From: an uncultured Deferribacteres bacterium
GTDB lineage: Bacteria > Zhuqueibacterota > Zhuqueibacteria > Zhuqueibacterales > Geothermadaptataceae
DNA length: 64,000 bases
Assembly (NCBI GenBank): GCA_964014485.1
Contig: CAXHAT010000005.1
Coordinates: 95 to 64,094, forward strand
Direction: 5' to 3'
Shown: piece by piece, positions 1 to 64,000 of the stretch
How positions within the stretch are numbered: the stretch's first letter is position 1
How the letters are laid out: every line of letters starts with the position of its first letter
Translations under genes and position numbers: made by a program
Notes under the pieces: generated by a model
The model's input: the letters and a program-made list of their open reading frames with translations, nothing else
The model's database searches: none
Told to the model about the DNA's origin: nothing

Positions 1-18
1 CCTGCATTATTTTTACAA

Positions 19-2004
19 TCAATTATTTTCGTCAGGCAAAGCATACGCGATGACGGCGTCGCCAAGCGTTGTGCCTGCGCGTCCGTGGCCGCCCGCCGCG
101 ATGACGACGTATTGCTTGCCGGTCTTGCTCAGTCGGTACGTCATCGGCGTCGCTTGTCCGCCCGCCGGCAATCGTTCTTTCCACAATTCGGCGCCGGTTT
201 CAATGTCAAAGGCGCGAATATAATCGTCGACCGCTGCGCCGATGAAAATCAATCCGCCGGCGGTAACGAGCGGCCCGCCGAGGTTTGGAACGCCGAATTT
301 GACTTTCAAAGGAAGCGGGGAAATATCTTCAATTGTGCCGAGCGGCTCTTTCCAAAGAATGTCGCCGGACTTGAGATCGACCGCGACCAGCAAGCCCCAG
401 GGCGGCGGATTGCACGGAATTTCCAACGGCGACATGAGCACTTCGCGGTGCATCGCGTAGGGCGTTCCGTCTTGTTTTGAAATTTCAGCGCCGGGATTAT
501 CTTTGCGCGCTTGAGCGTAATCTTCGCCAGGCAGCAGAGTTACAACCCAGGCTAAATCCATCACGTTGGCGATAAGAATTTGCCGTTCCGCGTCCACGGC
601 CACGCCGCCCCAATTTGAACCGCCGGCGTTGCCGGGATACATCAGCGTGCCCTGCCCGACGCGCGGCGGCGTGTAAACGCCTTCGAAATGCAACGCTATC
701 ATTCGTTCCCAACAAGCGTCGCGATCAATCGCGGTTAGGCCCCAGGCTTGCTCAGGCGAGAGCTCGTGCGGTACAAGCGGCGGCGGTTTGACTGGAAAAG
801 GCTGCGTCGGCGAAGTGTGCTCGCCGGGTACATTGGTTTGAGGAACGGGGCGTTCTTCAATCGGAAAAATTGGTTCGCCGGTTTCGCGATTGAACATAAA
901 TAACAGGCCCATTTTTGTCGCTTGAATCACCGCCGGAACGGATTCGCCGTTTTTTGAAATCATCGTGAGCGTTGGCTGCGCCGGAACGTCGAAATCCCAC
1001 AAATCGTGGTGCACGGTTTGAAAATGCCAGACAACTTCGCCGGTCGAGGCTTTGAGTGCGACGATGGAACTGCCGTAAAAATCGATGTTGTTGCGCAAGC
1101 CGCCGTAATAATCCGGCGTAGGATTGCCCGTCGGCACGAAAACAAGGTCGCGTTTCGCATCGACCGCCATCGGCGCCCAGACGTTTGGCGAACTAAGCAG
1201 GTAATTCTGTTCCGAAAAATTATCGGCGCTCAATTCCGTTTCGGGCGGTCGCAAATCCCAACTCCAGACGAGATCGCCGGTACGGGCGTCGTAAGCGCGC
1301 ACAACGCCGCTGGGCGCCTTAATCCGGGCGTTGTCGGAAATGGCGGAACCTACGATCACCAAATTTCCGGCAATCGCAGGAGGCGAGGTCACCTGATACT
1401 CGCCCAGCCACCACTGCTTGCCCACGCCTTTGTTGAGATCGACTTCGCCGTCTTGACCAAAATCCAGGCACGGCTTGCCGGTCTGCGCGTCGACGGCGAC
1501 GAGACGAGCGTCATTCGTCGCCATAAAAATGCGCTTTTTGACCTTGACTGTGTCCGCAGCTTCAGCCTGCCAGAACGAAACGCCGCGACAAATCAATTGA
1601 TTGGCGTAGCGACCTTTCAGGTCAATTTCCGGATCAAAAACCCAGCGTTCTTCGCCGGTCTCGGGATTGAGCGCGATAATACGATTGAACGGCGTGGGGA
1701 AGTAAAGCGTGCCGTCGACGAGAATTGGCGTGGCTTCAAACGCCGTGTTTGTCGGGATTTCATTCGTGCCGTGAGAGACGTCGCCTGTGTTGTATGTCCA
1801 GGCGACTTCAAGGCGGCGGACGTTTTGCGGCGTAATCTGCGTGAGGGGAGAGTAGCGCTCACCGTTGTTTGCGCCGCCGTAACTCGGCCATCCGGCGACC
1901 GGGCCGCCAAAATCGATTTCGAGCGGTTCCGGCTCCGAGGCGCATCCCATAAAAAAGCAAAAGGCCGCCAAGAGCCTCACAAATAGATTACTTTTTTTCA
2001 TCAA
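19..2004 (-). CDS. PQQ-dependent dehydrogenase (glucose/quinate/shikimate-type quinoprotein), predicted lipoprotein
   Basis: 661-aa ORF. It has a signal peptide plus lipobox (LLAAFCFFMGCAS). It carries repeated propeller-blade motifs typical of 8-bladed quinoproteins (IIALNPETGEERW, LVAVDAQTGKPCLDFG, VRAYDARTGDLVWSW, IVALKASTGEVVWHFQ, IRAFDIETGAELWKERL). Confidence 0.8.
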   Translation of the reverse strand: MMKKSNLFVRLLAAFCFFMGCASEPEPLEIDFGGPVAGWPSYGGANNGERYSPLTQITPQNVRRLEVAWTYNTGDVSHGTNEIPTNTAFEATPILVDGTLYFPTPFNRIIALNPETGEERWVFDPEIDLKGRYANQLICRGVSFWQAEAADTVKVKKRIFMATNDARLVAVDAQTGKPCLDFGQDGEVDLNKGVGKQWWLGEYQVTSPPAIAGNLVIVGSAISDNARIKAPSGVVRAYDARTGDLVWSWDLRPPETELSADNFSEQNYLLSSPNVWAPMAVDAKRDLVFVPTGNPTPDYYGGLRNNIDFYGSSIVALKASTGEVVWHFQTVHHDLWDFDVPAQPTLTMISKNGESVPAVIQATKMGLLFMFNRETGEPIFPIEERPVPQTNVPGEHTSPTQPFPVKPPPLVPHELSPEQAWGLTAIDRDACWERMIALHFEGVYTPPRVGQGTLMYPGNAGGSNWGGVAVDAERQILIANVMDLAWVVTLLPGEDYAQARKDNPGAEISKQDGTPYAMHREVLMSPLEIPCNPPPWGLLVAVDLKSGDILWKEPLGTIEDISPLPLKVKFGVPNLGGPLVTAGGLIFIGAAVDDYIRAFDIETGAELWKERLPAGGQATPMTYRLSKTGKQYVVIAAGGHGRAGTTLGDAVIAYALPDENN

Positions 2005-2098
2005 GACATGCGGCGGGTTTGATGGTGAAGGATTCAGCCGGATTCGTCACTTCGCAAGGCCGCGATCCGACGAAGTGATTTTTCTTGAGAACGCACTT

Positions 2099-2161
2099 GC
2101 ACTCGAAACCGGAGTTTCGCGCCCATTTTCATTCCCAAGCCGGAGTTTGGGAACGAGCTGC
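2099..2161 (-). repeat. REP-like double-hairpin repeat, family C (copy in reverse orientation)
   Basis: The reverse complement (gcagctcgttcccaaactccggcttgggaatgaaaatgggcgcgaaactccggtttcgagtgc) is nearly identical to 17999-18058. It contains two hairpins (ttcccaa..ttgggaa and cgaaac..gtttcg). Confidence 0.85.
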
Positions 2162-2244
2162 AAACTTTTTTTCGGAGTGCGACGATTCATCGTCGTCCGT
2201 TGGCTCTTAAATCAAACGCTGAAGCGATTGACTCCTCGGATACT

Positions 2245-2436
2245 TTTTGATTCTCATTAGCTCCGTTCTTCAGAGCGGAGGTTTTTGAAGAGGCCCTTCC
2301 TATCCCTTCCGCAGCGCCAGCGCGGCGGAAGGGATGAAAATGAGCGTCTTGCACGTCATTGGGCTCAAGCCCGGTGCTAATGAAACCATGTTCAAGTCTG
2401 AGCAACAGGCGATGTATTGGCGCGCGTAACATCAGT
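2245..2436 (+). repeat. 192-nt structured intergenic element, family A, copy 1
   Basis: Aligns end to end with 31628-31819. Both start ttttgattctcattagctccg and end gcgcgtaacatcagt. It contains nested hairpins, including atcccttccgc...gcggaagggat. Confidence 0.85.
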
Positions 2437-2447
2437 TACTTAAGCTT

Positions 2448-3467
2448 TTAGGAATCAAAAGTATAGCCGTCGTACCAAGGATATTTTTCCATCCGGCGTT
2501 GAACATCGTCAATCAAATCCTGCGACCATGCAAGCTTGTTGCGCGTTTTGTTGGGCGATTTGTAGACGATGCTTGCGCAATCGTTTGCAAACGCGTCATC
2601 CGTTTCCAGATCAAGAAAACCGCAAAGCGTTTGTGCGCCTTCGAAAGCGCGGTCGATCACGTCTTCGTGCCGAATGTCTAACACTTTGTCGGCAGGAACG
2701 TGCTTCTTGACGTTTTCAACGGCTGCGCTTAACGAAAAATAACGCTCGATATTCGCGTGCAAATCAAGATTGGTGCGGATAGCCATTGTCGTAATATTAT
2801 CAAAAGGATTGCGGATGACGTGAACGAATTTGAGATTAACGCCGGAGAGTTTTTGAAGCTTTTCGATAAGGCCGGGTTCCGCGCTTAGGCGTTCAGCAGT
2901 GCGCGTGCCTTCCTGATCGCTCATCACGAGCAGTTTTGAAAACCTGCCGTTGAATTGGCCCGGCACCTCGTACTTGTAATTTCCGGTTAACACGCGCCCG
3001 TTTTTGGAGAAACGCTCGGAGTTTTTGAAAATCATGTAGGCCAATTGCTGCTTGTTGAACCCGGCCTGGAAAAATTTTATCGAGTCCAGGCGATGAGACG
3101 CGATGGCGTTCGGGTGAGCGTCGATGATTGAGCCAATCAAGCTGTGGCCGCTGCGCGGGTACCCGATGAAAAGACAGTACGTTTGCACGCTGTCAAAATT
3201 TTCGTTCAAGCGAGACCGCTGCACCGTCGAGCCGATGCGGTCGAGCAACGTGGTGGAGGAGACTTTGAACCACGGCCCAAGCTGCGCTCCAAGCGTTCCC
3301 GCTTTAATGTATTTTATCAAAGACAAAGTTTTCTCCCTTGTACGGATAATTGAAGGCGGGAAAATAATTGGGCGGCTATGTAGTCGCAAGCGATACGATC
3401 CCAAGAAACGAGGCGTGCGTTTGCATCGTTGCCGAAGCGCATTTTTTGAAATCAAATTCTTCGACAA
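2448..3467 (-). CDS. sulfotransferase family protein (start codon uncertain)
   Basis: It has a PAPS 5'-phosphosulfate-binding loop-like motif (IGYPRSGHSLIGS) and a downstream VIRNPFDNITT motif resembling the 3'-phosphate-binding region of sulfotransferases. The N-terminal ~100 aa have no recognisable features. Confidence 0.55.
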   Translation of the reverse strand: MSKNLISKNALRQRCKRTPRFLGSYRLRLHSRPIIFPPSIIRTREKTLSLIKYIKAGTLGAQLGPWFKVSSTTLLDRIGSTVQRSRLNENFDSVQTYCLFIGYPRSGHSLIGSIIDAHPNAIASHRLDSIKFFQAGFNKQQLAYMIFKNSERFSKNGRVLTGNYKYEVPGQFNGRFSKLLVMSDQEGTRTAERLSAEPGLIEKLQKLSGVNLKFVHVIRNPFDNITTMAIRTNLDLHANIERYFSLSAAVENVKKHVPADKVLDIRHEDVIDRAFEGAQTLCGFLDLETDDAFANDCASIVYKSPNKTRNKLAWSQDLIDDVQRRMEKYPWYDGYTFDS

Positions 3468-3699
3468 AAAACTTGAGAAAATCCCTTGACATTCAATTTC
3501 TGATTTATATCTTTTCTCCGAATTTTTTAAGGAGAAATGTTTCCCGAGACTTAATAATCGTGTATTTTTTCTGTGAATTCGTTTGTGATGGATGTCTTTT
3601 TGAATTTTAACAGATGTTGCGCATCACCTAAAACAAAATGTGGCATTTTGTCTTTTTTGCAAGCCGTGACTACGGTTAGAATTGGAATCGAGCAAACCC

Positions 3700-3786
3700 C
3701 GAAACGCTAGTTTCGGTCATTCCCGCGGATGCGGGAATCCAGAAAATGGCGCCGAATCCCTAGATTCCCGCCTCCGCGGGAATGAC
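3700..3786. repeat. cluster of three REP-like hairpins upstream of glnA
   Basis: The hairpins are cgaaacgctagtttcg, cattcccgcggatgcgggaatc and gattcccgcctccgcgggaatgac. The last two have the form ATTCCC-N8-GGGAAT. A degenerate relative (cctccgcggaatgacg) lies near 18163-18180. Confidence 0.8.
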
Positions 3787-3856
3787 GTAAAAGCAATGTT
3801 TTTATTTAGTTGCAGCGTAATATCAAATTTAAACAAAACTGAGAGGAGACGAGAGA

Positions 3857-5275
3857 ATGACGACGACAATTCAGGATGTCATGAAGCTGGCCAAGGACAG
3901 CGGTTCGAAAATTATAGACCTGCGGTTTATGGATTTCCCCGGACTCTGGCAGCATTTTTCCATGCCGATTTCAAGCTTGAAAGAAGACGTCTTTGAGGAC
4001 GGCTTCGGCTTCGACGGCTCAAGCATTCGCGGCTGGCAGGCGATCAATGAAAGCGACATGCTCATCAAGCCGGATCCGACGACGGCGTTTATCGATCCTT
4101 TCATGAACCCGACGACGCTGGTGCTGGTTTGCGACGTATATGACCCGCTGACGCACGAAAAATACACGCGTTGTCCTCGCAGCATTGCACAAAAGGCGGA
4201 AGCTTATCTCCAGTCCACCGGCGTCGCGGACATTGCGTATTTTGGCCCCGAGCCTGAGTTTTTCATCTTCGACGATATTCGTTTTGACCAAAATGAGCAT
4301 TCCGGTTACTACTACGTTGATTCCGTCGAAGGCCGATGGAATTCAGGGCGGCCCGAAAATCCAAACCTGGGGTACAAGCCGCGATACAAGGAAGGCTATT
4401 TCCCCGTTCCGCCTTCTGACGCTTTCCATGATATTCGCAGTGAAATGTTGCTCACGATGGAACAAGCCGGCTTGACCGTTGAGTGCCACCATCACGAAGT
4501 GGCGACGGGCGGGCAGTCCGAAATCGACCTCAAGTTTCAGCCGCTGGTAAAAATGGCTGACCAGACGATGCTTTTCAAGTACATCATCAAGAACACGGCC
4601 CACAAACACGGCAAAACCGTGACGTTCATGCCCAAGCCGATTTATAATGATAACGGCTCAGGCATGCATGTTCACATGAGTTTTTGGAAAAACGAGCAGC
4701 CCTTGTTCGCCGGTTCCGGTTACGCCGGCTTGAGCGAGATGGCATTGCACGCCATCGGCGGCATTCTGAAACACGCTCCGGCTTTGATTGCGCTGACCAA
4801 CCCGACGACGAATTCATTCAAGCGCCTCGTGCCTGGCTATGAAGCGCCGGTCAATTTGGCTTATTCTCAACGAAATCGCAGCGCGGCTTGCCGAATTCCG
4901 GTTTACTCGCAAAGTCCAAAATCAAAACGGCTCGAGTTCAGATGTCCGGATCCATCTTGTAATCCTTACCTTGCTTTTAGCGCGTTGATGATGGCCGCGA
5001 TTGACGGCGTGCAGAACAAAATCCATCCCGGCGAACCGCTGGACAAGGATATTTACGATCTCTCGCCCGAAGAATTGGCCGACGTGCCTTCAACGCCGAG
5101 CTCGCTCGCCGCAGCCCTGGACGCTTTGGAGAAAGATCAGGATTTCTTGCTGCAAGGCGACGTCTTTACGCATGACGTACTCGAAACGTGGATTGCTTAC
5201 AAGCGTGAAAATGAAGTAGACGCCTTGCGTTTGCGCCCGCATCCCTATGAATTCGCGCTTTATTATGACATTTAA
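3857..5275 (+). CDS. glnA: glutamine synthetase type I (adenylylatable GSI-beta type)
   Basis: The 472-aa ORF is collinear with GSI by motif recall. The C-terminal block [16 protein letters not shown] matches the E. coli adenylylation-site block NLYDLPPEE (Tyr codon at 5054-5056). An SD-like gagaggag precedes the ATG. Confidence 0.95.
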
Positions 5276-5311
5276 CTGATGTTTCGCGCCCCGCGCAGTG
5301 TTTGCAATATT

Positions 5312-5341
5312 TGTAGAGACGCGATGCATCGCGTCTCTACA
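5312..5341. repeat. perfect 30-nt palindrome downstream of glnA
   Basis: tgtagagacgcgatg|catcgcgtctctaca is perfectly self-complementary. It is followed by agggggg, not a T-run. Confidence 0.9.
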
Positions 5342-5448
5342 GGGGGGAGCGGACGACGCAACAATCCAAGCGCGTTTATGTGCAACATCAGATTTAACTT
5401 TCATTGCAGGATGATTTCACACAAGATTTAGATGTGAAGCTCCACTAC

Positions 5449-5491
5449 AAATGCCTGGCTGTCGCGAAAGACGGTCAGGCATTTTTTGTTT
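5449..5491 (+). terminator. rho-independent terminator (probable glnA terminator)
   Basis: aatgcctggctgtcgcgaaagacggtcaggcatt forms a hairpin that is followed by ttttttgtttt. Confidence 0.7.
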
Positions 5492-5623
5492 TAGAGCATA
5501 TTGGCGTTTCTCCTTGCAAAGGCGTAGGCGGGAATCTGCTTGTCTTCGCCTTACTTTATGCGCTGTGACTTGCCTTTTACAGAAATAGGATTTTATTCTT
5601 ATTTCACACAATGGAAGAGGGAA

Positions 5624-6688
5624 ATGCCTGCCGACAAGCCGAAAATTTTTATCAGCCATTCCTGGAAAGACAAGGAAGTCGCGCTGAGACTCGAACGTGA
5701 TCTCAAAGCGGCGGGCGTTCAAGTTTGGGTTGACCACAGTGAAGCCCGCGCGGGCGATCTGATTACCAAGCGTGTGAACGCTGCTTTAACCTGGTGTGAC
5801 ACGCTGATTCTTCTATGGTCGCGATCCGCTGAGAAGTCCATTTGGGTCGAGCATGAGTGGGGCGTCGCCTTTGCCAACCATAAAAAGATCATTCCGTGCT
5901 TGCTGGACAATACAACGCCGCCGATTCTGTTGAGTAACAATGTCCGCCTCGATTTCCGCGATTACGAACGCGGCGCTTCGGAGCTGCACAAAGCTTTTGG
6001 CATAGAGCCGCCGGTTCTGAAGCAACCCCCAAAGCCCGCCCCGCAGCCGGAAAGGAAAACAAGCCAACCTCTAAAACGCCCGGCGCCGCCTCAGCCAAAG
6101 CAAAAAACGAAATCACAGCCACGACTCACGCCAAAAAATATGCTAACGATTGCATTGACTGCGCTTGTTGTCGTCGCGGTATATTTCGGCGTTCAGAATT
6201 GGATGCGAAGCTCGCCTGACACAAGTTTGTCGGAAAAGAGCGTTCAGGACATGCTGAAAAAACGTGGATTTTATGACGTAAATAAAAACCCGAAAGGCGA
6301 AGGGTTTGCGAATGTTTTCGAGAAGCAAGCCAACGGCCAGATCGTTTTTGATGCGGCGACCGGACTGTACTGGCAGCAAGGCGGCTCCTCCAAACACATG
6401 AATTATACAGAGGCTAAGGACTACATCGCAAAGCTCAATCGCAACAAATTCGCTGGCTATGATGATTGGCGCTTACCGACGCTGGAAGAGGCCATGTCGC
6501 TGATGGAACCGGAGAAAAAGAACGGCGACCTGTACATCGATCCGGCATTCGACAAAACGCAACGTTGGATCTGGACGGGGGATAAGCACAACGCGTCGTC
6601 GGGCGCCTGGAGCGTTGATTTCGATCTTGGCGGCTGCTATTGGAACTTCCTCGACTTCGACGACTACGTTCGTGCAGTGCGTTTCTGA
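5624..6688 (+). CDS. TIR domain - transmembrane helix - DUF1566 (Lcl C-terminal-like) domain protein
   Basis: I chose the ATG at 5624, preceded by ggaagaggg; the ORF track starts at 5540. N-terminal TIR_2-like block: KIFISHSWKDKEVALRLERDLKAAGVQVWVDHSE...LILLWSRSAEKSIWVEHEWGVAF. A Pro/Lys/Gln-rich linker follows, then one TM helix (MLTIALTALVVVAVYFGV). C-terminal DUF1566-like block: YTEAKDYIAKLNRNKFAGYDDWRLPTLEEAMSL...WTGDK...AWSVDF...DDYVRAVR. Confidence 0.75.
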   Translation: MPADKPKIFISHSWKDKEVALRLERDLKAAGVQVWVDHSEARAGDLITKRVNAALTWCDTLILLWSRSAEKSIWVEHEWGVAFANHKKIIPCLLDNTTPPILLSNNVRLDFRDYERGASELHKAFGIEPPVLKQPPKPAPQPERKTSQPLKRPAPPQPKQKTKSQPRLTPKNMLTIALTALVVVAVYFGVQNWMRSSPDTSLSEKSVQDMLKKRGFYDVNKNPKGEGFANVFEKQANGQIVFDAATGLYWQQGGSSKHMNYTEAKDYIAKLNRNKFAGYDDWRLPTLEEAMSLMEPEKKNGDLYIDPAFDKTQRWIWTGDKHNASSGAWSVDFDLGGCYWNFLDFDDYVRAVRF

Positions 6689-6908
6689 CAATCTTGGCTC
6701 TTTGGCGCTTTGAGTCATTTGGCTCTTTAGAGGGTGGAATACGAGACGAAGCGATTCTCAAAAAGCAGAGCTTTGATTATTCCACCCCCTGAAAAAATCG
6801 TCGTCGCGTCGTGAATGCGCCCATGTGCAAGGCCGTCCCAAACAAAGAATCGCGCGCAGCGCGCCTCGAATTTATCCGCCATTCTATAAAACATGAGGTT
6901 AAAAAACT

Positions 6909-9900
6909 TTGGCCTTCGAGTTTGACGATCTTGTTTCGACGGAAACAAGCGGCCTGATTCTTCAATCGCTGAATCATCGCGATATTCGCATTTTTGCGGA
7001 CAAAGTCCGTGGGTGGCGCTTGCGGTTTGCGCACGAGCAGCTCAAAAAGTTCATCGCTGATCTCGTCCCGGCCTTAGCGAATGCAGCGAGCGTCGAACGC
7101 GCTCTGATAAATTTTGAACATCTCTTTGATCGCAACCCGACTCCCCAAAAACTATTGAAAAAGCTGGTTCGTGAACGGCGCTTGCTGAAAATGCTCACCA
7201 TGCTTTTTGCCGGGAGCCAATTTCTGACGGAAATCGTGTTGCGCTATCCGGCGGCTTTGGCGCTGGTCGGCGAGCGTGAAAATCTAAAGCGGATATTGTA
7301 CGGCGAGCAGTTTTACGACCGGGCTTTGGCGGCGGCGCGTTCTGAAACCCGGTTCGACGACCAACATGACGCGTTGAGAAGATTCCAGCAACTCGAACTT
7401 TTGCGAATTGGCTGCAGCGATCTGTTTGGTTTTTCGTCGCTGCCCATCGTCGTGGCGCAATTGTCGAATCTGGCCATTGCGTTGGTGCGCGCTTGTCTGA
7501 TGATTTCAAAAGAAAGTCTCAAAGCGGAACCTTCCGGATTTGCCGTGATCGCTCTGGGCAAGCTTGGCGGACGCGAGCTAAACTATAGCTCCGACATCGA
7601 TTTGATTTTTATTGCCCGCTCGACGGACGTCGTTTTTCAACGCTTGGGGCGCAAGTTGATCGACGCGCTTTCAAGGACGACGGCTTGCGGTTTTCTTTAT
7701 CGCGTGGACATGCGGCTTCGGCCCTGGGGCGGGGTAGGCAGACTTGCGCCGAGCCTCGAAGAAGCGCTGAGTTATTTTAAAGACCAAGCGCGGATTTGGG
7801 AAAAACAAGCGCTGGTCAAAGCGAGAATGATTGCCGGAGACGACGAACTGGGCGTGGGTTTTCTGCGCAAAATGCGTCCCGAAATCTATGCGCTTGAGCC
7901 GGAAGATGTTCGAGCGCAAATTCGCGAAATGAAGGAAATCATTGAAGCCAGGCTAAAGAAAAAGGGCGTCACGGAAGGCGAAGTTAAAAACGGCCCGGGC
8001 TCAATTCGGGACGTCGAATTTGTCACGCAATACCTGCAATTGCGCTACGGCGCAAGGTTTCCTGAAGTGCGAAGTCGGAACACTTTGGATGTGCTCGCTC
8101 GGCTTTCGAACGCGCATCTGCTCTCGGAGCAAGACTATCGAACGCTTTCCGAAGGCTACACTTTTTTGCGAACTGTCGAGCATCATCTTCAAGTTCTCCA
8201 GAATCGCCAAATCCACACGCTCCCCAGAAACAAATCGGAAACGATGTACCTCGCGCGGAGAATGGGTTTTGCCCAGACAAACGGCGATGCGTTGAAAAAA
8301 CGCTACAAAAAACACAGCCTGGCGATTCGGGACGTCTATCGTCGATACATTTTGGCCGACGCTCCTCCCCGGGCCAATACGCCGGGCGTGCAAAGAACCG
8401 CAACGGCTGATGAAATGGTTTCTCGCCACGTGAGACGGATGAACGTTTCCTACGCGGCGATGTTTGCGTCGGAAGAGATCGCGGAACATGCTCGACTTGC
8501 CGAGAAAGTCAAAGGCTCGCATCTTGCGGTTGTTAAAAATGTTCTGTTGCCAAGCGGAAACTGGCGTTTAACCCTCGTCGGCTATGATTATCTAGGCGCG
8601 CTCTCCCTGATTTGCGGCTTGCTCTATCTTTACGATTTCGACGTGCTGGACGCGGCGATTTTTACTTATGAACGCGATATTGAAAAGGAATTCTCGAGCA
8701 GGCAAGATCAAACAACTCGGGGCAAGAAACTGAGCTCGCGACGCAAGCTGGTGGACGTTTTCACTTTGAGACCGGTGAAAGAAAAGTGCGCCGAGAATGT
8801 CTGGGAGCGCTATACTTCGGATTTGCGTTTTTTTATGAACGAACTGAAAAACCGCAAACACAACCAGGTTTACGGCGCTCTGGCCAAGCGCATGGCCGCG
8901 AAGTTTCAGCGTGAAGAAAAACCAACGGATGCGCTTTCTTTGCTGATTGACGTCAGCGTTGACAACACGGCCTCAGAAAAATATACCATGCTGCGAATCG
9001 ACGCGCCTGACACGGTCGGCTTTCTCTACGCGGTGACCAATGCGCTTTCGCTAAACGGCGTTTATATCGCGAGGATGAACGTCAGTTCGAAGGCGAATCG
9101 TGCGCACGACACATTGTTTGTAACCGACGCGGCGGGAGCAAAAATCAGCGATCCGACCAAAAGACGGCAATTACAATTGACGGTTGCGCTGATTCGGCAT
9201 TTCTTCTACTTGCTGCCAAATTCGCCCAATCCGGAATCGGCGATCCTTCATTTCCGGGCATTGATTTCACAGCTTTTTTCGCAGGAAAAATGGGTGGAAA
9301 AAATGGCGTCGCTTGAGCGCCCCGAAGTGATGAAAGCCCTGGCGCGACTGCTCGGTGTGAGTGATTTTTTGTGGGAAGATTTTCTTCGGCTCCAGCATGA
9401 AAATTTGTTCCCGGTGCTTAACAACATCAAAGCTTTGAAAAAGGCGAAATCCAAAGATGAATTAGATTCGGAACTCAGCGCGGCGCTGGAATCGTGCGAA
9501 AACTTGATCGAAAAACGAAAAGCGCTCAACGCCTTCAAGGATCGGGAGATTTTTCGTATCGATATGCGATACATTCAAGTGCTGGCGCAGGATTATCGGC
9601 GATTTTCAACTGAACTTTCCGATCTCGTTGAAGCGGTTGTAGAACATGCTTTTCAAATTTGTTTTGCCGAATGTTGCAAGGAATTGGGCCGCCCGACACT
9701 TGCCGACGGAAACGAAAATTCTCTGGTAATCTGTGCGCTCGGAAAATTTGGCGGCAGAGAAATCGGCTGCGCCTCCGACATCGAGCTTCTGTTTATTTAT
9801 CGTGGAGACGGCGCGACGGAAGGGCCGAGAGTCGCGTCAACTTCAGAGTTTTACACGCACTTCGTCACAGAGTTTAAGAAAACCATCCAAGCCAAAAAAG

Positions 9901-10589
9901 AGGGCGTTTTTGAGCTTGATCTGCGCTTGCGTCCCTGGGGGCGTGCGGGGAGCTTGGCAATTCCGCTCAACCTTTTCGAATCGTACTACGGCGCCGACGG
10001 CCCTGCGTGGCCCTATGAAAAACAGTCGCTCATAAGGCTGCGGCCAGTGAGTGGAGACAAAGCGCTGGCAAATGAGATTGTCGCGATAAGAGATCGATGC
10101 GTTTACCAAGGCGACGCGTTTGACGCCGAGGGTATGTACGCGATGCGCGAAAGACAATTACACGAGCTTGTGGAAGGCGGGACGTTTAACGCGAAATTTA
10201 GCCGCGGCGGACTCGTTGACCTGGAGTTTCTTGTTCAGGGCTTACAAATCAAACATGGCGGCGCCATGCCGGAAGTGCGGCAAAACAATACTTTTCTGGC
10301 CATGCAGGCGCTAAACAAAGCAGGCGTACTTTCCCAGGAACAGTTTCAGGAACTTTCCGCGGCGTATTTGTTTCTGAGCAGGCTCATAGAAGCTTTGCGG
10401 ATGGTTCGCGGCAATGCAAAAGACTTGGCCGTTCCGACCGTCGGTTCCGAAGCCTTTTCTTTTTTGGCGAGACGGTTGGACTACTTTGACGATCAACATT
10501 TACAAGAACATGTTCTTATGCATACGCTGAGCGTCAGAAGAATGCTTGCCGCCTTTTTTCCGGAAAGTACTCAGGCAAAAGTTTTGTGA
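6909..10589 (+). CDS. glnE: glutamine synthetase adenylyltransferase/adenylyl-removing enzyme with a central tandem ACT-like insert
   Basis: Two GlnE nucleotidyltransferase cores are present ([25 protein letters not shown] and [26 protein letters not shown]), each followed by a GlnE helical region. At 1226 aa it is longer than the ~950 aa of classical GlnE. The extra central region has two ACT-like units ([36 protein letters not shown] and [49 protein letters not shown]). The TTG start is uncertain. Confidence 0.85.
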   Translation: [1226 protein letters not shown]

Positions 10590-10598
10590 TCGCTCAAA

Positions 10599-11411
10599 TC
10601 AAGGTTTGGTAAATAAAGGCGCCGCCACAAAGCCAAAGCCTAAGCTCAGCCCCAGGGGACGCGTGGAAACGCCGCCGCTCCAAAACGTCTGTTGGTTGAT
10701 AAACCGAAGGCCGCCAACAGTGAAGCCGATCCCGTCTCTATCCGGCTTGTTCGAAGCAACGTAGTAAACGCCGCCAATCCCCCGCGTCTCTTCAGGATCG
10801 TATAATGCTTGAAATTTTTCCGAATGCGTCACGCCTACGCTTGCCGTCAGATACGTTTTAACCTCGAGGCGATACAAGACGCCGGCGTACATGCTTGTTG
10901 TCTGCATCTTAACCTCCAACGCCCTGTGTTTATATTCGTTTAGCGCCGTATCAAGGGAAACGTCATCGTAGAAGTTTTTTTGCTTCGAAAGCCTGCGGCT
11001 GCCCGACCAGCCCGCCGAAAACCCGAGGCGCGACTGGTTGAGATATTCAAATTGAAAACCATAACGTGCGGCCGGGAGAATCGCGCTATATTGCACAAGC
11101 CACACGCCATTGTTGGCGTAAATTTGGTTTTTTCGCTCTTCGTACCACTCCAATTTTGAGCGGCCGTTCTCTAAATCGAAAGTCACCAATCTTCCGTCGT
11201 CGCCGACGATTTTGTCTATTTCAGAAAGCTTGAATACAAGCGTATCTTTTTCTGTTGAAGCTTTTACGACATGCCGTTGTTTGGATTTGAGCAAGTGCGC
11301 CTTCACACGGTCGCCGTTTTTGAGTATAAAAGTGTCTTGTGCAAAAACGGCTAAGGGAATCAGGGAGAAGAAAATAGTTAGAAGTCGCATAAATTTTTTT
11401 GACGCGAACAA
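10599..11411 (-). CDS. secreted hypothetical protein (possible outer-membrane beta-barrel)
   Basis: 270-aa ORF with a signal peptide (MRLLTIFFSLIPLAVFAQ). The C-terminal half has alternating hydrophobic beta-strand-like segments. No family recognised. Confidence 0.5.
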   Translation of the reverse strand: MFASKKFMRLLTIFFSLIPLAVFAQDTFILKNGDRVKAHLLKSKQRHVVKASTEKDTLVFKLSEIDKIVGDDGRLVTFDLENGRSKLEWYEERKNQIYANNGVWLVQYSAILPAARYGFQFEYLNQSRLGFSAGWSGSRRLSKQKNFYDDVSLDTALNEYKHRALEVKMQTTSMYAGVLYRLEVKTYLTASVGVTHSEKFQALYDPEETRGIGGVYYVASNKPDRDGIGFTVGGLRFINQQTFWSGGVSTRPLGLSLGFGFVAAPLFTKP

Positions 11412-11829
11412 AAATGAGATCGATTTTGAGAAGGCTTTTCTGGTTCAAATATTATAAGGGCGCCGTCGCGTATTTGAGAAGTAAAATTCTGGTCATTCAA
11501 TTGTCGATTCGTTGAACAGGTTAGTGAAAATGTATTTGAATCTCGCTATATTTTTCAGTAGGTTAGCGCCATCTTCTTGTCGTCGGCGACAACCTGCAGC
11601 GCAACTGATGAAACAGATAAAATGATTTAATTGCCGCTTGTTCTACGCACTGCTTTTGACTATCCGGTAAATGAAAAACAGGGGGTTTTCAAACTGCCAA
11701 ACAACATTTGGGGCACTGTTGTTGTCATGAATATCAGGAAGATTTTCAGCAGCTATCTGATGACGGAATCTGGATTGCACCTTTGAAAACGTTTATGATT
11801 CGTTTTGCCTTGCAAAGGATTTGTTGAAA

Positions 11830-14019
11830 ATGATAAGATTCTTCAGTTTTTCTCGATCCCGCTTTGCTCATCGCCCCCTTGCGTTCTGGGCCGCCGCCTG
11901 TTTCTGCTTTGCGCCTTTTCCCGCCAAGTCTTTCCAAGACTCCGACTTTTCACAGACGTTCCCGACGCCTAAAATTCTGGAGCCCAATGTTGAATTCTGG
12001 AAAAAAGTGTACGGCGTATATGACGAAGATCAGGTGATGATTCATGACAAAGATGACCTCGAAGTCATCTATGAAGTCGTAAATTTTGAAGACTTGATTC
12101 CAAATCATGAATCCGTCAGTATGCGTCAAAAATGGAAGCGAATTGCGGAAGTTAAGAAGGGCTATGCAAAAGCGATTCGCTCATTGGCGGGAAAGATTGA
12201 CAGCAATGGAAAATTGAATGTGATGGAGCACCAGGTTTTGCAGGCGTTCGGCGGCTCGGTGACAAAAGACCGCCTATTGCGCGCCGCTCGGAACATCCGA
12301 GGACAGCAAGGCTTGAAACAAAGATTTCGCAAAGGAATAGAGCGCGCCGGACTCTACATGGACAAGATACGTAAGACGTTTCGTGAATACAACCTGCCGC
12401 CGGCGCTTGTCTACTTGCCGCATGTTGAATCGTCTTTCAATTACAAGGCTTACTCCAAAGCCGGCGCTGCGGGCTTGTGGCAGTTTACGCGCAGTTCAGC
12501 ACGAATCTACAAAATGAAGGTCAACTACGACATCGACGAACGCTTCGATCCAGTGGCGGCGACGGCTGCGGCGGCAAGGCACTTGGTCGGCAACTACGAA
12601 TTGCTGAAATCATGGCCTCTTTCAGTAACGGCGTATAATCACGGCCCAAACGGCATGCGAAGAGCAAAACGCCAGTTCGGCGACGATATGGGCACAATCG
12701 TCAGGCGATACAAAAGTCGCAGCTTCGGCTTTGCATCACGAAATTTCTACGCTGAGTTTTTGGCGGCTTATGAAGTCGCGACTAACTATGAAAAATATTT
12801 TGGGCCGGTCGTGCCGATGAAGCCTATCAAGTACCTTTCGTTCAAAACGAAAAAATACTACAGCGTCAGCACGCTCATGACAAAATTCGCCCTTACGAAG
12901 AAAGAGTTTCAGCGTTTTAACCCGGCGCTTCGTCCGCCGGTTTTGCGCGGGCAAAGGCGAATTCCGCGAAACTATACCCTGCATGTCCCGGACAGACCGA
13001 TGATCGATGAGAAAGCGGTCTGGGCGTCACTTTCGCCAGCCGAAAGTTTCGATGCGCAAGTGCATACGGATTGGTACAAAGTCAGGCGCGGCGACAATTT
13101 AGCGGCGATTGCACGACGCGTCAATTCATCGATTCCGACGCTCATGGAATACAACAATTTGGCAAATGCTCATCGCATTTACATCGGTCAAATCTTAAAA
13201 ATTCCGCCGAAAGAGAATGCCCGAAAACCTGAACCGAAGCCGTCGGTCGTACTCGCGGACATATCGCCGGTTAGACCGAAAACTTCGCCAAAGCCTGCCG
13301 TGACAAAAGCGCCAGCGCCAAAAGTTACCGTTAGCGACAAGACCGACGTCGGTTCGTCGCCGAGCAAAGCCGCATCGAAGAGTGAAAAATCCATTGAAAA
13401 GAAGCCGGTAATCGTTGAACTGCCGGAACTCCTGGAACCGACAAACGGTTTGGCGACGCCGATAACAGAAATCGCGCCGCCCAACATGCGACTTGAATTG
13501 GCGGCGGGAGAAAAAGCCGGTTACATTTTGATCGCTTCAGAAGAGCCGAGAGAAGAGGTTCGAGAAATAGGCGCGAAAATTTTTGTTCCGCAGCCCGTCT
13601 CGGAATGGATCGCCGTAGAGCCGGAAGAAACGCTTGGACACTACGCCGAATGGCTGGAAATTACCGCCCGCGAACTGCGACGCATTAACAATTTTGCTTC
13701 AAATCGAGAGATTCAAATCGGGCAGAAAATTCATTTGAGCTACGAAAAAGTCAATCCGGAAGAGTTTCAGCGCCGCAGATTTGAATTTCAGCAAAGCATA
13801 GAAGAAGATTTTCTGACCTCTTTTTCAATCGAAGGCGTTAAGACGCACACCGTCAAGCGCGGTCAATCGATTTGGTACATCACGAATCGCCTTTACGATT
13901 TGCCTTTGTGGCTCATCGTAAAATACAACCCCGGCAGAGAGTTGCGAGAATTGCATATCGGCGATCAGGTCAATATTCCGGTCGTTGTTGAAAAGCAAGA
14001 GCCGCAACGAGGCATGTAA
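11830..14019 (+). CDS. membrane-bound lytic murein transglycosylase D-like protein with LysM domains
   Basis: SLT catalytic block: LPHVESSFNYKAYSKAGAAGLWQFTRSSARIY. At least two LysM-like units are present (YKVRRGDNLAAIARRVNSSIPTLMEYNNL...IYIGQILKIP and HTVKRGQSIWYITNRLYDL...LHIGDQVNIP). I preferred the ATG at 11830 over the TTG at 11821. Confidence 0.85.
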   Translation: MIRFFSFSRSRFAHRPLAFWAAACFCFAPFPAKSFQDSDFSQTFPTPKILEPNVEFWKKVYGVYDEDQVMIHDKDDLEVIYEVVNFEDLIPNHESVSMRQKWKRIAEVKKGYAKAIRSLAGKIDSNGKLNVMEHQVLQAFGGSVTKDRLLRAARNIRGQQGLKQRFRKGIERAGLYMDKIRKTFREYNLPPALVYLPHVESSFNYKAYSKAGAAGLWQFTRSSARIYKMKVNYDIDERFDPVAATAAAARHLVGNYELLKSWPLSVTAYNHGPNGMRRAKRQFGDDMGTIVRRYKSRSFGFASRNFYAEFLAAYEVATNYEKYFGPVVPMKPIKYLSFKTKKYYSVSTLMTKFALTKKEFQRFNPALRPPVLRGQRRIPRNYTLHVPDRPMIDEKAVWASLSPAESFDAQVHTDWYKVRRGDNLAAIARRVNSSIPTLMEYNNLANAHRIYIGQILKIPPKENARKPEPKPSVVLADISPVRPKTSPKPAVTKAPAPKVTVSDKTDVGSSPSKAASKSEKSIEKKPVIVELPELLEPTNGLATPITEIAPPNMRLELAAGEKAGYILIASEEPREEVREIGAKIFVPQPVSEWIAVEPEETLGHYAEWLEITARELRRINNFASNREIQIGQKIHLSYEKVNPEEFQRRRFEFQQSIEEDFLTSFSIEGVKTHTVKRGQSIWYITNRLYDLPLWLIVKYNPGRELRELHIGDQVNIPVVVEKQEPQRGM

Positions 14020-14061
14020 TCCGCCCTTGTCAGTGCATGGCATGGGGGCGTCAGCTTGAAG

Positions 14062-15276
14062 TCAGGAAGTGATGGTAACGCCGACTAACGTCGCGTCGTC
14101 CGGCAGGATTTTATTGGCAGTGAAGCTTTGCGCCGCATGAATAATGTGTTTTGGCCTTGCTTGCAGATTCAAATCAAGAGATTCCAAAAACGCTTCATGT
14201 AATCGATCCTCGCCAAAATCTTCATTTTCTACATTGTGCGGTTCCAGAATGCCGTCGGTGTAAAGCAGAAAATCATCCCCCCTGGAAAATGGTTGTTCAA
14301 TCAAAGTAAATTCAGTTTTTTCAGTCAAGGCGACAGCCAGATTTGGCGAACGGTGGTGCAAAAGCCGCTTTTCCTCTTTTTGAAAATGCAGCACCGGAGG
14401 GTGCCCCGCCGTTGCAATGTGCGCGATTTGGGTCTGGAAATCGAACAGAATCGCCGCGAAAGTCACGAAGGTTTGTTTGTCGGAAATGCCATACAGCGTT
14501 TTGTTCAAGTTCGCCAATAGGGCGGTCAAGCTGGCGCTTGTCCCGATTTGGCTGCGCATCACGCCCTTGGTTGTGGCGGCCATAATGCTCGCACCCACGC
14601 CATGACCCGAAACGTCGGCGATGGCTACCAGCACTTTGTCGTTTCCAATTTCAACAATATCAAAAAAGTCGCCGCCGACCGCCAAAGTTGGTTTTGTCAC
14701 GCCGTAAATTTCACACCATTTATTTTTGAACGGCTTTGCGGGTAAAAGTGACTGCTGGATTTTTCGCGCCACATCCATTTCGATTTCAAGAGATGTTCTT
14801 TCTTCCACCTCGCGATTGACCACGCGCAAAAATACGGCGTACCCTGAAGCAATAAATGCCATGGCAAGAAAAGCGGCGACTTGCCTTCTGGTTCTAATGA
14901 TCCCCTCGGCGTCAATGCCTGTTAGAGCGGCTTCAGCTTTATCTCCGGCAAAAAACGAGATTATTTCTACACGCGTCAGCATGAGCGCAACAAAAGCGAT
15001 GGTGATCCAGGCGATTTTGTTGCGCTCGTGTCCATTTAACAGCAAAGCTGCGGCAAATCCGCCGGCGAGCAGCGTCAATGAAACCAGGTCTACCCAAAAC
15101 AGATCGGAGTTCGCGCTCTGAATGAGCACATTAATTGGCCCGAAAGTCGCGAAAATGAGTGCAACGGCGAGGGCAAGGCGACGCAGCGCCGGTCTGCCCA
15201 TATTGCGCCAGATGGAAAAATCCGGGTTAAAGTTTTTTTGAAAAAAGCGTCTCAGAGATGACTGATGGGGAGGCAT
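14062..15276 (-). CDS. membrane-anchored PP2C-family (SpoIIE/RsbU-like) serine phosphatase
   Basis: The N-terminal part has multiple TM helices. C-terminal SpoIIE block: GGDFFDIVEIGNDKVLVAIADVSGHGVGASIMAA ... LLYTDGILE ... DDATLVGV. Confidence 0.85.
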   Translation of the reverse strand: MPPHQSSLRRFFQKNFNPDFSIWRNMGRPALRRLALAVALIFATFGPINVLIQSANSDLFWVDLVSLTLLAGGFAAALLLNGHERNKIAWITIAFVALMLTRVEIISFFAGDKAEAALTGIDAEGIIRTRRQVAAFLAMAFIASGYAVFLRVVNREVEERTSLEIEMDVARKIQQSLLPAKPFKNKWCEIYGVTKPTLAVGGDFFDIVEIGNDKVLVAIADVSGHGVGASIMAATTKGVMRSQIGTSASLTALLANLNKTLYGISDKQTFVTFAAILFDFQTQIAHIATAGHPPVLHFQKEEKRLLHHRSPNLAVALTEKTEFTLIEQPFSRGDDFLLYTDGILEPHNVENEDFGEDRLHEAFLESLDLNLQARPKHIIHAAQSFTANKILPDDATLVGVTITS

Positions 15277-15338
15277 TTAAAAAGCTGCGTTGGATATGTG
15301 GAACAGGCGACCGCCCAAAATCTCAAGGCAGCGGTACG

Positions 15339-16646
15339 TTACCGCGCCTGAGCAAGACTTGCTTCAAAATCAAAAATCGGTTCTTTGTCCAAATTCAGGC
15401 CCAGGCGAAACAACAAGACGTCGCGCGCTGAAGTAAAACGGAGCATCTCGCTTTTCGCAATTGGATCGCCGGAGCTGGATTTCATCCGCAACGGGTTGAT
15501 CGGCTTGCCGTTTTGGTACATCGTATAATGCAAGTGCGGGCCGGTGGAAAGCCCCGTGGAGCCGACGTAGCCAATAACTTGATTTTGCGAAACTTGTGCG
15601 CCTGCTCGCAGTCCGCGTGCAAATCGGCTCAAATGGCCGTACAACGTCACGTATGTTCCGTTTTTGTGTGAGATTTTGATGCAATTGCCGTAACCGCCGT
15701 TCCAACCAGCGGAAATGACTTTGCCGTCCGCTGATGCGACGACGGGCGTACCGCGCGGCGCTGAAAAATCCACGCCGGTGTGAGCGCGAACGCGTTTGAG
15801 AATGGGATGAAATCTGCCGTAGGAAAAATAGGAGCTTATGCGGCTATAATTCAGCGGTGATTTGAGAAAAGTCTTTTGGAAGCTGCGGCCTTGCTCGTCA
15901 TAATAGCGCATAAATCCTTGTTTATTGGGAAAGCCGTAAGCTGTGAGCGTCGTATCGCGCTTGATATAAGCGCCCGCCAGAATATCGCCGTACCCGACAA
16001 AAGTGCGCTTGCCGCCCTGTCCGTCGCTGACAAATTCTTTCTCAAACAAAATCGCGAAACGATCGCCGACGCGCGGGTCCATCAGGAAATCGACGTCCCA
16101 TTGGAAAATGTCAGAGAATTTTGAAATGAGTTCCGGACTTTCGCCGGTTTTTAACACGGCTGCGTAGAGCGAAGTCTCAATCTCGCCAAATATTAGCCCC
16201 GTATCAATCATTCCCGGGAGCGTATCGACGCTCGCCGTGAAATTATCCAAATAATCTCTTCTAACGATCACCGTCGTGCTTGCTGACGGCTTGTACTGGA
16301 CTTCACGAACGCTGCCGTAATCGTCCCGCGCCAGCTTGATTCTTTCGCCTGCTCTAATCTTTTTGGGGCTGAAAACCTTCCGCATCGCTTCAATGATGCC
16401 GTAAGCCTGCGCGGAAGCAACATCGTTGTTTTTTAGCAGGGATGACAGCGTTACGCCCCGCTTGAGCATGATTTCTTCAAATTGGACTTCCATTGAATTT
16501 GTGGCTGGCGCGGCGGGCGGGACAATGCTTGCTTTTACAACTTTTTTTTCGCTCTTGGGAGCGTTTGAGTTGGCTCCCACAAAGAACGCCATGGCCGACA
16601 AAACTAGAACAGGCGGTAGAACAAACAGACTTCTTTTAAAACTCAT
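15339..16646 (-). CDS. M23 family metallopeptidase (MepM/Csd3-like murein endopeptidase)
   Basis: It has a signal anchor. M23 motifs: HTGVDFSAPRGTPVVASADGKV ... GSTGLSTGPHLHY. Confidence 0.9.
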   Translation of the reverse strand: MSFKRSLFVLPPVLVLSAMAFFVGANSNAPKSEKKVVKASIVPPAAPATNSMEVQFEEIMLKRGVTLSSLLKNNDVASAQAYGIIEAMRKVFSPKKIRAGERIKLARDDYGSVREVQYKPSASTTVIVRRDYLDNFTASVDTLPGMIDTGLIFGEIETSLYAAVLKTGESPELISKFSDIFQWDVDFLMDPRVGDRFAILFEKEFVSDGQGGKRTFVGYGDILAGAYIKRDTTLTAYGFPNKQGFMRYYDEQGRSFQKTFLKSPLNYSRISSYFSYGRFHPILKRVRAHTGVDFSAPRGTPVVASADGKVISAGWNGGYGNCIKISHKNGTYVTLYGHLSRFARGLRAGAQVSQNQVIGYVGSTGLSTGPHLHYTMYQNGKPINPLRMKSSSGDPIAKSEMLRFTSARDVLLFRLGLNLDKEPIFDFEASLAQAR

Positions 16647-16847
16647 GAGATTGTTGAATTAGATAATTTCCTTGCCCACACGAAAGACTAAATAAAGGAT
16701 TTACTCCGAAACGCGCTTTAAAACGTGTACAATACGCTACATTCTGAACATTCGCGAATCTCGGCTTGCTAACGAAGCAGACGAACGGTCGGCCCGGCGT
16801 AATTCTGCAGGGCAGTACATTTATGAAAGAATCATGTTAAACACATT

Positions 16848-17804
16848 TCAGCGCTTCACGAGAGAAGAGAATTTTTCCAAATCAATATTCCCTCCGCTCA
16901 AAATTACGGCAATTTGGGCGTCACGCTCGCGCTCGGCGATTTTTCGCGCCGCCGCGACAGCCACCGCTGAAGTCGGCTCGATGATTTGCTTTATTTCATC
17001 CGCCGCAAAACGCAAATTTTCGACAATGTCATCTTCAGTGACCAGCAGAATCTCGGCAACGTATTTCTTGATAATTTCAAAAGTCAACTCGCCGATAAGC
17101 GGGACCTGCATGCCGTCGGCGATTGTTTGAGGAACGGGAATTTCAACACGTTCGCCTTTTTGCAGAGAAAGAAATCCGGCGTTCGCGCTTTCCGTTTCAG
17201 CGCCAATGATTTTTATTTCCGGGCGCTGCGACGCAATCGCCGTTGCAATTCCGGAAATGAGGCCGCCGCCGCCGATTGGCGCAACGACATAATCCAAATC
17301 ATCGCTTTGTTCGAGCAAATCCAGGCCAATTGTACCTTGTCCGGCGATGATCTCGGCGTCGTCAAACGGCGGGACGAGCGTACGACCTTCCGTTTCACAA
17401 ATGTCCTGCGCAATTTGGGAGCGATCTTCCTTGTAGCGATCGTAGAGAATGATTTCCGCGCCGAGTTTCCCGGTCGCCGCCAATTTGTAGGCCGGCGCGT
17501 CTTTTGGCATGACGATTTTGGCATGAAGACCAAGCAGCTTTGCCGAAGTCGCAACGGCGCGCGCGTGATTGCCGCTCGAAAAAGCAACGACCCCGTTGCT
17601 GCGCCGCGACTCTGGACTATTTGATATTTTGTTATATGCACCGCGCAGCTTGAAAGCGCCGCCTCGCTGCAAATTTTCACATTTAAAGTAAAGATCGGGA
17701 TCGCCCGGCTCGCGCTCATTATTCGAAACGAGTAAAGGCGTTTTTCGCACGACCGCCTTTATCCGCTTATGGGCGCGTTCAACATCTTTGAGTTCTATGC
17801 TCAT
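16848..17804 (-). CDS. PLP-dependent threonine/serine dehydratase (short form, no ACT domain)
   Basis: PLP-lysine block FKCENLQRGGAFKLRGAYNK and glycine loop APIGGGGLISG are present. The 318-aa length fits the catabolic/serine-racemase-like subgroup. Confidence 0.85.
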   Translation of the reverse strand: MSIELKDVERAHKRIKAVVRKTPLLVSNNEREPGDPDLYFKCENLQRGGAFKLRGAYNKISNSPESRRSNGVVAFSSGNHARAVATSAKLLGLHAKIVMPKDAPAYKLAATGKLGAEIILYDRYKEDRSQIAQDICETEGRTLVPPFDDAEIIAGQGTIGLDLLEQSDDLDYVVAPIGGGGLISGIATAIASQRPEIKIIGAETESANAGFLSLQKGERVEIPVPQTIADGMQVPLIGELTFEIIKKYVAEILLVTEDDIVENLRFAADEIKQIIEPTSAVAVAAARKIAERERDAQIAVILSGGNIDLEKFSSLVKR

Positions 17805-17998
17805 GAGAATTCGATTCCAGAAAAAATGTCAACACCGAAAACGTTGCAAAAATAACCAAAAGCCCCGCGAATGCAAGCGATTACGGATTAAGCGGCGAAG
17901 ATCAATTTGTGGAATTTAGGAATGATGAGCGTTCAATTAAACAGCCGTTCTTGCGGTCTTACTCAATAAGTCACTCTGGAGTCACACGCTTTAGTGTC

Positions 17999-18124
17999 AA
18001 CTCGTTCCCAAACTCCGGTTTGGGAATGCAAATGGGCGAGAAATTCCGGTTTCGAGCCAAGGAATTCACTCGAAACTGGAGTTTCGAATGCAACTGCGCT
18101 CCCAATCCAGAGATTGGGAGCGAG
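17999..18124 (+). repeat. two tandem family-C REP-like double-hairpin units
   Basis: Unit 1 (17999-18058) is ctcgttcccaaactccggtttgggaatgcaaatgggcgagaaattccggtttcgag. Unit 2 (18067-18124) is cactcgaaactggagtttcgaatgcaactgcgctcccaatccagagattgggagcgag. Unit 1 matches 2099-2161 in inverted orientation. Confidence 0.85.
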
Positions 18125-18490
18125 AATTTTGGGCGTCTCGAAATTAGGTCGATGGTAATATGCCTCCGCGGAATGACGTGTAGAGCAAAAATTTTAGTCA
18201 AATGCCGTATCATTGGCCAGCCTCGTAACATCAGCAATCAATGGTCAGCACAGGTTGCGCTTTACCCTTGCAAATTGTGGATGCAGTGAAATATAAAAAG
18301 CCGGCTGCTACGCCTAAGGCGCTGCAACCAGCTTTCATTATGCATGGGAGGTGAGATTAGAGATTCTTCCTATTCAGTTTTCCAACCGCACTTGCGGTTT
18401 TGATCTGGAAGCAGTTCACTTCGGAGCCAAACACTTCAGCGTTTGTTTGAGCAACTTTTCATTCATGAATCATCGCACTCCAGCCAAGAG

Positions 18491-19513
18491 TCACTCAGAA
18501 GAAGCCGTGCCGAGTTGAACCAGATCGCCGACGCGAAGCTGAACCGCGAAAGAGCGTTCGTCCTGCTCGCTTTCAAAGGTCAGCATTTGCGTGACGTGAA
18601 TCGAAGCGCCGAGCAGATTTTCGATCTCGAATAATTTAGCCAGATCTTCAGCCGGAATGGCGAAAGAACCGTCATTCGTTTCCAGCAGGTAGCGTCCGGG
18701 ACGTTCGCCGTGCTCGTGGTCGCCGCGACCGCCGTCACCGCGCCCTTTGCCGCCGCGTCCGCCTTTGCCTTTACCGCCTTTTCCGCCGCCGCGCTCGCCG
18801 CTTTGTTCGCCCATTTGAAAAGCGCTGCGATCGAAAATCGGTCTGATTGAAATTGCAATCGGCTGGTCGCTAACGCCGCCTTCCCAAGTGACGGTTAGTT
18901 CCCCGTCTTCAGGAAGAACGCCGTTTTCCGGGCTGGTTATCGCTAAAGGATTCGCCGGAGCAGTGACGGCCACGGAGACTGCATCGAAAACGTCAGAGCC
19001 GGAAGCTGAGAAAGTGTAGGTTCCGCCGGGGAGAAAGGGAACTTCCACAACCGGAGTTTCTTCTTCCATGCCGCCGTTGCGTCCGCCGCGCACTTTCTTG
19101 CCCAGGCTGTAGAAAACGCCGCCGTTCCGCTGCTCAATTTTCGAAAGTTCCTGTGACGCGTCGTCATAATTTAAGGCGACAGCGCCCATATCGATGCCGC
19201 CGCGTCCGCGACCTCTGTTGGCGGCTTCAGCGTCCGGGGCGAGTGCAAACGCTTCGAAATGTGTTTGAATCGTTTCATCCGTCCGATTGTAAAATTCTTT
19301 CCAGCCGAGTGCGAAAACAGCGTCTTTACCTTCCAAATCCACGCGACCGCCGATGGAAGCCATTTCTGCTTCAACGGCGGCGGCGCGGGCGAGTTCGGCT
19401 TCCGAATCAAGCGTATTTTCATCCACTGAACTCAGACCAAAATTGTTGCAGCCAATGGTTGTGCTCAAAAGACCAATGACGGCAAGCTTTGCCAAAATTA
19501 GGGTGCGTTTCAT
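18491..19513 (-). CDS. hypothetical lipoprotein with a Gly/Lys/Arg-rich low-complexity tract
   Basis: Signal plus lipobox (LLSTTIGCNN). Internal tract: GERGGGKGGKGKGGRGGKGRGDGGRGDHEHGERPGR. No family recognised. Confidence 0.6.
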   Translation of the reverse strand: MKRTLILAKLAVIGLLSTTIGCNNFGLSSVDENTLDSEAELARAAAVEAEMASIGGRVDLEGKDAVFALGWKEFYNRTDETIQTHFEAFALAPDAEAANRGRGRGGIDMGAVALNYDDASQELSKIEQRNGGVFYSLGKKVRGGRNGGMEEETPVVEVPFLPGGTYTFSASGSDVFDAVSVAVTAPANPLAITSPENGVLPEDGELTVTWEGGVSDQPIAISIRPIFDRSAFQMGEQSGERGGGKGGKGKGGRGGKGRGDGGRGDHEHGERPGRYLLETNDGSFAIPAEDLAKLFEIENLLGASIHVTQMLTFESEQDERSFAVQLRVGDLVQLGTASSE

Positions 19514-19985
19514 CTTTATGTTTCCTCATTTTTTGTTGTTCGAACGAGCGATCCTTCCTTATTAATTTTGCGCGTTTTTGTTAAATGCATCACCCCGCGC
19601 AAATCATTCATCGCTCTTCATCCCGTGATACGTATCAATGCTGCGCCGCCCTTGAAATTTTTGTGAAATCGCTTCGTTTGAATTGAAATTTCTCGAGAAT
19701 TTACGATAAACAGGCGGGCGAAATACTTTGTCTACCGGACGAAAAGCGCTCCTTTTGAGTAACACTTTTCGAAGTGCCGCGATTTGTCGTCGTCCCTCAG
19801 ATTCCAAGTCAAATGCTGAAGCGTTTGACTCTGACATGAGTCATTTCTCGATCAAGACCGCAAGCGCTGTTGGGCGCTAGAATATTTCCCGCAAGAAAAC
19901 TTCATTTGCTGGGATTGATCGACTTGGAAGGCAGGCGTTTGCAGTGTAAAATATCCGCCGACTCAAACCAAATCGGAGAGAGAGT

Positions 19986-21434
19986 ATGAATCTAATGAGT
20001 GAGAGTTTTGTGACCGTCTCAAAACAGGTTGGGGCGCTTCTCTTTATTCTAATTTTTACAGCCCCGCTCCTTTCGCAAGAATGGGATCAGTTTCGCGGCC
20101 CGAATGGTTTTGGCGTAGTGGAAACCGGTAAATTGCCGTCGGAGTTCGGGCCGGAAAAAAACGTCGTTTGGAAGGTCGAAGTGCCGACCGGATACTCTTC
20201 ACCGATTTTAAGCAAAAAGTTCATTTTTCTAACCGGCGTGGAAGATGAGAAGCTTTTCACATACTGCGTCGATCGCAAAAGCGGCAAGATTCTTTGGCAA
20301 AAGGAAGCACCCCGCGACCGCGAAGAAAAGCTCGACCACCGCAACAACGCCGCTTCGCCAAGCCCGGCTGTAGACGAGAAAAACGCCTACATCTTCTTTC
20401 CCGATTTTGGCTTGATCGCTTATAATTTTTCCGGCAAGGAGTTGTGGCGTCTGCCGCTCGGCCCGTTTCAAAATGATTACGGCATGGGCGCGTCTCCCGT
20501 CGTGGCCGAAGGCGTGGTCGTGCTCGTTTGCGACCAGAGCACAAATTCTTTCATCATCGGCGTGGACGCAAATAGCGGCAAGGAAATTTGGCGTACGACG
20601 CGTCCGGAAGCGACAAGCGGCCATTCCACGCCAGTGATTTTTCGCCCGGAAAACGGTGAAACTGAACTCGTGGTTCCGGGATCATTTTACCTCACCGGCT
20701 ATTCCGTGAAAACCGGCGAAAAGCTTTGGTGGGTGCGCGGCTTGTCTTTTGAAATGAAGTCGACGCCGGTGCTGCAAGACGGAATCGCCTTTATCAACGG
20801 CTATGCGACGCCGCTCAACCAGCCGGACAGGATGGTGAAAATTCCGTCCTTCGAAAAAGTGATCACCGAACAAGACAAAGACAAAAACCGGCTTTTGTCG
20901 AAAGGAGAGATGACCAGCCGCCGGGACAGCATTTTTTTCGATTTTGTCGATCTTGATAAAGACAAAAGTTTGACGGGAGCCGAGTGGAATTACTACCGCG
21001 CAGCGATGGAAACCAAAAACGGCATGCTGGCCATTCGCGTCGGCGGGCGCGGCGATATGACGGAGAAAAACATTCTCTGGCAATATCATAAAGCCGTGCC
21101 GCAATTACCTTCGCCGTTGTTGTATAAAAACGTGCTGTACATGGTGAATGACGGCGGCATTGCCACTTCTTTCAATCCGAAAACAGGCGAAGTGATGAAA
21201 CAAGGTCGTTTGAAAGGCGCGCGCGGAAATTTCTACGCTTCCCCGATTGCTTCGGACGACAAAGTTTTTATGATTTCGCAGGCGGGCAAAGTTGCGACGC
21301 TCATGCCCGACGGCTCGCTCGAAACTGTCGCTGTCAGCGATTTGGGCGACGAAGTTTACGCGACGCCGGCTGTGGCTGACGGCAAGATTTATTTGCGGAC
21401 TTTGAGTACGCTTTATTGTTTTGGTGAACGGTGA
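19986..21434 (+). CDS. PQQ-like (BamB-type) beta-propeller repeat protein with an EF-hand pair insert
   Basis: It has a signal peptide. Repeated blade motifs: CVDRKSGKILWQ, GVDANSGKEIWR, GYSVKTGEKLWW, SFNPKTGEVMKQ, DGKIYLRT. Two DxDxDG-like loops (EQDKDKNRLLSKGEM and DLDKDKSLTGAEW) lie between blades. Confidence 0.75.
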   Translation: MNLMSESFVTVSKQVGALLFILIFTAPLLSQEWDQFRGPNGFGVVETGKLPSEFGPEKNVVWKVEVPTGYSSPILSKKFIFLTGVEDEKLFTYCVDRKSGKILWQKEAPRDREEKLDHRNNAASPSPAVDEKNAYIFFPDFGLIAYNFSGKELWRLPLGPFQNDYGMGASPVVAEGVVVLVCDQSTNSFIIGVDANSGKEIWRTTRPEATSGHSTPVIFRPENGETELVVPGSFYLTGYSVKTGEKLWWVRGLSFEMKSTPVLQDGIAFINGYATPLNQPDRMVKIPSFEKVITEQDKDKNRLLSKGEMTSRRDSIFFDFVDLDKDKSLTGAEWNYYRAAMETKNGMLAIRVGGRGDMTEKNILWQYHKAVPQLPSPLLYKNVLYMVNDGGIATSFNPKTGEVMKQGRLKGARGNFYASPIASDDKVFMISQAGKVATLMPDGSLETVAVSDLGDEVYATPAVADGKIYLRTLSTLYCFGER

Positions 21435-21476
21435 GCAAGTAAGAGCAAGCCGCAAAGAGTGGAAAAAGAAATTATC

Positions 21477-22448
21477 ATGAAGAGGAAAATCAATTTGAAG
21501 CGAATTTGGATATTTTGTTTTGCAATGATTGTCGCTGGCTGTGGCGGCAATAATTTGGGTGCAAGCTCAGACGTTGGCGAAATCGATTATAGCATTATCG
21601 TTGGGCGCTGGGATGTGACGATTTATGACATTCAGGGCGTCTATCCTTCCTGGTTTGAGATTGCAAAAGATGAGGACGGTTTGCACGGCAGGTTTGTCGG
21701 GCGCGTGGGCCATGCTCGGTTGGTTCCCTATGTCCATTTCGACGGCGTGCGATTAACGCTTTCGCTGCCGCGCCAATACGAACGGCCTCATGAAGATTTG
21801 ATTTTCGTAGGCGACGTCTCCGGCGATAAAATTGACGGCAGAACGCGAAGCGAGCGTGGCGAAATTGTGCGATTTCGCGCGGAGCGCGCCGCTGATTTGG
21901 TTGCTGAAGGCGAGCCGGAATGGGGGGAGCCAATCAATTTAATCCGGGACAATCTAGCGGGCTGGCAGCCGCGAAACACGAGAGCGAAAAACGCCTGGAA
22001 AGTCGAAGATAGCTTGTTGGTCAACACCGATTCCGGCGCAGACTTAATTACCTCGCAAACATTTCGAGATTTCAAGCTTCACCTTGAATACAAAATTCCG
22101 AAGGGCAGCAACAGCGGCATTTATTTACGGGGACGTTACGAAGTGCAAATTGAAGACAATTACGGGGAAGAGCCGCACAGCCGAAAAGCGGGCGGCGTTT
22201 ACGGTTTTTTGACCCCGACAAAGATGATGATCAAAGCGCCGGGCGAGTGGAATTTCTGCGATATTACGCTGATTGGCAGGAAAGTAACGGTCGTTTTGAA
22301 CGGTGAGACGATTATTGATAACAAGGAAATTCCCGGCATAACCGGCGGGGCGCTCAATAGCCGCGAATCCGAACCGGGACCGCTCATGCTGCAAGGCGAT
22401 CATGGAAAAATTGAATTTCGGAATGTCATCTTAACGCCTGCCAAATGA
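21477..22448 (+). CDS. DUF1080 (3-keto-disaccharide hydrolase-like) domain lipoprotein
   Basis: Lipobox: FAMIVAGCGG. C-terminal DUF1080 pattern: WKVEDSLLVN...LITSQTFRDFKLHLEYKIPKGSNSGIYLRGRYEVQIEDNYG...GGVYG...GEWNFCDITLIGRKVTVVLNGETI...GPLMLQGDHGKIEFRNVILTP. I chose the ATG at 21477; the ORF track starts at a GTG at 21459. Confidence 0.8.
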   Translation: MKRKINLKRIWIFCFAMIVAGCGGNNLGASSDVGEIDYSIIVGRWDVTIYDIQGVYPSWFEIAKDEDGLHGRFVGRVGHARLVPYVHFDGVRLTLSLPRQYERPHEDLIFVGDVSGDKIDGRTRSERGEIVRFRAERAADLVAEGEPEWGEPINLIRDNLAGWQPRNTRAKNAWKVEDSLLVNTDSGADLITSQTFRDFKLHLEYKIPKGSNSGIYLRGRYEVQIEDNYGEEPHSRKAGGVYGFLTPTKMMIKAPGEWNFCDITLIGRKVTVVLNGETIIDNKEIPGITGGALNSRESEPGPLMLQGDHGKIEFRNVILTPAK

Positions 22449-22460
22449 TCTAATACGATG

Positions 22461-22503
22461 AAAGCCGGAGCTTCTCGAATTTTCAGGAGATCCGGCTTTT
22501 TAT
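22461..22503 (+). terminator. rho-independent terminator between convergent genes
   Basis: aaagccgga ... tccggcttt forms a hairpin followed by tt(t)at. Confidence 0.6.
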
Positions 22504-22533
22504 GACAATTATGCGCTCTTGACAAAAACGGCG

Positions 22534-22806
22534 TTAATCAAAGTCAAAAATGTCTTCGAGGAATGAGCCGCGTTTGCGCTTTTTCTTTTTGTAATGATAA
22601 TCGTCGTCATACCTGTCGCGACGATAACTCGGCTCTGGAGCTGGAGCGGATCTTCCTTGAGACATCGAACCCATTGTCCGGTCAATAATTTTATCCAATT
22701 CGCCGCGATCCAGCCAAACGCCGCGACACTTTTTGCAATAATCGATTTCTATTCCCTGGCGCTCACTGATTTCCAGTTCTTCCATACATTTCGGACATAA
22801 CATCAT
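22534..22806 (-). CDS. TFIIB-type zinc-ribbon protein
   Basis: CPKC...-CKKC zinc-ribbon pattern (MLCPKCMEELEISERQGIEIDYCKKCRGVWLDRGELDKI), followed by a basic/acidic tail. Confidence 0.7.
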   Translation of the reverse strand: MMLCPKCMEELEISERQGIEIDYCKKCRGVWLDRGELDKIIDRTMGSMSQGRSAPAPEPSYRRDRYDDDYHYKKKKRKRGSFLEDIFDFD

Positions 22807-22911
22807 AATCGCTTCTCCTGTGTTTGTTCGTGCTGTAATTCAAATTATCAATCATAACTTTTGAAAGCAAACTGAATTTCAGCCCGCCCAAAGAATGGCA
22901 GGCAGTTGCGC

Positions 22912-23154
22912 TTATGAATAGAAGTGATTGCGTAAATCATCTTCAGGAATATAGCGCGACGCTTGTCTTAAAATGGCACGGGACGTTCCAGTATCTAATT
23001 CGTGATGCATTGGGATTGTGAGAGTTTGCTTCTCGCCGCTTGCTGTTGTCCGTCGTAACTTTGCATGACTGCCGCGTTGCGATATGAGCTCGAAATCGAA
23101 TCGGCGGAATATTTTGACGACGTCAGTTCCAGACAACCGGCGCAGTTTAGGCAT
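22912..23154 (-). CDS. hicA: type II toxin HicA (mRNA interferase)
   Basis: 80 aa. HicA pattern: LSGTDVVKIFRRFDFELISQRGSHAKLRR....LTIPMH.ELDTGTSRAILRQA. It overlaps the upstream hicB by 8 nt. Confidence 0.85.
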   Translation of the reverse strand: MPKLRRLSGTDVVKIFRRFDFELISQRGSHAKLRRTTASGEKQTLTIPMHHELDTGTSRAILRQASRYIPEDDLRNHFYS

Positions 23155-23380
23155 AAACCGGTTCCATTTCCAAAGTGATGAGTATTGCTGGATCAGGAAC
23201 TAATCCGAGCTCGGCCAAGTCTTCATCTTCCAGATGAAGCTGTACCGCTTCTCGGAGATTTTGAGTTACTTCATCGAGCGTCGCTCCCTGCGTCACGACG
23301 GGGATCTCCAGGCATTCGGCGACATATCCGAGTTGTTCTCCGGGGCGAACAAAAGCTTTGATCGTTCGTTGCAATCTCAT
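23147..23380 (-). CDS. hicB: type II antitoxin HicB-like (UPF0150 fold)
   Basis: 77 aa. HicB N-domain pattern: YVAECLEIPVVTQGATLDEVTQNLREAVQLHLE. It is positioned immediately upstream of, and overlapping, hicA. Confidence 0.75.
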   Translation of the reverse strand: MRLQRTIKAFVRPGEQLGYVAECLEIPVVTQGATLDEVTQNLREAVQLHLEDEDLAELGLVPDPAILITLEMEPVYA

Positions 23381-23480
23381 TCTGTAAGTCTCCTGATATC
23401 TTGTTCAAACCAATCGTAATGGCCGAAAAACTCTTGCTGTAAAATAGCGAAAATGTGAAGCGATGCAATAACAATATCAA

Positions 23481-23642
23481 TCACTCATATTTCAAAGCTT
23501 TCACCGGATTCGCCGAAGCGGCGCGGATGGATTGGACGCTGACGGTCAGCCATGCAATGAGCAAGGCGCTGAGTCCGGCCAAGGCCAAAATTCCTGCGCC
23601 AACGTCGATGCGATAGGCGAAATTTTCCAACCATTTTTCCAT
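23481..23642 (-). pseudogene. orphan 3' fragment (last 53 codons plus stop) of an FtsX/MacB-type ABC permease gene
   Basis: 162 nt align without gaps to 24484-24645, the 3' end of the intact permease gene, with 10 mismatches. It translates to MEKWLENFAYRIDVGAGILALAGLSALLIAWLTVSVQSIRAASANPVKALKYE*. Homology stops exactly at the ATG. Confidence 0.85.
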
Positions 23643-23696
23643 GATAAATTCGATTCTATTCGGAATTCAATAAAAGGTCTTGTTCAAAAAAACAAC

Positions 23697-23725
23697 TTGA
23701 CGGCTCTATCACAATGTGATACATT
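23697..23725 (+). promoter_or_regulatory. candidate sigma70 promoter with embedded palindromic operator for the RelE/XRE operon
   Basis: TTGACG (23697-23702), a 17-nt spacer, then TACATT (23720-23725). The spacer holds the 15-nt palindrome tatcacaatgtgata (23707-23721). The toxin ATG is at 23732, so the transcript would be leaderless or nearly so. Confidence 0.45.
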
Positions 23726-23731
23726 TATACC

Positions 23732-24106
23732 ATGCTGAAACTGAAAACTAAATGGTTTAATAAATGGGCGAAGAAGAATTCAATTTCTAATGACGCTTTG
23801 TCAAAAACGCTTGATGCTTTAGCGAAAAACCTTAGCGTCGTCAATTTAGGAAGCGGCTTGTATAAGATTCGAACTGCAAAGGCGGGGCTAGGGAAGAGCG
23901 GCGGCTACAGGACGCTCGTTGTTTACAAAAAATTGGATAAGGCGATATTTGTTTACGGGTTTTCTAAAACAGATCGAGAGAATCTAAACAGCAAAGAATT
24001 GGCGTACTTTAAAAAATTGGCAAAAGACTTGTTGCTGATAACCGATGATGAATATGCACGGCAGGTAAGGTTGGGACATTTTTTTACTTTGGAGAATGAA
24101 AGGTGA
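23732..24106 (+). CDS. RelE/ParE-superfamily toxin
   Basis: 124 aa. Signature blocks: WFNKWAKKN, GKSGGYRTLVVYKK, FVYGFSKTDRENLNSKEL..FKKLAKDLL. These are characteristic of the RelE/ParE subgroup that pairs with XRE antitoxins. There is a 4-nt overlap with the downstream gene. Confidence 0.8.
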   Translation: MLKLKTKWFNKWAKKNSISNDALSKTLDALAKNLSVVNLGSGLYKIRTAKAGLGKSGGYRTLVVYKKLDKAIFVYGFSKTDRENLNSKELAYFKKLAKDLLLITDDEYARQVRLGHFFTLENER

Positions 24107-24441
24107 GAAAATCAATAAAGGAAGCTATCGGCGAGACGGTTCAGGACCTGCATATCGGCGGAATTGAGACGTCGTTTTCTGAAAAAGAACTGAAAGAACT
24201 GGGCGTTACGATTCCGGCTGTCGAAATCGATGCGAGCGGTATTCAAGAGATTCGGAAACGCACAAAACTAAGTCAAAGCGTATTTGCTAAGATGCTCAAT
24301 GTCAGCCCGTCGACAGTTCGGCAATGGGAGCAAGGGAAGCGAGAGCCTTCCGGCTCAACAAAAGTCTTATTGGAACTTTTAGATAGAGAGCCGACTATTC
24401 TCAACTATCGAATTAAACCGCCTCAAGCCTACAAGTTATGA
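24103..24441 (+). CDS. XRE-family HTH antitoxin (YiaG/NadS-like)
   Basis: HTH block: IRKRTKLSQSVFAKMLNVSPSTVRQWEQGKREPSGSTKVLLELLDREP. It is translationally coupled to the toxin. Confidence 0.8.
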   Translation: MRKSIKEAIGETVQDLHIGGIETSFSEKELKELGVTIPAVEIDASGIQEIRKRTKLSQSVFAKMLNVSPSTVRQWEQGKREPSGSTKVLLELLDREPTILNYRIKPPQAYKL

Positions 24442-24483
24442 GGCGGCCCATATTGTTTTGCGACGCTTCTTTTCTTCAAGCCA

Positions 24484-26874
24484 TCACTCATATTTTAGCG
24501 CTTTCACCGGATTCGCCGAGGCGGCGCGGATGGATTGGACGCTGACGGTCAGCCAGGCGATCAATAAGGCGCTGAGTCCGGCCACGGCCAAAATTCCTGC
24601 GCCAACGTCGATGCGATAGGCGAAATTTTCCAACCATTTTTCCATCCCGAACCACGCCGCGACGCTCCCGATTAAAAATGCGACAAAAACCAACTTGGTG
24701 AATTCTCTGGAAAGGAGCAGAATGATGTTTGAAATGGTTGCGCCTAAGACTTTGCGCACGCCGATTTCCTTCGTGCGCTGCTCAGCGGCAAAAGCGGCGA
24801 GCCCAAAGAGTCCGAGACAACCGATCAGCAAGGCCAAAAATGCGAACGCAGTAAATGTCTGGCCCAGCCGCTGCTCGGCGCTATAAAGTTGGTCGAAGAC
24901 CTGATCAAGAAAAAAGTAATCGAAGGGGCGGGACGAATCGTAGCTTTTCCAAATTTGTTCAATTTTTTCCAGAGAAGCGGCGACGTTGTCCGTTTCAATA
25001 CGCGCTAAAAGATAGCTAACCGGCGGCGCGGCCATGTAAATCACCAGCGGCTGGATTTCCTGGTGCAAGGAGCGGAAATGAAAATCTTCCACCACGCCGA
25101 CCACACGTCCTTCTTGTTGCAGCCAATTGCCGTCCGGCCCGCGCTCTATTGGGCGTGACATGCGCTTGCCTATCGGATCGTCCCAGCCGAATTGCCGGGC
25201 AGCCGTTTGGTTAACAATGAACGCTTCCTGTGCATCTGTCGGGAAATCCTTTGAGAACCACCTTCCAGCCGTAACCTGCGTTTCCATCGTTTCCTGAAAA
25301 GCCTCGTCCACGACCAGAACGCGCGACATGGCGCGCTGCATTTGATCGTCGATTTCCGCCATGAACGGCATGCCCCAATCGCTGCCGCCGGGCAAATTTG
25401 AGGTCGTTGAGACGTTTTTGATGCTTGGCAGGCGCAAAAGTTCGGAGCGAAAAGCCTCAGGGCGCGCAGTTACGTTGCTTTCAAACGCGCGAATGACGAG
25501 CACCTGATCTTTGTTGAAGCCGAGCTTTTTATTTTGGATAAATTGCATCTGCTGATAAATCACGCCGGTGCTTGCGATCAGCGCGATGGACACGGTGAAT
25601 TGTGCGACAACCAGAATTTTCCGCAAGCGTCCGCTGCCGCCTGCCGGTGAAGCGCTTTTGAGCGTAGCGATTGGCCGGAATGAAGAAAGAAAAATCGCCG
25701 GATAACTGCCGGAAATCAGCCCGGTTAAAACGGCGACCCCGACGAAGCTTGTGATAATCAGCGGATCGCTGAAATAATTCACGCTCAGAGTTTTGCCGGT
25801 CAACGTGTTAAAATAGGGCAGGAGCAATTCGACCAGGGTGATCGCAAGGAATAATGAGAACAAACAAAGCAGCAGCGATTCTCCCATAAACTGCCGCACC
25901 AATTGCGCGCGTTCAGCGCCGATGACTTTGCGCATCCCGACTTCGCGTGCGCGTTTTGCGGCGCGCGCCGTGGCTAAGTTCATAAAATTGATGCAAGCGA
26001 TGAGCAAGATAAATCCCGCAACGATGAGAAAAAGATAGACATACTTTATGTCGCCGTTGGGGCGAAATTCACGGAAGAGATTCGAGTGCAGATGAATCTT
26101 GGTGAGTTTTTGCAAGACCGGCGTTGTCTCCATTTCCGCGCGCTGCTCCGCGGCAATGTGCCGATCCAGAAACGCCGGGAGTTTGGCTTCAAACGCTTTG
26201 GGATCGACGCCTTCTTTGAGCAAAAGATAGAGGTGGAAATTGTTGACGCGCCATTCGGTCAAATCCCAGAAATCGTAGGAAACGAATGATGCGAGATAGT
26301 TGAAGCTGAAGTGAGAGTTTCTCGGCACGTCGCGCACAACGCCCGTGACTTTGAATTGATCGCTGTTGTCGAAAAGCAGATTTTGACCGACAGGATCGTC
26401 CTCTCCAAAATATTTCTCCGCGAGAGATTCGGTAATCACGACGCTGTTTGGCTGTGTGAGCGCGGTTGAAGGATCGCCTTGCAGCAATTCGAAACTGAAA
26501 ATATTGAAAATGCTGGAATCGGCGTAGAGCCCGCCGCTTTCGTAAGCTCTGGTCTCGCCGTTCACAATGAGCGTGCGCCCGAAAAATCGGAAGCGAACGA
26601 AATCTTCGACCTCCGGGTATTCTTCTTTCAACGTCGGGCCCCACGGTGCGCCAGTGCGGGCGGAGCCGTTGCCGTCCTGTTCATTCCAGTTGACCGCACG
26701 AACGATGCGGTCTTTATTTTCGTGGTAAGTATCGAAGCTCAATTCATCGCGCACGAAAAGGAGAATGAGAATCGAGCACGCCATGCCCATCGCCAAGCCA
26801 AAAAAGTTGATCAGCGAAATCGTTTTGTACTTCAGTAGATTTCGGAATGCGATTTTGAGATAGTTTTTGAACAT
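24484..26874 (-). CDS. ABC transporter permease, double FtsX / MacB-periplasmic-core type
   Basis: 796 aa. The N-terminus (MFKNYLKIAFRNLLKYKTISLINFFGLAMGMAC) is typical of the family. There are two FtsX four-helix modules, each with a large periplasmic domain. No cognate ATPase gene is adjacent. Confidence 0.85.
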   Translation of the reverse strand: MFKNYLKIAFRNLLKYKTISLINFFGLAMGMACSILILLFVRDELSFDTYHENKDRIVRAVNWNEQDGNGSARTGAPWGPTLKEEYPEVEDFVRFRFFGRTLIVNGETRAYESGGLYADSSIFNIFSFELLQGDPSTALTQPNSVVITESLAEKYFGEDDPVGQNLLFDNSDQFKVTGVVRDVPRNSHFSFNYLASFVSYDFWDLTEWRVNNFHLYLLLKEGVDPKAFEAKLPAFLDRHIAAEQRAEMETTPVLQKLTKIHLHSNLFREFRPNGDIKYVYLFLIVAGFILLIACINFMNLATARAAKRAREVGMRKVIGAERAQLVRQFMGESLLLCLFSLFLAITLVELLLPYFNTLTGKTLSVNYFSDPLIITSFVGVAVLTGLISGSYPAIFLSSFRPIATLKSASPAGGSGRLRKILVVAQFTVSIALIASTGVIYQQMQFIQNKKLGFNKDQVLVIRAFESNVTARPEAFRSELLRLPSIKNVSTTSNLPGGSDWGMPFMAEIDDQMQRAMSRVLVVDEAFQETMETQVTAGRWFSKDFPTDAQEAFIVNQTAARQFGWDDPIGKRMSRPIERGPDGNWLQQEGRVVGVVEDFHFRSLHQEIQPLVIYMAAPPVSYLLARIETDNVAASLEKIEQIWKSYDSSRPFDYFFLDQVFDQLYSAEQRLGQTFTAFAFLALLIGCLGLFGLAAFAAEQRTKEIGVRKVLGATISNIILLLSREFTKLVFVAFLIGSVAAWFGMEKWLENFAYRIDVGAGILAVAGLSALLIAWLTVSVQSIRAASANPVKALKYE

Positions 26875-27282
26875 GACAACGGCCTCGTTTAGGAAGGTTG
26901 TTTTTTAACGCGGAGTTGGTTGAGTCGCAACGCTTCTTGCGGCTTGATCATGAACTCCAGTTTTGCGTGAAAAGTCATCCCGTTTCAAAAACCAATATTT
27001 ATACCAACAGTTTGTTGAAACGCCTACCCGAGAAATCTTTTGACGGATCGATTGTTTTGAAGAGTAGTTAAGTTCTTTAGAAACAGTGGTTTTTGGAGTT
27101 CGTTGGAGTGCTCAAAAAAGACCTTAGCCAGTTACGGCTTAAGTTTGCGAAGACTTCCTTCGGCGCGCCTTTATCCGTTTGCAAAACACCGTCTGTGCGG
27201 TGGCGAACAAGAATCGATTGACCAATGCCAACCAGCAATTGCTTGACCCTGAGAGAATTCGGTGTTTTATTGGGAGTGATGA

Positions 27283-28878
27283 ATGAGAATGATTCTATTT
27301 ATCAGGAGTGTTGTTATGCTGTTGTTCCTGTCGATAAATCGAATTGGTCGGGAGTTGATTCTTCGAGCTCTTGATCATAGACTTGCGATAATATTTGTAC
27401 TTTTTGGATTGTTCGCCTCTCCGCTTTCTTCACAACCTGCCGAGAATTACGATTATCATCAATCCACGCAAATGATGGTTTATCGCGGGACGCAAGCGTT
27501 GATGATTTGCAACGGTTTGTTTGTCTCGAATCGAACGCTGGAGCAAATTTATGCACAGGAATTGAAGCTGAATCACATGCCGGTTTTGCCGCCGTCGATG
27601 GTGGAAATTGATCGGGAAAAACGCACCGTGGCGGTCGGCGTCGGAGGCAACAGCTCAATTCCTGTGATGCGCGCCGTTTACCGCGAAGGTCTGGGAACGG
27701 TGTTGTTGGCTCCGGATCAGGATTTTGATGACATTGACGAGCTGCCCGAACTAAAAATGCCGCCGCTCTCCAGTGATCCCGGCAAAATTTCCTGGCCGGA
27801 TGGGGATTTACACACCGACAAGATTCTCCCTAAAGGCGTTTCAAAAAAGGCGCTCGAGGCGGCGGGAGAATGGGCTTTTAATCGCATTGAACATGGCGGA
27901 CACGATTCGCAAATTACGCTTAGTTTGTTGGTGGTTTACAAAGGCCAGATTCTTTACGAACGTTACGCGCCGGGCGTTGATTTTACTACAAAAACGCGTA
28001 CCTGGTCGACTGCGAAAAGCATTGCCAGCACGCTCATTGGCATAGCTGTCGGGCAGGGAAAGCTTTCTTTGGACGAGTCGTTGCCATACAAAAATTGGGG
28101 CCCCAAAATTACCGGTGACGATACGACCGATCCGCGACGCGCGATTACTTTGCGCAATGTTTTGCATATGTCGAGCGGGCTTTATCCGGTGGACAATCGG
28201 TTTTGCCACGTGGTCGGCTCGTGTCTGAGTTATTGGTGCGGCGCAAGCTCGGTTCGCGGCGCGCTGGATCGCGGACTCATCCGTGCGCCAGGGAAGCATT
28301 GGGACTACGAAAACTACGACACAATTCTGGCAATTTATGCTTTGAAGACCGCTCTCGGCGACGCGCAAACGTACTTGGAATTCCCGCGCAAAGCTTTGTT
28401 CGATAAAATCGGTATGCGCAACACCATGCCCGGCGTAGATCGATTCGGCGATTATGTGATGAGCAGTCAAGTCTACACGAACGCGCGCGATTTGGCGCGG
28501 CTTGGGCTTTTGCACTTAAACAAGGGTAAATGGAACGACGAGCAAATTTTGCCGAAAGAATGGGTGGAATTCGTCCGCACGCCTGCACCTTCTACTGAGA
28601 AAACGGGTCGATTCTATGGCGGGCAATGGTGGCTCGCTCCAGACGACCGAACGGATATTCCAGCGGGCGCTTATTCGACCGCCGGGCATCGAGGGCAGCA
28701 TACTGTGGTCGTGCCGTCTCAGGATTTGGTGATCGTGCGACGCGGGCTCGATTGGCAGCCGGGAAAATATCGTTTTTCCTGGCATGACCTGACGCGCGAA
28801 GTGATGAAAGCATTGCCGAAACGTCCCTGGGGTGAAAAGCCCGGCGATTCGATGCGTAGCGAAACCGGTTCTGAATGA
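27283..28878 (+). CDS. serine hydrolase, beta-lactamase/transpeptidase-like family
   Basis: It has an SxxK motif in context (TRTWSTAKSIASTLIGIAVGQG) and an N-terminal hydrophobic anchor. The start codon is uncertain. Confidence 0.7.
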   Translation: MRMILFIRSVVMLLFLSINRIGRELILRALDHRLAIIFVLFGLFASPLSSQPAENYDYHQSTQMMVYRGTQALMICNGLFVSNRTLEQIYAQELKLNHMPVLPPSMVEIDREKRTVAVGVGGNSSIPVMRAVYREGLGTVLLAPDQDFDDIDELPELKMPPLSSDPGKISWPDGDLHTDKILPKGVSKKALEAAGEWAFNRIEHGGHDSQITLSLLVVYKGQILYERYAPGVDFTTKTRTWSTAKSIASTLIGIAVGQGKLSLDESLPYKNWGPKITGDDTTDPRRAITLRNVLHMSSGLYPVDNRFCHVVGSCLSYWCGASSVRGALDRGLIRAPGKHWDYENYDTILAIYALKTALGDAQTYLEFPRKALFDKIGMRNTMPGVDRFGDYVMSSQVYTNARDLARLGLLHLNKGKWNDEQILPKEWVEFVRTPAPSTEKTGRFYGGQWWLAPDDRTDIPAGAYSTAGHRGQHTVVVPSQDLVIVRRGLDWQPGKYRFSWHDLTREVMKALPKRPWGEKPGDSMRSETGSE

Positions 28879-29015
28879 CATGCGGTGACCATGTTAAAAA
28901 GTGTCCCGATTTTTGAAAAAAAGCCGCTTTTTAAAAGGAGAAAATGAATTTAAAGTAATTAAAAACATAAAGTTAACTATTTTGCCGGCGCCGGCAAAAT
29001 GGTCTGGGAGGGATT

Positions 29016-29614
29016 ATGAGTAAAAAAGAGCTTATCAGGCGTCTCAAAAAAAGTTTCGACGATCATGCAAACAAGATCGATGGCGTTGAGTTGTGGTTTG
29101 GGCGTGATTTGCAGGAATTATTGGGCTATACGCAATGGCGAAAATTCGTCGGCGTTATTGACAGAGCGAAAATTGCTCGTGAAAAACTCACAAATCAGGA
29201 GAAAATTTAGCGCAACTTGCTTTTGAACGCGGGGTAGACGGTCAAGGGATAGGACGAATAAAAAGTCGCGGCGACCGAGCAATGTTCACACTTTCAACCG
29301 CCATGATGAAGCGCAGGCTTGGCGTGCCTAAAAACCGCCCGCTCGCGGATTTTTTGCCGCGCGTTACCACTGCCGGAAAAGCTTTCGCGGCGGAAATCAC
29401 GAATTTCAACATTGAGGCAAGGAATTTAAAAGGAGAGTCGGAGATTTCGGACGAGCATGAGAAGCGCAACCGTGCGGCGAGGCAAATGATGCTCGATGCG
29501 GGAATCGTGCCCGAAAATCTTCCGCCGGCGGAGGACGTCAAGAAGGTGGGGCGGAGAGTAAGGAAGGACGAGAAAAGCATTTCGAAAGAAAGAAAAGATC
29601 AAACTGGAGTATGA
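29016..29614 (+). pseudogene. dinD: disrupted DNA-damage-inducible protein D homologue
   Basis: The 64-aa ORF (29016-29210) matches the DinD N-terminus (WFGRDLQELLGYTQWRKFVGVIDRAKIA versus E. coli WSARQLGKLLGYSEYRHFIPVLTRAKEA, from memory). The 110-aa ORF (29282-29614) is in another frame and resembles the DinD C-terminal third. The central ~100 codons are missing. Confidence 0.6.
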
Positions 29615-29615
29615 A

Positions 29616-30110
29616 ATGGCAGACAAACGTTCATCGACGATAATCGGGACAATTCTCATCGTTTTGGGGGCGGCGTTTTTGTTTCGAGACATGTTTAATA
29701 TTGATTTTGACGCCATCTGGCCGCTCGTGTTTTTGGTGCTGGCGGGCGTTATGCTTAGTGCATACAACAGCAACCAGGGGCGAAATACTGAAGTGCTCAT
29801 TCCGTTGTTCACTTTTCTCATGCTCTGGGTGGTTTTTCAATATTGTGCGCTGTTTGGCTGGCACAACATGTCACACATGTGGCCGGGATTCATGTTGGGC
29901 CCCGGACTTGGTTTCCTGGCGGTGTACTTCAAAAAACGCGAAACGGGGATGCTCATTCCCGGGTCAATCTTGGTCGGGTTGAGCCTGATTTTCTTTATCA
30001 GCATGAGCCCGTTTGCGAATTTTTGGCCTGTGTTGCTCATTCTTGTCGGATTGGCGATTATCGTTTTCCCTGGTATGCGAAAAAGCAACGGTGATCAGGA
30101 ACCTTCGTGA
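29616..30110 (+). CDS. small polytopic membrane protein (LiaF/DUF5668-like TM hairpins), coupled to the sensor kinase
   Basis: 164 aa with 5-6 TM helices (TIIGTILIVLGAAFLF, IWPLVFLVLAGVMLSAY, ...). Its stop TGA overlaps the GTG start of the next gene (GTGA at 30107-30110). Confidence 0.6.
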   Translation: MADKRSSTIIGTILIVLGAAFLFRDMFNIDFDAIWPLVFLVLAGVMLSAYNSNQGRNTEVLIPLFTFLMLWVVFQYCALFGWHNMSHMWPGFMLGPGLGFLAVYFKKRETGMLIPGSILVGLSLIFFISMSPFANFWPVLLILVGLAIIVFPGMRKSNGDQEPS

Positions 30111-31519
30111 ATCTGTTCCGCAAAACTCGTCTGCGCACGCAATTGATCGTCTCGTTTGTTTTGCTGACGGGGTTGATGTTGTTTGCCATCGGGTTTTATC
30201 TCGACTGGCAATTGAAGCGTACGGTTGAAAAAGGGATCGGCGAGCGGCTTTCCGACGTGGCGGAATTGGCGGCTTTTGAAGCGGCTCGCACACAGGCTTT
30301 CAATCTTCTTCCCGGGGACGAACAAACCAGAACGAGCCGTAATTTGCGGCAATCTTTCCGAAAATTTATTGTTCACGGCGGCGTTTCCAGGCTGCTGATC
30401 GTCGACTCAACGCGGCAGGTCTATTTTGACAGTGAAGGCGCTTTGAATATCGGCGACGAGCATGTCCGAATGCGCTTTGATTCTGAAGAGATCAGGCGAG
30501 CGCTGGAATCCGGTACAGCCCAGACTTCCGTGCTTTTTCGTGATGAAGAAGATGCGGTTTTTAAGGCGGCCTACGCACCAATTTTGGGTGACAGAGACGT
30601 CGTGGGGCTGGTTTACGTCGAAGGTGACGCGAACGCGCTGGCCGTTGTCGACGAAACCCGAAATTTGTTGCTGACGATTGGTTTCGCTGCTCTACTGGCC
30701 GCTTTTTTGTTTGCCGCGCTTTTGTCTCGGCAAATGACCCGCCCGTTAGAAAAATTGCAAAAAGCGGCGACGGCGATCAAATTGGGAAAGTACGAGGCAG
30801 TCGTTGAAGGCTCTGGAAATTTCGAAGTTGCCGAGCTTTCGCAAAATATTGAAGAGATGCGTTTGGCGATTGCCCGGCGGCATGAGCGTCAGCAGATGAT
30901 GTTGGCGGGGATTGCGCATGAAATCCGCAACCCATTGGGCGGCATCGAATTATTTGCCAGCCTTTTGCAAAAGCAAGCCAACGAAGAAGCGCGCCCGCAG
31001 GCCGAAAAAATTCTCAAGGAAGTTCAATATTTAAAAAAAATCGTTGTTGATTTTCTTGCCTATGCTCGCCCTCTCGAGCCAAAGCCGCGGAAAGTGAATT
31101 TGCGCGCATTGATTGAAGAAGTAAAGGGGCTCGTTCCGGCGGAGAATTTTGAAAACGCGTGGAAAATTGAGGTTGACGGAAAAACAAAAGTTCTTTTTGA
31201 TCCCGATCATTTGCGCAGTATTTTATTGAATCTTTTTGGCAATGCCGTTGAAGCTTTGAGTGATCACCAGGCGCCGGTAATTCATATTTCCGTTGAGCAA
31301 AGAAAGCAAAAGATTCTTCTGTCTGTCGCGGACAATGGCCCCGGGATTTCAGACGATGCAAAAGCTCGAATTTTTGAACCCTTTTACACAACTCGGAGTC
31401 AGGGCGCAGGGTTAGGATTGGCTCTGGTCAAGCTTTTAGTGGAAGAAAATAACGGCGAAATAGCTCTTGTTGAGCGTAAGTGCGGCGCATGTTTTGGTTT
31501 AACGCTGCCGCTCGCGTGA
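30107..31519 (+). CDS. sensor histidine kinase (TM - periplasmic domain - HAMP - HisKA - HATPase)
   Basis: H-box LAGIAHEIRNPLGGI; N-box LLNLFGNAVEA; G-boxes DNGPGI and GAGLGLALVK. Two TM segments flank a ~170-aa extracytoplasmic region. Confidence 0.9.
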   Translation: MNLFRKTRLRTQLIVSFVLLTGLMLFAIGFYLDWQLKRTVEKGIGERLSDVAELAAFEAARTQAFNLLPGDEQTRTSRNLRQSFRKFIVHGGVSRLLIVDSTRQVYFDSEGALNIGDEHVRMRFDSEEIRRALESGTAQTSVLFRDEEDAVFKAAYAPILGDRDVVGLVYVEGDANALAVVDETRNLLLTIGFAALLAAFLFAALLSRQMTRPLEKLQKAATAIKLGKYEAVVEGSGNFEVAELSQNIEEMRLAIARRHERQQMMLAGIAHEIRNPLGGIELFASLLQKQANEEARPQAEKILKEVQYLKKIVVDFLAYARPLEPKPRKVNLRALIEEVKGLVPAENFENAWKIEVDGKTKVLFDPDHLRSILLNLFGNAVEALSDHQAPVIHISVEQRKQKILLSVADNGPGISDDAKARIFEPFYTTRSQGAGLGLALVKLLVEENNGEIALVERKCGACFGLTLPLA

Positions 31520-31627
31520 ACGGGAATGAAGATTGCTTATTGTCTGTTTGCCATTGGCTCTCTATTTCAAGTTGACTGATGTTATGCACGCATCGTTTGA
31601 CACGCGCGATCAGAGTCCGAGGGCAAT

Positions 31628-31819
31628 TTTTGATTCTCATTAGCTCCGCTCTTCAGAACGGAGATTTCTAAGACGGCCATCCCCTCTCTTCCGCCGCGCT
31701 GGCGCGGCGGAAGAGAGGGGAAAATAGGCATTTTGCGCATCACCGGGCTGAAGCCCGGCGCTAATGAGACGGCTTTTGTCTCGGGACTCAGGATGTGCGT
31801 TGCCGCGCGTAACATCAGT
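31628..31819 (+). repeat. 192-nt structured intergenic element, family A, copy 2 (between kinase and regulator genes)
   Basis: It has the same termini and length as 2245-2436. It contains a perfect 18-bp hairpin (cccctctcttccgccgcg ctgg cgcggcggaagagagggg), a closing helix (tctcattagc/gctaatgaga) and the hairpin ccgggc tgaa gcccgg. Confidence 0.85.
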
Positions 31820-31850
31820 CAAGTTAAGACTAACAGCTAACTTTGTAGAT

Positions 31851-33236
31851 ATGAAAAACGCTTTGAGAATAGCCGTTGTTGAAGACAACGAAACCATGCG
31901 CGAAGGGTTAGAGCAAGTCTTGCAGCATTTCGGGCATGAAGTTGTGAGTTTCGGCAACGGAGAGAACGCGCTAAAACAATTGCGCAACGGCGACAAGGCC
32001 GACGTTTTAATTTCCGACTACAAGCTGCCGGGAATGAACGGCCTTGATTTGCTCGGAAAAGCGCGCGAGCATTTACCGGAACTTGAAATGATGATGATCA
32101 CGGCGTTTGGATCCATCGATCTGGCCGTGCAAGCCATGCAAAAAGGCGCGGCGGATTTTATTACCAAGCCGTTCTCGGCGGATGAAATCGGCGTGAAGGT
32201 GGAACGCATCGCCGAGAGGCTTTTGCAGCGACGGAAGCTGCGAAAGCTTGAGGCGGAAAATCAATATTTTCGCCGAGAAGTGGAAGCTGAATTTAATGCC
32301 GGAGAGATTATTGGCGCAGCGCCCTCGATGCAGGCGGTTTTTAAGACGATTGAAAAAGTTGCGAAAACGGACGCCACGGTGATTATTTTTGGCGAAAGCG
32401 GCACCGGCAAGGAACTCGTCGCGCGTGCGATTCACAAAAACAGCGCGCGGCGAGAAAACCCGTTTGTACGCGTCAATTGCGGCGCTCTGGCCGAGGGCGT
32501 TTTGGAGTCGGAAATGTTCGGACATGAGAAGGGCTCTTTCACGGGAGCGCTGCGGAAGAAGCTGGGACGTTTTGAATTGGCCAACGAAGGCACGATTTTT
32601 CTTGATGAAATCGGCGATATTTCTCCGTCAATGCAGGTGCGGCTGTTGCGCGTTTTGCAGGAGCGTGAGTTCGAGCGCGTTGGCGGCGAAGAGACGATTC
32701 ATGTCGATGTACGCGTTATCGCGGCGACGCATCGGGATTTAAAGGCCGAGGTTGACGCCGGGAGATTCCGGGAAGATTTGTACTACCGCTTGCACATCGT
32801 TCCGCTCACAATCCCGCCGCTGCGCCAAAGATTGGATGACGTTACAGCGCTGGCAAACCATTTTTTGACCAGAGCAAAAAGCGCGTTCAACCGGCCTGGG
32901 CTCCAACTGGACGAGCAAGCGTTACAAGCTTTGGCTGAGTATCATTGGCCGGGCAATGTACGCGAGTTGGAAAATGTTATCGAACGTTCCGCTGTGCTCT
33001 GCGACGGCGATACAATTTCAGTAGAAGATTTGCCCTTGCTTGTGAAGGACGAATCGGCGATGTTGACGCTTAGCGAAGATGAAATGGATTTGAACAAAGC
33101 GGTCGATCAAGTAGAGCGGGCGCTGATCGAACGCGCAATGAAGCTTGCTCACGGCGTCAAAGCCGAAGCTGCGCGTAAACTCGGCATTAAAACGACGACA
33201 TTGTTGTACAAACTTTCGAAGTTTGGCATTGAATAA
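31851..33236 (+). CDS. sigma54-dependent response regulator (NtrC family: REC - AAA+ - Fis-type HTH)
   Basis: I chose the ATG at 31851, because the ORF-track N-terminal extension runs into repeat A. REC block: RIAVVEDNETMREGL...DVLISDYKLPGMNG. Walker A: GESGTGKE. sigma54-contact loop: EKGSFTGAL. C-terminal HTH: KAEAARKLGIKTTTLLYKL. Confidence 0.9.
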   Translation: MKNALRIAVVEDNETMREGLEQVLQHFGHEVVSFGNGENALKQLRNGDKADVLISDYKLPGMNGLDLLGKAREHLPELEMMMITAFGSIDLAVQAMQKGAADFITKPFSADEIGVKVERIAERLLQRRKLRKLEAENQYFRREVEAEFNAGEIIGAAPSMQAVFKTIEKVAKTDATVIIFGESGTGKELVARAIHKNSARRENPFVRVNCGALAEGVLESEMFGHEKGSFTGALRKKLGRFELANEGTIFLDEIGDISPSMQVRLLRVLQEREFERVGGEETIHVDVRVIAATHRDLKAEVDAGRFREDLYYRLHIVPLTIPPLRQRLDDVTALANHFLTRAKSAFNRPGLQLDEQALQALAEYHWPGNVRELENVIERSAVLCDGDTISVEDLPLLVKDESAMLTLSEDEMDLNKAVDQVERALIERAMKLAHGVKAEAARKLGIKTTTLLYKLSKFGIE

Positions 33237-34396
33237 TGAACTTTTGGTTTAAAATAAAAATTTCTTTCGGGCGGCTATTCCCATGTTGTTGGGAGCCCGC
33301 TAAACGCGCAAAATTGCCGGACTCCCGACCAGGCGCGAATAACCGGAGCGAGGTGCGACGCTTTTTGGCCAACGTCGTTTCCAAAACCTTTTTTGTTGGT
33401 TGCTTGGTATTGCCAATGGCGATCTTTGCTCAAGAAACCGAGATTGATTCGTTGGCGCGACGATTCGAGACGCTCGAGTTGCGCTATGGCGCGGCGCAAG
33501 CGGAAGCGGCGCGACTTTCCGCTCAGGCGGACAGTTTGGCGCGCGAAATCAAAAAGCAAAAGCGCAGGAAAAACCCCAACCTTCTGCAATCACGCGCATT
33601 GGAAGACGCTCTGCAATTTTCCTCGCGTCTTAACGGCGCACTGGAATCGGCGCGGCGGGAAGAAGGGCGATTCCTGAATGCATTGATTCAGTTCTCCAGT
33701 ACGACCTTTGAAAAATTGAATAGTTTAACGGAACAGTTAGGAAGGGCGTACAATCAAGAGAAAGAAAAAAACAGGCCTGGCGGAAGAGCCGTCTTAACCG
33801 AAAACATTCGCAAAGCGCAGGATTTGCGAAGGCGGTGTCAGGCATACCTTGATCGCGTGCCGTCCCGCGTGCCGATTATTGACGTTAATATCGAGCCTTC
33901 TGATTCACCGGAGGAAGCCTCGCAAAAAATCGATTTTTTATTGGATCAAGCGGATCGCTTGGAAAAAGCCGCCTCGCAAGCAAAACAACGAGGTGCGGAA
34001 ATTCGTTCGGTCGCGGATCTGGGTGCGCGCATGAGCGATTTTGTCGAAGATTTGTCGCTCCTCGATCCGGGGAATGAGCGCGGGGACGTCAAGGAAGCCG
34101 CTTCACAGTCGCGGAACCTGAATGCGCCCGCAGAACTTGCCGTTGACGACGAAGCCGATTTCGGCCAGCGTGAAAATGCTGATGACAAGAGCTCTAACGA
34201 TCTGGATATTTCGAACACTTTTTTTAATCCCGCCGGCTCTGCGAGCGCCGACTTTTCTTCGCTTTCCCCGGTAGAATTGCAAAAGCTGCTCGATGATCTT
34301 AGAGATCGCGAGAAACTATGGAAGGCGCAGGCTGACAGTTTGAAAAAAGCGGCTCGCAAGTTTCGCAAGTGGAATGATGCGAGAAAAGAGCAGTAG
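33236..34396 (+). CDS. secreted coiled-coil protein (start uncertain)
   Basis: Its ATG overlaps the regulator stop codon by 1 nt (TAATG). An internal signal-like segment (FFVGCLVLPMAIFAQ) suggests a later start. The remainder has long heptad-like Ala/Glu/Arg/Leu-rich stretches. No family recognised. Confidence 0.55.
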   Translation: MNFWFKIKISFGRLFPCCWEPAKRAKLPDSRPGANNRSEVRRFLANVVSKTFFVGCLVLPMAIFAQETEIDSLARRFETLELRYGAAQAEAARLSAQADSLAREIKKQKRRKNPNLLQSRALEDALQFSSRLNGALESARREEGRFLNALIQFSSTTFEKLNSLTEQLGRAYNQEKEKNRPGGRAVLTENIRKAQDLRRRCQAYLDRVPSRVPIIDVNIEPSDSPEEASQKIDFLLDQADRLEKAASQAKQRGAEIRSVADLGARMSDFVEDLSLLDPGNERGDVKEAASQSRNLNAPAELAVDDEADFGQRENADDKSSNDLDISNTFFNPAGSASADFSSLSPVELQKLLDDLRDREKLWKAQADSLKKAARKFRKWNDARKEQ

Positions 34397-35498
34397 CTTG
34401 CGCAAATCTGGTTCAAAAACGTCGCGAAAGTTTCAAGCCTACGGCTTCGCAGCGACTCTCCGAATTCTTCTGCTCTTGTTCTTTTTGCCTCTAAATTCCT
34501 TTTCACAAAATGGCTGGAAATTCCAGCACCGCTTGCAGGCGGGACTCGAGCAAGACAGCAATGTTTTCGAGGCGAGCGACCGCAACAGTCGCGCGAGTTC
34601 GTTAGACGCTCGGCTGCATTTCAAAACGACAGCTTCTCGATCTTGGCGTAAGGTCTTGGTCAGAACCTCGCTTTCGACCGGGTTGCAAGGCTATCCCGAA
34701 TTTACAGGTGAAAGCAAATTTATCGGCGAAATACAGTCCGCCGTGGTCTGGAAAATGTCGAGAAGAGTACAAGCGACGGTCTCGGTCGGCGGCTTCAGGA
34801 AGAGCTATGCAGACGGCGTACTGGATTTTTCGCACGGCTCAACGGGCTTGAGATTTGATTACGCCGTTTCTTCAAATTGGCGGCTTAGCGTCCTGGCTGA
34901 AGCGGCGGATTTGAATTATGACGCAACGACGTCGTTCGATCATACAGCGCGAGAGTGGGGAATCGGCTTTACTCGCCGGTTGCGAAAAAACGCACGCTTC
35001 GAAGGGCAGTTTATTGGCGGTGAGGTTGAATATGGCAGAAACGCGCTTGTTCTCCAATCAAACGATACGCTAGCCTTTAAAGACGCCAGACATCTGGACA
35101 AATTTGCAGGCGCCTTGTTGCGAATCTCGTTCGGCAAGAAGGTTTTGGTGAACACTTCCCTGGAATACACGCGAAACTGGTCGAACAGTTACGGATACAG
35201 CTTTGATCGTGTGCGATCTTCTACAATTATCGGGATGCGATTGCGAACTAAATGGCTTTTGCGTCTAGCCGCCGTTTTACAGCAAAAAACCTACGACGAA
35301 ACGCTGTTGGCTTTTTCAGCTCTTGAGCAAGACGTTGAGCGTAATCAAAACAACTATTTGATTTCCGACGTGAGTTATGACATTTCTCACAAGCTGTCTT
35401 ACCTGGTGCGCGTCTCGGTTTTTAAGAATGAAGCGTTTTTGCGAGGGACGACTTACAGCAAGAACCAGATTTTTATTGGGATGGAATACAGGTTTTGA
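34374..35498 (+). CDS. predicted outer-membrane beta-barrel protein
   Basis: It overlaps the upstream ORF by 23 nt. Signal peptide: LRILLLLFFLPLNSFSQ. It has alternating beta-strand periodicity throughout and a C-terminal aromatic residue (GMEYRF) typical of BAM substrates. Confidence 0.6.
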   Translation: MMREKSSSLRKSGSKTSRKFQAYGFAATLRILLLLFFLPLNSFSQNGWKFQHRLQAGLEQDSNVFEASDRNSRASSLDARLHFKTTASRSWRKVLVRTSLSTGLQGYPEFTGESKFIGEIQSAVVWKMSRRVQATVSVGGFRKSYADGVLDFSHGSTGLRFDYAVSSNWRLSVLAEAADLNYDATTSFDHTAREWGIGFTRRLRKNARFEGQFIGGEVEYGRNALVLQSNDTLAFKDARHLDKFAGALLRISFGKKVLVNTSLEYTRNWSNSYGYSFDRVRSSTIIGMRLRTKWLLRLAAVLQQKTYDETLLAFSALEQDVERNQNNYLISDVSYDISHKLSYLVRVSVFKNEAFLRGTTYSKNQIFIGMEYRF

Positions 35499-35722
35499 CT
35501 TCGGAATTTTGCAACGCACTTCAAAAATCCGACATGACGGGCCCGCCAACCGAAAGACGGGACTCTCGGTCGCATTGAATTTGAACTTAATTTACCACCG
35601 CATGAATTATTACCGAGAGCCCTGCATTCTCGCTCAAGCTTCCCATTTTAGGTTCAAAAAGCAAGCGCATGCCATTGGCGAACATACGATGCGCGGCGGC
35701 ATAATTTTTTTGATGGATTTTT

Positions 35723-35738
35723 TGGCGCCGGGCTTGCT
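35723..35738 (+). promoter_or_regulatory. near-consensus sigma54 (-24/-12) promoter
   Basis: TGGCGCcgggcTTGCT compared with the consensus TGGCACG-N4-TTGCW. GG and GC are at the canonical spacing. It lies ~55 nt upstream of the ATG at 35793. Confidence 0.6.
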
Positions 35739-35792
35739 GTTAGGCTGTATGTGACTTAGGACATTTTTTGAAATTAAGGAGAATTAGACAAG

Positions 35793-36671
35793 ATGTCAAA
35801 ATTCATTAAATATCGCGCTTCTCATACCCTGCGTTACTTTGCATTTGTTGTTGTGGGCGCGCTTTGGTTTGGATGTTCAAATGAGCAGATTTTGAATTCA
35901 TCGGATGAAGCGCTTTCGCTAACGCCGGTTATTGATCTCGAAATCACCGGCGGGTTTGCCGGCGTAAATCGAAACCTTGAAATATTTCAAGACGGTCGAG
36001 TGGAGTACCAGTCCCTGAGATTAAATCAGGGAGCGTTTAATGACGTCATTTCTCAGGAAAAGCTAGCCGAGTTGAAACAACTGGCTGTTGACAACAACTT
36101 TTTCCGATCTGAGAAACAGTACTTTTTAGATCAAGCCGCCGATTTGTTTGTTTACAAATTGAATATCGTGCAAGACGATCTGGAGAACACTGTCGAGTTG
36201 AACTACGAAGCGGCGCCGCTCGAGTTAAGGGAAGTCATCGACGCGTTGTCAGATATTTTGCAGGAGGTGGCGGAGCATACGCTAAATCTCGCCGTGTCAC
36301 TTTCCGCCGATACTCTTGAAGCAGGTGACTCGCTCACCGTTAATCTTTCCGTTGAAAACGCATCTGAAGAAGCGCTTGAGCTGCTTTTCAAGTCCGGGCA
36401 GATTTATGATTTTTTTATTACTGACGGCAGCGACGGCGCGAGTTTTCCGAGCAACGAACAAGCGACGGTTTGGACTTGGTCTGCAAACAAACTTTTCACT
36501 CAGGCTGCGCACACAATTTCGCTTGACGCCGGCGAATCGAAATCATATTCGATTGAGTGGGACGGCGCTAACCTTTCCGGCGAGCGTTTGCAGGGCGATT
36601 TCTGGGTGGGCGCAAGGCTGGTTTCAACGCCCGGCGGCGTTTCGCCCTTGGTCAAAGTTCATGTTCGGTAA
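35793..36671 (+). CDS. lipoprotein with emfourin-like N-domain and BsuPI-like (intracellular proteinase inhibitor) C-domain
   Basis: Lipobox: GALWFGCSN. The N-domain block IDLEITGGFAGVNRNLEIFQDGRVEY...EKLAELKQL resembles the GGFAG-type emfourin (M4 protease inhibitor) family. The C-domain block LELLFKSGQIYDFFITD...VWTWSANKLFTQAAHTISLDAGESKSYSIEWDG resembles BsuPI. Both calls are from memory of family patterns. Confidence 0.45.
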   Translation: MSKFIKYRASHTLRYFAFVVVGALWFGCSNEQILNSSDEALSLTPVIDLEITGGFAGVNRNLEIFQDGRVEYQSLRLNQGAFNDVISQEKLAELKQLAVDNNFFRSEKQYFLDQAADLFVYKLNIVQDDLENTVELNYEAAPLELREVIDALSDILQEVAEHTLNLAVSLSADTLEAGDSLTVNLSVENASEEALELLFKSGQIYDFFITDGSDGASFPSNEQATVWTWSANKLFTQAAHTISLDAGESKSYSIEWDGANLSGERLQGDFWVGARLVSTPGGVSPLVKVHVR

Positions 36672-36806
36672 TGCCGGATTTTGAAGAAAAACGTTTTCGT
36701 TTTGATGGAGCTTTCGAATGTTGAGTTTCCATTTTATGAAAGATCGATAGAGCTCCATCAATCCGAAATCCCAAATAATTCTTTCCCTGATATTTTTCCT
36801 TAGAGT

Positions 36807-36940
36807 GCATTTGGAAAGTCCCTGTCTTGTCATTCCGTAGGAATCTTTTTGGGTCGCCAGGCATGAACGTTCCCACAATTTTTGCGGAAAAGCCTAAAAA
36901 GATGCTTACAGCATGACAATTTTGGACTTTCCAAATACGC
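36807..36940. mobile_element. MITE-like palindromic element, family B (two inverted arms)
   Basis: The left arm gcatttggaaagtccctgtcttgtcattccgtaggaatcttttt and right arm aaaaagatgcttacagcatgacaattttggactttccaaatacgc are inverted relatives. The arm motif (g)aaagtcc..ttgtcat is shared with 44712-44889 and 50627-50787. Confidence 0.7.
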
Positions 36941-37080
36941 TCTTAGTCTTTCGATGTTCTTCCCGCTGAGGCCATCCTGGTCTCCTCTTGTTGTATTTTT
37001 AACCCGTCGCGGCTGATTGCTCTACGTCGCGTGAAGTACAATTTGTGTAAATTGTTATGGTTCAATTCATGGAGAAAACA

Positions 37081-37716
37081 ATGAAAACACACATTTTTCA
37101 ATCCAAGCTACGTGCGTTTTGGAAGCACGCAGCCGTCGGAGCGCTTTGCGTGCTTTTGTCGACGCCGCTTTTCGCACAAACAAAAGGATGGCAAGTGCAA
37201 TTGCTGGGCGGCGTATTCACGCCTTTGCGCGGCGAACTTGAGAATGTCTACGGCAATACCCCGGCTTTGCAACTTGCTTTACGCGCTCCTTTAGGAGAAA
37301 ACGGGCGTTTAAAAATCGGCGCGTCTTATTATGGCGCTTCCGGCGATCCCTATTATTTCGCCCGAGATTTTAACGCCGGAGATAACACCGGACAATTCCG
37401 TATGGCAGCCATTGATCTCGGCGTGGAATTAACCAGCGCCAAAATGACCAATCCGCGCATCTACCTCGGAGCCGGGATTTCCTATTATTACGGTGCACAT
37501 GAGATCAAAAATCTGGAAAAATACACCGGGCAAGGCTTGGGCGCCGTGTTCACGTTAGCTCCGGAATTTCGTGTCAACGATCGCGTCTCGATTATGTTAG
37601 AACCGGCTTTGCGTCTCGGCGATCTTCGCTTGCGGGGCGATACTGAGCGTTTTCGGTTTGACGTCACCGGCGCAAGTATTTCGCTGGGCGCTTCTTATGA
37701 TTTGAGCGGAATTTGA
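37081..37716 (+). CDS. small outer-membrane beta-barrel protein (OmpA-beta-barrel/OmpW-like size class)
   Basis: I chose the ATG at 37081, preceded by ggaga. Signal peptide: AVGALCVLLSTPLFAQ. About 8 amphipathic strands are predicted and the C-terminal strand is ISLGASYDL. Confidence 0.55.
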   Translation: MKTHIFQSKLRAFWKHAAVGALCVLLSTPLFAQTKGWQVQLLGGVFTPLRGELENVYGNTPALQLALRAPLGENGRLKIGASYYGASGDPYYFARDFNAGDNTGQFRMAAIDLGVELTSAKMTNPRIYLGAGISYYYGAHEIKNLEKYTGQGLGAVFTLAPEFRVNDRVSIMLEPALRLGDLRLRGDTERFRFDVTGASISLGASYDLSGI

Positions 37717-37796
37717 ATCAGTAATCGGTTAACAATAAACTGATCTGATATGGCATTAGAAAAAAATAATTGAACAATTTTTTGGAGAGATTCGTG

Positions 37797-38885
37797 ATGA
37801 AAAAGCTTATTTATTCCGCGGCCTTGGCCGTCGCCGGGCTGATGGCGATTGGTACAACCTACAACGTCGCGGATACGGCGTGTATTGTTTTCCCGCAAAA
37901 CGGTAGAGACATTTTCGGATTGGCGCAGCGCAATATTTACGTCATTGATGGAAATCGCGTCTCTTTTATTCCACAGCTCAATTTTGAAGGCGACGCTGAA
38001 GATTTCGGTATTTTGGTGCCCGTGCCCAGCCTGCCGGAACTATCTACGGTGAATGCGCAGGTTTTTTCCGAAGCCAGTTTCTTAACCCAGCCTTTAGTGC
38101 GCAGTTCGGGGCAAGGCTGCGGCTGCGATGATGATTCCAACGTTTTTTTGGCCTTCCCGGATGAAGCACGTTTCTCCGCTGAAGACGGCGCTATCGTAGC
38201 GGACGACGGCGTGAACATCATTTTTGAAGAAGTTGTGGGCGCTTATAACGCGACGGTTTTGCAAGCCAACAATCCCGGCGCTTTGACTGTTTGGCTGCAA
38301 GAAAACGGCTACCAGTACGAACTTGCAGATTCCAGCGTCTTGGCTGAATATGTTCAGGACAACTGGTTTTTCGTCGCCATGCAGCTCGACCCGTCGCAGG
38401 TTCCGCAATTCGTTGATCGCTGGTGGAGTGCGACAACCTCTCCGGCAAAAATCAGCTTTACGTACGATCAGGCAGAGTTGCGCTACCCGCTCAAAGCCAC
38501 TTCAATCAGCACCGGCGAAAAAGCCGAAGTGTTGATTTACACAATCAGCGATAAGCCCATGCGTTTTGACGGGGCCGAGGTTGAGTATGCGAACGAAATT
38601 GACGGCGCGGAAGCGGATATTATTGCCGGTCGTTATCCCGGACTTTATGATTTTATCTCGACCGGAAGCTTCGTGACCAAGCTGCGAAAGGATTTCAGAC
38701 GTTCTGAAATGGATCAGGATTTTATGATTTCTCCAAGCGAAGATCGGCGAGAATTTCGCGAAATCGTTTACATTGATAACGCCGGCTTTCAATTAAGCGG
38801 CTTGATTTTGCTCGTACTGCTGATCAAATTACGTCGTCGTTTTTTCGCAGGTGAAGTCAATCGCGATGCTGGAAAATCAGTTTAG
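37797..38885 (+). CDS. DUF2330-like secreted protein with C-terminal membrane anchor
   Basis: I chose the ATG at 37797, preceded by ggagaga. It has a signal peptide. The block ACIVFPQ...NRVSFIPQLNFEGDAEDFGILVPVPSLPEL...VFSEASFLTQP parallels the DUF2330 N-terminal pattern (CGxF...,..EDFAxVVPVP). C-terminal TM: LSGLILLVLLIKL. Confidence 0.5.
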   Translation: MKKLIYSAALAVAGLMAIGTTYNVADTACIVFPQNGRDIFGLAQRNIYVIDGNRVSFIPQLNFEGDAEDFGILVPVPSLPELSTVNAQVFSEASFLTQPLVRSSGQGCGCDDDSNVFLAFPDEARFSAEDGAIVADDGVNIIFEEVVGAYNATVLQANNPGALTVWLQENGYQYELADSSVLAEYVQDNWFFVAMQLDPSQVPQFVDRWWSATTSPAKISFTYDQAELRYPLKATSISTGEKAEVLIYTISDKPMRFDGAEVEYANEIDGAEADIIAGRYPGLYDFISTGSFVTKLRKDFRRSEMDQDFMISPSEDRREFREIVYIDNAGFQLSGLILLVLLIKLRRRFFAGEVNRDAGKSV

Positions 38886-39086
38886 CTTGTCCATCAATTT
38901 TCCCACGTAAAAAAACCTAAAGCGGTGTTGAGACCGGACAACAAAAATCAAAACTGGCCTGTCTCATACCGCTTGTTTCTCGCCTTGAAACCACGCGTCT
39001 CTTTCCCGCTGCTTAGCTCAAAAAGCATGTTCCCGGTTTCTAACTTTGCTTCTCAATTGCTGGACATATCAGCTTCAAACGTCGTT

Positions 39087-39105
39087 TTGCACAGAGATTG
39101 TGCAA
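39087..39105. promoter_or_regulatory. candidate enhancer (UAS) palindrome for a bacterial enhancer-binding protein
   Basis: TTGCACA-gagat-TGTGCAA is a perfect inverted repeat. It resembles NtrC-type TGCACC-N-GGTGCA sites and lies ~115 bp upstream of the sigma54-like element at 39217. Confidence 0.35.
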
Positions 39106-39216
39106 GAAATGTCACAGTTATGTCCGTTCTTGGTAAAATGTCGTTGTTCATTTGATGCGCTAAGCTATTGTTTTGTAAAATTCTAAGATGGGTTTGTCTG
39201 CTGCACGAATGTTTGC

Positions 39217-39232
39217 TGGCACAAGGTTAGCA
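39217..39232 (+). promoter_or_regulatory. sigma54-like (-24/-12) promoter upstream of SusC
   Basis: TGGCACaaggtTAGCA has GG and GC at the canonical spacing. The -24 half is perfect and the -12 half is TaGCA. It would give a ~290-nt leader before the ATG at 39524. Confidence 0.4.
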
Positions 39233-39523
39233 GTTGGCAGACGCGTCTGATTTTCCGCCCTAAGCACAGACGGTTGGCGCGTTTACGGCGGGAAAGCTCA
39301 AGGTTTATTTTCATGGATTGCTCTGTCCATGGTTCTCTTGGCTGACCAACAGCGTTTCCGCTTGTTGCTCCTTGTGAAAACGCTGTTGGAATTAATTCAT
39401 TGGATTTAGGATAAGTTGGCTCAATCGACGTTTGTGCGACGTTTATCGAAGTGTTGCATATCGTCTGTGGGCGGGATTGTCCTGTTCCTCAAACTCATGG
39501 TTCTCTTAGTGGAAGGAGGAGCT

Positions 39524-42500
39524 ATGTTTAAAAAGTTCTTTTCTATCTCACTGGCAAGCTTGCTCGTACTCTTTGCCTCAGTTGCGTTTGCTCAAGATGC
39601 AACGGTCGCAGGGACGGTTAACGATGAAGCTGGCGAAGCGCTAGTAGGCGCAAACGTCTTCCTGGAAGGCACAAACCTAGGGGCCGCAACTGATGAGAAT
39701 GGTTCTTATCGGTTTGTTGTCGCCGCATCTTATGTCAGAGGTCAAGAAGTTAAGATTACGGCTCGCTTCATTGGCTACAGGCACAAGACGGAACGCGTCA
39801 CTTTGAATCCGGGGAATATCAACCTGGACTTTGCTTTGGCGGAAGACGTCTTGAAAATGGACGCCATTGTTGTTACTGGAGTTGTTGACGAGACTCCAAA
39901 AACAAAATTGGCATTTTCCGTAGCTTCGGTCGACCAGGAAGCATTAGAGCATGCTCCCGCCGGTTCTCCTGAAGCGGCGCTGCGCGGCAAGGTCGCCGGC
40001 GTTAAAGTCGTTCGAGGCAGCGGCCAGCCAGGCTCTGAAGCTTCTGTGCTGCTGAGAGCGCCAATCATGATCAATGCATCAGGACGTTCTCAGGATCCGC
40101 TGTACATTGTTGACGGCGTGATCATTGACCCATCCGTTTCCGGCAGCCCCTTGTCGGATATTCCAACCGAAGACATCGAAAGTATGGAAGTTGTAAAAGG
40201 CGCAGCGGGCGCTTCGCTTTACGGCTCTCGTGCGGCTAACGGCGTTGTCGTGATTAACACCAAGCGCGGCAACAAGCTTGGCGTTGGACAGACCAAAGTC
40301 CATGTTCGTAATGAGTTCGGTTTTAACTCTCTTGCCAAACAGCTCGATTTGAATGGAAGCCACGCATTTTTGACGGCGTCAACCTCTTACACTGACGCAT
40401 TCGGCAGAAGCGTGACCCCTGGCGATTTTGTTGACGGCGAAGGCAATTGGGTCGATCCGCGTTCTACTTCAGGGCGCCTTACGGATAACGTTGCTTGGTC
40501 AAACGATATTTTCTTTGCTGACAAGCCTTTTAAATGGGTCGGCACCGGCACTAACGGTCCTGGCGACGTATTTGGTGTTGTAAGCGGCGATTCTATCGCG
40601 CCAACACTGCTGACGGAGCCGCTCGATGCGTTGGGTCGTTTTTTCGATCCAAGTGATTTTATCAGCAATACGGTCTCTATTAGCCGGAATATGGAAAAGA
40701 CCAACTTCTTGGTCAGTTTCGGCAACAACACCGAGTCAGGCGTTATTGACGGAATCGATGGATTCAACCGGAAAACCGCGAGAATCAACCTCGATCACAA
40801 ATTCGGCAATGATTTGACTGTCGGCGTTTCTACATTGATTAGTCAATCTGAACGTGACGTTGCCGGTAATGATAACAATGACGGCTTTAGCGGCGGCGGC
40901 GCCAACCCGTTCTTTGCTCTTACTTTCATGTCTCCGGAAGTAGACTTGAGTCTAAGAGATGAACGCGGTTTTTATATTGTTGCTCCGAATCCGGTCGCCT
41001 TGGAAGACAATCCTCTGATTTCTCTCCTTGAATATGATCGACTGGATTCTCGGAAACGGATTCTTGGCAGTATCACCTCACGCTGGGCGCCGACGAATTC
41101 CTTCAACCTTGAAGGTGCGTTTAGCTATGATCGCTCAGATCGTACCGGTTTTAATTTCCAGCCAAAGGGCATTCCGACTGAAGGCCAGCCTGGCGGTATC
41201 CCCGGACGGATGTTGAAAGGCGGCGCTATTGATGAGGCGTTGAACGGTAGCGTTACTGCACAATTCTCTCGTGCGTTCAACGATTTGACCGTACGCACGA
41301 AAGCGCAAGGTTTGTTCGAGCGCACCACGCGCGAATCCTTCTTCGGTGAAGGCGAAATCTTCGCGACTGGCGGCATTCGCAACATCGGCTCTACGCAAGT
41401 TCAGGACGCAGGCTCCGGCGAATCGGACATCCGCTCTACTGGTTATTCGTTGATCAGTGCGTTCGACTACAAAGATCGTTACATTGTAGACTTTCTTGTC
41501 CGTCGTGACGGCAGTTCGCTTTTTGGCTCCGACGAAAGATGGGCAACTTACTATCGCGCAAGCGGCGCCTACCGCTTGTCTCAGGAGAGCTGGTGGTTCT
41601 TGCCTGCTTTTGAAGAATTCAAGATTCGCGGTTCTTACGGCACCGCCGGCGGTCGCCCGAACTTCAGCGCACGCTTCGAAACCTGGAGCGTAACCGGCTC
41701 CGGTCAGGTGGTTAAGGGCAACTTGGGTAACAAAGAACTCAAGCCTGAATTCTCCAAAGAATTGGAACTCGGCGTTGACTTCACTTTCTTGAATCGTTTC
41801 TCAGTTGAAGCAAGCTACGTCGACGTTCAGACTGAAGATCAGCTTCTGTTTGCTCCGCTTCCGGGCTATGCTGGATACAACGCACGCTGGATCAACGGCG
41901 GTACGCTGGATTCAAAAATCTGGGAAGCCAGTTTGAATGCTTCTCTGAAGCAAACCAGAGACTTTAGCTGGACTGCAGGATTCAATTTTGATCGTACGCG
42001 CTCCACGCTGTCGCAAATTGACGTTCCGGCATACAGCGTCTCATATTTCCGCATCGTTGAAGGCGACGCATTTGGCACCTTCTATGGCGATAAGTGGGTC
42101 ACAGACGTTAGCGAACTGAACCCAGGTCTGCCTGCTGACGAGTTCCAGGTCAACGATGACGGTTATCTCGTTTGGGTTGGCTCAGGCAACACTTACACGG
42201 ACGGTATCAGCAATGAGCTCTGGGGAACCAGCGCTGATTTTACCGATAGCAACGGCAACACCCGTAATTATCGCTGGGGTATTCCGATCAAGGCTCAAAC
42301 GTTGAACGAAGACGGAACCATCAACGAAAACCATCCGATTGGCGATTCCACTCCAGACTTCAACCTCAGTTTCACCAACACTCTTCGCTGGAAAGGTCTG
42401 ACTTTCTATGGTCTGCTCGATGCACAGATTGGCGGCGACGTTTACTCCAACACGATTCAGTGGGGTAACCGCGACAATCAGTACGGCGAAACCGATCAAG

Positions 42501-42853
42501 CAGGCAAGCCTGAAGGTATGAAGAAGCCTATCCTTTATTACCAGATTCTTTATGATGTAAACGCTGGCAACAGCCACTACATCGAAAGCGGCGAATATCT
42601 CAAGCTCCGCGAGTTGTCTCTGCGGTATAAATTCAATCGCAAGCAGCTTTCTGGTCTTTTCGGCGGCTTGTTCCAGAGCCTGACGTTCGGCGTCGTTGGC
42701 CGCAACCTGTTGACTTGGTCTGACTTCAGAGGCTATGATCCTGAAGTTGGGCTTAGCGGCGGTTCCATCGGCAGCGCTGTTGTTGGTCGCGTCGATGCGT
42801 TCGGTTATCCGAACTTCAGAACCTTCTCAGGCCTGTTGGAATTCGAGTTTTAG
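39524..42853 (+). CDS. SusC/RagA-family TonB-dependent outer-membrane transporter
   Basis: I chose the ATG at 39524, preceded by ggaaggagga. Signal peptide: LLVLFASVAFAQ. Carboxypeptidase-regulatory-like N-domain: TVAGTVNDEAGEALVGANVFLEGTNLGAATDENGSYRF. The plug carries IESMEVVKGAAGASLYGSRAANGVVVINTKRG. A long barrel ends in LLEFEF. Confidence 0.9.
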   Translation: MFKKFFSISLASLLVLFASVAFAQDATVAGTVNDEAGEALVGANVFLEGTNLGAATDENGSYRFVVAASYVRGQEVKITARFIGYRHKTERVTLNPGNINLDFALAEDVLKMDAIVVTGVVDETPKTKLAFSVASVDQEALEHAPAGSPEAALRGKVAGVKVVRGSGQPGSEASVLLRAPIMINASGRSQDPLYIVDGVIIDPSVSGSPLSDIPTEDIESMEVVKGAAGASLYGSRAANGVVVINTKRGNKLGVGQTKVHVRNEFGFNSLAKQLDLNGSHAFLTASTSYTDAFGRSVTPGDFVDGEGNWVDPRSTSGRLTDNVAWSNDIFFADKPFKWVGTGTNGPGDVFGVVSGDSIAPTLLTEPLDALGRFFDPSDFISNTVSISRNMEKTNFLVSFGNNTESGVIDGIDGFNRKTARINLDHKFGNDLTVGVSTLISQSERDVAGNDNNDGFSGGGANPFFALTFMSPEVDLSLRDERGFYIVAPNPVALEDNPLISLLEYDRLDSRKRILGSITSRWAPTNSFNLEGAFSYDRSDRTGFNFQPKGIPTEGQPGGIPGRMLKGGAIDEALNGSVTAQFSRAFNDLTVRTKAQGLFERTTRESFFGEGEIFATGGIRNIGSTQVQDAGSGESDIRSTGYSLISAFDYKDRYIVDFLVRRDGSSLFGSDERWATYYRASGAYRLSQESWWFLPAFEEFKIRGSYGTAGGRPNFSARFETWSVTGSGQVVKGNLGNKELKPEFSKELELGVDFTFLNRFSVEASYVDVQTEDQLLFAPLPGYAGYNARWINGGTLDSKIWEASLNASLKQTRDFSWTAGFNFDRTRSTLSQIDVPAYSVSYFRIVEGDAFGTFYGDKWVTDVSELNPGLPADEFQVNDDGYLVWVGSGNTYTDGISNELWGTSADFTDSNGNTRNYRWGIPIKAQTLNEDGTINENHPIGDSTPDFNLSFTNTLRWKGLTFYGLLDAQIGGDVYSNTIQWGNRDNQYGETDQAGKPEGMKKPILYYQILYDVNAGNSHYIESGEYLKLRELSLRYKFNRKQLSGLFGGLFQSLTFGVVGRNLLTWSDFRGYDPEVGLSGGSIGSAVVGRVDAFGYPNFRTFSGLLEFEF

Positions 42854-42989
42854 TCACGCTTTTTGAAAAGCATTCGAATCTTTTGCACGCGTAAACTTCA
42901 TAAAGCTTACGCGTGCGATTTCGGTTCGTAATATGAGCGAAGAGTCGATGAGATTTTTCGTCTTGGAATTTCAGTGGAGGAATTAAAAT

Positions 42990-44588
42990 ATGAAAAACAA
43001 GATTTTTAAAATCACCGTTCTTAGCCTTTTGCTAGCCTTTGCGGGCATGGCGACTTATGGCTGTCAGGAACTGGAAACCGTCAACGTCAACAGTCCGGAT
43101 GAGGCGCGTGCGCTTCAAAATCCGGAGGATGTTGAAGCTTTGATCGCCGGCGCCTATTTTAGCTGGTTTACGGCCGTTTTTAACGGCAATCCGATTGAGT
43201 CTTTGGAAACGTCCGCGGACGTTCTTTCATACTCTTGGGGTAACTTTGGCTCACGTGAGCTTTCGTCCGAGCCGAGGGCGGCGATTCCAAATCAAACAAG
43301 CTGGCGTTATCGCGCTTTCGTAAACACGCCTTGGTTTGGTCTGTATGGCGCCATTTCTTCCGCAAACGATGGTCTCCGTGCAATTGACGGCGGCCTTGAG
43401 ATTGAAGAACTGGCTCGTGCACGTGCATTTGCCAAGTTCAATCAGGGAATTTCCCATGCGATGTTGGCAATACTTTTTGACCAGGCCTTCATCTTTGATG
43501 AAACGATTGATCTTGAAACCGCTGACCTTCAGCTTTCGGATTACAACGCAGTTTTCGCTGCGGCCAAAACTCAGTTGGAAGAAGCGATTTCGATAATGGA
43601 AAGCAATAGCTTTACCCTGCCTGGAACATGGATTATCGGGACGTCTTACTCAAGCGCTGAGCTTGCGCAACTGACGCACACCTTGTTGGCAAAATTCATG
43701 ACGATGGTTCCGAGGGATGCGGCTGCACGCTCCGCGGTCAATTGGAACGAAGTGCTTTCTCATATCGATCGCGGGATCACCGAAGATTTTGTTATGATCG
43801 ATCAGGAAGCGGAATGGTGGAATTCGTTGCCTTGGTACCACTCGAGAGCGTCAAGCACGACTTGGGGACGCGGCGACTACAAAATGATTGGCCCGTCTGA
43901 CCGCTCCAGCGGCTACCAGGACTGGTTGAGCACGCCAACTTCCGCACGAGATGATTTCGAAATGGACACGGCTGACTTGCGCATCTGGGATCAAACCCGC
44001 GACGACAGCGGTAATCAGAACCCTGGCTTGTACTATGATAACAGAGGCGCAGCGCGCTTCCCGCCGGATCGCGGCACCTACCATCACTCAATGTACTCCA
44101 ACCACCGCTGGCCGGATTATCAGGCAAGCAGCGGCAACGGCCCAATGACGATCATTTTGGCCGTTGAAATGGATTTCTTGCGCGCCGAAGCTCTGTTACA
44201 CACGGGCGGCAGCTTGCAGGAAGTTGTTGATATTATCAACGCAACGCGCGTTGTCAACGGCGGCCTCGAAGCGGCTGACGTATCTGACGGCGCCGGCAGC
44301 ATGAGCGATACCCGTGCAGCTTTGAAGCCTGCTTCCTTGTGGGGCATGCTGAAGTATGAAAAAGCCATCGAAACGACTTTGACTTTCGTCGCTACGCAAT
44401 TCTGCGACGCCAGAGGTTGGGGCGACCTGACCGGCGGCACCTTCACGCAGCTTCCGATTCCTGCACAGGAATTGGAAACCTTGCAGCTCGCGACCTATAC
44501 TTTTGGCGGCAGCGGCCCTGGCTCTGCACCAAAACAACATAAAGACAGAGTCAGATTGCATAGCTCAGAAGCTTCAGGCGTTCACTAA
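42990..44588 (+). CDS. SusD/RagB-family outer-membrane lipoprotein
   Basis: Lipobox: AGMATYGCQ. It sits immediately downstream of SusC. It has the SusD-like helical N-terminal region (ALIAGAYFSWF..., RARAFAKFNQGISHAMLAILFDQAF) and is 532 aa long. Confidence 0.8.
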   Translation: MKNKIFKITVLSLLLAFAGMATYGCQELETVNVNSPDEARALQNPEDVEALIAGAYFSWFTAVFNGNPIESLETSADVLSYSWGNFGSRELSSEPRAAIPNQTSWRYRAFVNTPWFGLYGAISSANDGLRAIDGGLEIEELARARAFAKFNQGISHAMLAILFDQAFIFDETIDLETADLQLSDYNAVFAAAKTQLEEAISIMESNSFTLPGTWIIGTSYSSAELAQLTHTLLAKFMTMVPRDAAARSAVNWNEVLSHIDRGITEDFVMIDQEAEWWNSLPWYHSRASSTTWGRGDYKMIGPSDRSSGYQDWLSTPTSARDDFEMDTADLRIWDQTRDDSGNQNPGLYYDNRGAARFPPDRGTYHHSMYSNHRWPDYQASSGNGPMTIILAVEMDFLRAEALLHTGGSLQEVVDIINATRVVNGGLEAADVSDGAGSMSDTRAALKPASLWGMLKYEKAIETTLTFVATQFCDARGWGDLTGGTFTQLPIPAQELETLQLATYTFGGSGPGSAPKQHKDRVRLHSSEASGVH

Positions 44589-44622
44589 TCCGCGTTTGAC
44601 TTTCTGACAAATCTTTCTTAGT

Positions 44623-44662
44623 AAAGGCTGTCTCAATTTTTTGAGACAGCCTTTGTTTTTTG
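44623..44662 (+). terminator. rho-independent terminator after SusD
   Basis: aaaggctgtctcaa tttt ttgagacagccttt is a perfect 14-bp stem. It is followed by gttttttg. Confidence 0.85.
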
Positions 44663-44711
44663 TACTGTCTGATTTACACCTGTTACTTTCTGTCCAGACT
44701 TTTGAAACTGG

Positions 44712-44889
44712 TGAAAAAGTCCGGAATTGTCATGCTGGAAGCATCTTTTTTGATCTAACCCTTGAACCTTGAGGCGAATTCTCGCCGGACGATTACAAAG
44801 ATTTTGCTTCGCCGGCCTTCGGCTCTTCAGAATGACAAACCGGGACTTCTCTTCGGTTAAAACAGTAGTTCACAAAAAGTGTCAGGTAA
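44712..44889 (+). mobile_element. MITE-like element, family B, copy B1
   Basis: The inverted arms are gaaaaagtccggaattgtcatgctggaagcatc and cagaatgacaaaccgggacttctc. It shares the 3' tail ...cacaaaaagtgtcaggtaa with copy B2. It ends 35 nt before the cytochrome ATG. Confidence 0.75.
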
Positions 44890-44923
44890 TGAACTGTCCG
44901 AGAATTTTTGTGAACTATTTCAT

Positions 44924-46162
44924 ATGCGCCGAAGTGATTTTTTGCGCTTGTCGCTCATTGGGGCCATTGCCGGAATGCTCAATTTTTCCTTGTCGGCTTG
45001 CTTTCAGCCTTCGGAAGAACAGAAGAACGAAAACACCGATCTGGACGCTTCCGAATGGCTTGGCGAAGCAGTTTACGTTGGCCCGGAAACTTGCGGCGAG
45101 TGTCATGCTGGACGGCTTGAAAAGATCAAGAACACTGCCCATTTTTTGACTGCGAGCGTCCCGACACAGGAAGCGTTCTCTAACAAACTGCCGGCTGAAA
45201 AAACAACCATCCAAACCCGCAACCCCAACTTGCATTTTGAGGTCAGTTCCAGTGACAGCGGCGTCTTTCAGGAAGCCTTCCTCAAACGAAGCGGCGGCAT
45301 AGCAAGGCGGACTGAACGCATCGATTTTGTGATCGGGTCGGGAAAACTTGGACAATCCTACTTGTACTGGCGCGGCAATGCACTCTTTCAATTGCCGATC
45401 TCTCACTTGACCGCAACGAACGAATGGGGTAACAGCCCTGGCTATCCCGACGGGATCGCCGACTTTAATAGAAAAATTTTACCCCGCTGCCTGGAATGCC
45501 ACGCCACATTTTTCGAAGCTGAATCGCACGGCAGCAATCTATACCATAAAGAAAATTATATACTTGGCGTTACCTGTGAACGTTGTCACGGCCCCGGATC
45601 GGAACATGTCGAATTTCACCGCGACAACCCGGACTATGAACAAGCTGCCTATATTCAATATCCTGGAGAATTTGACCGCGACCGCTTGATCGATCTTTGC
45701 TCGCAATGCCACGCCGGACAAGGCGTCGGGATGATGAAACCGCCTTTTTCATACCGCCCGGGAGATGATCTAAAGGAACACATCATCTTGAAGGCTCTCA
45801 AAGCGCAGAGCCAAACGGGCGTTCATGCTGCGAATCAAGTCGCCAGGCTTAGTGAGTCAAAATGCTTTCAAGAAAGCGAGAGTTTGACCTGCATTTCCTG
45901 CCATAATCCCCATCAATTGGAGCGCGGCAAACTAGAGCTTTTTTCGCAACGATGCCAGAAATGTCACGAACCGCAGATTTGCGGCATGTCGCCGAAACTG
46001 GGCGCAAGTATCGAATCCAATTGCATTGATTGCCACATGCCGCGCGCTAAAGATTTGAACATTGATATCCAAACTGTTAGCGGTTTTGAGTTTCCGATTA
46101 TGCGAGATCACGTCATCGGCATTTATCCTGAAATCACGCAGCGTTTTCTCACGCGAAACTAA
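44924..46162 (+). CDS. multiheme c-type cytochrome (7 CXXCH), predicted lipoprotein with twin-arginine-like signal
   Basis: I chose the ATG at 44924. The N-terminus is MRRSDFLRLSLIGAIAGMLNFSLSAC. Seven CXXCH motifs are present: CGECH, CLECH, CERCH, CSQCH, CISCH, CQKCH, CIDCH. Confidence 0.9.
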   Translation: MRRSDFLRLSLIGAIAGMLNFSLSACFQPSEEQKNENTDLDASEWLGEAVYVGPETCGECHAGRLEKIKNTAHFLTASVPTQEAFSNKLPAEKTTIQTRNPNLHFEVSSSDSGVFQEAFLKRSGGIARRTERIDFVIGSGKLGQSYLYWRGNALFQLPISHLTATNEWGNSPGYPDGIADFNRKILPRCLECHATFFEAESHGSNLYHKENYILGVTCERCHGPGSEHVEFHRDNPDYEQAAYIQYPGEFDRDRLIDLCSQCHAGQGVGMMKPPFSYRPGDDLKEHIILKALKAQSQTGVHAANQVARLSESKCFQESESLTCISCHNPHQLERGKLELFSQRCQKCHEPQICGMSPKLGASIESNCIDCHMPRAKDLNIDIQTVSGFEFPIMRDHVIGIYPEITQRFLTRN

Positions 46163-46167
46163 AATTT

Positions 46168-46323
46168 CACCCCTTTCGGGGTTTTGTAAAATATTGTTTT
46201 AACGCTTTATCTATAATCTTTTCACCCCTCCGGGGTTGGTAAGAACAACAAATCCCGAAGGGATGGTAAGATTATAGAAATTAGAGAATGCGCCCATCTC
46301 CACAACCCCGAAGGGGGTGATAT
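46168..46323. repeat. cluster of four short GC hairpins (REP-like) immediately upstream of the Y1 transposase gene
   Basis: The hairpins are acccctttcggggt, cacccctccggggttggtaaga, aatcccgaagggatggtaaga and aaccccgaagggggtga. In addition, ctataatctt (46211-46220) and aagattatag (46268-46277) form an outer inverted repeat around the middle two. Confidence 0.8.
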
Positions 46324-46339
46324 AAACTCAAGGAATCAA

Positions 46340-46801
46340 ATGGCGGGAACATTTTCACAAATTTACATTCAGTCCGTTTTTGCGGTAAAAGGGAGACAAA
46401 ACCTATTACAGAAGCCGTGGCGCAAAGAGGTTTTTAAATACATGTCCGGCATTATAAAAAATAAAGGTCAGAAACCGATTATTGTCAATGGAGTCGAAGA
46501 CCATGTGCATGTTTTCATCGGCCTAAAGCCTTCGGCTTCCATTTCCAGCCTTGTACGCGACATAAAGAACAACACAAGTAAATTCATCAATGAGCAAAAT
46601 TGGCTTGGCGGCAAATTCGCATGGCAAGAAGGATATGGGGCGTTTTCTTATTCGCATTCCCAAATCGACGCTGTCTACAAATATATTCTTAACCAGGAAG
46701 AGCATCATCGGAGAAAAAGTTTCCGAGAAGAGTATCTGAGCTTTCTCAAAAAATTCCAGATTTCCTATGATGAACAATTCTTGTTTGACTGGCTGGATTG
46801 A
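46340..46801 (+). mobile_element. IS200/IS605-type Y1 (HUH) transposase homologue, RAYT-like, single gene
   Basis: 153 aa. HUH motif: DHVHVFIG. Catalytic-Tyr region: WQEGYGAFSYS. The C-terminal NQEEHHRRKSF tail is typical of the REP-associated subgroup. There is no tnpB partner. It is flanked upstream by REP-like hairpins. Confidence 0.85.
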
Positions 46802-46806
46802 TAAAG

Positions 46807-49800
46807 ATGAGAGGAATTGATTTTCTTAAAATTGTTGATTGCTGCCAAGTTCGGTGTTCCATTACTGTCCTGGGTGTTTTTTGTCTTTTTTATTCTTGCA
46901 CCCAAACCGAACTTAAATGGCGCCAAGAAGCCGGTTATCGTTGGGCGGAGTTGAACTTTTCCCGTTTCGGCGCTCCCGGTTTTGCCAGATTGCCCGGGGA
47001 AGAAACAGGAATAACCAAGATAAATAGCCTGACAAAAGAACAAATTGCCGCCAATCGCCATCTGCTGAACGGTTCCGGCGTCACAATCGGCGACGTGGAC
47101 GGAGACGGATTAGCTGACATTTATTTGTGTCAATTAGACGGAGCAAACGCGCTTTACAAAAACCTCGGGAACTGGAAATTCCAAAATATTACTGAAGCGG
47201 CTGGCGTCGCGTGCCAAAATCAATTTTCCACGGGTGCTGTATTCGCCGACATCGATGCGGACGGCGATCTCGATTTGCTTGTTACTGCGATTGGCGGGCC
47301 AAACGCTTGTTTTTTGAACGACGGAACCGGAAAGTTCACGGATTTCACGAAGGAATCGGGTATTGAATCCCAAACCGGCGCTATGTCGCTTTCTTTGGCA
47401 GATACGGAGGGGGACGGCGATTTAGATTTGTACGTCATCAACAATAAGAAGCATACGATTAAAGACCTTTATCCGGCGGCGCGACGGACAATCGACAGAA
47501 CCGTGAAAAAAGTCGGTGACAAGTACGAGGTCTTACCGGAATTCGCCGAACACTATTCAATCGAAATCCAGAGAGGCATGATGTTGCGTCGGCTTGAAAC
47601 TGCTGAGGCGGACATATATTTGTTGAACGACGGTACGGGCCGGTTCACAAAAGTCCCTTTGGCGAGCGGCGCTTTTATCGATGAAGACGGACGAGTTGCA
47701 CCGGAATATAAAGATTGGGGCTTGTCGGCAAGATTTCAAGATATGGACAACGACGGCGACCCCGATTTATACCTGTGCAACGATTTCGAAAGCCCGGATC
47801 GCGTCTGGATCAATGACGGCAAAGGCAATTTTCGCGCGATTGACAAGCTGGCCTTGCGCAGCGTCAGCGCCTCGTCGATGAGCGTGGATTTTTCAGACGT
47901 CAATCGTGACGGGCATATCGATTTTTTCCTGACGGAGATGCTGAGTCGTCGCCATGACCGGCGCAAACGCCAGCAAGGCCCGGTGACGCCGGAGTTGAAA
48001 ACCATCGGAAAATATGACGACCGGCCGCAATACATGCGCAACTCGTTGTTTTTGAATCGTGGAGATAACACCTACGCCGAGATTGGCCAGTTTGCCGGAA
48101 TCGACGCTTCCGAATGGTCATGGTCGCCGCTTTTCATGGATGTTGATCTGGACGGTTATGAAGATTTGTTGATCGTCACCGGCCATTATTACGACGGGAT
48201 GGATTCGGATACGCGCGCCAAATTATCAACGGCTTTGTCTCGGCAAATGAAGCGCACCGAGAGCGAGATTTTCCGCTACCCGCGCCTTGAAACGCAGAAT
48301 TTTGTATTCAGGAATCGTTGGGATTTGCATTTTGAAGATATGAGTAAAAATTGGGGCTTCAACGCAATCGATATTTCGCACGGCATGGCGATGGGCGATC
48401 TTGACAACGATGGAGATTTAGACGTCGTTTACAATAGTCTGGAATCGCCGCCCGGCATTTACCGCAACAATGCTCCGGGAGATCGGATCGCGGTGCGTCT
48501 AAAAGGGCTGCCCGGAAATTCGCAAGCAATCGGCGCGAAAATTCGAGTGATCGGCGGGCCGGTCGACCAGAGCAAGGAAGTCGTTTGCGGTGGAACTTAT
48601 CTGTCAGGTTCTGACCAAATCTATACCTTCGCGGCAAAAGAGGCGGGACAAGGATTGGCGATTGAGGTCGAGTGGCGCTCAGGCCAAATCACCCGTATTG
48701 AAAATGTTGTACGAAATCGGGTTTATGAGATCGATGAGCCAGTGGGAGGCGGAAGTGAGAAAGCAAAGCTGGCGGAATCGCAAACGCAGCCTTTTTTTGA
48801 AGATGTGAGCGACGACTTTGGGTATGTTCATTACGAAACGCCTTTCGACGACTTCCAACGCCAGCCGCTCTTGCCCAACCAATTGAGTCAATCGGGGCCC
48901 GCCGTTCTTTCAGCGGATTTTGACCGAGATCGCGACGATGATTTTTTTATTTCAACAGGCAGGGGCGGGAGACCGGCGGTTTTCAAAAATCAAGGGAACG
49001 GAAGTTTTTCTTTGATGGACGAAGATTGGCTGCGTATGCCTGCTGATTTGGACCAAGTCGCAGCCATTGGATGGCCTGAAGGCGAAGGCGTTTTTCGGCT
49101 TTTGATCGCCTATTCGAATTACGAAGACGAGACAAAAGAATCGCGCGTCGAGGAAATTGTTTTCAAAAATGGGCGGAGCGTTTCATCGAAAACGGTTGTT
49201 ACCTGCAAGCCTGCGATTGGCGCGCTTGCAGCGGCGGACTACGACCGTGACGGCGATCTCGATCTTTTCGTTGCCGGACGCGTGGCCCCGGGAAGATATC
49301 CTCAGCCTGTCTCGTCTTTTCTTTTTCGTAATGACGACGGCGAGTTTACGCTGGATGAACGAAATTCCGAGCAATTTGCCAAGATCGGCTTGACCTCCGG
49401 CGCCGTTTTTAGCGATCTGGACGGCGACGGCGATTCCGATCTTTTGCTCGCTGTGGAGTGGGGGGCGATTAATGTTTTTAAAAACAACGACGGCTCGTTT
49501 GAAAATGCGACCCAAGCTTTTGGCTTTGATGAATTTACGGGATGGTGGAACGGCGTAGCGACCGGCGATTTGAACGGCGATGGCAAGCCTGATATTGTCG
49601 CGACGAATTGGGGACTAAATACGAAATTTCGTGCATCGAAAGAGCGCCCGCTGCGCGTTTATTACAACGATTTTGACCGCAACGGCACGGTTGACGTTAT
49701 TCAAGCCTACTTCGATGAAACGTTACAAAAAATCGTCCCTGAGACAAGCTTGGCGCTGATTGGCCCGGCGATGCCGTTTGTCCTTTCGCAAATAAGATCG

Positions 49801-50526
49801 TTCGAGCAATTCGGCTCGGCGGGAATCGATGACGTTCTTGGCGGGCGTGCAAACCGGGCAAAAGTATTGTCGGCGAATACGCTGGAAAATATGGTTTTTC
49901 TGAATGAAGGCGACCACTTCCAACCCTTGCCCATGCCTGCGGAAGCGCAATTCTCCCCCGCCTTTTTTGCAGGCGTCGCCGATTTTGACAACGATGGTTT
50001 TGAAGATGTTTTTTTGAGCCAGAATTTTTTCGCGACCAATATCGAAACCGCGCGCAGCGACGGCGGTCGCGGGTTGTGGTTGAAGGGCGACGGCACCGGA
50101 AATCTCACCGCTGTGCCAGGGCAAGAGTCGGGGGTTAAAGTTTACGGCGAACAACGCGGAGCCGCGCTGGCGGACTTTGATGGGGACAATCGCACAGATT
50201 TGATTGTTTCGCAAAACGGAGCGAATACGAAATTTTTCAAAAATACAGGCGCGAAGAAAGGCGTACGCGTTCGTTTGGTCGGCGCTCCAAGTAATCCTGG
50301 GGCCGTCGGCGCAGCAGTTCGATTGGTTTTTGGTGATGAATTTGGGCCTGTTCGCGAAATTCAAGCGGGATCGGGCTACGCCGCTCAAAACAGTGCTGCG
50401 CTGCCTTTTGGCAAGACGGGAGTGCCGACCGGCGTTTGGGTGCGGTGGCCTGACGGTTCGGAAACGAGAACCGAGATAGAAACGCTTGTTGGTGAAGTTG
50501 TGATAAAATATGCTCACAATCGCTGA
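46807..50526 (+). CDS. large FG-GAP/VCBS-repeat protein with two ASPIC/UnbV domains (CRTAC1-like), lipoprotein L1
   Basis: Lipobox: FCLFYSCTQ. Many DxDGDGxxD FG-GAP blades (GDVDGDGLADIYLC, ADIDADGDLDLLV, ...). Two UnbV/ASPIC-like modules are present (RIAVRLKGLPGNSQAIGAKIRVIGG...GGTYLSGSD...VEWRSGQ and GVRVRLVGAPSNPGAVGAAVRL...GSGYAAQNS...VRWPDGS). The start is the ATG at 46807 or the TTG at 46798, which overlaps the transposase stop. Confidence 0.85.
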   Translation: MRGIDFLKIVDCCQVRCSITVLGVFCLFYSCTQTELKWRQEAGYRWAELNFSRFGAPGFARLPGEETGITKINSLTKEQIAANRHLLNGSGVTIGDVDGDGLADIYLCQLDGANALYKNLGNWKFQNITEAAGVACQNQFSTGAVFADIDADGDLDLLVTAIGGPNACFLNDGTGKFTDFTKESGIESQTGAMSLSLADTEGDGDLDLYVINNKKHTIKDLYPAARRTIDRTVKKVGDKYEVLPEFAEHYSIEIQRGMMLRRLETAEADIYLLNDGTGRFTKVPLASGAFIDEDGRVAPEYKDWGLSARFQDMDNDGDPDLYLCNDFESPDRVWINDGKGNFRAIDKLALRSVSASSMSVDFSDVNRDGHIDFFLTEMLSRRHDRRKRQQGPVTPELKTIGKYDDRPQYMRNSLFLNRGDNTYAEIGQFAGIDASEWSWSPLFMDVDLDGYEDLLIVTGHYYDGMDSDTRAKLSTALSRQMKRTESEIFRYPRLETQNFVFRNRWDLHFEDMSKNWGFNAIDISHGMAMGDLDNDGDLDVVYNSLESPPGIYRNNAPGDRIAVRLKGLPGNSQAIGAKIRVIGGPVDQSKEVVCGGTYLSGSDQIYTFAAKEAGQGLAIEVEWRSGQITRIENVVRNRVYEIDEPVGGGSEKAKLAESQTQPFFEDVSDDFGYVHYETPFDDFQRQPLLPNQLSQSGPAVLSADFDRDRDDDFFISTGRGGRPAVFKNQGNGSFSLMDEDWLRMPADLDQVAAIGWPEGEGVFRLLIAYSNYEDETKESRVEEIVFKNGRSVSSKTVVTCKPAIGALAAADYDRDGDLDLFVAGRVAPGRYPQPVSSFLFRNDDGEFTLDERNSEQFAKIGLTSGAVFSDLDGDGDSDLLLAVEWGAINVFKNNDGSFENATQAFGFDEFTGWWNGVATGDLNGDGKPDIVATNWGLNTKFRASKERPLRVYYNDFDRNGTVDVIQAYFDETLQKIVPETSLALIGPAMPFVLSQIRSFEQFGSAGIDDVLGGRANRAKVLSANTLENMVFLNEGDHFQPLPMPAEAQFSPAFFAGVADFDNDGFEDVFLSQNFFATNIETARSDGGRGLWLKGDGTGNLTAVPGQESGVKVYGEQRGAALADFDGDNRTDLIVSQNGANTKFFKNTGAKKGVRVRLVGAPSNPGAVGAAVRLVFGDEFGPVREIQAGSGYAAQNSAALPFGKTGVPTGVWVRWPDGSETRTEIETLVGEVVIKYAHNR

Positions 50527-50626
50527 CTTGAAGAATAAAAAGGAAGGCTAAAAAAGCCTTGTGAATTCGCTTTTCTCAAATATATTTTTCACTATCTGAC
50601 ACTTTTTTATAGGCTTCTAAAGCTAG

Positions 50627-50787
50627 CGAAAAAAGCCGGAATTGTCATGCTGGAAGCATCTTTTTTTATCCGACCCTTGAACTTTTGAGCATGATCTGTA
50701 CTGGGCGATAACAAAGATTCTTTCAGAATGACAAAACGGGGCCTTTCGACGGCTCGAAAATGCAGTTTACAAAAAAGTGTCAGGTAA
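50627..50787 (+). mobile_element. MITE-like element, family B, copy B2
   Basis: gcgaaaaaagccggaattgtcatgctggaagcatcttttttt ... ctttcagaatgacaaaacggggcctttcg ... tttacaaaaaagtgtcaggtaa is collinear with B1. The exception is a ~20-nt segment present only in B1. Confidence 0.75.
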
Positions 50788-50914
50788 AGAGATATATTTT
50801 ATTGTTTTCAAAGGAACAAACTCCCCCGATTTGAGTGTAATGTCGGTCGGTTAAAATCCGGGACTTTAGAATATTAAAAATACTTTGTTTAGAAGAAATT
50901 GTGAGGAAACTGCT

Positions 50915-51094
50915 ATGAAAAGAATCTTGAATTTTTTGAGAGTTAAGCTGCCGGCTCTTTTGCTCGTTTTTCTTTTGGGCATTCCGGTTTTGACAACGCT
51001 GACAGCCTGCGGAGACGAACCGATTAACGGCCCAAGACTCGAAGAGGACGTTCCTGATCCCAATGACAGGGAAGGCGGTTCCGAGAGCGATTGA
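50915..51094 (+). CDS. 59-aa predicted lipoprotein
   Basis: The ATG at 50915 is preceded by gtgaggaa. Signal plus lipobox: LLLVFLLGIPVLTTLTACGDE. It has an acidic/Pro-rich mature tail and its own terminator directly downstream. Confidence 0.5.
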   Translation: MKRILNFLRVKLPALLLVFLLGIPVLTTLTACGDEPINGPRLEEDVPDPNDREGGSESD

Positions 51095-51117
51095 AAAATT
51101 TCTAAACCTGCTGAGAG

Positions 51118-51155
51118 AAAAGCCCTTCAGTTCATAATTCTGAAGGGCTTTTTTA
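51118..51155 (+). terminator. rho-independent terminator
   Basis: aaagcccttcag ttcataatt ctgaagggcttt is a 12-bp stem followed by ttt. Confidence 0.8.
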
Positions 51156-51319
51156 GTGTAAGCGTTGGTTGTGCGAGTATTGCCCCTGTCTGTTGATGTT
51201 TGTAATTTTTTAAATATGATGGTTTGAACAGCCGCTCCAAAACTATGGGCTGAGAGCAAAATCGTTCAGCATTGATTTTTGAGTTAATACTTGGGAAAAT
51301 TCATGTTCGTGGAGGATGA

Positions 51320-52072
51320 GTGTTGTTTCGAAAATATGTGATATTTTTATGCGTCTGCCTAAGCGGATGCCAGGCAAATCAAGAAGAAAAACCCGTGTTG
51401 GAGACGCGCGATCAAAAGTACAGCTACGGCCTTGGCGTTGAGATGGGAGAAGGGCTGCGTTTGCTGCAAGTCGAATTTCCCGATCTTGACCCGGAGCTTG
51501 TTGCCAGAGGGTTGCGAGATGCGCTGGAGAGAAGAGAGCTTCTCGCAAGTCAAACCGAATTGAAAAAGGCCAAGCTTTTTACGGAAGACATGCTCATGGA
51601 AAAGCGGGTGCAGACCCATATCAAAAATGATCCTGAGTTTGAGGCGCTGCTGCAAAAGAACAAGGAAGAAAGCGAGGCTTTTCTTGGAAAGAACCGCACT
51701 CGGGAAGGCGTTGTTGTGACGGCGAGCGGCGTGCAGTACGAAATAATTCGTGCGGGCGAGGGCAAAAGCCCGAAGGCGAAGGACGAAGTATTGATGCATC
51801 TTCGCGGAACGCTGATCGACGGTACGGAATTCGATAATTCGCGAAAGGCTTTCGGTACGCCGGTGAAATACCGGGTTCAGCATTTGATTCGCGGATTTAG
51901 CGAAGTAATCCAACTGATGCAGGAAGGCGCGAAGTGGAAGCTCTATATTCCTTCTGATCTGGCCTACGGAAAAGGCGGTCGCGAGCCAAACATTGGACCC
52001 AACATGGCGCTTGTTTTTGAAGTGGAAGTGGTCGAAGTTATTCCGAACCAATACGAATATAAGAGAAAATAA
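51320..52072 (+). CDS. FKBP-type peptidyl-prolyl cis-trans isomerase (FkpA/Mip-like), lipoprotein
   Basis: GTG start preceded by ggagga. Lipobox: CVCLSGCQ. FKBP_C block: GVQYEIIRAGEGKSPKAKDEVLMHLRGTLIDGTEFDNS...VIQLMQEGAKWKLYIPSDLAYG...PNMALVFEVEVVEV. Confidence 0.9.
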   Translation: MLFRKYVIFLCVCLSGCQANQEEKPVLETRDQKYSYGLGVEMGEGLRLLQVEFPDLDPELVARGLRDALERRELLASQTELKKAKLFTEDMLMEKRVQTHIKNDPEFEALLQKNKEESEAFLGKNRTREGVVVTASGVQYEIIRAGEGKSPKAKDEVLMHLRGTLIDGTEFDNSRKAFGTPVKYRVQHLIRGFSEVIQLMQEGAKWKLYIPSDLAYGKGGREPNIGPNMALVFEVEVVEVIPNQYEYKRK

Positions 52073-52188
52073 CCGATTATTCCGCCGTTGTTGAAACTTG
52101 CCGAAGCGATAGTGAATTGCCGCACTTCCGCGATAATTTACTCAAGCTTGTCATATTTGATTTAACCCATGAAATTTGAGCGTAACCC

Positions 52189-53949
52189 GTGCTGGGCGAC
52201 AACATAGCTTTTTTCAGAACGGCAAGTCGGAGGGCTTCGTCAATCGCCTCGTCAGCATCAGTTTTTTTAAACTGTGCGGTCATTCTATGGGTTGGAGTTG
52301 CGGGCTGTGGAAAAAACGCCGGTACGAACGGAGCCGCCGATGCAGTTGACGCTGCTCCAGTTTTTTCTGAGATTTCCGGACAAAGTCAACTTGCCTTTAC
52401 CCACTTCACCGGCTATGACAGCACCTATTTTGTGCCCGAAAGCATCGGCTCCGGCGCTGCGTTGCTCGACTACGACAACGACGGCGATCTTGACGTTTAT
52501 TTCGTAAACGGCGCGCCGCACGGGCGGAATCGGCGTGATCAACCCAAACCGAAAAATCAGCTTTTTAGGCAAGAGACCGACAAGACGTTCACCAATGTTA
52601 CGGATGCTTCCGGCTTGGGCGACACAGGCTATGGAATGGGCGTTGCGGTCGGCGATATTGACAACGACGGTTTTGTTGACGTCTATATTTCGAATTACGG
52701 CCCCGATAAGCTCTACCGCAACAACGGCGACGGCTCCTTTACCGACATTACCCGAAGCGCGAGAATCGTGAATCGAAATTGGGGGTGTTCGGTGGTTTTC
52801 TTTGACGGCGACATGGACGGTTTCCTGGATATTTTTGTGACGAATTACCTGGCTTATAATCCGTCCAATCAATGCGTTTATGAGGCTGGGAGTCAGGATT
52901 ATTGCGGGCCCGCAGGTTTTCCCGGCGTTGCTGACGTTTTGTACCGCAATAACGGTGACTTGACTTTTACGGATGTTTCACGGAAGGCGGGCGTCGCAGG
53001 CGTTGCTTTGCGCGGCCTCGGAGTCGTGAGCGCGGATTTTGACGGTGATCATCTTCCCGACGTTTACGTTGCCAATGACGGCGATCCAAACATATTGTGG
53101 GTTAACCAAGGTGACGGCACATTTACGGATGCTGCGTTGCGCATGGGTGCGGCGTTTAACGAAATGGGGCGTCCGGAAGCCGGGATGGGCGTCGCGGTCG
53201 GTGACGTTGACAACGACGCGGATTTTGATATTTTTATCTCACACTTGCGCGGTGAAAGCAATACTTTTTACCGTAAGCAAGCGTTCGGCTTTCAGGATGA
53301 CTCAGCGCCTTCCGGCATTGAAGGAAAGAGTCTGCCTTACACCGGTTTTGGAACCGGCTTCCTGGATTTTGAGAACGACGGCGATCTTGATCTTGCCGTT
53401 GTCAACGGGCGGGTGACGCGCGGCATGTTGCTTTCAAAGAAGCAGGCTGCGGAACATTGGGATTATTACGCCGAGCCAAATCTTCTTTTTGAAAATGACG
53501 GCGACGGTCGTTTTACGACAATTGGAGAAGCGGGAGATTTTTCCACGCTGATCGAAAACAGTCGAGGGTTGGCGATTGGAGACCTCGACAACGACGGCGG
53601 TGTTGACGCCTTGGTTACAAACGGCGGCGGAGATGCGCGTCTGTTTCGAAACGTTTCTGTTGAGAGAGGGCACTGGCTGATTGTTCGCGCCCTGAACCCA
53701 AAATTGAAGCGTGACGCTTACGGCGCCCAGGTAACAACGCATTTCGCCGGCAGAAAACTAACACGACTAATACAGCCCGGCTACAGTTTTCTGAGCAGCA
53801 ACGATCCGCGCGCACATTTCGGCTTAGGTGATTCAGCAGAGATTGACAGCCTGGTTGTTCAATGGCCGGACGGTGCAAAAGAGAAGTTTGTTGTGGATAG
53901 CGTAGACCGTATTTTGACCGTGGAGAAAGGAACGGGCGACCAAAATTGA
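52189..53949 (+). CDS. CRTAC1-family protein (FG-GAP/VCBS propeller + C-terminal ASPIC/UnbV), S1
   Basis: Lipobox-like VGVAGCG. Other blocks: PESIGSGAALLDYDNDGDLDVYFVNG, VGDIDNDGFVDVYISNYG, and C-terminal WLIVRALNP..RDAYGAQV......SFLSSNDPRAHFGLG...VQWPDG. The GTG start is uncertain. Confidence 0.85.
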   Translation: MLGDNIAFFRTASRRASSIASSASVFLNCAVILWVGVAGCGKNAGTNGAADAVDAAPVFSEISGQSQLAFTHFTGYDSTYFVPESIGSGAALLDYDNDGDLDVYFVNGAPHGRNRRDQPKPKNQLFRQETDKTFTNVTDASGLGDTGYGMGVAVGDIDNDGFVDVYISNYGPDKLYRNNGDGSFTDITRSARIVNRNWGCSVVFFDGDMDGFLDIFVTNYLAYNPSNQCVYEAGSQDYCGPAGFPGVADVLYRNNGDLTFTDVSRKAGVAGVALRGLGVVSADFDGDHLPDVYVANDGDPNILWVNQGDGTFTDAALRMGAAFNEMGRPEAGMGVAVGDVDNDADFDIFISHLRGESNTFYRKQAFGFQDDSAPSGIEGKSLPYTGFGTGFLDFENDGDLDLAVVNGRVTRGMLLSKKQAAEHWDYYAEPNLLFENDGDGRFTTIGEAGDFSTLIENSRGLAIGDLDNDGGVDALVTNGGGDARLFRNVSVERGHWLIVRALNPKLKRDAYGAQVTTHFAGRKLTRLIQPGYSFLSSNDPRAHFGLGDSAEIDSLVVQWPDGAKEKFVVDSVDRILTVEKGTGDQN

Positions 53950-54010
53950 TGCTTCTGGTGTTCTTCAATAGATCCACCCGCTTCACTTGCCATTCGACGA
54001 CCTTGAGTAG

Positions 54011-55486
54011 ATGCTAAAACTCATTTGGCCTTTAAGCAAATCTTTACTATTCCTCAAAATCCTGATCGCCGCCGGAATTGCTGCGGCGAATTTTTCCTGC
54101 CAGAATTCATCCTCAAGCTTTGCAGATTTCCCCGAACCGAATTTCTCCGGCACTGAAAAACAGGTCGTTGAAAAAATAATGAAATTGCGCTCGACGGTTG
54201 AGAAAAACCCAGACTTAGGCTCGGCCTGGGGCAAGCTGGGGATGAACTTCGACGTGCATGATTTCCAGCGCGAAGCGATATTTTGCTATGAACGTGCGAC
54301 CGCACTGGATTCAGCCGATTTTCGGTGGCCGTATTTTTATGCGCTCCTTTTGAACGAGGTTGGCGATCAAAATGCGTTTGCCTGGTTCGAGCGTTGCCGC
54401 GAAATGGACCCTGATTATCTGCCTCTTCTTGCTCATCTCGGGGAAGCCTCTCTAAACCGTGGAAAAATGGCCGAAGCTGCGGCCGCTTTTGAGCGCGCAT
54501 TGTCGCTAAATTCAAATTCGATTTATGCGCGAATTGGGCTTTCGCGAATCGCCTTGCGAGAAGGAAAGGCGGAGCTAAGTCGGCAACACTTGATAACAGC
54601 GACGGAGATAGATACTTTGTCGCGTGAAGTATATGGTTTGCTGGCGGAAACTTATCGCAGGCTTGGCAGGGGCGCCGAAGCTGAAGACGCCCAAAAGCGG
54701 GCGCAAGCGCTCCCGATGGTGACGGAAATACAAGATTCAGTGCGCGACGAATTGGCGGCGGAAGGCGAAAGCGCTTATTGGTATCGAATACGCGGCGATA
54801 AATTGTTGAGTCAGGGAGAATTTGAAAAGGCGGCGCATCAGTTTGAAAAAGCATTGGTTTTTAAACCAAGCCGAAGCGGGAGCGTATTTCTTGCGGATTT
54901 ATTCGAGAAAGCCGCCAATTTTTCAAAAGCGAAAGAGCATTTCCTCGCCGCGATTCGCCTCAATCCTTCGGACGCAGATTTGTATGTAAGCCTTGGGAAA
55001 ACATTGTCTAAGCTTGGAGATTTCAAAGGTGCGATCGATTGGACGAACAGCGGGCTGCGAATGAATCCGCGCCATCCTGACCTTTACGAAAACCTGGCGA
55101 ATTTTCATTTGGCTATCGGCCACCCGAAAGACGCAATTGCCGCGTATCAGGATGGGTTGCGCTTCACGGGCGGCAACATCTTTTTGGCCACGCGCTTTGG
55201 GTGGTTGCTCGCTTCAGGGACTGATGCAAATTACAGAGACGGCGCAAAAGCCGTGGAAATTCTCGAACGAGTTTGTGAAAAAATAAATTTTCAAAGCCCT
55301 GAGCCCATTGATGCGCTTGCCGCCGCATATGCAGAAAGCGGCGACTTTGGCCGCGCCGTTGAATTTGCCAATCGCGCCAGGAAGCAAGCGATAGCCTTGG
55401 AAGGCCGCGAATTAGCCGCCGACATTGAAAAAAGAATAGCGCTTTACAAGTCTGGAAAAGCGTATCGAATCTCGGAGGAGCGATAA
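54011..55486 (+). CDS. TPR-repeat protein T1
   Basis: 491 aa with a signal-like N-terminus. It has multiple 34-aa TPR units (AWGKLGMNFDVHDFQREAIFCYERATALD, ..., LYVSLGKTLSKLGDFKGAIDWTNSGLRMNP). It is paralogous to 57280-58302. Confidence 0.85.
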   Translation: MLKLIWPLSKSLLFLKILIAAGIAAANFSCQNSSSSFADFPEPNFSGTEKQVVEKIMKLRSTVEKNPDLGSAWGKLGMNFDVHDFQREAIFCYERATALDSADFRWPYFYALLLNEVGDQNAFAWFERCREMDPDYLPLLAHLGEASLNRGKMAEAAAAFERALSLNSNSIYARIGLSRIALREGKAELSRQHLITATEIDTLSREVYGLLAETYRRLGRGAEAEDAQKRAQALPMVTEIQDSVRDELAAEGESAYWYRIRGDKLLSQGEFEKAAHQFEKALVFKPSRSGSVFLADLFEKAANFSKAKEHFLAAIRLNPSDADLYVSLGKTLSKLGDFKGAIDWTNSGLRMNPRHPDLYENLANFHLAIGHPKDAIAAYQDGLRFTGGNIFLATRFGWLLASGTDANYRDGAKAVEILERVCEKINFQSPEPIDALAAAYAESGDFGRAVEFANRARKQAIALEGRELAADIEKRIALYKSGKAYRISEER

Positions 55487-55487
55487 C

Positions 55488-57266
55488 GTGGCAGGAAAGA
55501 AATGCGGCTTAATTTTTTTCGTCAAAAGTGCGATGCTTTTAACGGCGCTTGGGGGACTGATGAGTTGCGCTTATGACGATTCCGGACAAGGCAAGATTTT
55601 TCGGGACGCTACGGAGGAGTCGGGTCTAAATTTTGTGCACTCGGCGACCGCGGACGCGTGCTACTTTATGCCGGAAAGCATTGGCTCGGGCGTGGCGTTG
55701 TTGGATTATGACAACGACGATGATCTTGATATTTACCTTGTGAATCTTGCCTCGCATCATCCTGAAAAAACTGAGCAGCAAGCTGAAGTCAACCGCCTGT
55801 TTCGCCAGGAAGAAAGCGGCGTTTTTGTGGATGTTACAGCCGAGTCTGGAATCGGCGACGCGGGGATTGGCATGGGCGCGACCGTTGGCGATTTCAATAA
55901 CGACGGTTTTGCCGACGTTTACGTCACGAATTATGGCCCGGACGCTCTTTACAAAAACAACGGTGACGGCACTTTTACGGACGTTACCGAAGCCGCCGGC
56001 GTCCTGAACGATAAATGGGCCTGCTCCGCAATATTTTTTGATTTTGACCTGGATGGATTTCTCGATCTCTACGTGACGAATTACGTGGATTACGATTCGA
56101 GCTTCAAATGCCCGGACAAGGCCGGACGTCTTGAATATTGCGGGCCTAAAGCGTTCACCGGCGTCAGCGACGTTTTGTTCAAAAATACCGGCGACGGTTC
56201 TTTCACGGATGTGACTTGGAAAACGGGCGTCGGCGGCGTTGCCGCAAACGGTTTGGGCGTCGTATCAGCGGATTTTAATAACGACGGCTTTCCCGACCTG
56301 TACGTCGCCAATGACGCTGAACCGAATACGCTCTGGATCAATCAAAAGGGCGAAGGTTTTCAGGATCAGGCCTTGGAATTTGGCGTTGCCCTGAACGAGA
56401 TGGGGCGGGAAGAAGCGAGCATGGGCGTCGCGCTGGGCGAAACGAGGGAGGGCGCCTATCCGGATTTGTTCATTTCGCACTTGCGAAGCGAAAGTAACAC
56501 GTTGTACCGTTATTCCAATAGCTCAGGTTACGAAGATCTTTCCGCCGCCGCCGGTTTCGGAGCGCCTGAATTGATTTCCTACACGGGATTCGGCGCGGGT
56601 TTTCTCGATTTCGACAATGACGGAGATTACGATTTAGCCGTTGCCAACGGCCGCATTTTAAGAGCGCCAATACTCACCGAATCTGAGCCTGTGACGCGCT
56701 GGGATCATTACGCTGAGCCAAACTCATTGCTTGAAAATGATGGCGGGCGGTATCTTTTTTCGCACTTGCGTCAAGACCCTTTTTGCAAAAATATTGAAAT
56801 GACCAGAGGCCTAGCGTTTGGCGATATCGACAACGACGGGGACGTCGACATGGTGGCGTCAAATATCGGGAGCCAAGCGCGTTTATATTTGAACGAGGCT
56901 GGCGGACGCGGCGCCTGGCTCACAGTGAGTGCGATTGACCCGATTCTGAAGCGTGACGCCGTGGGAGCAAAAATTAGGGTCAAGACCAAAAGCAAAACGT
57001 ACACAAAGTTTGTCGCACCAGCTTACAGCTTTTTGTCCAGCAATGATTTTCGCGTCCATTTCGGACTCGGCGCAGAAGATCGCGTGGAAGAGATCGTCAT
57101 AGAGTGGCCCGGCGGCGAAGTGGAAGTTTTTCCCGGCGTTGCGGCGAATCAATTCGTTGTCTTGAAGAAAGGACAGACGGGAAAATCAAGCGCCGCGAGA
57201 GAGAAGGCCGAGTCACAAGTTCCAAAAGCTGCGATCTCGCGGGATTACGCGCAGAACGCTTTTTAA
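55488..57266 (+). CDS. CRTAC1-family protein (FG-GAP/VCBS propeller + ASPIC/UnbV), S2
   Basis: The GTG start is 1 nt after the T1 stop and is preceded by ggaggag. Lipobox-like LGGLMSCAY. Other blocks: PESIGSGVALLDYDNDDDLDIYLVN, and C-terminal WLTVSAIDP..RDAVGAKIRV...SFLSSNDFRVHFGLG...IEWPGG. Confidence 0.85.
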   Translation: MAGKKCGLIFFVKSAMLLTALGGLMSCAYDDSGQGKIFRDATEESGLNFVHSATADACYFMPESIGSGVALLDYDNDDDLDIYLVNLASHHPEKTEQQAEVNRLFRQEESGVFVDVTAESGIGDAGIGMGATVGDFNNDGFADVYVTNYGPDALYKNNGDGTFTDVTEAAGVLNDKWACSAIFFDFDLDGFLDLYVTNYVDYDSSFKCPDKAGRLEYCGPKAFTGVSDVLFKNTGDGSFTDVTWKTGVGGVAANGLGVVSADFNNDGFPDLYVANDAEPNTLWINQKGEGFQDQALEFGVALNEMGREEASMGVALGETREGAYPDLFISHLRSESNTLYRYSNSSGYEDLSAAAGFGAPELISYTGFGAGFLDFDNDGDYDLAVANGRILRAPILTESEPVTRWDHYAEPNSLLENDGGRYLFSHLRQDPFCKNIEMTRGLAFGDIDNDGDVDMVASNIGSQARLYLNEAGGRGAWLTVSAIDPILKRDAVGAKIRVKTKSKTYTKFVAPAYSFLSSNDFRVHFGLGAEDRVEEIVIEWPGGEVEVFPGVAANQFVVLKKGQTGKSSAAREKAESQVPKAAISRDYAQNAF

Positions 57267-57279
57267 CAAGAGAAGACAT

Positions 57280-58302
57280 GTGAAAAGGTTAGGCAAAATT
57301 TTCCCGCTGGCGCTTATTGCGGCATGTTCAGCGAATAACTTCGAGCAAGAGCTGCCGAACCTGGATTTCACAGGAATGGAGCAGCAGGTCGTTGACAAAA
57401 TCGACTCTCTTCAATCCGCCGCAGGGCTTAGCCCGGATTCGGCGGAGGTTTGGGGTAGAATCGGGATGAACTTGTACATTCACGATTTGCGAACGGAAGC
57501 CGCACCCTATTTTGAACGTGCGGCCAAGCTGGACGGCAATGCGTTCAAGTGGCCCTACCTGCTCGCTTATACTTACGACGTTTTACATGATCCGCGCTCA
57601 GTTGATTGGTACGCGCGCAGCTTGCCCCTGAGAGCGAATTTTGCTCCCGTTCATGTGCGATATGGCGAAGCGCTGCTCAAAGCCGGACGAATTGAAGAAG
57701 CCGAAACCGCCTTTCAGCAGGCCGCTGAGCTGCACCCGAAAACAGCGCAATCGCTTCTCGGGCTTGCGCAAATCGCTTTTTCACGAAAAGATTATGAAAG
57801 GAGCCTGGATTTTGTCAATAAGGCGTTAAGACAAAATCCGCGTTACGGCGAGGCCTACGGCTTGTTGGCCACCGTCCACCGCAGGATGGGAGCGCAGGAG
57901 AAATCGAACGTAGCGATGGAAAAAGCCCGCATGTTCCCTGCGGATACAAAGCTTCGCGACCCGGTGATTTCAGAAATGATCAAAGAAGGCGTGAGCGTGT
58001 ATTGGTATAAATACCGCGCGCGCGAATTTGCCTCGCGCGCTCGATTTAATGCTGCAATTCATGAATACAATCAGGCGCTGAAGTACAAAGCCTCCGCCGA
58101 TACTCATGTGCAGTTGGGCAGAATCTATCAGATTTTGGGGCGCCTTCCCGCCGCCGCTGAGCAACTTCTCCATGCACTTAATCTAAACCCGGACGATCTC
58201 GGTGTGATGCGGATTCTGCTCGGCGTATATAAGAAATCGGGCCAGGGAAAATTGGCGCGAGACTTGGAAAAAAAAATTAATCAGTTAGAAAACCGAACGT
58301 GA
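57280..58302 (+). CDS. TPR-repeat protein T2 (short paralogue of T1)
   Basis: GTG start 13 nt after the S2 stop. Lipobox-like LALIAACS. VWGRIGMNLYIHDLRTEAAPYFERAAKLDGNAFKWPY aligns with the T1 block AWGKLGMNFDVHDFQREAIFCYERATALDSADFRWPY. Confidence 0.85.
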   Translation: MKRLGKIFPLALIAACSANNFEQELPNLDFTGMEQQVVDKIDSLQSAAGLSPDSAEVWGRIGMNLYIHDLRTEAAPYFERAAKLDGNAFKWPYLLAYTYDVLHDPRSVDWYARSLPLRANFAPVHVRYGEALLKAGRIEEAETAFQQAAELHPKTAQSLLGLAQIAFSRKDYERSLDFVNKALRQNPRYGEAYGLLATVHRRMGAQEKSNVAMEKARMFPADTKLRDPVISEMIKEGVSVYWYKYRAREFASRARFNAAIHEYNQALKYKASADTHVQLGRIYQILGRLPAAAEQLLHALNLNPDDLGVMRILLGVYKKSGQGKLARDLEKKINQLENRT

Positions 58303-58337
58303 GTGCGCGGCTTAAATGCGCATAGCTTCTGGAGACG

Positions 58338-61300
58338 ATGAAAAGAATAAGTAAAAACAAAGCCGATTTGCAACGAACGAAGCCAACTATATTGAAGGGC
58401 TTAAAGCTTGGTTTTGCATTTTTCGCTTTGACGTTTTTTCAATGCAGTCTTGATCATACTTTGCACTGGAATGAAGCCGACGGGTATCGTTGGTCTGAGG
58501 TCAATTTCAGCACGAGCAAGGAAGTCGGGTTCACAGCAATGTCGAACGAAGAAACCCAGGTTGTATTTCAGAATGAACTGACGGAAGAGCTCATTGTTCG
58601 CAACCACGTTCTGTTGAACGGCTCCGGGCTTGCGCTTGGTGACGTTGACGGCGACGGGCTGACGGACATTTATTTCTGCCGTTTGGACGGCCCAAACGTG
58701 CTGTACAAGAATCTCGGCGATTGGAAATTCCAAGACGTAACCGAGAACGCCGGCGTCGCTTGCCCTGACGAATTTTCTACCGGAGCGGTTTTCTCGGACT
58801 TGGACGGTGATTTTGACCTCGACCTGCTCGTCACGTCCATCGGCGGGAAAAACTTCTTTTTCTTGAATGACGGTAAGGGCGTGTTTACTGAGGAAAGTGA
58901 AAAACGGGGGCTCAAATCCGGCTCAGGCGCGACCACAATGGCTCTTGCTGACATTGACGGCGACGGCGATCTTGATCTTTACGTCACGAATTACAAGGCG
59001 CTGCGAGCCAACAACATCTTCATGCCGCACGAGCTGAACTATGAAAATATTATCGAGAAAGACGAGGCCAACGGAACTTTCAAAATTCGCGAAAAATATC
59101 AGGGTCACTACGATTTGGTTTTTGTCGACAATTTCATTTTGTGGGAGGAGCGCGGGGAACCTGACGCACTTTATCTCAACGACGGCGAGGGACGGTTTGA
59201 ATTAACCGCGCCGGATGCAGGCGCCTTTTTCGACGAAGCCGGGAAACCGGTTGAAACGTTTTATGATTGGGGGCTTGCGGCAAAATTCCAAGACGTCAAC
59301 AATGACGGTCACCCGGATCTGTATGTTTGCAACGACTTCAATAGTCCGGACAGAATCTGGATGAACGACGGAACGGGGCGGTTTCAGGCGATAAAAAAGC
59401 AAGCCATTCGACACACTTCGCACTCCTCGATGGCGGTGGATTTTGCGGATGTTGAAAGAGACGGAGATTTGGACGTTTTTGTCATCGATATGCTGGGCAT
59501 GAATCATCAAAGACAAAAAATGCAGTTCAACACGATGCCGCCGACAAGCGCCAAAATCGGTGCGTTGGACGACCGGCTGCAATACATGAGAAACACATTG
59601 TTGTTGAATGCCGGGCATGATGAATACACGGAAATCGGCAGATTCAGCGGCGTGCACGCCTCGGATTGGTCATGGTCTGCAAATTTTCTCGATATCGATT
59701 TGGACGGCTACGAAGATATTCTGATTGCGACCGGCCAGATCAGCGACACGCAGAATATGGACGTGCGGAAGAAAATGATAGATCAAAATTTTTCTGGCAT
59801 GGCGAACGCGCCGGAGACGATTTTGAGATATCCGCGGCTGCCTTTGCCGAACGTCAGCTTTCGGAACAACGGCGACCTGACTTTTACTGAAACTTCCGAC
59901 GAATGGCGATGGGGGGGAGACGCTGACATAAGCCACGGGATGGCCTTGGGCGACTTGGACAACGACGGCGATTTGGACGTTGTGGTCAATCGATTTCAGC
60001 AGCCTGCGGGATTGTTTAGAAATGACGCTTCGCAAAATCGGGTTACGGTTCGTCTGCGCGGCGCGGCTCCAAACACGCAAGGCGTTGGCGCCAAGATTCG
60101 CTTCACGGGCAACGGGGCGCCGCAAATGAAAGAAGCTACGCTCGGCGGGTCGTATCTTTCAGGGAATGCTCAGACATATACTTTTGCCGCGGTAGAAGGA
60201 AAAGCTGAACTTGCGCTCGAAATTACCTGGAGAAATGGCGCGAAAAGCAAAATTGAAGACGTTCAACCGAATCGAATTTATGAGATTTTTGAAGAGGGCG
60301 CGCAGACGGTCGCCCAAGAGTCTGAACTTTCGAGCACTGAGCCTTTCTTTAAAAATGTTGACCAGGGAATTGATTTCAAGCACAGCGAAGAATTGTTTGA
60401 TGATTTTTCTCGGCAACCGTTGCTGCCCTTGAAACTGAGCCAACCAGGGCCGGGCGTCGCTGTTCAAGACACTGACTTTGACGGCGACGATGACTTGTTC
60501 ATAACCTCTGGAAGAAACGGCAAGCCTGCGCACTTCGAAAATCTCGGTGACGGCTCCTGGCGAAAGCGAACCGACGCGCTTCTTGCAGGAAGAGCCGTTT
60601 TGGATCAGCCCGCCGTTTTGAGTTGGGTTGAAGGCGATGAGTCGGACGGCAAAGTTGTTCTTGTGACGGCGTTCTCGAATTACGAAAACCCCGCACATCA
60701 CTCCTTTGTACTGAAATATGTTCTGGAGCGCGGTAAAACCGTCGCCGTCGATACAATTTTTACGACAACGGCTGATATTGGCCCGCTTGCCGCCGCTGAC
60801 TACGACAATGACGACGATCTCGACTTGTTTGTCGGCGGACGCTCTACGCCCGGACAATATCCGACGCCCCCGTCGTCTTTTCTGCTCATTAATGAAGACG
60901 GGGCTTTCAAGCCGGACGACCGGAATAACAAAAACTTGCAAAATTTCGGCATGGTGAGTCAGGCGATATTTTCAGATATTGATCATGACCATGATCCCGA
61001 TTTGATCATCGCCGAACAATGGGGGCCGGTGACGGTTTTCCGAAATGAACAAGGCGTTTACCGCGACGCGACCGAAAAATTGGGCCTGGACAAATATCTC
61101 GGTTTGTGGAACGGACTGACCACAGCAGATATCGACGGCGACGGCAGGCTCGATATTCTGGCGACAAATTGGGGCAGGAACAGCAGGTATTCGTTTGACC
61201 CGGATTATCCCATTCGCTTGTTCTACGGCGATCTTGACAGAAACGGAACGACCGAGGTCATCGAAGCTTTTTTTGAGCACGACCTGGGCGTGTACGTCCC

Positions 61301-62099
61301 GTATCACCGGCTGGAAAAATTGATTCAGGCAACGCCTTTTACTCAAATACGCATGCCGACTTTTTCACGGTTCGCCAATTCGGGCCTGGACAAAATTCTC
61401 GGGACGGATTTGGCGAATTTACCGCAGCTTTCGATCAACACTTTGGACAACACGTTGTTCATAAACAGAAGCGACGGATTTTCCGGAACGTCTCTTCCTG
61501 ACGATGCAAATTTTTCTCCGGCCTTTCATGTCGGAGCAGCCGATTTTGACAACGACGGCGATTTTGACGTTTTCTTGTCACAGAATTTTTTTGGAGAATT
61601 ACCGGAATACGGTAAATCAGATGCGGGACGCGGGTTGTGGCTGGAAAACGATGGAACGGGCAAATTTCGGAGCGTCTCAAGCGCTGAATCCGGAGTGCGG
61701 GTTTATGGCGAACAGCGCGGCGCGGGGTTCGGTGATTTCAATTCAGACGGGCGCATCGATTTTGTTGTGTCACAGAACGGCGCAGCGGTTGAGCTTTTCC
61801 AGAACAAAAAGGCCAAACCCGGCTTGAGAATCAAGCTGCGCTATAAAGCTAAAAATTACACAGCCGTCGGCGCAAAAGTTCGCACGAAGCTCAAAGACGG
61901 AAGCGGGCCATTGTATGAATTGAAGGCCGGTTCGGGTTACAGGTCGCAAGGCGGCTCGACGATAATCGCCGGCAATAGAGAAGAAATAACCGGCGTTGAA
62001 GTCCTTTGGCCCGACGGGAAGATCGCCCAGTTTGAAGTTCCGCCGGATGCAAAAGAAGTCGTTTGTTATTACGACGGGAGACTCGAAACGCGAGAATAG
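58338..62099 (+). CDS. large FG-GAP/VCBS-repeat protein with two ASPIC/UnbV domains (CRTAC1-like), lipoprotein L2, paralogue of L1
   Basis: Lipobox: LTFFQCS. It is collinear with L1 along its whole length (for example LNGSGLALGDVDGDGLTDIYFCRLDGPNVLYKNLGDWKFQDVTENAGVAC versus L1 LNGSGVTIGDVDGDGLADIYLCQLDGANALYKNLGNWKFQNITEAAGVAC). It has two UnbV/ASPIC-like modules. Confidence 0.85.
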   Translation: MKRISKNKADLQRTKPTILKGLKLGFAFFALTFFQCSLDHTLHWNEADGYRWSEVNFSTSKEVGFTAMSNEETQVVFQNELTEELIVRNHVLLNGSGLALGDVDGDGLTDIYFCRLDGPNVLYKNLGDWKFQDVTENAGVACPDEFSTGAVFSDLDGDFDLDLLVTSIGGKNFFFLNDGKGVFTEESEKRGLKSGSGATTMALADIDGDGDLDLYVTNYKALRANNIFMPHELNYENIIEKDEANGTFKIREKYQGHYDLVFVDNFILWEERGEPDALYLNDGEGRFELTAPDAGAFFDEAGKPVETFYDWGLAAKFQDVNNDGHPDLYVCNDFNSPDRIWMNDGTGRFQAIKKQAIRHTSHSSMAVDFADVERDGDLDVFVIDMLGMNHQRQKMQFNTMPPTSAKIGALDDRLQYMRNTLLLNAGHDEYTEIGRFSGVHASDWSWSANFLDIDLDGYEDILIATGQISDTQNMDVRKKMIDQNFSGMANAPETILRYPRLPLPNVSFRNNGDLTFTETSDEWRWGGDADISHGMALGDLDNDGDLDVVVNRFQQPAGLFRNDASQNRVTVRLRGAAPNTQGVGAKIRFTGNGAPQMKEATLGGSYLSGNAQTYTFAAVEGKAELALEITWRNGAKSKIEDVQPNRIYEIFEEGAQTVAQESELSSTEPFFKNVDQGIDFKHSEELFDDFSRQPLLPLKLSQPGPGVAVQDTDFDGDDDLFITSGRNGKPAHFENLGDGSWRKRTDALLAGRAVLDQPAVLSWVEGDESDGKVVLVTAFSNYENPAHHSFVLKYVLERGKTVAVDTIFTTTADIGPLAAADYDNDDDLDLFVGGRSTPGQYPTPPSSFLLINEDGAFKPDDRNNKNLQNFGMVSQAIFSDIDHDHDPDLIIAEQWGPVTVFRNEQGVYRDATEKLGLDKYLGLWNGLTTADIDGDGRLDILATNWGRNSRYSFDPDYPIRLFYGDLDRNGTTEVIEAFFEHDLGVYVPYHRLEKLIQATPFTQIRMPTFSRFANSGLDKILGTDLANLPQLSINTLDNTLFINRSDGFSGTSLPDDANFSPAFHVGAADFDNDGDFDVFLSQNFFGELPEYGKSDAGRGLWLENDGTGKFRSVSSAESGVRVYGEQRGAGFGDFNSDGRIDFVVSQNGAAVELFQNKKAKPGLRIKLRYKAKNYTAVGAKVRTKLKDGSGPLYELKAGSGYRSQGGSTIIAGNREEITGVEVLWPDGKIAQFEVPPDAKEVVCYYDGRLETRE

Positions 62100-62281
62100 A
62101 AAGGTGAATTGAGCGCTCTAAGGTGTTTTTAAAAGGCGTCAAAGTAAGCAATTATTCATCCGGGATTGTAATTTTGAGAACATCTTTTTTAGGATTTATT
62201 GTTCGGCGCGGAACAAAATGCGGTTATTTCAATAGAGTTATTCGAGTGAACGCTTGACAAATTTCAAAGAGGAGTAAGGTC

Positions 62282-62776
62282 ATGACCAGACGGATCGCTG
62301 CAATTGCTGCTGCAACGCTTTTGTTGTTAAACTTGAGCTGCGCAGGATCTTCCGGCAGAAGCAGTATAAATAACACTTATTCAAGCGAGGCGGGATCGGC
62401 GACGGGGCATGATTTGAAAGAAAAAGCCAACTTCGTTTTTGCCAAACTGAATTATCAATTCGAAAGGTTTGAGCAGTTCCAGACGAGAATCTACCTGGAA
62501 ACCTTTTGGCGCGACCGCACGCCATTTCCAGATGAAGCGGCGATTGGCGCGCAAATCGCAAGAACGCGGTTTATTTTACGAGCAAGAGAGCGAGTGAGCA
62601 AGTCGGACAGCGAACTCAGCGTTTACAAAGTTCGCATTACCGGAGAAAACGAAGTGAAATTTAACGAAGACGACGGCTGGGTTCGTTTGCCGCTTACTGC
62701 CGCCGCCGAAGAGTACATTCGGTCTTGTATTTCGGAGTATAGGTCGGAGATAAATTCGGGCATTCGAGTGTATTGA
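62282..62776 (+). CDS. hypothetical lipoprotein
   Basis: SD gaggag precedes the ATG. Lipobox: LLLLNLSCAG. No family recognised. Confidence 0.5.
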   Translation: MTRRIAAIAAATLLLLNLSCAGSSGRSSINNTYSSEAGSATGHDLKEKANFVFAKLNYQFERFEQFQTRIYLETFWRDRTPFPDEAAIGAQIARTRFILRARERVSKSDSELSVYKVRITGENEVKFNEDDGWVRLPLTAAAEEYIRSCISEYRSEINSGIRVY

Positions 62777-62827
62777 GGCCGATGCGTTTCCTGAGGCAGT
62801 GGCAAACGGGATTTTGATAGCCGCGAT

Positions 62828-63607
62828 ATGCACAAAAAAGTCGTTGAGTTTTGGACGGGGAAATCTGTGTTGATTACGGGGGCTTCCTCGGGTATCGGAA
62901 AGGCGGTGGCGGAAGCTTTGGCGCCGTTCAAGGTAACGCTTGGGTTGGTGAGTCGGCGGGAAGATAAATTGCTCGCGCTTCGAGACGAACTGGCCGGCTC
63001 CGGGAGCAAGGTCTGGGTAAAGTCGTGCGACGTTCGCAATCGCCAACAAATTTTCGAGGTTGTGCAAGCCTTTGCCGAAGATACGGGGCGAATTGACGCG
63101 GCGTGGATTAACAGCGGCGTCAGCATGTCGTCGTATTATGACGATTGGCGGTGGGAAAATATTGACGCTATGCTCGAAACGAATTTACTCGGCGCGATTT
63201 ATTCGACCAGAGCTTGTCTTGAGATTATGGTTCCGCAAAAATCCGGCGTGATTGTTGGCGTCGGCTCCGCGTCGTCGATGCGCGGCCTGCCAAAGCGGGG
63301 GATTTATAGTCTGACAAAAATTTCTCTCGAATATTTTTTCGAAAGCCTCTCGACCGAACTCCCCGATATCCAATTTACAACACTCCATCCAGGCTATGTG
63401 GAAACGGACATAAATCGCGGCAACCAAAAACTGTTGTGGCGTATGCCGGCGCAAAATGCTGCACAAATAATGATAGAAAAAGTTGCAAAACGAGAAAAAG
63501 TTTACGTTTTCCCATGGCAAATGCGTGTGTTGTACAGAATCATTCGCTTTGTCCCGAAATCAATTTATCCGGTTCTGGGAGGACGTTTAATGAACCTGAG
63601 CAGATGA
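62828..63607 (+). CDS. SDR-family short-chain oxidoreductase
   Basis: Cofactor loop LITGASSGIGKAVAEAL; catalytic YSLTK (YxxxK); NSG motif in WINSGVS. Confidence 0.9.
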   Translation: MHKKVVEFWTGKSVLITGASSGIGKAVAEALAPFKVTLGLVSRREDKLLALRDELAGSGSKVWVKSCDVRNRQQIFEVVQAFAEDTGRIDAAWINSGVSMSSYYDDWRWENIDAMLETNLLGAIYSTRACLEIMVPQKSGVIVGVGSASSMRGLPKRGIYSLTKISLEYFFESLSTELPDIQFTTLHPGYVETDINRGNQKLLWRMPAQNAAQIMIEKVAKREKVYVFPWQMRVLYRIIRFVPKSIYPVLGGRLMNLSR

Positions 63608-63608
63608 G

Positions 63609-63896
63609 GTGGAGATGGAAGAAAGAATCATGACGCTGCATCCTGAAGGCAAACAAGGCGTGAATTTGCTGAAAAGAAGGTACGATCAGGTCAAAGACGC
63701 CATTCTCGCAGTTCTTGAAAACGGCGGCGAAGTTACTTTTCGCGACCTGCCCGATCTCGTTGGAGAAAAACTTGGCGATCAGTTCGACGGAAAAATCATG
63801 TGGTATGTCACGACGGTCAAATTGGACCTTGAAGCGCGGGGATTAATTGAACGAATTCCCCGAAAAAGCCCGCAAGTTTTGCGTATTCCGGCGTGA
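63609..63896 (+). CDS. small hypothetical protein (possible winged-helix fold)
   Basis: 95-aa ORF that starts 2 nt after the SDR stop. No motif recognised. The start could be the later Met at MTLHPEGK. Confidence 0.4.
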   Translation: MEMEERIMTLHPEGKQGVNLLKRRYDQVKDAILAVLENGGEVTFRDLPDLVGEKLGDQFDGKIMWYVTTVKLDLEARGLIERIPRKSPQVLRIPA

Positions 63897-63900
63897 TTTC

Positions 63901-64000
63901 TCAAGGATTCTCTTCCTGCACAATACGAAAGATCGGCGTCCGCAGCGTATCGTTTGCGGCGCTGATCGCTTCGGCGTAAAACTCTCCCTCAAAGCAACTC
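63901..64000 (-). CDS. 3' end of an unidentified gene running off the window
   Basis: An open frame runs on the minus strand from the window edge to a TGA at 63901-63903 (...SCFEGEFYAEAISAANDTLRTPIFRIVQEENP*). It is convergent with the previous gene and too short to classify. Confidence 0.3.
   Translation of the reverse strand, partial: SCFEGEFYAEAISAANDTLRTPIFRIVQEENP

Follow-up and report, generated by a model that had tools for sequence, protein, structure and literature searches.

A gene for a predicted membrane-anchored TIR–lectin protein with a variable region of DGR type, located between glnA and a GlnE-like gene

The gene described here lies in a window of 64,000 nucleotides, which is the whole stretch of DNA that was analyzed (Table 1). 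Its open reading frame extends over positions 5540–6688 of the plus strand and begins with TTG; translation from the ATG at 5624, with which the starts of the homologues agree, yields a protein of 354 aa. The immediate neighbors are housekeeping genes, not defense genes, and a terminator-like hairpin separates the gene from glnA transcription. The preliminary description of this DNA had placed the gene alone, after a terminator, between glnA and glnE, and our analysis agrees with this arrangement. Its further claim that the gene had been inserted between glnA and glnE was not borne out: among the 12 relatives searched for this synteny, nine gave no match at E ≤ 1e-30, and in all three relatives with a GlnE-like gene glnA was absent from the 7.5 kb upstream. 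Hence, there is no known conserved glnA–glnE pair that the gene would have split. A search of Rfam with positions 5200–7000 returned nothing close to the threshold.

Table 1. Position of the TIR–Lcl_C gene, its neighbors, and the elements recognized within and around it (coordinates of the window).
Feature	Position	Strand	Basis or remark
glnA	3857-5275		upstream neighbor
Intrinsic-terminator-like hairpin after glnA, 15-bp stem and T-run	5449..5494	+	
CDS P0001, TIR – TM – C-type lectin (Lcl_C/DUF1566), 354 aa	5624..6688	+	ORF and domain profile matches
TIR domain, residues 8-120, predicted cytoplasmic	5645..5983	+	Pfam TIR_2, E 1.3e-23
WxxxE motif, W74...E78 (E78, predicted catalytic Glu)	5843..5857	+	alignment to AbTir
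Pro/Lys/Gln-rich disordered linker, residues about 125-170	5996..6133	+	low pLDDT
One TM helix, predicted at M173-V190 with the N-terminus inside	6140..6193	+	hydropathy, K/R bias, AF2
C-type-lectin-fold domain, residues 195-353 (Pfam Lcl_C 240-353 and N-terminal extension), predicted periplasmic	6206..6682	+	
DGR-type VR and constant scaffold; variable codons S330 to D347 (6611-6664)	6593..6697	+	
IMH-like VR 3′ boundary, crossing the stop codon, ending ...GACAATC	6665..6693	+	homologous to the end of TR/VR homology in confirmed targets
Non-coding, conserved element bearing three TTTG repeats, immediately 3′ of the stop	6689..6728	+	
Longer 3′ flank common to C34b, C34a, and C135c	6689..6873	+	blastn
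Inverted repeat inside the 3′ flank, 10-bp stem	6732-6741 / 6778-6787	+	
GlnE-like gene	6909-10589		downstream neighbor

The N-terminal part of the protein has a TIR fold. In addition to the Pfam match, Foldseek gave a probability of 1.00 to TIR domains, with those of Hydra TRR-2, SPARTA, SARM1, Cat1, and AbTir as the best matches, and a sequence search of the PDB returned TIR chains only. The conserved SxW...E region, noted earlier as the site of the catalytic Glu, is present as KSIWVEHEW, and alignment with AbTir pairs its W74 and E78 with the WxxxE motif there. In AbTir, W204 and E208 are described as functional residues and the E208A variant as inactive. The Glu is retained in this alignment, and E78 is invariant in all 116 aligned family members. 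The protein thus shares the TIR fold, the WxxxE motif, and the catalytic Glu with the bacterial TIR NADases (AbTir; ThsB of Thoeris; SPARTA TIR-APAZ; Cat1) and, judging from these residues, may itself be an NADase. Unlike them, it has no ThsA, Argonaute, or CARF partner, and sensing would be performed by the fused hypervariable lectin. PADLOC, suggested earlier as a check, gave domain-level TIR matches (the best one being SAVED_TIR, 2e-12 over residues 7–113) and not a catalogued defense system; no NCBIfam model reached its cut-off (NF058526 scored 36.7 vs. 220), and PF08937 scored 21.0 against a cut-off of 21.2. An assignment to Thoeris ThsB was rejected, with scores below the cut-offs of the ThsB/Thoeris models and with glnA and the GlnE-like gene as neighbors; the earlier statement that no ThsA-like gene adjoins this one is correct.

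The C-terminal part contains the Pfam domain Lcl_C/DUF1566 (residues 240–353, E 2.8e-22). Because Foldseek returned only TIR matches for the full-length model, the lectin domain was modeled separately (pLDDT 95.1). The top match of this model was the C-terminal domain of Lcl, a collagen-like protein from Legionella (PDB 8q4e_A, E 8.7e-5; the structural alignment has 18% identity), with C-type lectin-like domains next. In Lcl, this domain is a glycosaminoglycan-binding trimer (PMC11162425). A collagen-like adhesin of the Lcl type was rejected, as only Lcl_C is common to the two proteins: the protein studied here begins with a TIR domain, lacks a signal peptide, collagen-like repeats, and type II secretion, and bears a variable region (VR) of the type that diversity-generating retroelements (DGRs) rewrite by means of a mutagenic reverse transcriptase (RT). 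Its architecture is that of a DGR variable protein, with a C-terminal CLec-fold domain carrying the VR. Outside the VR the lectin core is strongly conserved (1.30 bits), which could instead mean a conserved partner.

Between the two domains, the family alignment has its most variable section, the linker (2.75 bits), with pLDDT below 50 at residues 145–154 and 159–163 of the AlphaFold2 model. It is followed by the only hydrophobic segment of the protein (M173–V190; top 19-residue Kyte–Doolittle mean 2.13), where AlphaFold2 places a helix at residues 170–190. The order TIR–linker–TM–DUF1566 given in the preliminary description is therefore the one found, with a single helix between TIR_2 (8–120) and Lcl_C (240–353). 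Since five K/R residues occur in the 15 residues before the helix and none after it, the positive-inside rule places the N-terminus inside; since the protein opens directly with the TIR domain, there is no N-terminal signal peptide. Hydropathy and charge bias, on which the topology rests, predict a cytoplasmic TIR domain, as proposed before, and a periplasmic lectin domain; a prediction with the TIR domain outside was not obtained. The predicted layout would resemble that of animal Toll-like receptors (an analogy only, without homology of the whole proteins), with an extracytoplasmic sensor joined by one TM helix to a cytoplasmic TIR domain, as suggested by hydropathy, by the charge distribution under the positive-inside rule, and by the helix in the AF2 model. 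In contrast to those receptors, the chain order is reversed, with the TIR domain first, the ectodomain has a lectin fold instead of LRR, and the TIR domain is predicted to be enzymatic.

The TIR–TM–DUF1566 layout holds for the gene in the window, but it is not the norm of the family. A TM helix was found in only 25 of the 116 members, and in 22 of these 25 K/R residues are commoner before the helix than after it. The other 91 full-length relatives, as well as the three other TIR–Lcl_C paralogues in the genome, have neither a TM helix nor a signal peptide. The membrane-spanning form is thus in the minority, and the lectin domain of the TM-less relatives is predicted to be cytoplasmic; consequently, Lcl_C is not intrinsically a surface module.

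The end of the lectin domain has the signature of a DGR-type VR. Comparison with the VR of the paralogue C34b revealed 12 substitutions, all 12 at codon positions 1–2, no difference at any of the 31 third positions, and one 3-nt indel. The upstream lectin domains of the two genes differ at 79 of 255 positions, including 33 of 85 third positions, and their common 3′ flanks at 27 of 188 aligned bases. Because the scaffold is identical whereas the flank and the upstream domain are different, the VRs of both genes appear to have been overwritten after the genes diverged. The variable codons of the window gene fall at AAY codons of the two template repeats (TRs) of the genome (TR1 and TR2), the variation being confined to positions 1–2 of such codons on a constant scaffold. 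In the family alignment, the hypervariable columns (330, 332, 334, 335, 337, and 339–347) alternate with the near-invariant W329, V331, F333, G336, C338, and VRAVR.

The putative IMH-like boundary at the end of the VR, proposed from its homology to the confirmed targets, shows several base differences from the boundary in the TR2 targets. The TTTG-repeat element follows 14 VR-bearing genes in eight genomes (that of the window and seven others) with 34 invariant columns; the confirmed targets share it, and neither TR1 nor TR2 is followed by it. The longer 3′ flank has blastn identities of 84, 81, and 79% to C34b, C34a, and C135c, respectively, and occurs nowhere else in the genome; its predicted fold is no better than that of shuffled sequences (z-score 0.37).

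The genome itself possesses both RT and Avd. Two cassettes of the composition target–bAvd–TR–RT–target were found on contigs C135 and C74, and a third DGR-type RT on C94; the 64-kb window contains no DGR parts, and every RVT_1 match was on other contigs. The two Avd–TR–RT cassettes rewrite six of the 13 Lcl_C genes of the genome, including one TIR–Lcl_C paralogue. Mismatches to TR1 at adenines and at other positions numbered 19/0 in C135a and 18/2 in C135b; those to TR2 numbered 17/1 in both C74a and C74b, 15/1 in the remote gene on C30, and 11/1 in C135c, the remote TIR–Lcl_C gene. The other seven Lcl_C genes of the genome have no cognate TR.

Similar relationships were revealed in other genomes. 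RT and/or bAvd are located within four genes of the homologue in four of the 15 loci with full-length homologues (L042, L043, L044, and L054), and a second Lcl_C gene adjoins the homologue in seven of the 15. Five TIR–Lcl_C genes have a TR in their own locus, with adenine/other mismatches of 14/0, 11/0, 12/3, 14/0, and 20/1; besides the paralogue C135c, a cognate TR was found for the homologues in L042, L043, and L054. No TR is present inside the locus for 86 of the 100 CLec copies in 74 related loci. The homologues lie in DGR cassettes or in variable neighborhoods with TA, RM, and HEPN genes, and not in adhesin operons. With its VR signature and with TRs of paralogues and homologues, DUF1566 is the VR domain of a large family of DGR targets, and its earlier interpretation as a fixed adhesin-like module is not supported. 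The view that this is a single gene with no partner is correct in that the window has no DGR part, but incomplete, because the family consists of DGR targets, with TR and RT in the genome and in homologue loci, and the partner would be a retroelement acting in trans.

Neither TR1 nor TR2 is a cognate TR that differs from the window VR only at adenines: TR2 mismatches it at 15 adenines and at 22 other positions, and TR1 gave no useful alignment. The 8.4-Mb assembly (97% complete, 465 contigs) contains no copies of the scaffold beyond those of the window and C34b, and the constant 24-mer of the VR end and the scaffold patterns had no match in metagenome or viral contig collections. At the DNA level, the 29 genomes searched within the order (eight with a match) yielded the boundary/TTTG element only, and no scaffold. 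Logan contigs from three runs of one study (depth 2–15) were short pieces, none of them bridging positions 6652–6673. The DGR on C94 was rejected as the missing template; its VRs are of the FGE-sulfatase type and unrelated. Since no cognate TR was found, we regard the window gene as DGR-written by descent and not as a demonstrated active target; because the template is missing from the assembly, the gene either depends on a DGR that was not assembled or has recently become an orphan.

DGR targets that combine TIR, CHAT, NACHT, or nSTAND domains with CLec, cytoplasmic or periplasmic, have been proposed as antigen sensors (PMC10907252, PMC7517822, PMC7159879). The window gene resembles those of Thiohalocapsa PB-PSB1 and its relatives (Dore et al., 2024, PMC10907252) and the DGR variable proteins of cyanobacteria (Vallota-Eastman et al., 2020, PMC7517822), as outlined there, in the C-terminal CLec VR written by a DGR, in a conflict-system domain at the N-terminus (such domains including TIR, CHAT, NACHT, and nSTAND), and, at the level of its genome, in the use of one TR for several targets, some of them remote, with targets predicted on either side of the membrane. 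It differs from the sensors so described in its lectin, which is of the DUF1566/Lcl_C and not the FGE-sulfatase type, in being a minimal TIR–(TM)–CLec fusion that lacks an NTPase or vWA/MoxR partner, in its KSB1-like host lineage, and in the lack of a cognate TR in the assembly. DUF1566-type VRs and remote DGR targets are themselves established (PMC5758913). With the category “d” or CLec2 targets (DUF1566 and DUF823 as well as Fib_succ_major), such as Legionella LdtA (Wu et al., 2018, PMC5758913), the gene shares the DUF1566-type VR at the extreme C-terminus and adenine-templated diversification, with remote targets known. In that account, such targets are surface lipoproteins or adhesin-like proteins (with Ig and fimbrial domains) bearing no cytoplasmic effector, whereas DUF1566 is here fused to TIR and is predicted to be cytoplasmic in most relatives.

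We consider it probable, though far from certain, that the window gene encodes a membrane-anchored member of the known DGR-diversified TIR “antigen sensors,” with a DGR-written VR that is orphaned or served in trans. Such a protein would consist of a cytoplasmic TIR domain with the catalytic Glu of NADases, a single-pass helix, and a periplasmic CLec domain (DUF1566/Lcl_C), the last approximately 20 codons of which would encode a variable face for ligand binding, written from an adenine-rich TR through mutagenic retrohoming. With the IMH-like boundary and the TTTG-repeat element beyond the stop codon as guides, a trans-acting DGR would copy the TR into the gene's 3′ end and randomize about nine codons. 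Binding of an external or periplasmic ligand (a phage, foreign-cell, or envelope component) to the lectin face would cluster the protein and assemble its TIR domains, leading to NAD+ cleavage or a nucleotide signal and thereby to cell arrest or death; the role of this sensor–effector would be an immune one. More tentatively, and with appreciably less confidence, the gene may be a working anticipatory trans-membrane immune receptor, whose periplasmic lectin face is continually re-randomized by a trans retroelement and connected by a single helix to a TIR NADase in the cytoplasm. Each genome would then carry at least six to thirteen such sensors (TIR, CHAT, NACHT, nSTAND) in a dispersed set that includes this gene, all marked for retrohoming by the previously undescribed TTTG-repeat cis element, and their common chassis would have been moved repeatedly across the membrane by gain or loss of the linker helix.

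The main competitor of the membrane-anchored antigen sensor, which we consider possible but clearly less likely, is a retired DGR target: the VR would have been written by a DGR lost since, and the protein would now be a membrane TIR sensor of fixed specificity or be drifting toward loss of function. The failure to find a cognate TR in the assembly and the public collections searched is consistent with retirement, as are the seven TR-less Lcl_C genes of the genome and the 86 CLec copies with no TR in their loci. However, the identity of the VR scaffold with C34b extends to all third positions despite the diverged flank and upstream domain, neither the cis element nor the reading frame is disrupted, and E78 has been kept; furthermore, the assembly is fragmented, and such assemblies often miss repeats of the TR kind. 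The reading of the preliminary description itself, a stand-alone envelope sensor in which a fixed adhesin-like DUF1566 is coupled to TIR with no partner system, now appears scarcely tenable. Its core idea, an outside binding event coupled to TIR, fits the architecture, the predicted topology, and the retained Glu, and the window is free of DGR parts; its fixed module and missing partner are weakened, since the C-terminus has the DGR signature, paralogues and homologues are demonstrable DGR targets, most relatives lack a TM helix, and collagen-like repeats and a secretion signal are absent.

Some TIR domains are scaffolds, and the diversified lectin tip might accordingly serve self/non-self or cell–cell recognition in an aggregating lifestyle, with TIR as a signaling scaffold and not a suicide NADase. 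The genome has many STAND, CHAT, and TIR fusions of a kind typically seen in bacteria whose lifestyles are complex, and multicellularity has been linked to such repertoires in the accounts of PMC7159879 and PMC10907252. Nevertheless, we consider this non-immune role quite improbable: the invariance of the catalytic Glu argues for enzymatic activity, and homologues are often found beside TA, RM, and HEPN genes.

The sensor design is already in print for other bacteria, and the window gene leaves the concept unchanged. DGR-diversified “antigen sensors” are a recent proposal, according to which bacteria hypermutate the binding tips of immune receptors in a manner akin to adaptive immunity, and the TIR–Lcl_C family is an unusually simple object for testing it, comprising a TIR domain and a lectin tip, to which some members add a membrane helix. 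The window copy adds an example of a VR with a missing template, a clear case of a sensing tip predicted to face the periplasm, and a conserved candidate targeting element for retrohoming in trans. In this genome, one template serves four dispersed genes.

According to our analysis, the TIR-Lcl_C proteins (Lcl_C = DUF1566) are a target family of diversity-generating retroelements (DGRs), an association missed by the preliminary description. For 15 full-length homologues taken from public genomes, up to four flanking genes on each side were annotated, with gene calls from a simple longest-ORF script. The TIR-Lcl_C gene lies immediately 3' of the reverse transcriptase (RT) gene in loci L042, L043, and L044, the accessory gene bAvd was found in two loci (L044 and L054), and in 7/15 loci the homologue has another Lcl_C gene next to it. 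Five TIR-Lcl_C genes with a template repeat (TR) in the same locus gave adenine/other mismatches of 14/0, 11/0, 12/3, 14/0, and 20/1. A stricter survey of all 74 retrieved loci found an in-locus template for 14 of 100 lectin copies (4/23 of the TIR-linked ones); most copies are therefore remote, orphaned, or on short contigs. Two tallies, 24/31 genomes with a match and 8/29, count G016 and/or G023, which are unpublished genomes that no other claim uses.

TIR_2 and Lcl_C each have 13 matches in the genome containing the window (8.4 Mb, 465 contigs, 97% complete), and four genes carry both domains. The other Lcl_C genes have, with or without TM segments, CHAT, NNH1-NACHT-LRR, nSTAND, nucleoside-deoxyribosyltransferase-like (a weak Pfam match below the cut-off), or multi-pass membrane N-termini, and in three no Pfam match was found there. 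Two target-bAvd-TR-RT-target cassettes are located on contigs C135 and C74. Their templates match the 3' ends of C135a (19/0 adenine/other mismatches) and C135b (18/2) in the case of TR1, and in the case of TR2 those of C74a and C74b (17/1 each) and of two remote targets, the nSTAND gene on C30 (15/1) and the TIR-Lcl_C paralogue C135c (11/1). A cognate template thus exists for six of the 13 Lcl_C genes. Contig C94 carries a third DGR, of a different class from the Lcl_C type. A C-terminal MutS_I-like match was seen in three of four Lcl_C-type RTs (L042, L043, and L029; E 3.8e-6 to 6.7e-9), whereas the listing for the fourth, the C135 RT (L024), had no such match. The genome also encodes pentapeptide-TIR, WD40-Roc-TIR, CHAT-TIR-AAA_35, TIR-NACHT-TPR, and SEFIR/TIR-NACHT-TPR fusions, which make up a large conflict-system repertoire.

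Neither TR1 nor TR2 is the current template of the variable region (VR) in the window: the 3' end of the gene differs from TR2 at 15 adenines and 22 other positions, and no useful alignment was obtained with TR1. Its twin is the 3' end of paralogue C34b, a protein of 547 aa that lacks TIR. Between 6593 and the stop codon, the two are separated by one 3-nt indel and 12 substitutions, seven at first, five at second, and none at the 31 third codon positions, while in the upstream lectin domain 79/255 positions differ, including 33/85 third positions. The differing codons coincide with the AAY codons of TR1 and TR2. Judged from the sequences, this pattern is the mark of two VRs that would both have been written from one template, later than the divergence of the genes. 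That template was found neither in the 465 contigs of the assembly nor in metagenome_contigs, viral_contigs, or 28 related genomes. The case for current diversification of the window copy is roughly even, leaning toward "not shown."

The similarity between paralogues continues beyond their stop codons. In an alignment of 14 VR-bearing Lcl_C-type gene ends from eight genomes (A4; L024, L027, L029, and L138-L147; 34 invariant columns), an invariant boundary, ...GA-AATC, is followed by three non-coding TTTG repeats spaced about 10-11 nt apart. The similarity of TR1 and TR2 to their targets ends exactly at this boundary, and the TTTG element is absent after the templates; it is a candidate part of DGR target recognition. 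No description of it was found in those parts of the DGR literature that were covered. The window gene shares its longer 3' flank only with C34b, C34a, and C135c (79-84% identity), and this flank has no Rfam match.

Coordinates of features in the window and in the genome containing it
Feature	Position	Strand	Remarks
TIR-TM-Lcl_C gene	5624-6688	+	intact ORF, 354 aa
TIR_2	residues 8-120	+	Pfam E 1.3e-23
Lcl_C/DUF1566	residues 240-353	+	Pfam E 2.8e-22
TTTG-repeat element	6689-6728	+	A4 alignment; whole element kept
3' flank	6689 to about 6873		~185 nt
Inverted repeat in 3' flank	6732-6741 / 6778-6787		10 bp, 36-nt loop
glnA	3857-5275		5' side of the gene
Perfect palindrome	5314-5339		26 nt, about 40 nt past glnA stop, 5' of the hairpin
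Strong hairpin + T-run	5449-5484		after glnA
GlnE-like gene	6909-10589		1226 aa; 3' side of the gene
C94 DGR	L149, about 6528-12357		L149 = C94:16000-28588
C94 DGR target VRs	L149, 8818-8942 and 9805-9929		1182 aa, two tandem FGE-sulfatase-like domains
C94 DGR RT	L149, 11113-12126		
C94 DGR TR	L149, 12233-12357		after RT, close to contig end
Other TIR fusions	contigs C3, C72, C128, C194, C17		loci L030, L032, L033, L035, L036

Pfam, hydropathy, and AlphaFold2 agree with the domain order proposed earlier (TIR, linker, TM helix, DUF1566). The inter-domain region comprises a Pro/Lys/Gln-rich segment, disordered in the AlphaFold2 model, and a single hydrophobic stretch, M173-V190 (best 19-residue Kyte-Doolittle mean 2.13), modeled as a helix at 170-190; TM segments were called by hydropathy only. 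Since five K/R precede this stretch within 15 residues and none follows, and since TIR stands at the very N-terminus, the simplest topology is a predicted cytoplasmic TIR with the lectin domain predicted outside.

The search with the window protein gave 1267 matches at E <= 0.001. Among the 120 best, 116 have both TIR_2 and Lcl_C, most of the named members belong to MAGs of candidate division KSB1, and identity reaches only 42-47% for the best match. The TM fusion whose frequency the preliminary description asked about does exist beyond the window, but as a minority: a linker helix occurs in 25 of these 116 relatives (within the genome of the window, in the window copy only), and K/R are commoner before than after it in 22 of the 25. 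On a FastTree tree, the trait requires 10 changes by parsimony, and well-supported branches force at least five of these. Both linker helix and signal peptide are missing from the other 91, whose lectin domain should therefore lie in the cytoplasm.

HMMER aligned W74...E78 with the WxxxE of AbTir-type TIR domains. W204/E208 are the AbTir counterparts, and NAD+ hydrolysis is abolished in the E208A mutant (bioRxiv 10.1101/2023.05.19.541320). E78 is invariant in 116/116 aligned members from the best 120 of 1267 matches, which bears out the conserved glutamate noted previously, and from this predicted catalytic residue the TIR domain looks catalytic. Foldseek matched the model to TIR domains of Hydra TRR-2, SPARTA, SARM1, Cat1, and AbTir. 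The PADLOC check, proposed earlier, returned domain-level TIR matches only, and identity with Thoeris ThsB was ruled out by model score.

Modeled on its own, the stretch of residues 195-354 (pLDDT 95.1) had the C-terminal domain of Lcl (8q4e_A, E 8.7e-5) as its best Foldseek match, followed by snake-venom and mammalian C-type lectin-like domains; the Lcl domain is described as a glycosaminoglycan-binding trimer (PMC11162425). Family entropy rises from 1.30 bits in the core to 2.52 bits at residues 321-348, where hypervariable positions (330, 332, 334, 335, 337, and 339-347) are interleaved with near-invariant W329, V331, F333, G336, C338, and VRAVR. This alternation fits a single exposed beta-sheet face.

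We suggest that a DGR acting in trans would re-write about nine codons of this face, which may then bind a ligand, in the periplasm for the window protein and in the cytoplasm for most relatives; clustering would join the TIR domains, and NAD+ cleavage or signal production would follow, possibly in an immune role. DGR targets with N-terminal TIR, CHAT, NACHT, or nSTAND and a C-type-lectin-fold VR, cytoplasmic or periplasmic, are presented as putative antigen sensors (PMC10907252), reported from cyanobacteria too (PMC7517822), and placed in conflict systems (PMC7159879). DUF1566-type VRs account for 51/372 DGRs in a survey that catalogs remote targets and has mostly surface proteins as DUF1566-type targets (PMC5758913). 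The Lcl paper was the sole result of our literature search on DUF1566 in combination with TIR. As the antigen-sensor design is already published, the window gene belongs to a known kind, and its local interest lies in its membrane helix, the TTTG-repeat element, and the template that was not found.

Gene calls and the hairpin reproduce the surroundings reported before (glnA, terminator, glnE neighbor). The insertion between a linked pair is at most putative: the GlnE-like gene is present in 3/12 relatives searched, and glnA was not found within 7.5 kb upstream of it in any of the three; thus, "inserted between" describes this genome only. In the GlnE-like protein, which exceeds the usual GlnE length, the two nucleotidyltransferase halves are separated by an ACT-like domain at residues about 682-757.

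Follow-up and report, generated by a model that had tools for sequence, protein, structure and literature searches.

The window, a 64-kb stretch of DNA analysed here as a whole, appears to contain a conserved but modular nutrient-uptake locus of the cell envelope from an uncultured, sediment-type host of the FCB group (Calditrichota/KSB1-like). Its SusC/SusD importer, CRTAC1-like propellers, TPR proteins and heptahaem cytochrome together have the look of an uptake system that has not been described before and may be assisted by redox chemistry, since their partnership recurs in several phyla. The gene calls of the window bore out the original prediction of 12 genes, all on the + strand, in their order and coordinates, with an inventory of SusC/SusD, cytochrome, insertion sequence (IS), L, S, T and FKBP genes, spacing of exactly 61, 1, 13, and 35 nt from S1 through T1, S2, and T2 to L2, seven CXXCH motifs and lipoprotein signals (Table 1). 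A signal peptide ending in Cys was found in 11 of the 12 non-IS products, from SusD to a 164-aa protein, and SusC has an ordinary signal peptide. The predicted extent (39524-62099) was correct for those genes, but the set continues to position 62776 and thereby gains the 164-aa lipoprotein, termed X. Profile searches with Pfam and NCBIfam matched no GH, PL, CE, sulfatase or peptidase family in any product, in agreement with the predicted lack of CAZymes and peptidases.

Table 1. Features of the uptake locus and its upstream region (positions in the window)
Feature	Position	Strand	Basis or detail
Histidine kinase (30107-31519) and NtrC-type sigma-54-dependent response regulator (31764-33236)	30107..33236	+	Pfam, NCBIfam
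Sigma-54-type -24/-12 site TGGCACAAGGTTAGCA	39217..39232	+	~290 nt 5' of susC ATG
SusC/RagA-type TonB-dependent outer-membrane transporter, 1109 aa	39524..42853	+	TIGR04056, SusC signature, Plug, CarboxypepD_reg
Divergent SusD-like lipoprotein, 532 aa	42990..44588	+	Weak sequence match; AF2/Foldseek fold
Intrinsic-terminator-like hairpin, 17-bp stem and T run	44620..44657	+	Directly 3' of susD
Inverted-repeat/hairpin element, copy 1	44712..44862	+	5' of cytochrome gene
Heptahaem c-type cytochrome lipoprotein (Cyt), 412 aa	44924..46162	+	CXXCH count, Pfam; beta-rich insert, residues ~96-171
IS200/IS605 insertion	46163..46806	+	tnpA 46340-46801; REP-like GC hairpins 46164-46323 5' of tnpA
L1, lipoprotein, 2 x (FG-GAP propeller + UnbV_ASPIC), 1239 aa	46807..50526	+	Pfam
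Inverted-repeat/hairpin element, copy 2	50627..50758	+	5' of small lipoprotein gene
Acidic lipoprotein, 59 aa	50915..51094	+	Terminator-like hairpin 3', 51120-51155
FkpA-like FKBP peptidyl-prolyl isomerase lipoprotein	51320..52072	+	FKBP_N + FKBP_C (Pfam)
S1, single CRTAC1-like propeller + UnbV_ASPIC lipoprotein	52189..53949	+	Pfam
T1, TPR lipoprotein, 491 aa	54011..55486	+	Pfam
S2, single CRTAC1-like propeller + UnbV_ASPIC lipoprotein	55488..57266	+	Pfam
T2, TPR lipoprotein, 340 aa	57280..58302	+	Pfam
L2, double CRTAC1-like module, 1253 aa	58338..62099	+	Pfam
X, lipoprotein of an unnamed family, 164 aa	62282..62776	+	Homologues in relatives

SusC scored 526.7 bits against TIGR04056 (NCBIfam cutoff 368), whereas the NCBIfam siderophore models stayed far under their cutoffs, and its ribosome-binding site and start are conserved between the window and the relative L088. 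SusD was matched weakly by sequence (Pfam SusD-like_3, 19.9 bits, under the gathering score), and a profile search also matched the levan SusD (E 0.002). The AlphaFold2 model of SusD (pLDDT 88.9) points to the SusD fold, with the best 50 PDB matches in Foldseek all belonging to the SusD family (probability 1.0, TM 0.41-0.65), RagB and BT2263 among them. Lipoprotein X matched nothing in Pfam, NCBIfam or the PDB. Lipoproteins of 137-173 aa encoded just 3' of SusD in the relatives L085, L086 (two copies) and L087 are its homologues (E 1e-15 to 1e-30), and the L088 copy is 25% identical.

The cytochrome has exactly seven CXXCH motifs and a match to Cytochrome_C554 (Pfam). Its closest structure is OcwA (6i5b), detected with phmmer (E 5.7e-6) and with Foldseek (E 5.8e-7, probability 1.0); the model is of moderate quality (pLDDT 69.6) and superposes on OcwA with a TM-score of ~0.3. 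The family comprises 905 clusters at E<=1e-30, and among its 150 best representatives 135 have exactly seven CXXCH motifs and 55 are at least 570 aa long. TPR repeats, N- or C-terminal, were present in eight of the ten long (>=570 aa) members tested, and none of the ten was a CRTAC1-cytochrome fusion. The Y1 transposase of the IS200/IS605 element exceeded the cutoffs of Y1_Tnp and NF033573 (67 bits vs 55). The relative L001/L084 lacks the insert, and there the cytochrome stop overlaps the start of L.

Each of the L proteins has ~10 FG-GAP_3 matches and two UnbV_ASPIC domains, and the closest named relatives of L2, at ~50% identity, come from Caldithrix abyssi, KSB1 and Marinimicrobia. S1 matches human CRTAC1 (9etn) over residues 83-565 (E 2.2e-18). 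Pfam and NCBIfam recognised no catalytic domain in any of the L, S and T proteins. Positions at least 85% conserved among 27 S-type homologues were mostly Ca-binding DxDxDG-type motifs and structural Gly, Asp, Asn, Phe, and Leu residues; a few scattered polar residues were also well conserved, and no conserved His/Tyr/Glu/Arg constellation was seen in these 27 proteins. A Cys pair, situated in an insert absent from human CRTAC1, is kept in 22 of them. T1 and T2 could not be demonstrated to be specific homologues of the cytochrome-fused TPR domains because TPR similarity is generic. The 59-aa lipoprotein is 53% identical to the product of a 57-aa gene in L084 and has positional equivalents in L085-L088, while the position of the FKBP gene is kept in L084 and L088. 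All NCBIfam matches of the FKBP protein were under cutoff, FKBP-type isomerase models being the best (131 vs 198 bits) and BamJ reaching 91 vs 100.

The sequence suggests that the region consists of at least three or four transcription units, split by terminator-like hairpins, rather than one operon. Co-transcription of the whole set is unlikely because a strong hairpin lies 3' of susD, a second one 3' of the 59-aa gene and the IS element between the cytochrome gene and L1, and the single "machine" envisaged originally accordingly gives way to several units. A dedicated regulator, previously thought to be absent, has candidates in a histidine kinase (HAMP/HisKA/HATPase_c) and a sigma-54-dependent response regulator (Response_reg, Sigma54_activat, and HTH_8 in Pfam; AtoC/NtrC class in NCBIfam) encoded 6-9 kb upstream, a pair whose membership in the locus is uncertain. 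SusC/SusD is probably transcribed from a sigma-54 promoter. When up to one mismatch is allowed, the 64-kb window has two matches, of which the site upstream of susC, TGGCACAAGGTTAGCA, is one, and a comparable site, TGGCATAAGGTTGGCT, lies upstream of susC in L088. The ~6.3 kb of tested intergenic DNA gave three sigma-54-type matches against ~0.3 expected by our estimate, and within this DNA such a site was found only 5' of susC and before none of the other units.

The predicted co-occurrence of cytochrome, CRTAC1, TPR and SusCD genes was recovered in close relatives, Bacteroidota and Acidobacteriota. Close relatives (Calditrichota/KSB1-like MAGs) share SusC, a divergent SusD, X, L, a small acidic lipoprotein, FKBP, S-T pairs and a multihaem cytochrome, which in the KSB1 relatives is a different protein, non-orthologous to that of the window. 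The gene order is Cyt, L, 57-aa gene, FKBP, S, T, L, and ExbB-ExbD-ExbD in L001/L084; SusC, SusD, X, L, small gene, L, L, Cyt, S, T, and histidine kinase in L085; and SusC, SusD, X, L, small gene, FKBP, and L in L088. L086 and L087 have the parts of L085 with a membrane-anchored multihaem-TPR cytochrome, and L086 has a thioredoxin-like gene. The order SusC-SusD-(LamG)-Cyt-L occurs in Chitinophagaceae, Parafilimonas and Puia and SusC-SusD-L-Cyt in Arenibacter, and four Acidobacteriota loci contain a TonB-receptor-like barrel, TPR, S, and Cyt in order, one with an alternating T-S-T-S-Cyt array. The cytochrome-CRTAC1 link is frequent, not obligate: among 80 genome loci, a CRTAC1 gene adjoins the cytochrome in 18, lies within three genes in 25 and is absent from that range in 55. 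A transporter is found within 10 kb of the cytochrome in 25 of the 80. The transporters come from two different families, and a functional link is therefore favoured over a purely inherited one.

A glycan, or organic matter containing glycans, is the most likely substrate, given that CAZyme-rich PULs of Bacteroidota house the same cytochrome, whether or not an L protein accompanies it. The Cyt-L cassette of Chitinophagaceae has SusCD on one side and GH144-type enzymes on the other, under an ECF sigma/FecR pair; in Pedobacter a hybrid two-component sensor precedes GH30 and GH5-CBM6, and the cytochrome comes 3' of these. Neighbours of the cytochrome family include GH144-type, GH30, GH5-CBM6, LamG, DUF4838, heparinase-like, sugar-binding regulator and GFO/SDR genes. 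Such surroundings in Chitinophagaceae and Pedobacter leave the "non-glycan" label that the locus had been given unsupported. No linked CAZyme was found in the 64-kb window and the 10 kb downstream, so the glycan assignment depends on distant relatives.

The explanation that we tentatively favour, at somewhat less than an even chance, is a modular uptake locus in which propellers, TPR proteins and cytochrome form an accessory set that takes hold of a polymeric substrate and acts on it through redox chemistry. It builds on the observed domain content, lipoprotein signals, conserved synteny and cytochrome-TPR fusions. The SusC/SusD-type TonB-dependent transporter would be the importer, and glycosidases would be replaced by accessory lipoproteins, namely the L and S propellers, a TPR protein for each S, the FkpA-like folding helper, small acidic lipoproteins, X and the OcwA-like cytochrome. 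At the cell surface or in the periplasm, the propellers would bind and hold polymeric or particle-bound substrate, and the TPR proteins may dock the S propellers to the cytochrome, a role proposed because TPR belongs to the cytochrome chain in many relatives. A redox step, on the substrate itself or on a substrate-bound metal, would then fall to the cytochrome, and SusCD would import the product.

The region could instead comprise two or more units without mechanistic coupling, an ordinary SusCD pair and a separate periplasmic Cyt-CRTAC1-TPR module that might, for example, assist electron transfer or scaffold cytochrome complexes; we consider this unlikely but still a serious contender. It is consistent with the terminator-like hairpin right after susD, the sigma-54-type site only before susC, the 55 of 80 cytochrome loci without a transporter and the isolated homologues of the window's SusD subfamily in two genomes, one Bacteroidota and one Gemmatimonadota (L089, L090). 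CRTAC1-family genes also flank transport-unrelated haem-protein genes, those of hydrazine-synthase homologues (PMC12758564). Independence is harder to reconcile with a co-location that recurs in at least three phyla, involves two unrelated transporter families and mostly comprises closely spaced genes of one direction, with the ExbBD cluster directly 3' of L2 in L084, or with X, whose placement 3' of SusD in relatives but 3' of L2 in the window ties the two halves together.

A metal or mineral system appears improbable. Here the propellers would adhere to metal-organic complexes or to Fe(III)/Mn(IV) phases, a surface cytochrome would reduce the metal as OcwA does and the transporter would import the released chelate, so that the cell would acquire iron reductively or carry out extracellular electron transfer on a small scale. 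The closest solved structure is that of an Fe(III)-reducing surface cytochrome, the membrane-anchored multihaem cytochromes of KSB1 relatives could connect to the quinone pool, and the thioredoxin-like gene of L086 is also in keeping with this scheme. Bacteroidota beta-propeller lipoproteins (BtuG, XusB) cap TonB transporters for small ligands, which offers a further parallel. However, the transporter is of the SusC/SusD class, typical of oligomer import, and not of the siderophore class, the locus has no MtrB-like porin, siderophore or Fur-type genes, the Bacteroidota versions are within glycan PULs and many carriers are aerobic heterotrophs. We give still less credence to a cryptic enzymatic role of the CRTAC1-like propellers. 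They would be a new lyase or a redox enzyme combining propeller and cytochrome along the lines of quinohaemoproteins, cd1 nitrite reductase or hydrazine synthase, with the cytochrome as dedicated electron partner. Propellers combined with c-type cytochromes are a common architecture among periplasmic redox enzymes. The adjacency of CRTAC1-family genes to those of hydrazine-synthase-like haem proteins, the Cys pair of the S-type insert and the occurrence of UnbV in enediyne clusters as protein E4 (JGI names) favour such a role, but the mostly Ca-binding or structural nature of the conserved S-type positions, the lack of a recognised catalytic domain and the lack of a CRTAC1-cytochrome fusion among the long members tested argue against it.

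Several known systems resemble parts of the locus. MtrCAB-type porin-cytochrome conduits also place an outer-membrane barrel gene beside a multihaem cytochrome, but the window cytochrome has only weak similarity to the MtrC, DmsE and GSU2203 families (44-50 bits vs cutoffs of 192-325; Pfam/NCBIfam), the barrel is a plugged TonB-dependent transporter rather than an MtrB-type sheath and there is a single cytochrome gene. By structure and by sequence alike, the cytochrome has one significant match, OcwA, a nonahaem terminal reductase at the surface of Thermincola potens, and both are multihaem c-type proteins outside the cytoplasmic membrane. The window protein, 18% identical to OcwA, has seven haems rather than nine, is anchored as a lipoprotein and contains a beta-rich insert, and members of its family are often fused to TPR domains. 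An FG-GAP Ca-binding propeller followed by UnbV_ASPIC is also found in human CRTAC1 and the ASPIC/UnbV family with its enediyne E4 members, whereas the bacterial S proteins are lipoproteins with an additional Cys-pair insert, the L proteins are tandem duplications and both have TPR and cytochrome genes as partners.

The RagAB peptide importer and the BT2261-2264 complex likewise have a SusCD core with extra lipoproteins and no glycosidases; none of these systems is known to include CRTAC1-type propellers, TPR partners or cytochromes. Bacteroidota SusCD PULs differ in their host, in the CAZymes that the window locus and its closest relatives lack, in a SusD that here falls under Pfam thresholds and in regulation, the candidate here being a sigma-54 two-component system rather than an HTCS, SusR or ECF/anti-sigma pair. 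They share with the window locus an adjacent SusC (TIGR04056) and SusD-fold lipoprotein, followed by same-strand lipoproteins, with a sensor/regulator nearby, and true CAZyme PULs contain relatives of the cytochrome and L genes.

Open reading frame listing, translation and domain searches agreed with the originally predicted gene set and order, all on the + strand, and the predicted gaps of 61, 1, 13 and 35 nt between S1, T1, S2, T2 and L2 were exact. The locus encodes a SusC/SusD pair (intergenic gap of 136 nt), a heptahaem cytochrome, two double (L1 and L2) and two single (S1 and S2) CRTAC1-like propeller lipoproteins and two TPR lipoproteins (T1 and T2). Signal peptides ended in cysteine in all products from SusD to the 164-aa protein except that of the insertion sequence, and SusC had an ordinary one. 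The SusD sequence was divergent, with a Pfam score under threshold and a profile that reached levan SusD at an E of 0.002 at best; its AlphaFold2 model had a pLDDT of 88.9, and the top 50 PDB matches were all SusD family members. The defining feature of the CRTAC1/ASPIC-UnbV family, an integrin-type (FG-GAP) Ca-binding propeller with a UnbV_ASPIC domain after it, was present in L1, S1, S2 and L2 (UnbV_ASPIC, 62-68 bits; FG-GAP_3, 124-255 bits), and S1 matched the human CRTAC1 structure 9etn (E of 2.2e-18). Searches with Pfam and NCBIfam HMMs gave no match to glycoside hydrolase, polysaccharide lyase, carbohydrate esterase, sulfatase or peptidase families, as had been predicted, and none of the products encoded at 29.6-64 kb matched the first four of these.

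Features of the window locus, its surroundings and related loci in close relatives (L085 to L088, Calditrichota/KSB1-like MAGs); positions without a locus name are those of the window
Feature	Position	Strand	Evidence or remark
PQQ-dependent dehydrogenase	19-2004	-	812 bits
Dispersed direct repeat	2230-2436, 31613-31819		77-81% identical; one copy just 5' of the sigma-54 regulator gene
TIR-domain protein fused to Lcl_C domain	5540-6688	+	
PQQ_2 propeller adjoining DUF1080 3-keto-disaccharide hydrolase	19986-22448	+	The DUF1080 hydrolase is a marker of oxidative sugar metabolism
Direct repeat	23480-23642, 24483-24645		163 nt, 94% identity between copies spaced 1 kb apart, toward the end of a MacB/FtsX gene
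Histidine kinase and NtrC-type activator	30107-33236	+	Activator at 31764-33236, 6-9 kb upstream of susC
Sigma-54-type -24/-12 site	35723-35738	+	Intergenic, upstream of a BsuPI-like gene
Sigma-54-type -24/-12 site	39217-39232	+	Intergenic, about 290 nt upstream of susC
Sigma-54-type site, near-identical	L088 2673-2688		Upstream of its susC; same AAGGT spacer
SusC	39524-42853	+	TIGR04056, 526.7 bits (cutoff 368)
SusD-like	42990-44588	+	AlphaFold2 fold match to SusD family
Inverted-repeat/hairpin element, 110-150 nt	44712-44862 (+), 50627-50758 (+), 36805-36934 (-), L086 4917-5020		
Heptahaem cytochrome	44924-46162	+	Seven CXXCH; Cytochrome_C554 match
Cytochrome N-terminus	44924-44960	+	Signal peptide starts MRRSDFLRL, twin-arginine-like; ends in lipobox LSAC
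IS200/IS605 element	46163-46806		Four REP-like GC hairpins (46164-46323) before tnpA
Y1 transposase (tnpA)	46340-46801	+	PF01797, 86.5 bits
L1	46807-50526	+	About 10 FG-GAP_3 matches, two UnbV_ASPIC domains
59-aa lipoprotein	50915-51094	+	ORF listing and translation
FKBP isomerase	51320-52072	+	FKBP_N and FKBP_C
S1	52189-53949	+	One propeller, one UnbV_ASPIC
T1	54011-55486	+	TPR
S2	55488-57266	+	One propeller, one UnbV_ASPIC
T2	57280-58302	+	TPR
L2	58338-62099	+	About 10 FG-GAP_3 matches, two UnbV_ASPIC domains
X, 164-aa lipoprotein	62282-62776	+	Just past L2
X homologues	L085 5324-5803; L086 3667-4167, 4332-4853; L087 8991-9404; L088 8009-8485		
Cytochrome of KSB1-type relatives	L085 18276-20357; L086 18289-21279; L087 71-2977		

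Lipoprotein X extends the locus beyond the range first proposed. It was homologous (E of 1e-15 to 1e-30) to lipoproteins of 137-173 aa whose genes come immediately after susD in L085, L086 and L087, and it shared 25% identity with the L088 copy. Directly after SusD is the usual place of this family (about 140-170 aa), which had no match in Pfam, NCBIfam or PDB sequences; the window copy instead follows L2. The window is part of an 87-kb metagenome scaffold (ENA ERZ23492073, LARK21-1). The 10 kb past L2 contained X, an SDR and a DUF6958 gene and then housekeeping genes on the opposite strand; no secreted CAZyme was found in this interval, and the sole CAZyme of any kind was a GDE-type gene oriented opposite to the locus. 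The closest named relatives of L2 and SusD were from Caldithrix, KSB1 and Marinimicrobia (about 45-51% identity), which places the host in the FCB group but not in Bacteroidota.

The association of these genes was conserved in close relatives and in other phyla, which upholds the synteny on which the original prediction had staked itself. One close relative (L001/L084) had the order GDSL-like gene, cytochrome, L, 57-aa gene, FKBP, S, T, L and ExbB-ExbD-ExbD. In L085 the order was SusC, divergent SusD, X, L, small gene, L, L, multihaem cytochrome, S, T and histidine kinase; L086 and L087 contained L085-type parts with a membrane-anchored, five-haem cytochrome fused to TPR, and L088 had SusC, divergent SusD, X, L, a 56-aa gene, FKBP and L. 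The small, 57-aa and 56-aa genes are positional equivalents of the 59-aa lipoprotein gene. No CAZyme was detected in any of these loci. We surveyed 80 loci with heptahaem cytochrome homologues, one genome per species, and clustered the neighbouring ORFs. A CRTAC1-like gene adjoined the cytochrome in 18 of the 80 loci and lay within three genes of it in 25; a large outer-membrane transporter was encoded within 10 kb in 25, and both were present in 16. Co-directional, adjacent CRTAC1-TPR pairs were found in 10 of the 80. Chitinophagaceae, Parafilimonas and Puia had the order SusC-SusD-(LamG)-cytochrome-L, and Arenibacter had SusC-SusD-L-cytochrome. In Acidobacteriota the order was a CarboxypepD_reg/PF25183 barrel, TPR, S and cytochrome, including an alternating T-S-T-S-cytochrome array (L049), and in Planctomycetota S or L adjoined a cytochrome-TPR fusion. 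The propeller-cytochrome core occurred without a transporter in Planctomycetota and Latescibacterota. When 118 other neighbouring proteins from 23 loci were screened against Pfam, additional TPR (11) and FG-GAP (5) proteins came to light, and no universal enzyme.

Searches of the open full-text literature returned no description of SusCD/TonB transporters with CRTAC1/ASPIC-UnbV proteins and multihaem cytochromes. Papers on Solibacter and anammox bacteria mention CRTAC1/ASPIC genes only in passing. CRTAC1-family genes lie beside genes for hydrazine-synthase-like haem proteins (PMC12758564), an independent hint that the family partners with c-type haem proteins.

The label "non-glycan" that had been given to the locus was not supported by the survey, as homologues of the cytochrome in Bacteroidota and elsewhere sit among CAZyme and sugar genes. 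In one Chitinophagaceae locus (L052), ECF sigma, FecR, SusC, SusD, a ConA-like lectin/glucanase, the cytochrome and L are followed by two or three PF10091 (GH144-type) enzymes and a T9SS-tagged PKD protein, and the cassette was embedded in a similar PUL in three others (L055, L064, and L047). The Pedobacter cytochrome gene comes after GH30 and GH5-CBM6 genes, behind a Y_Y_Y sensor and SusCD. Its neighbours in Latescibacterota were DUF4838/GH20b-like, heparinase-like, esterase and GFO genes, and in one acidobacterial type a sugar-binding regulator, an SDR and a GFO oxidoreductase. Given these neighbours, we regard the cytochrome as a portable accessory of sugar- and polymer-utilization loci; it is often paired with L or S. 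The window version either lost linked CAZymes or never had them, and its propeller and TPR genes are multiplied. GFO/IDH/MocA genes lay beside or near the cytochrome in eight loci (L002, L003, L034, L038, L047, L055, L021, and L027). The Rossmann fold of the two proteins examined started at residue 8 or 20, too early to be preceded by a signal peptide; direct partnership in the periplasm is therefore unlikely, and these oxidoreductases were rejected as direct electron donors.

The cytochrome has the seven CXXCH motifs originally counted and a lipoprotein signal peptide. Across 25 homologues the seven haem motifs were all invariant, as were five more histidines and two additional cysteines. An exhaustive search recovered 905 clusters with a cutoff of E<=1e-30 and 5406 with E<=0.001; among the best 150 representatives, 135 had exactly seven CXXCH and 55 were at least 570 aa long. 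Curated NCBIfam cutoffs were not reached for NF043010 (20 vs. 400), TIGR03508 (44 vs. 192), NF041028 (50 vs. 325) or TIGR03507 (19 vs. 209); the named c554, DmsE/MtrA, GSU2203 and OmcA/MtrC families all scored far below cutoff. The sole significant match to a solved structure was OcwA (phmmer E of 5.7e-6; Foldseek E of 5.8e-7, probability 1.0), with a TM-score of about 0.3 on a cytochrome model of pLDDT 69.6; OcwA is the surface terminal reductase of Thermincola. The N-terminal signal of the window cytochrome is twin-arginine-like; c-type cytochromes are normally exported by Sec. TPR repeats were detected in eight of 10 long family members tested, C-terminal in six and N-terminal in two, and L053 likewise encodes a cytochrome-TPR fusion. 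Fusion in both orders is classical evidence of two modules working together, which suggests that T1 and T2 are likely separate-chain counterparts of the fused TPR domains; their similarity to those domains is generic (E of 1e-5 to 1e-8), too generic to serve as proof. The cytochrome of KSB1-type relatives is not orthologous to the heptahaem lipoprotein. It has N-terminal transmembrane helices and four to five CXXCH, with C-terminal TPR in the longer L086 and L087 proteins, and looks like an inner-membrane electron entry point.

The interval from 29.6 to 63.6 kb is entirely co-directional and starts with genes for a LiaF-like membrane protein, a histidine kinase and an NtrC-type sigma-54 activator. 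The statement that the locus has no dedicated regulator was correct for HTCS, SusR-like and ECF sigma/anti-sigma genes, all of which are absent, and needs amending for this candidate sigma-54 two-component pair upstream. With the GG-N10-GC -24/-12 consensus, only two one-mismatch sites were found in the window, both downstream of the kinase and activator genes; at two or fewer mismatches, the window-wide count was not above chance. Control of susC by the upstream two-component system and sigma-54 would fit these sites, and we offer it as a lead, not as proof.

The proposal of a single-unit machine was not borne out: the region is not one operon, being split by two terminator-like hairpins, one with a 17-bp stem directly 3' of susD (at 44620) and the other 3' of the 59-aa gene (at 51120), and by the complete IS200/IS605 element. 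The element was assigned by NF033573 (67 bits vs. a cutoff of 55) and by 53% identity of its tnpA to an annotated tnpA. It lies exactly where, in the closest relative, the stop codon of the cytochrome gene overlaps the start of L, which marks it as a secondary insertion, and it may uncouple expression of the cytochrome from that of L1. An inverted-repeat element, in which conserved boxes TTGTCATGCTGGAAGCATCTT and AAGATTCT..TCAGAATGACAA flank a variable loop, occurs three times between transcription units of the window and once 5' of an L gene in a KSB1 MAG. The structure predicted by RNAalifold has 24 base pairs, six with compensatory changes. Rfam gave no hit to the element at either its gathering or the E-value threshold, and a covariance model run against 16 sources returned nothing beyond the four copies from which it was built. 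A known RNA or widespread riboswitch was thus rejected; the element may be a MITE or a regulatory hairpin.

The gene inventory is well established, and its association is conserved in several phyla; from sequence we infer a putative function. The sequences provide a SusCD-class importer, Ca-propeller, TPR and seven-haem lipoproteins, conserved linkage and TPR-cytochrome fusions. We tentatively favor, at somewhat less than an even chance, a model in which propellers acting as binding or scaffold proteins rather than enzymes would be docked to the cytochrome by the TPR proteins, the cytochrome would act by redox chemistry on what has been captured or on a bound metal, and the product would be taken up by SusCD. 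A non-enzymatic role for the propellers is suggested by S-type conservation and by human CRTAC1, their fold partner, for which we know of no catalysis. Conserved positions across 27 S-type proteins were mostly Ca-binding and structural motifs, with a Cys pair in 22, and Pfam and NCBIfam searches found no catalytic domain in the L, S and T proteins. Cryptic catalytic domains were rejected on these grounds, and it is very improbable that the propellers are cryptic enzymes with a dedicated cytochrome. The terminator-like hairpins and the existence of stand-alone SusCD homologues favor independent neighboring modules, an explanation that we regard as rather unlikely; transporter families differ between Bacteroidota/KSB1 and Acidobacteriota, so the repeated linkage reflects more than descent from one ancestral operon. 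The remaining explanation, a system directed at a metal or mineral, appears quite improbable.

A further reading, doubtful at present, is that CRTAC1 propellers, TPR adaptors and the heptahaem lipoprotein cytochrome together make up a previously undescribed device for redox-assisted capture, which would attach to the TonB-dependent transporters of at least three phyla (Calditrichota/KSB1-like, Bacteroidota, and Acidobacteriota). The TPR-docked cytochrome would reduce or oxidize a metal or a cross-link by which organic polymers are held, for example in soil and sediment organic matter that is bound by Fe(III) or redox-locked in another way, and the freed polymer would then be bound by the Ca-propellers and imported. 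If true, bacterial CRTAC1/UnbV proteins would gain their first functional context, as would a cytochrome family of about 900 sequence clusters. The presence of the cytochrome, with or without the double propeller, inside classical PULs for glycans in cultured Bacteroidota from soil and marine habitats points to a previously unexamined redox step in polymer uptake, and this question is directly testable since several carriers are cultured. Through the association, three large families that lack a known function gain a genomic context open to testing, namely bacterial CRTAC1/ASPIC-UnbV proteins, the heptahaem cytochromes and a divergent SusD subfamily missed by Pfam.

Compared with the MtrCAB conduit, the window has only one multihaem ORF and its barrel is a plugged SusC-type transporter; with a single cytochrome and no MtrB-like porin, an MtrCAB-like conduit was rejected. 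The non-glycan SusCD systems RagAB and BT2261-2264 likewise lack enzymes, but the accessory set of the locus differs from theirs and is unlike that of any system found in the open literature. The locus shares the first defining feature of SusCD-based PULs, adjacent susC and susD, and lacks linked CAZymes and a classical regulator class; it is thus PUL-like in its probable working, not a demonstrable PUL member. SusCD loci are the standard model of polymer feeding in FCB-group bacteria, and where that model assumes hydrolytic enzymes, the window locus has propellers, TPR proteins and a multihaem cytochrome in their place.
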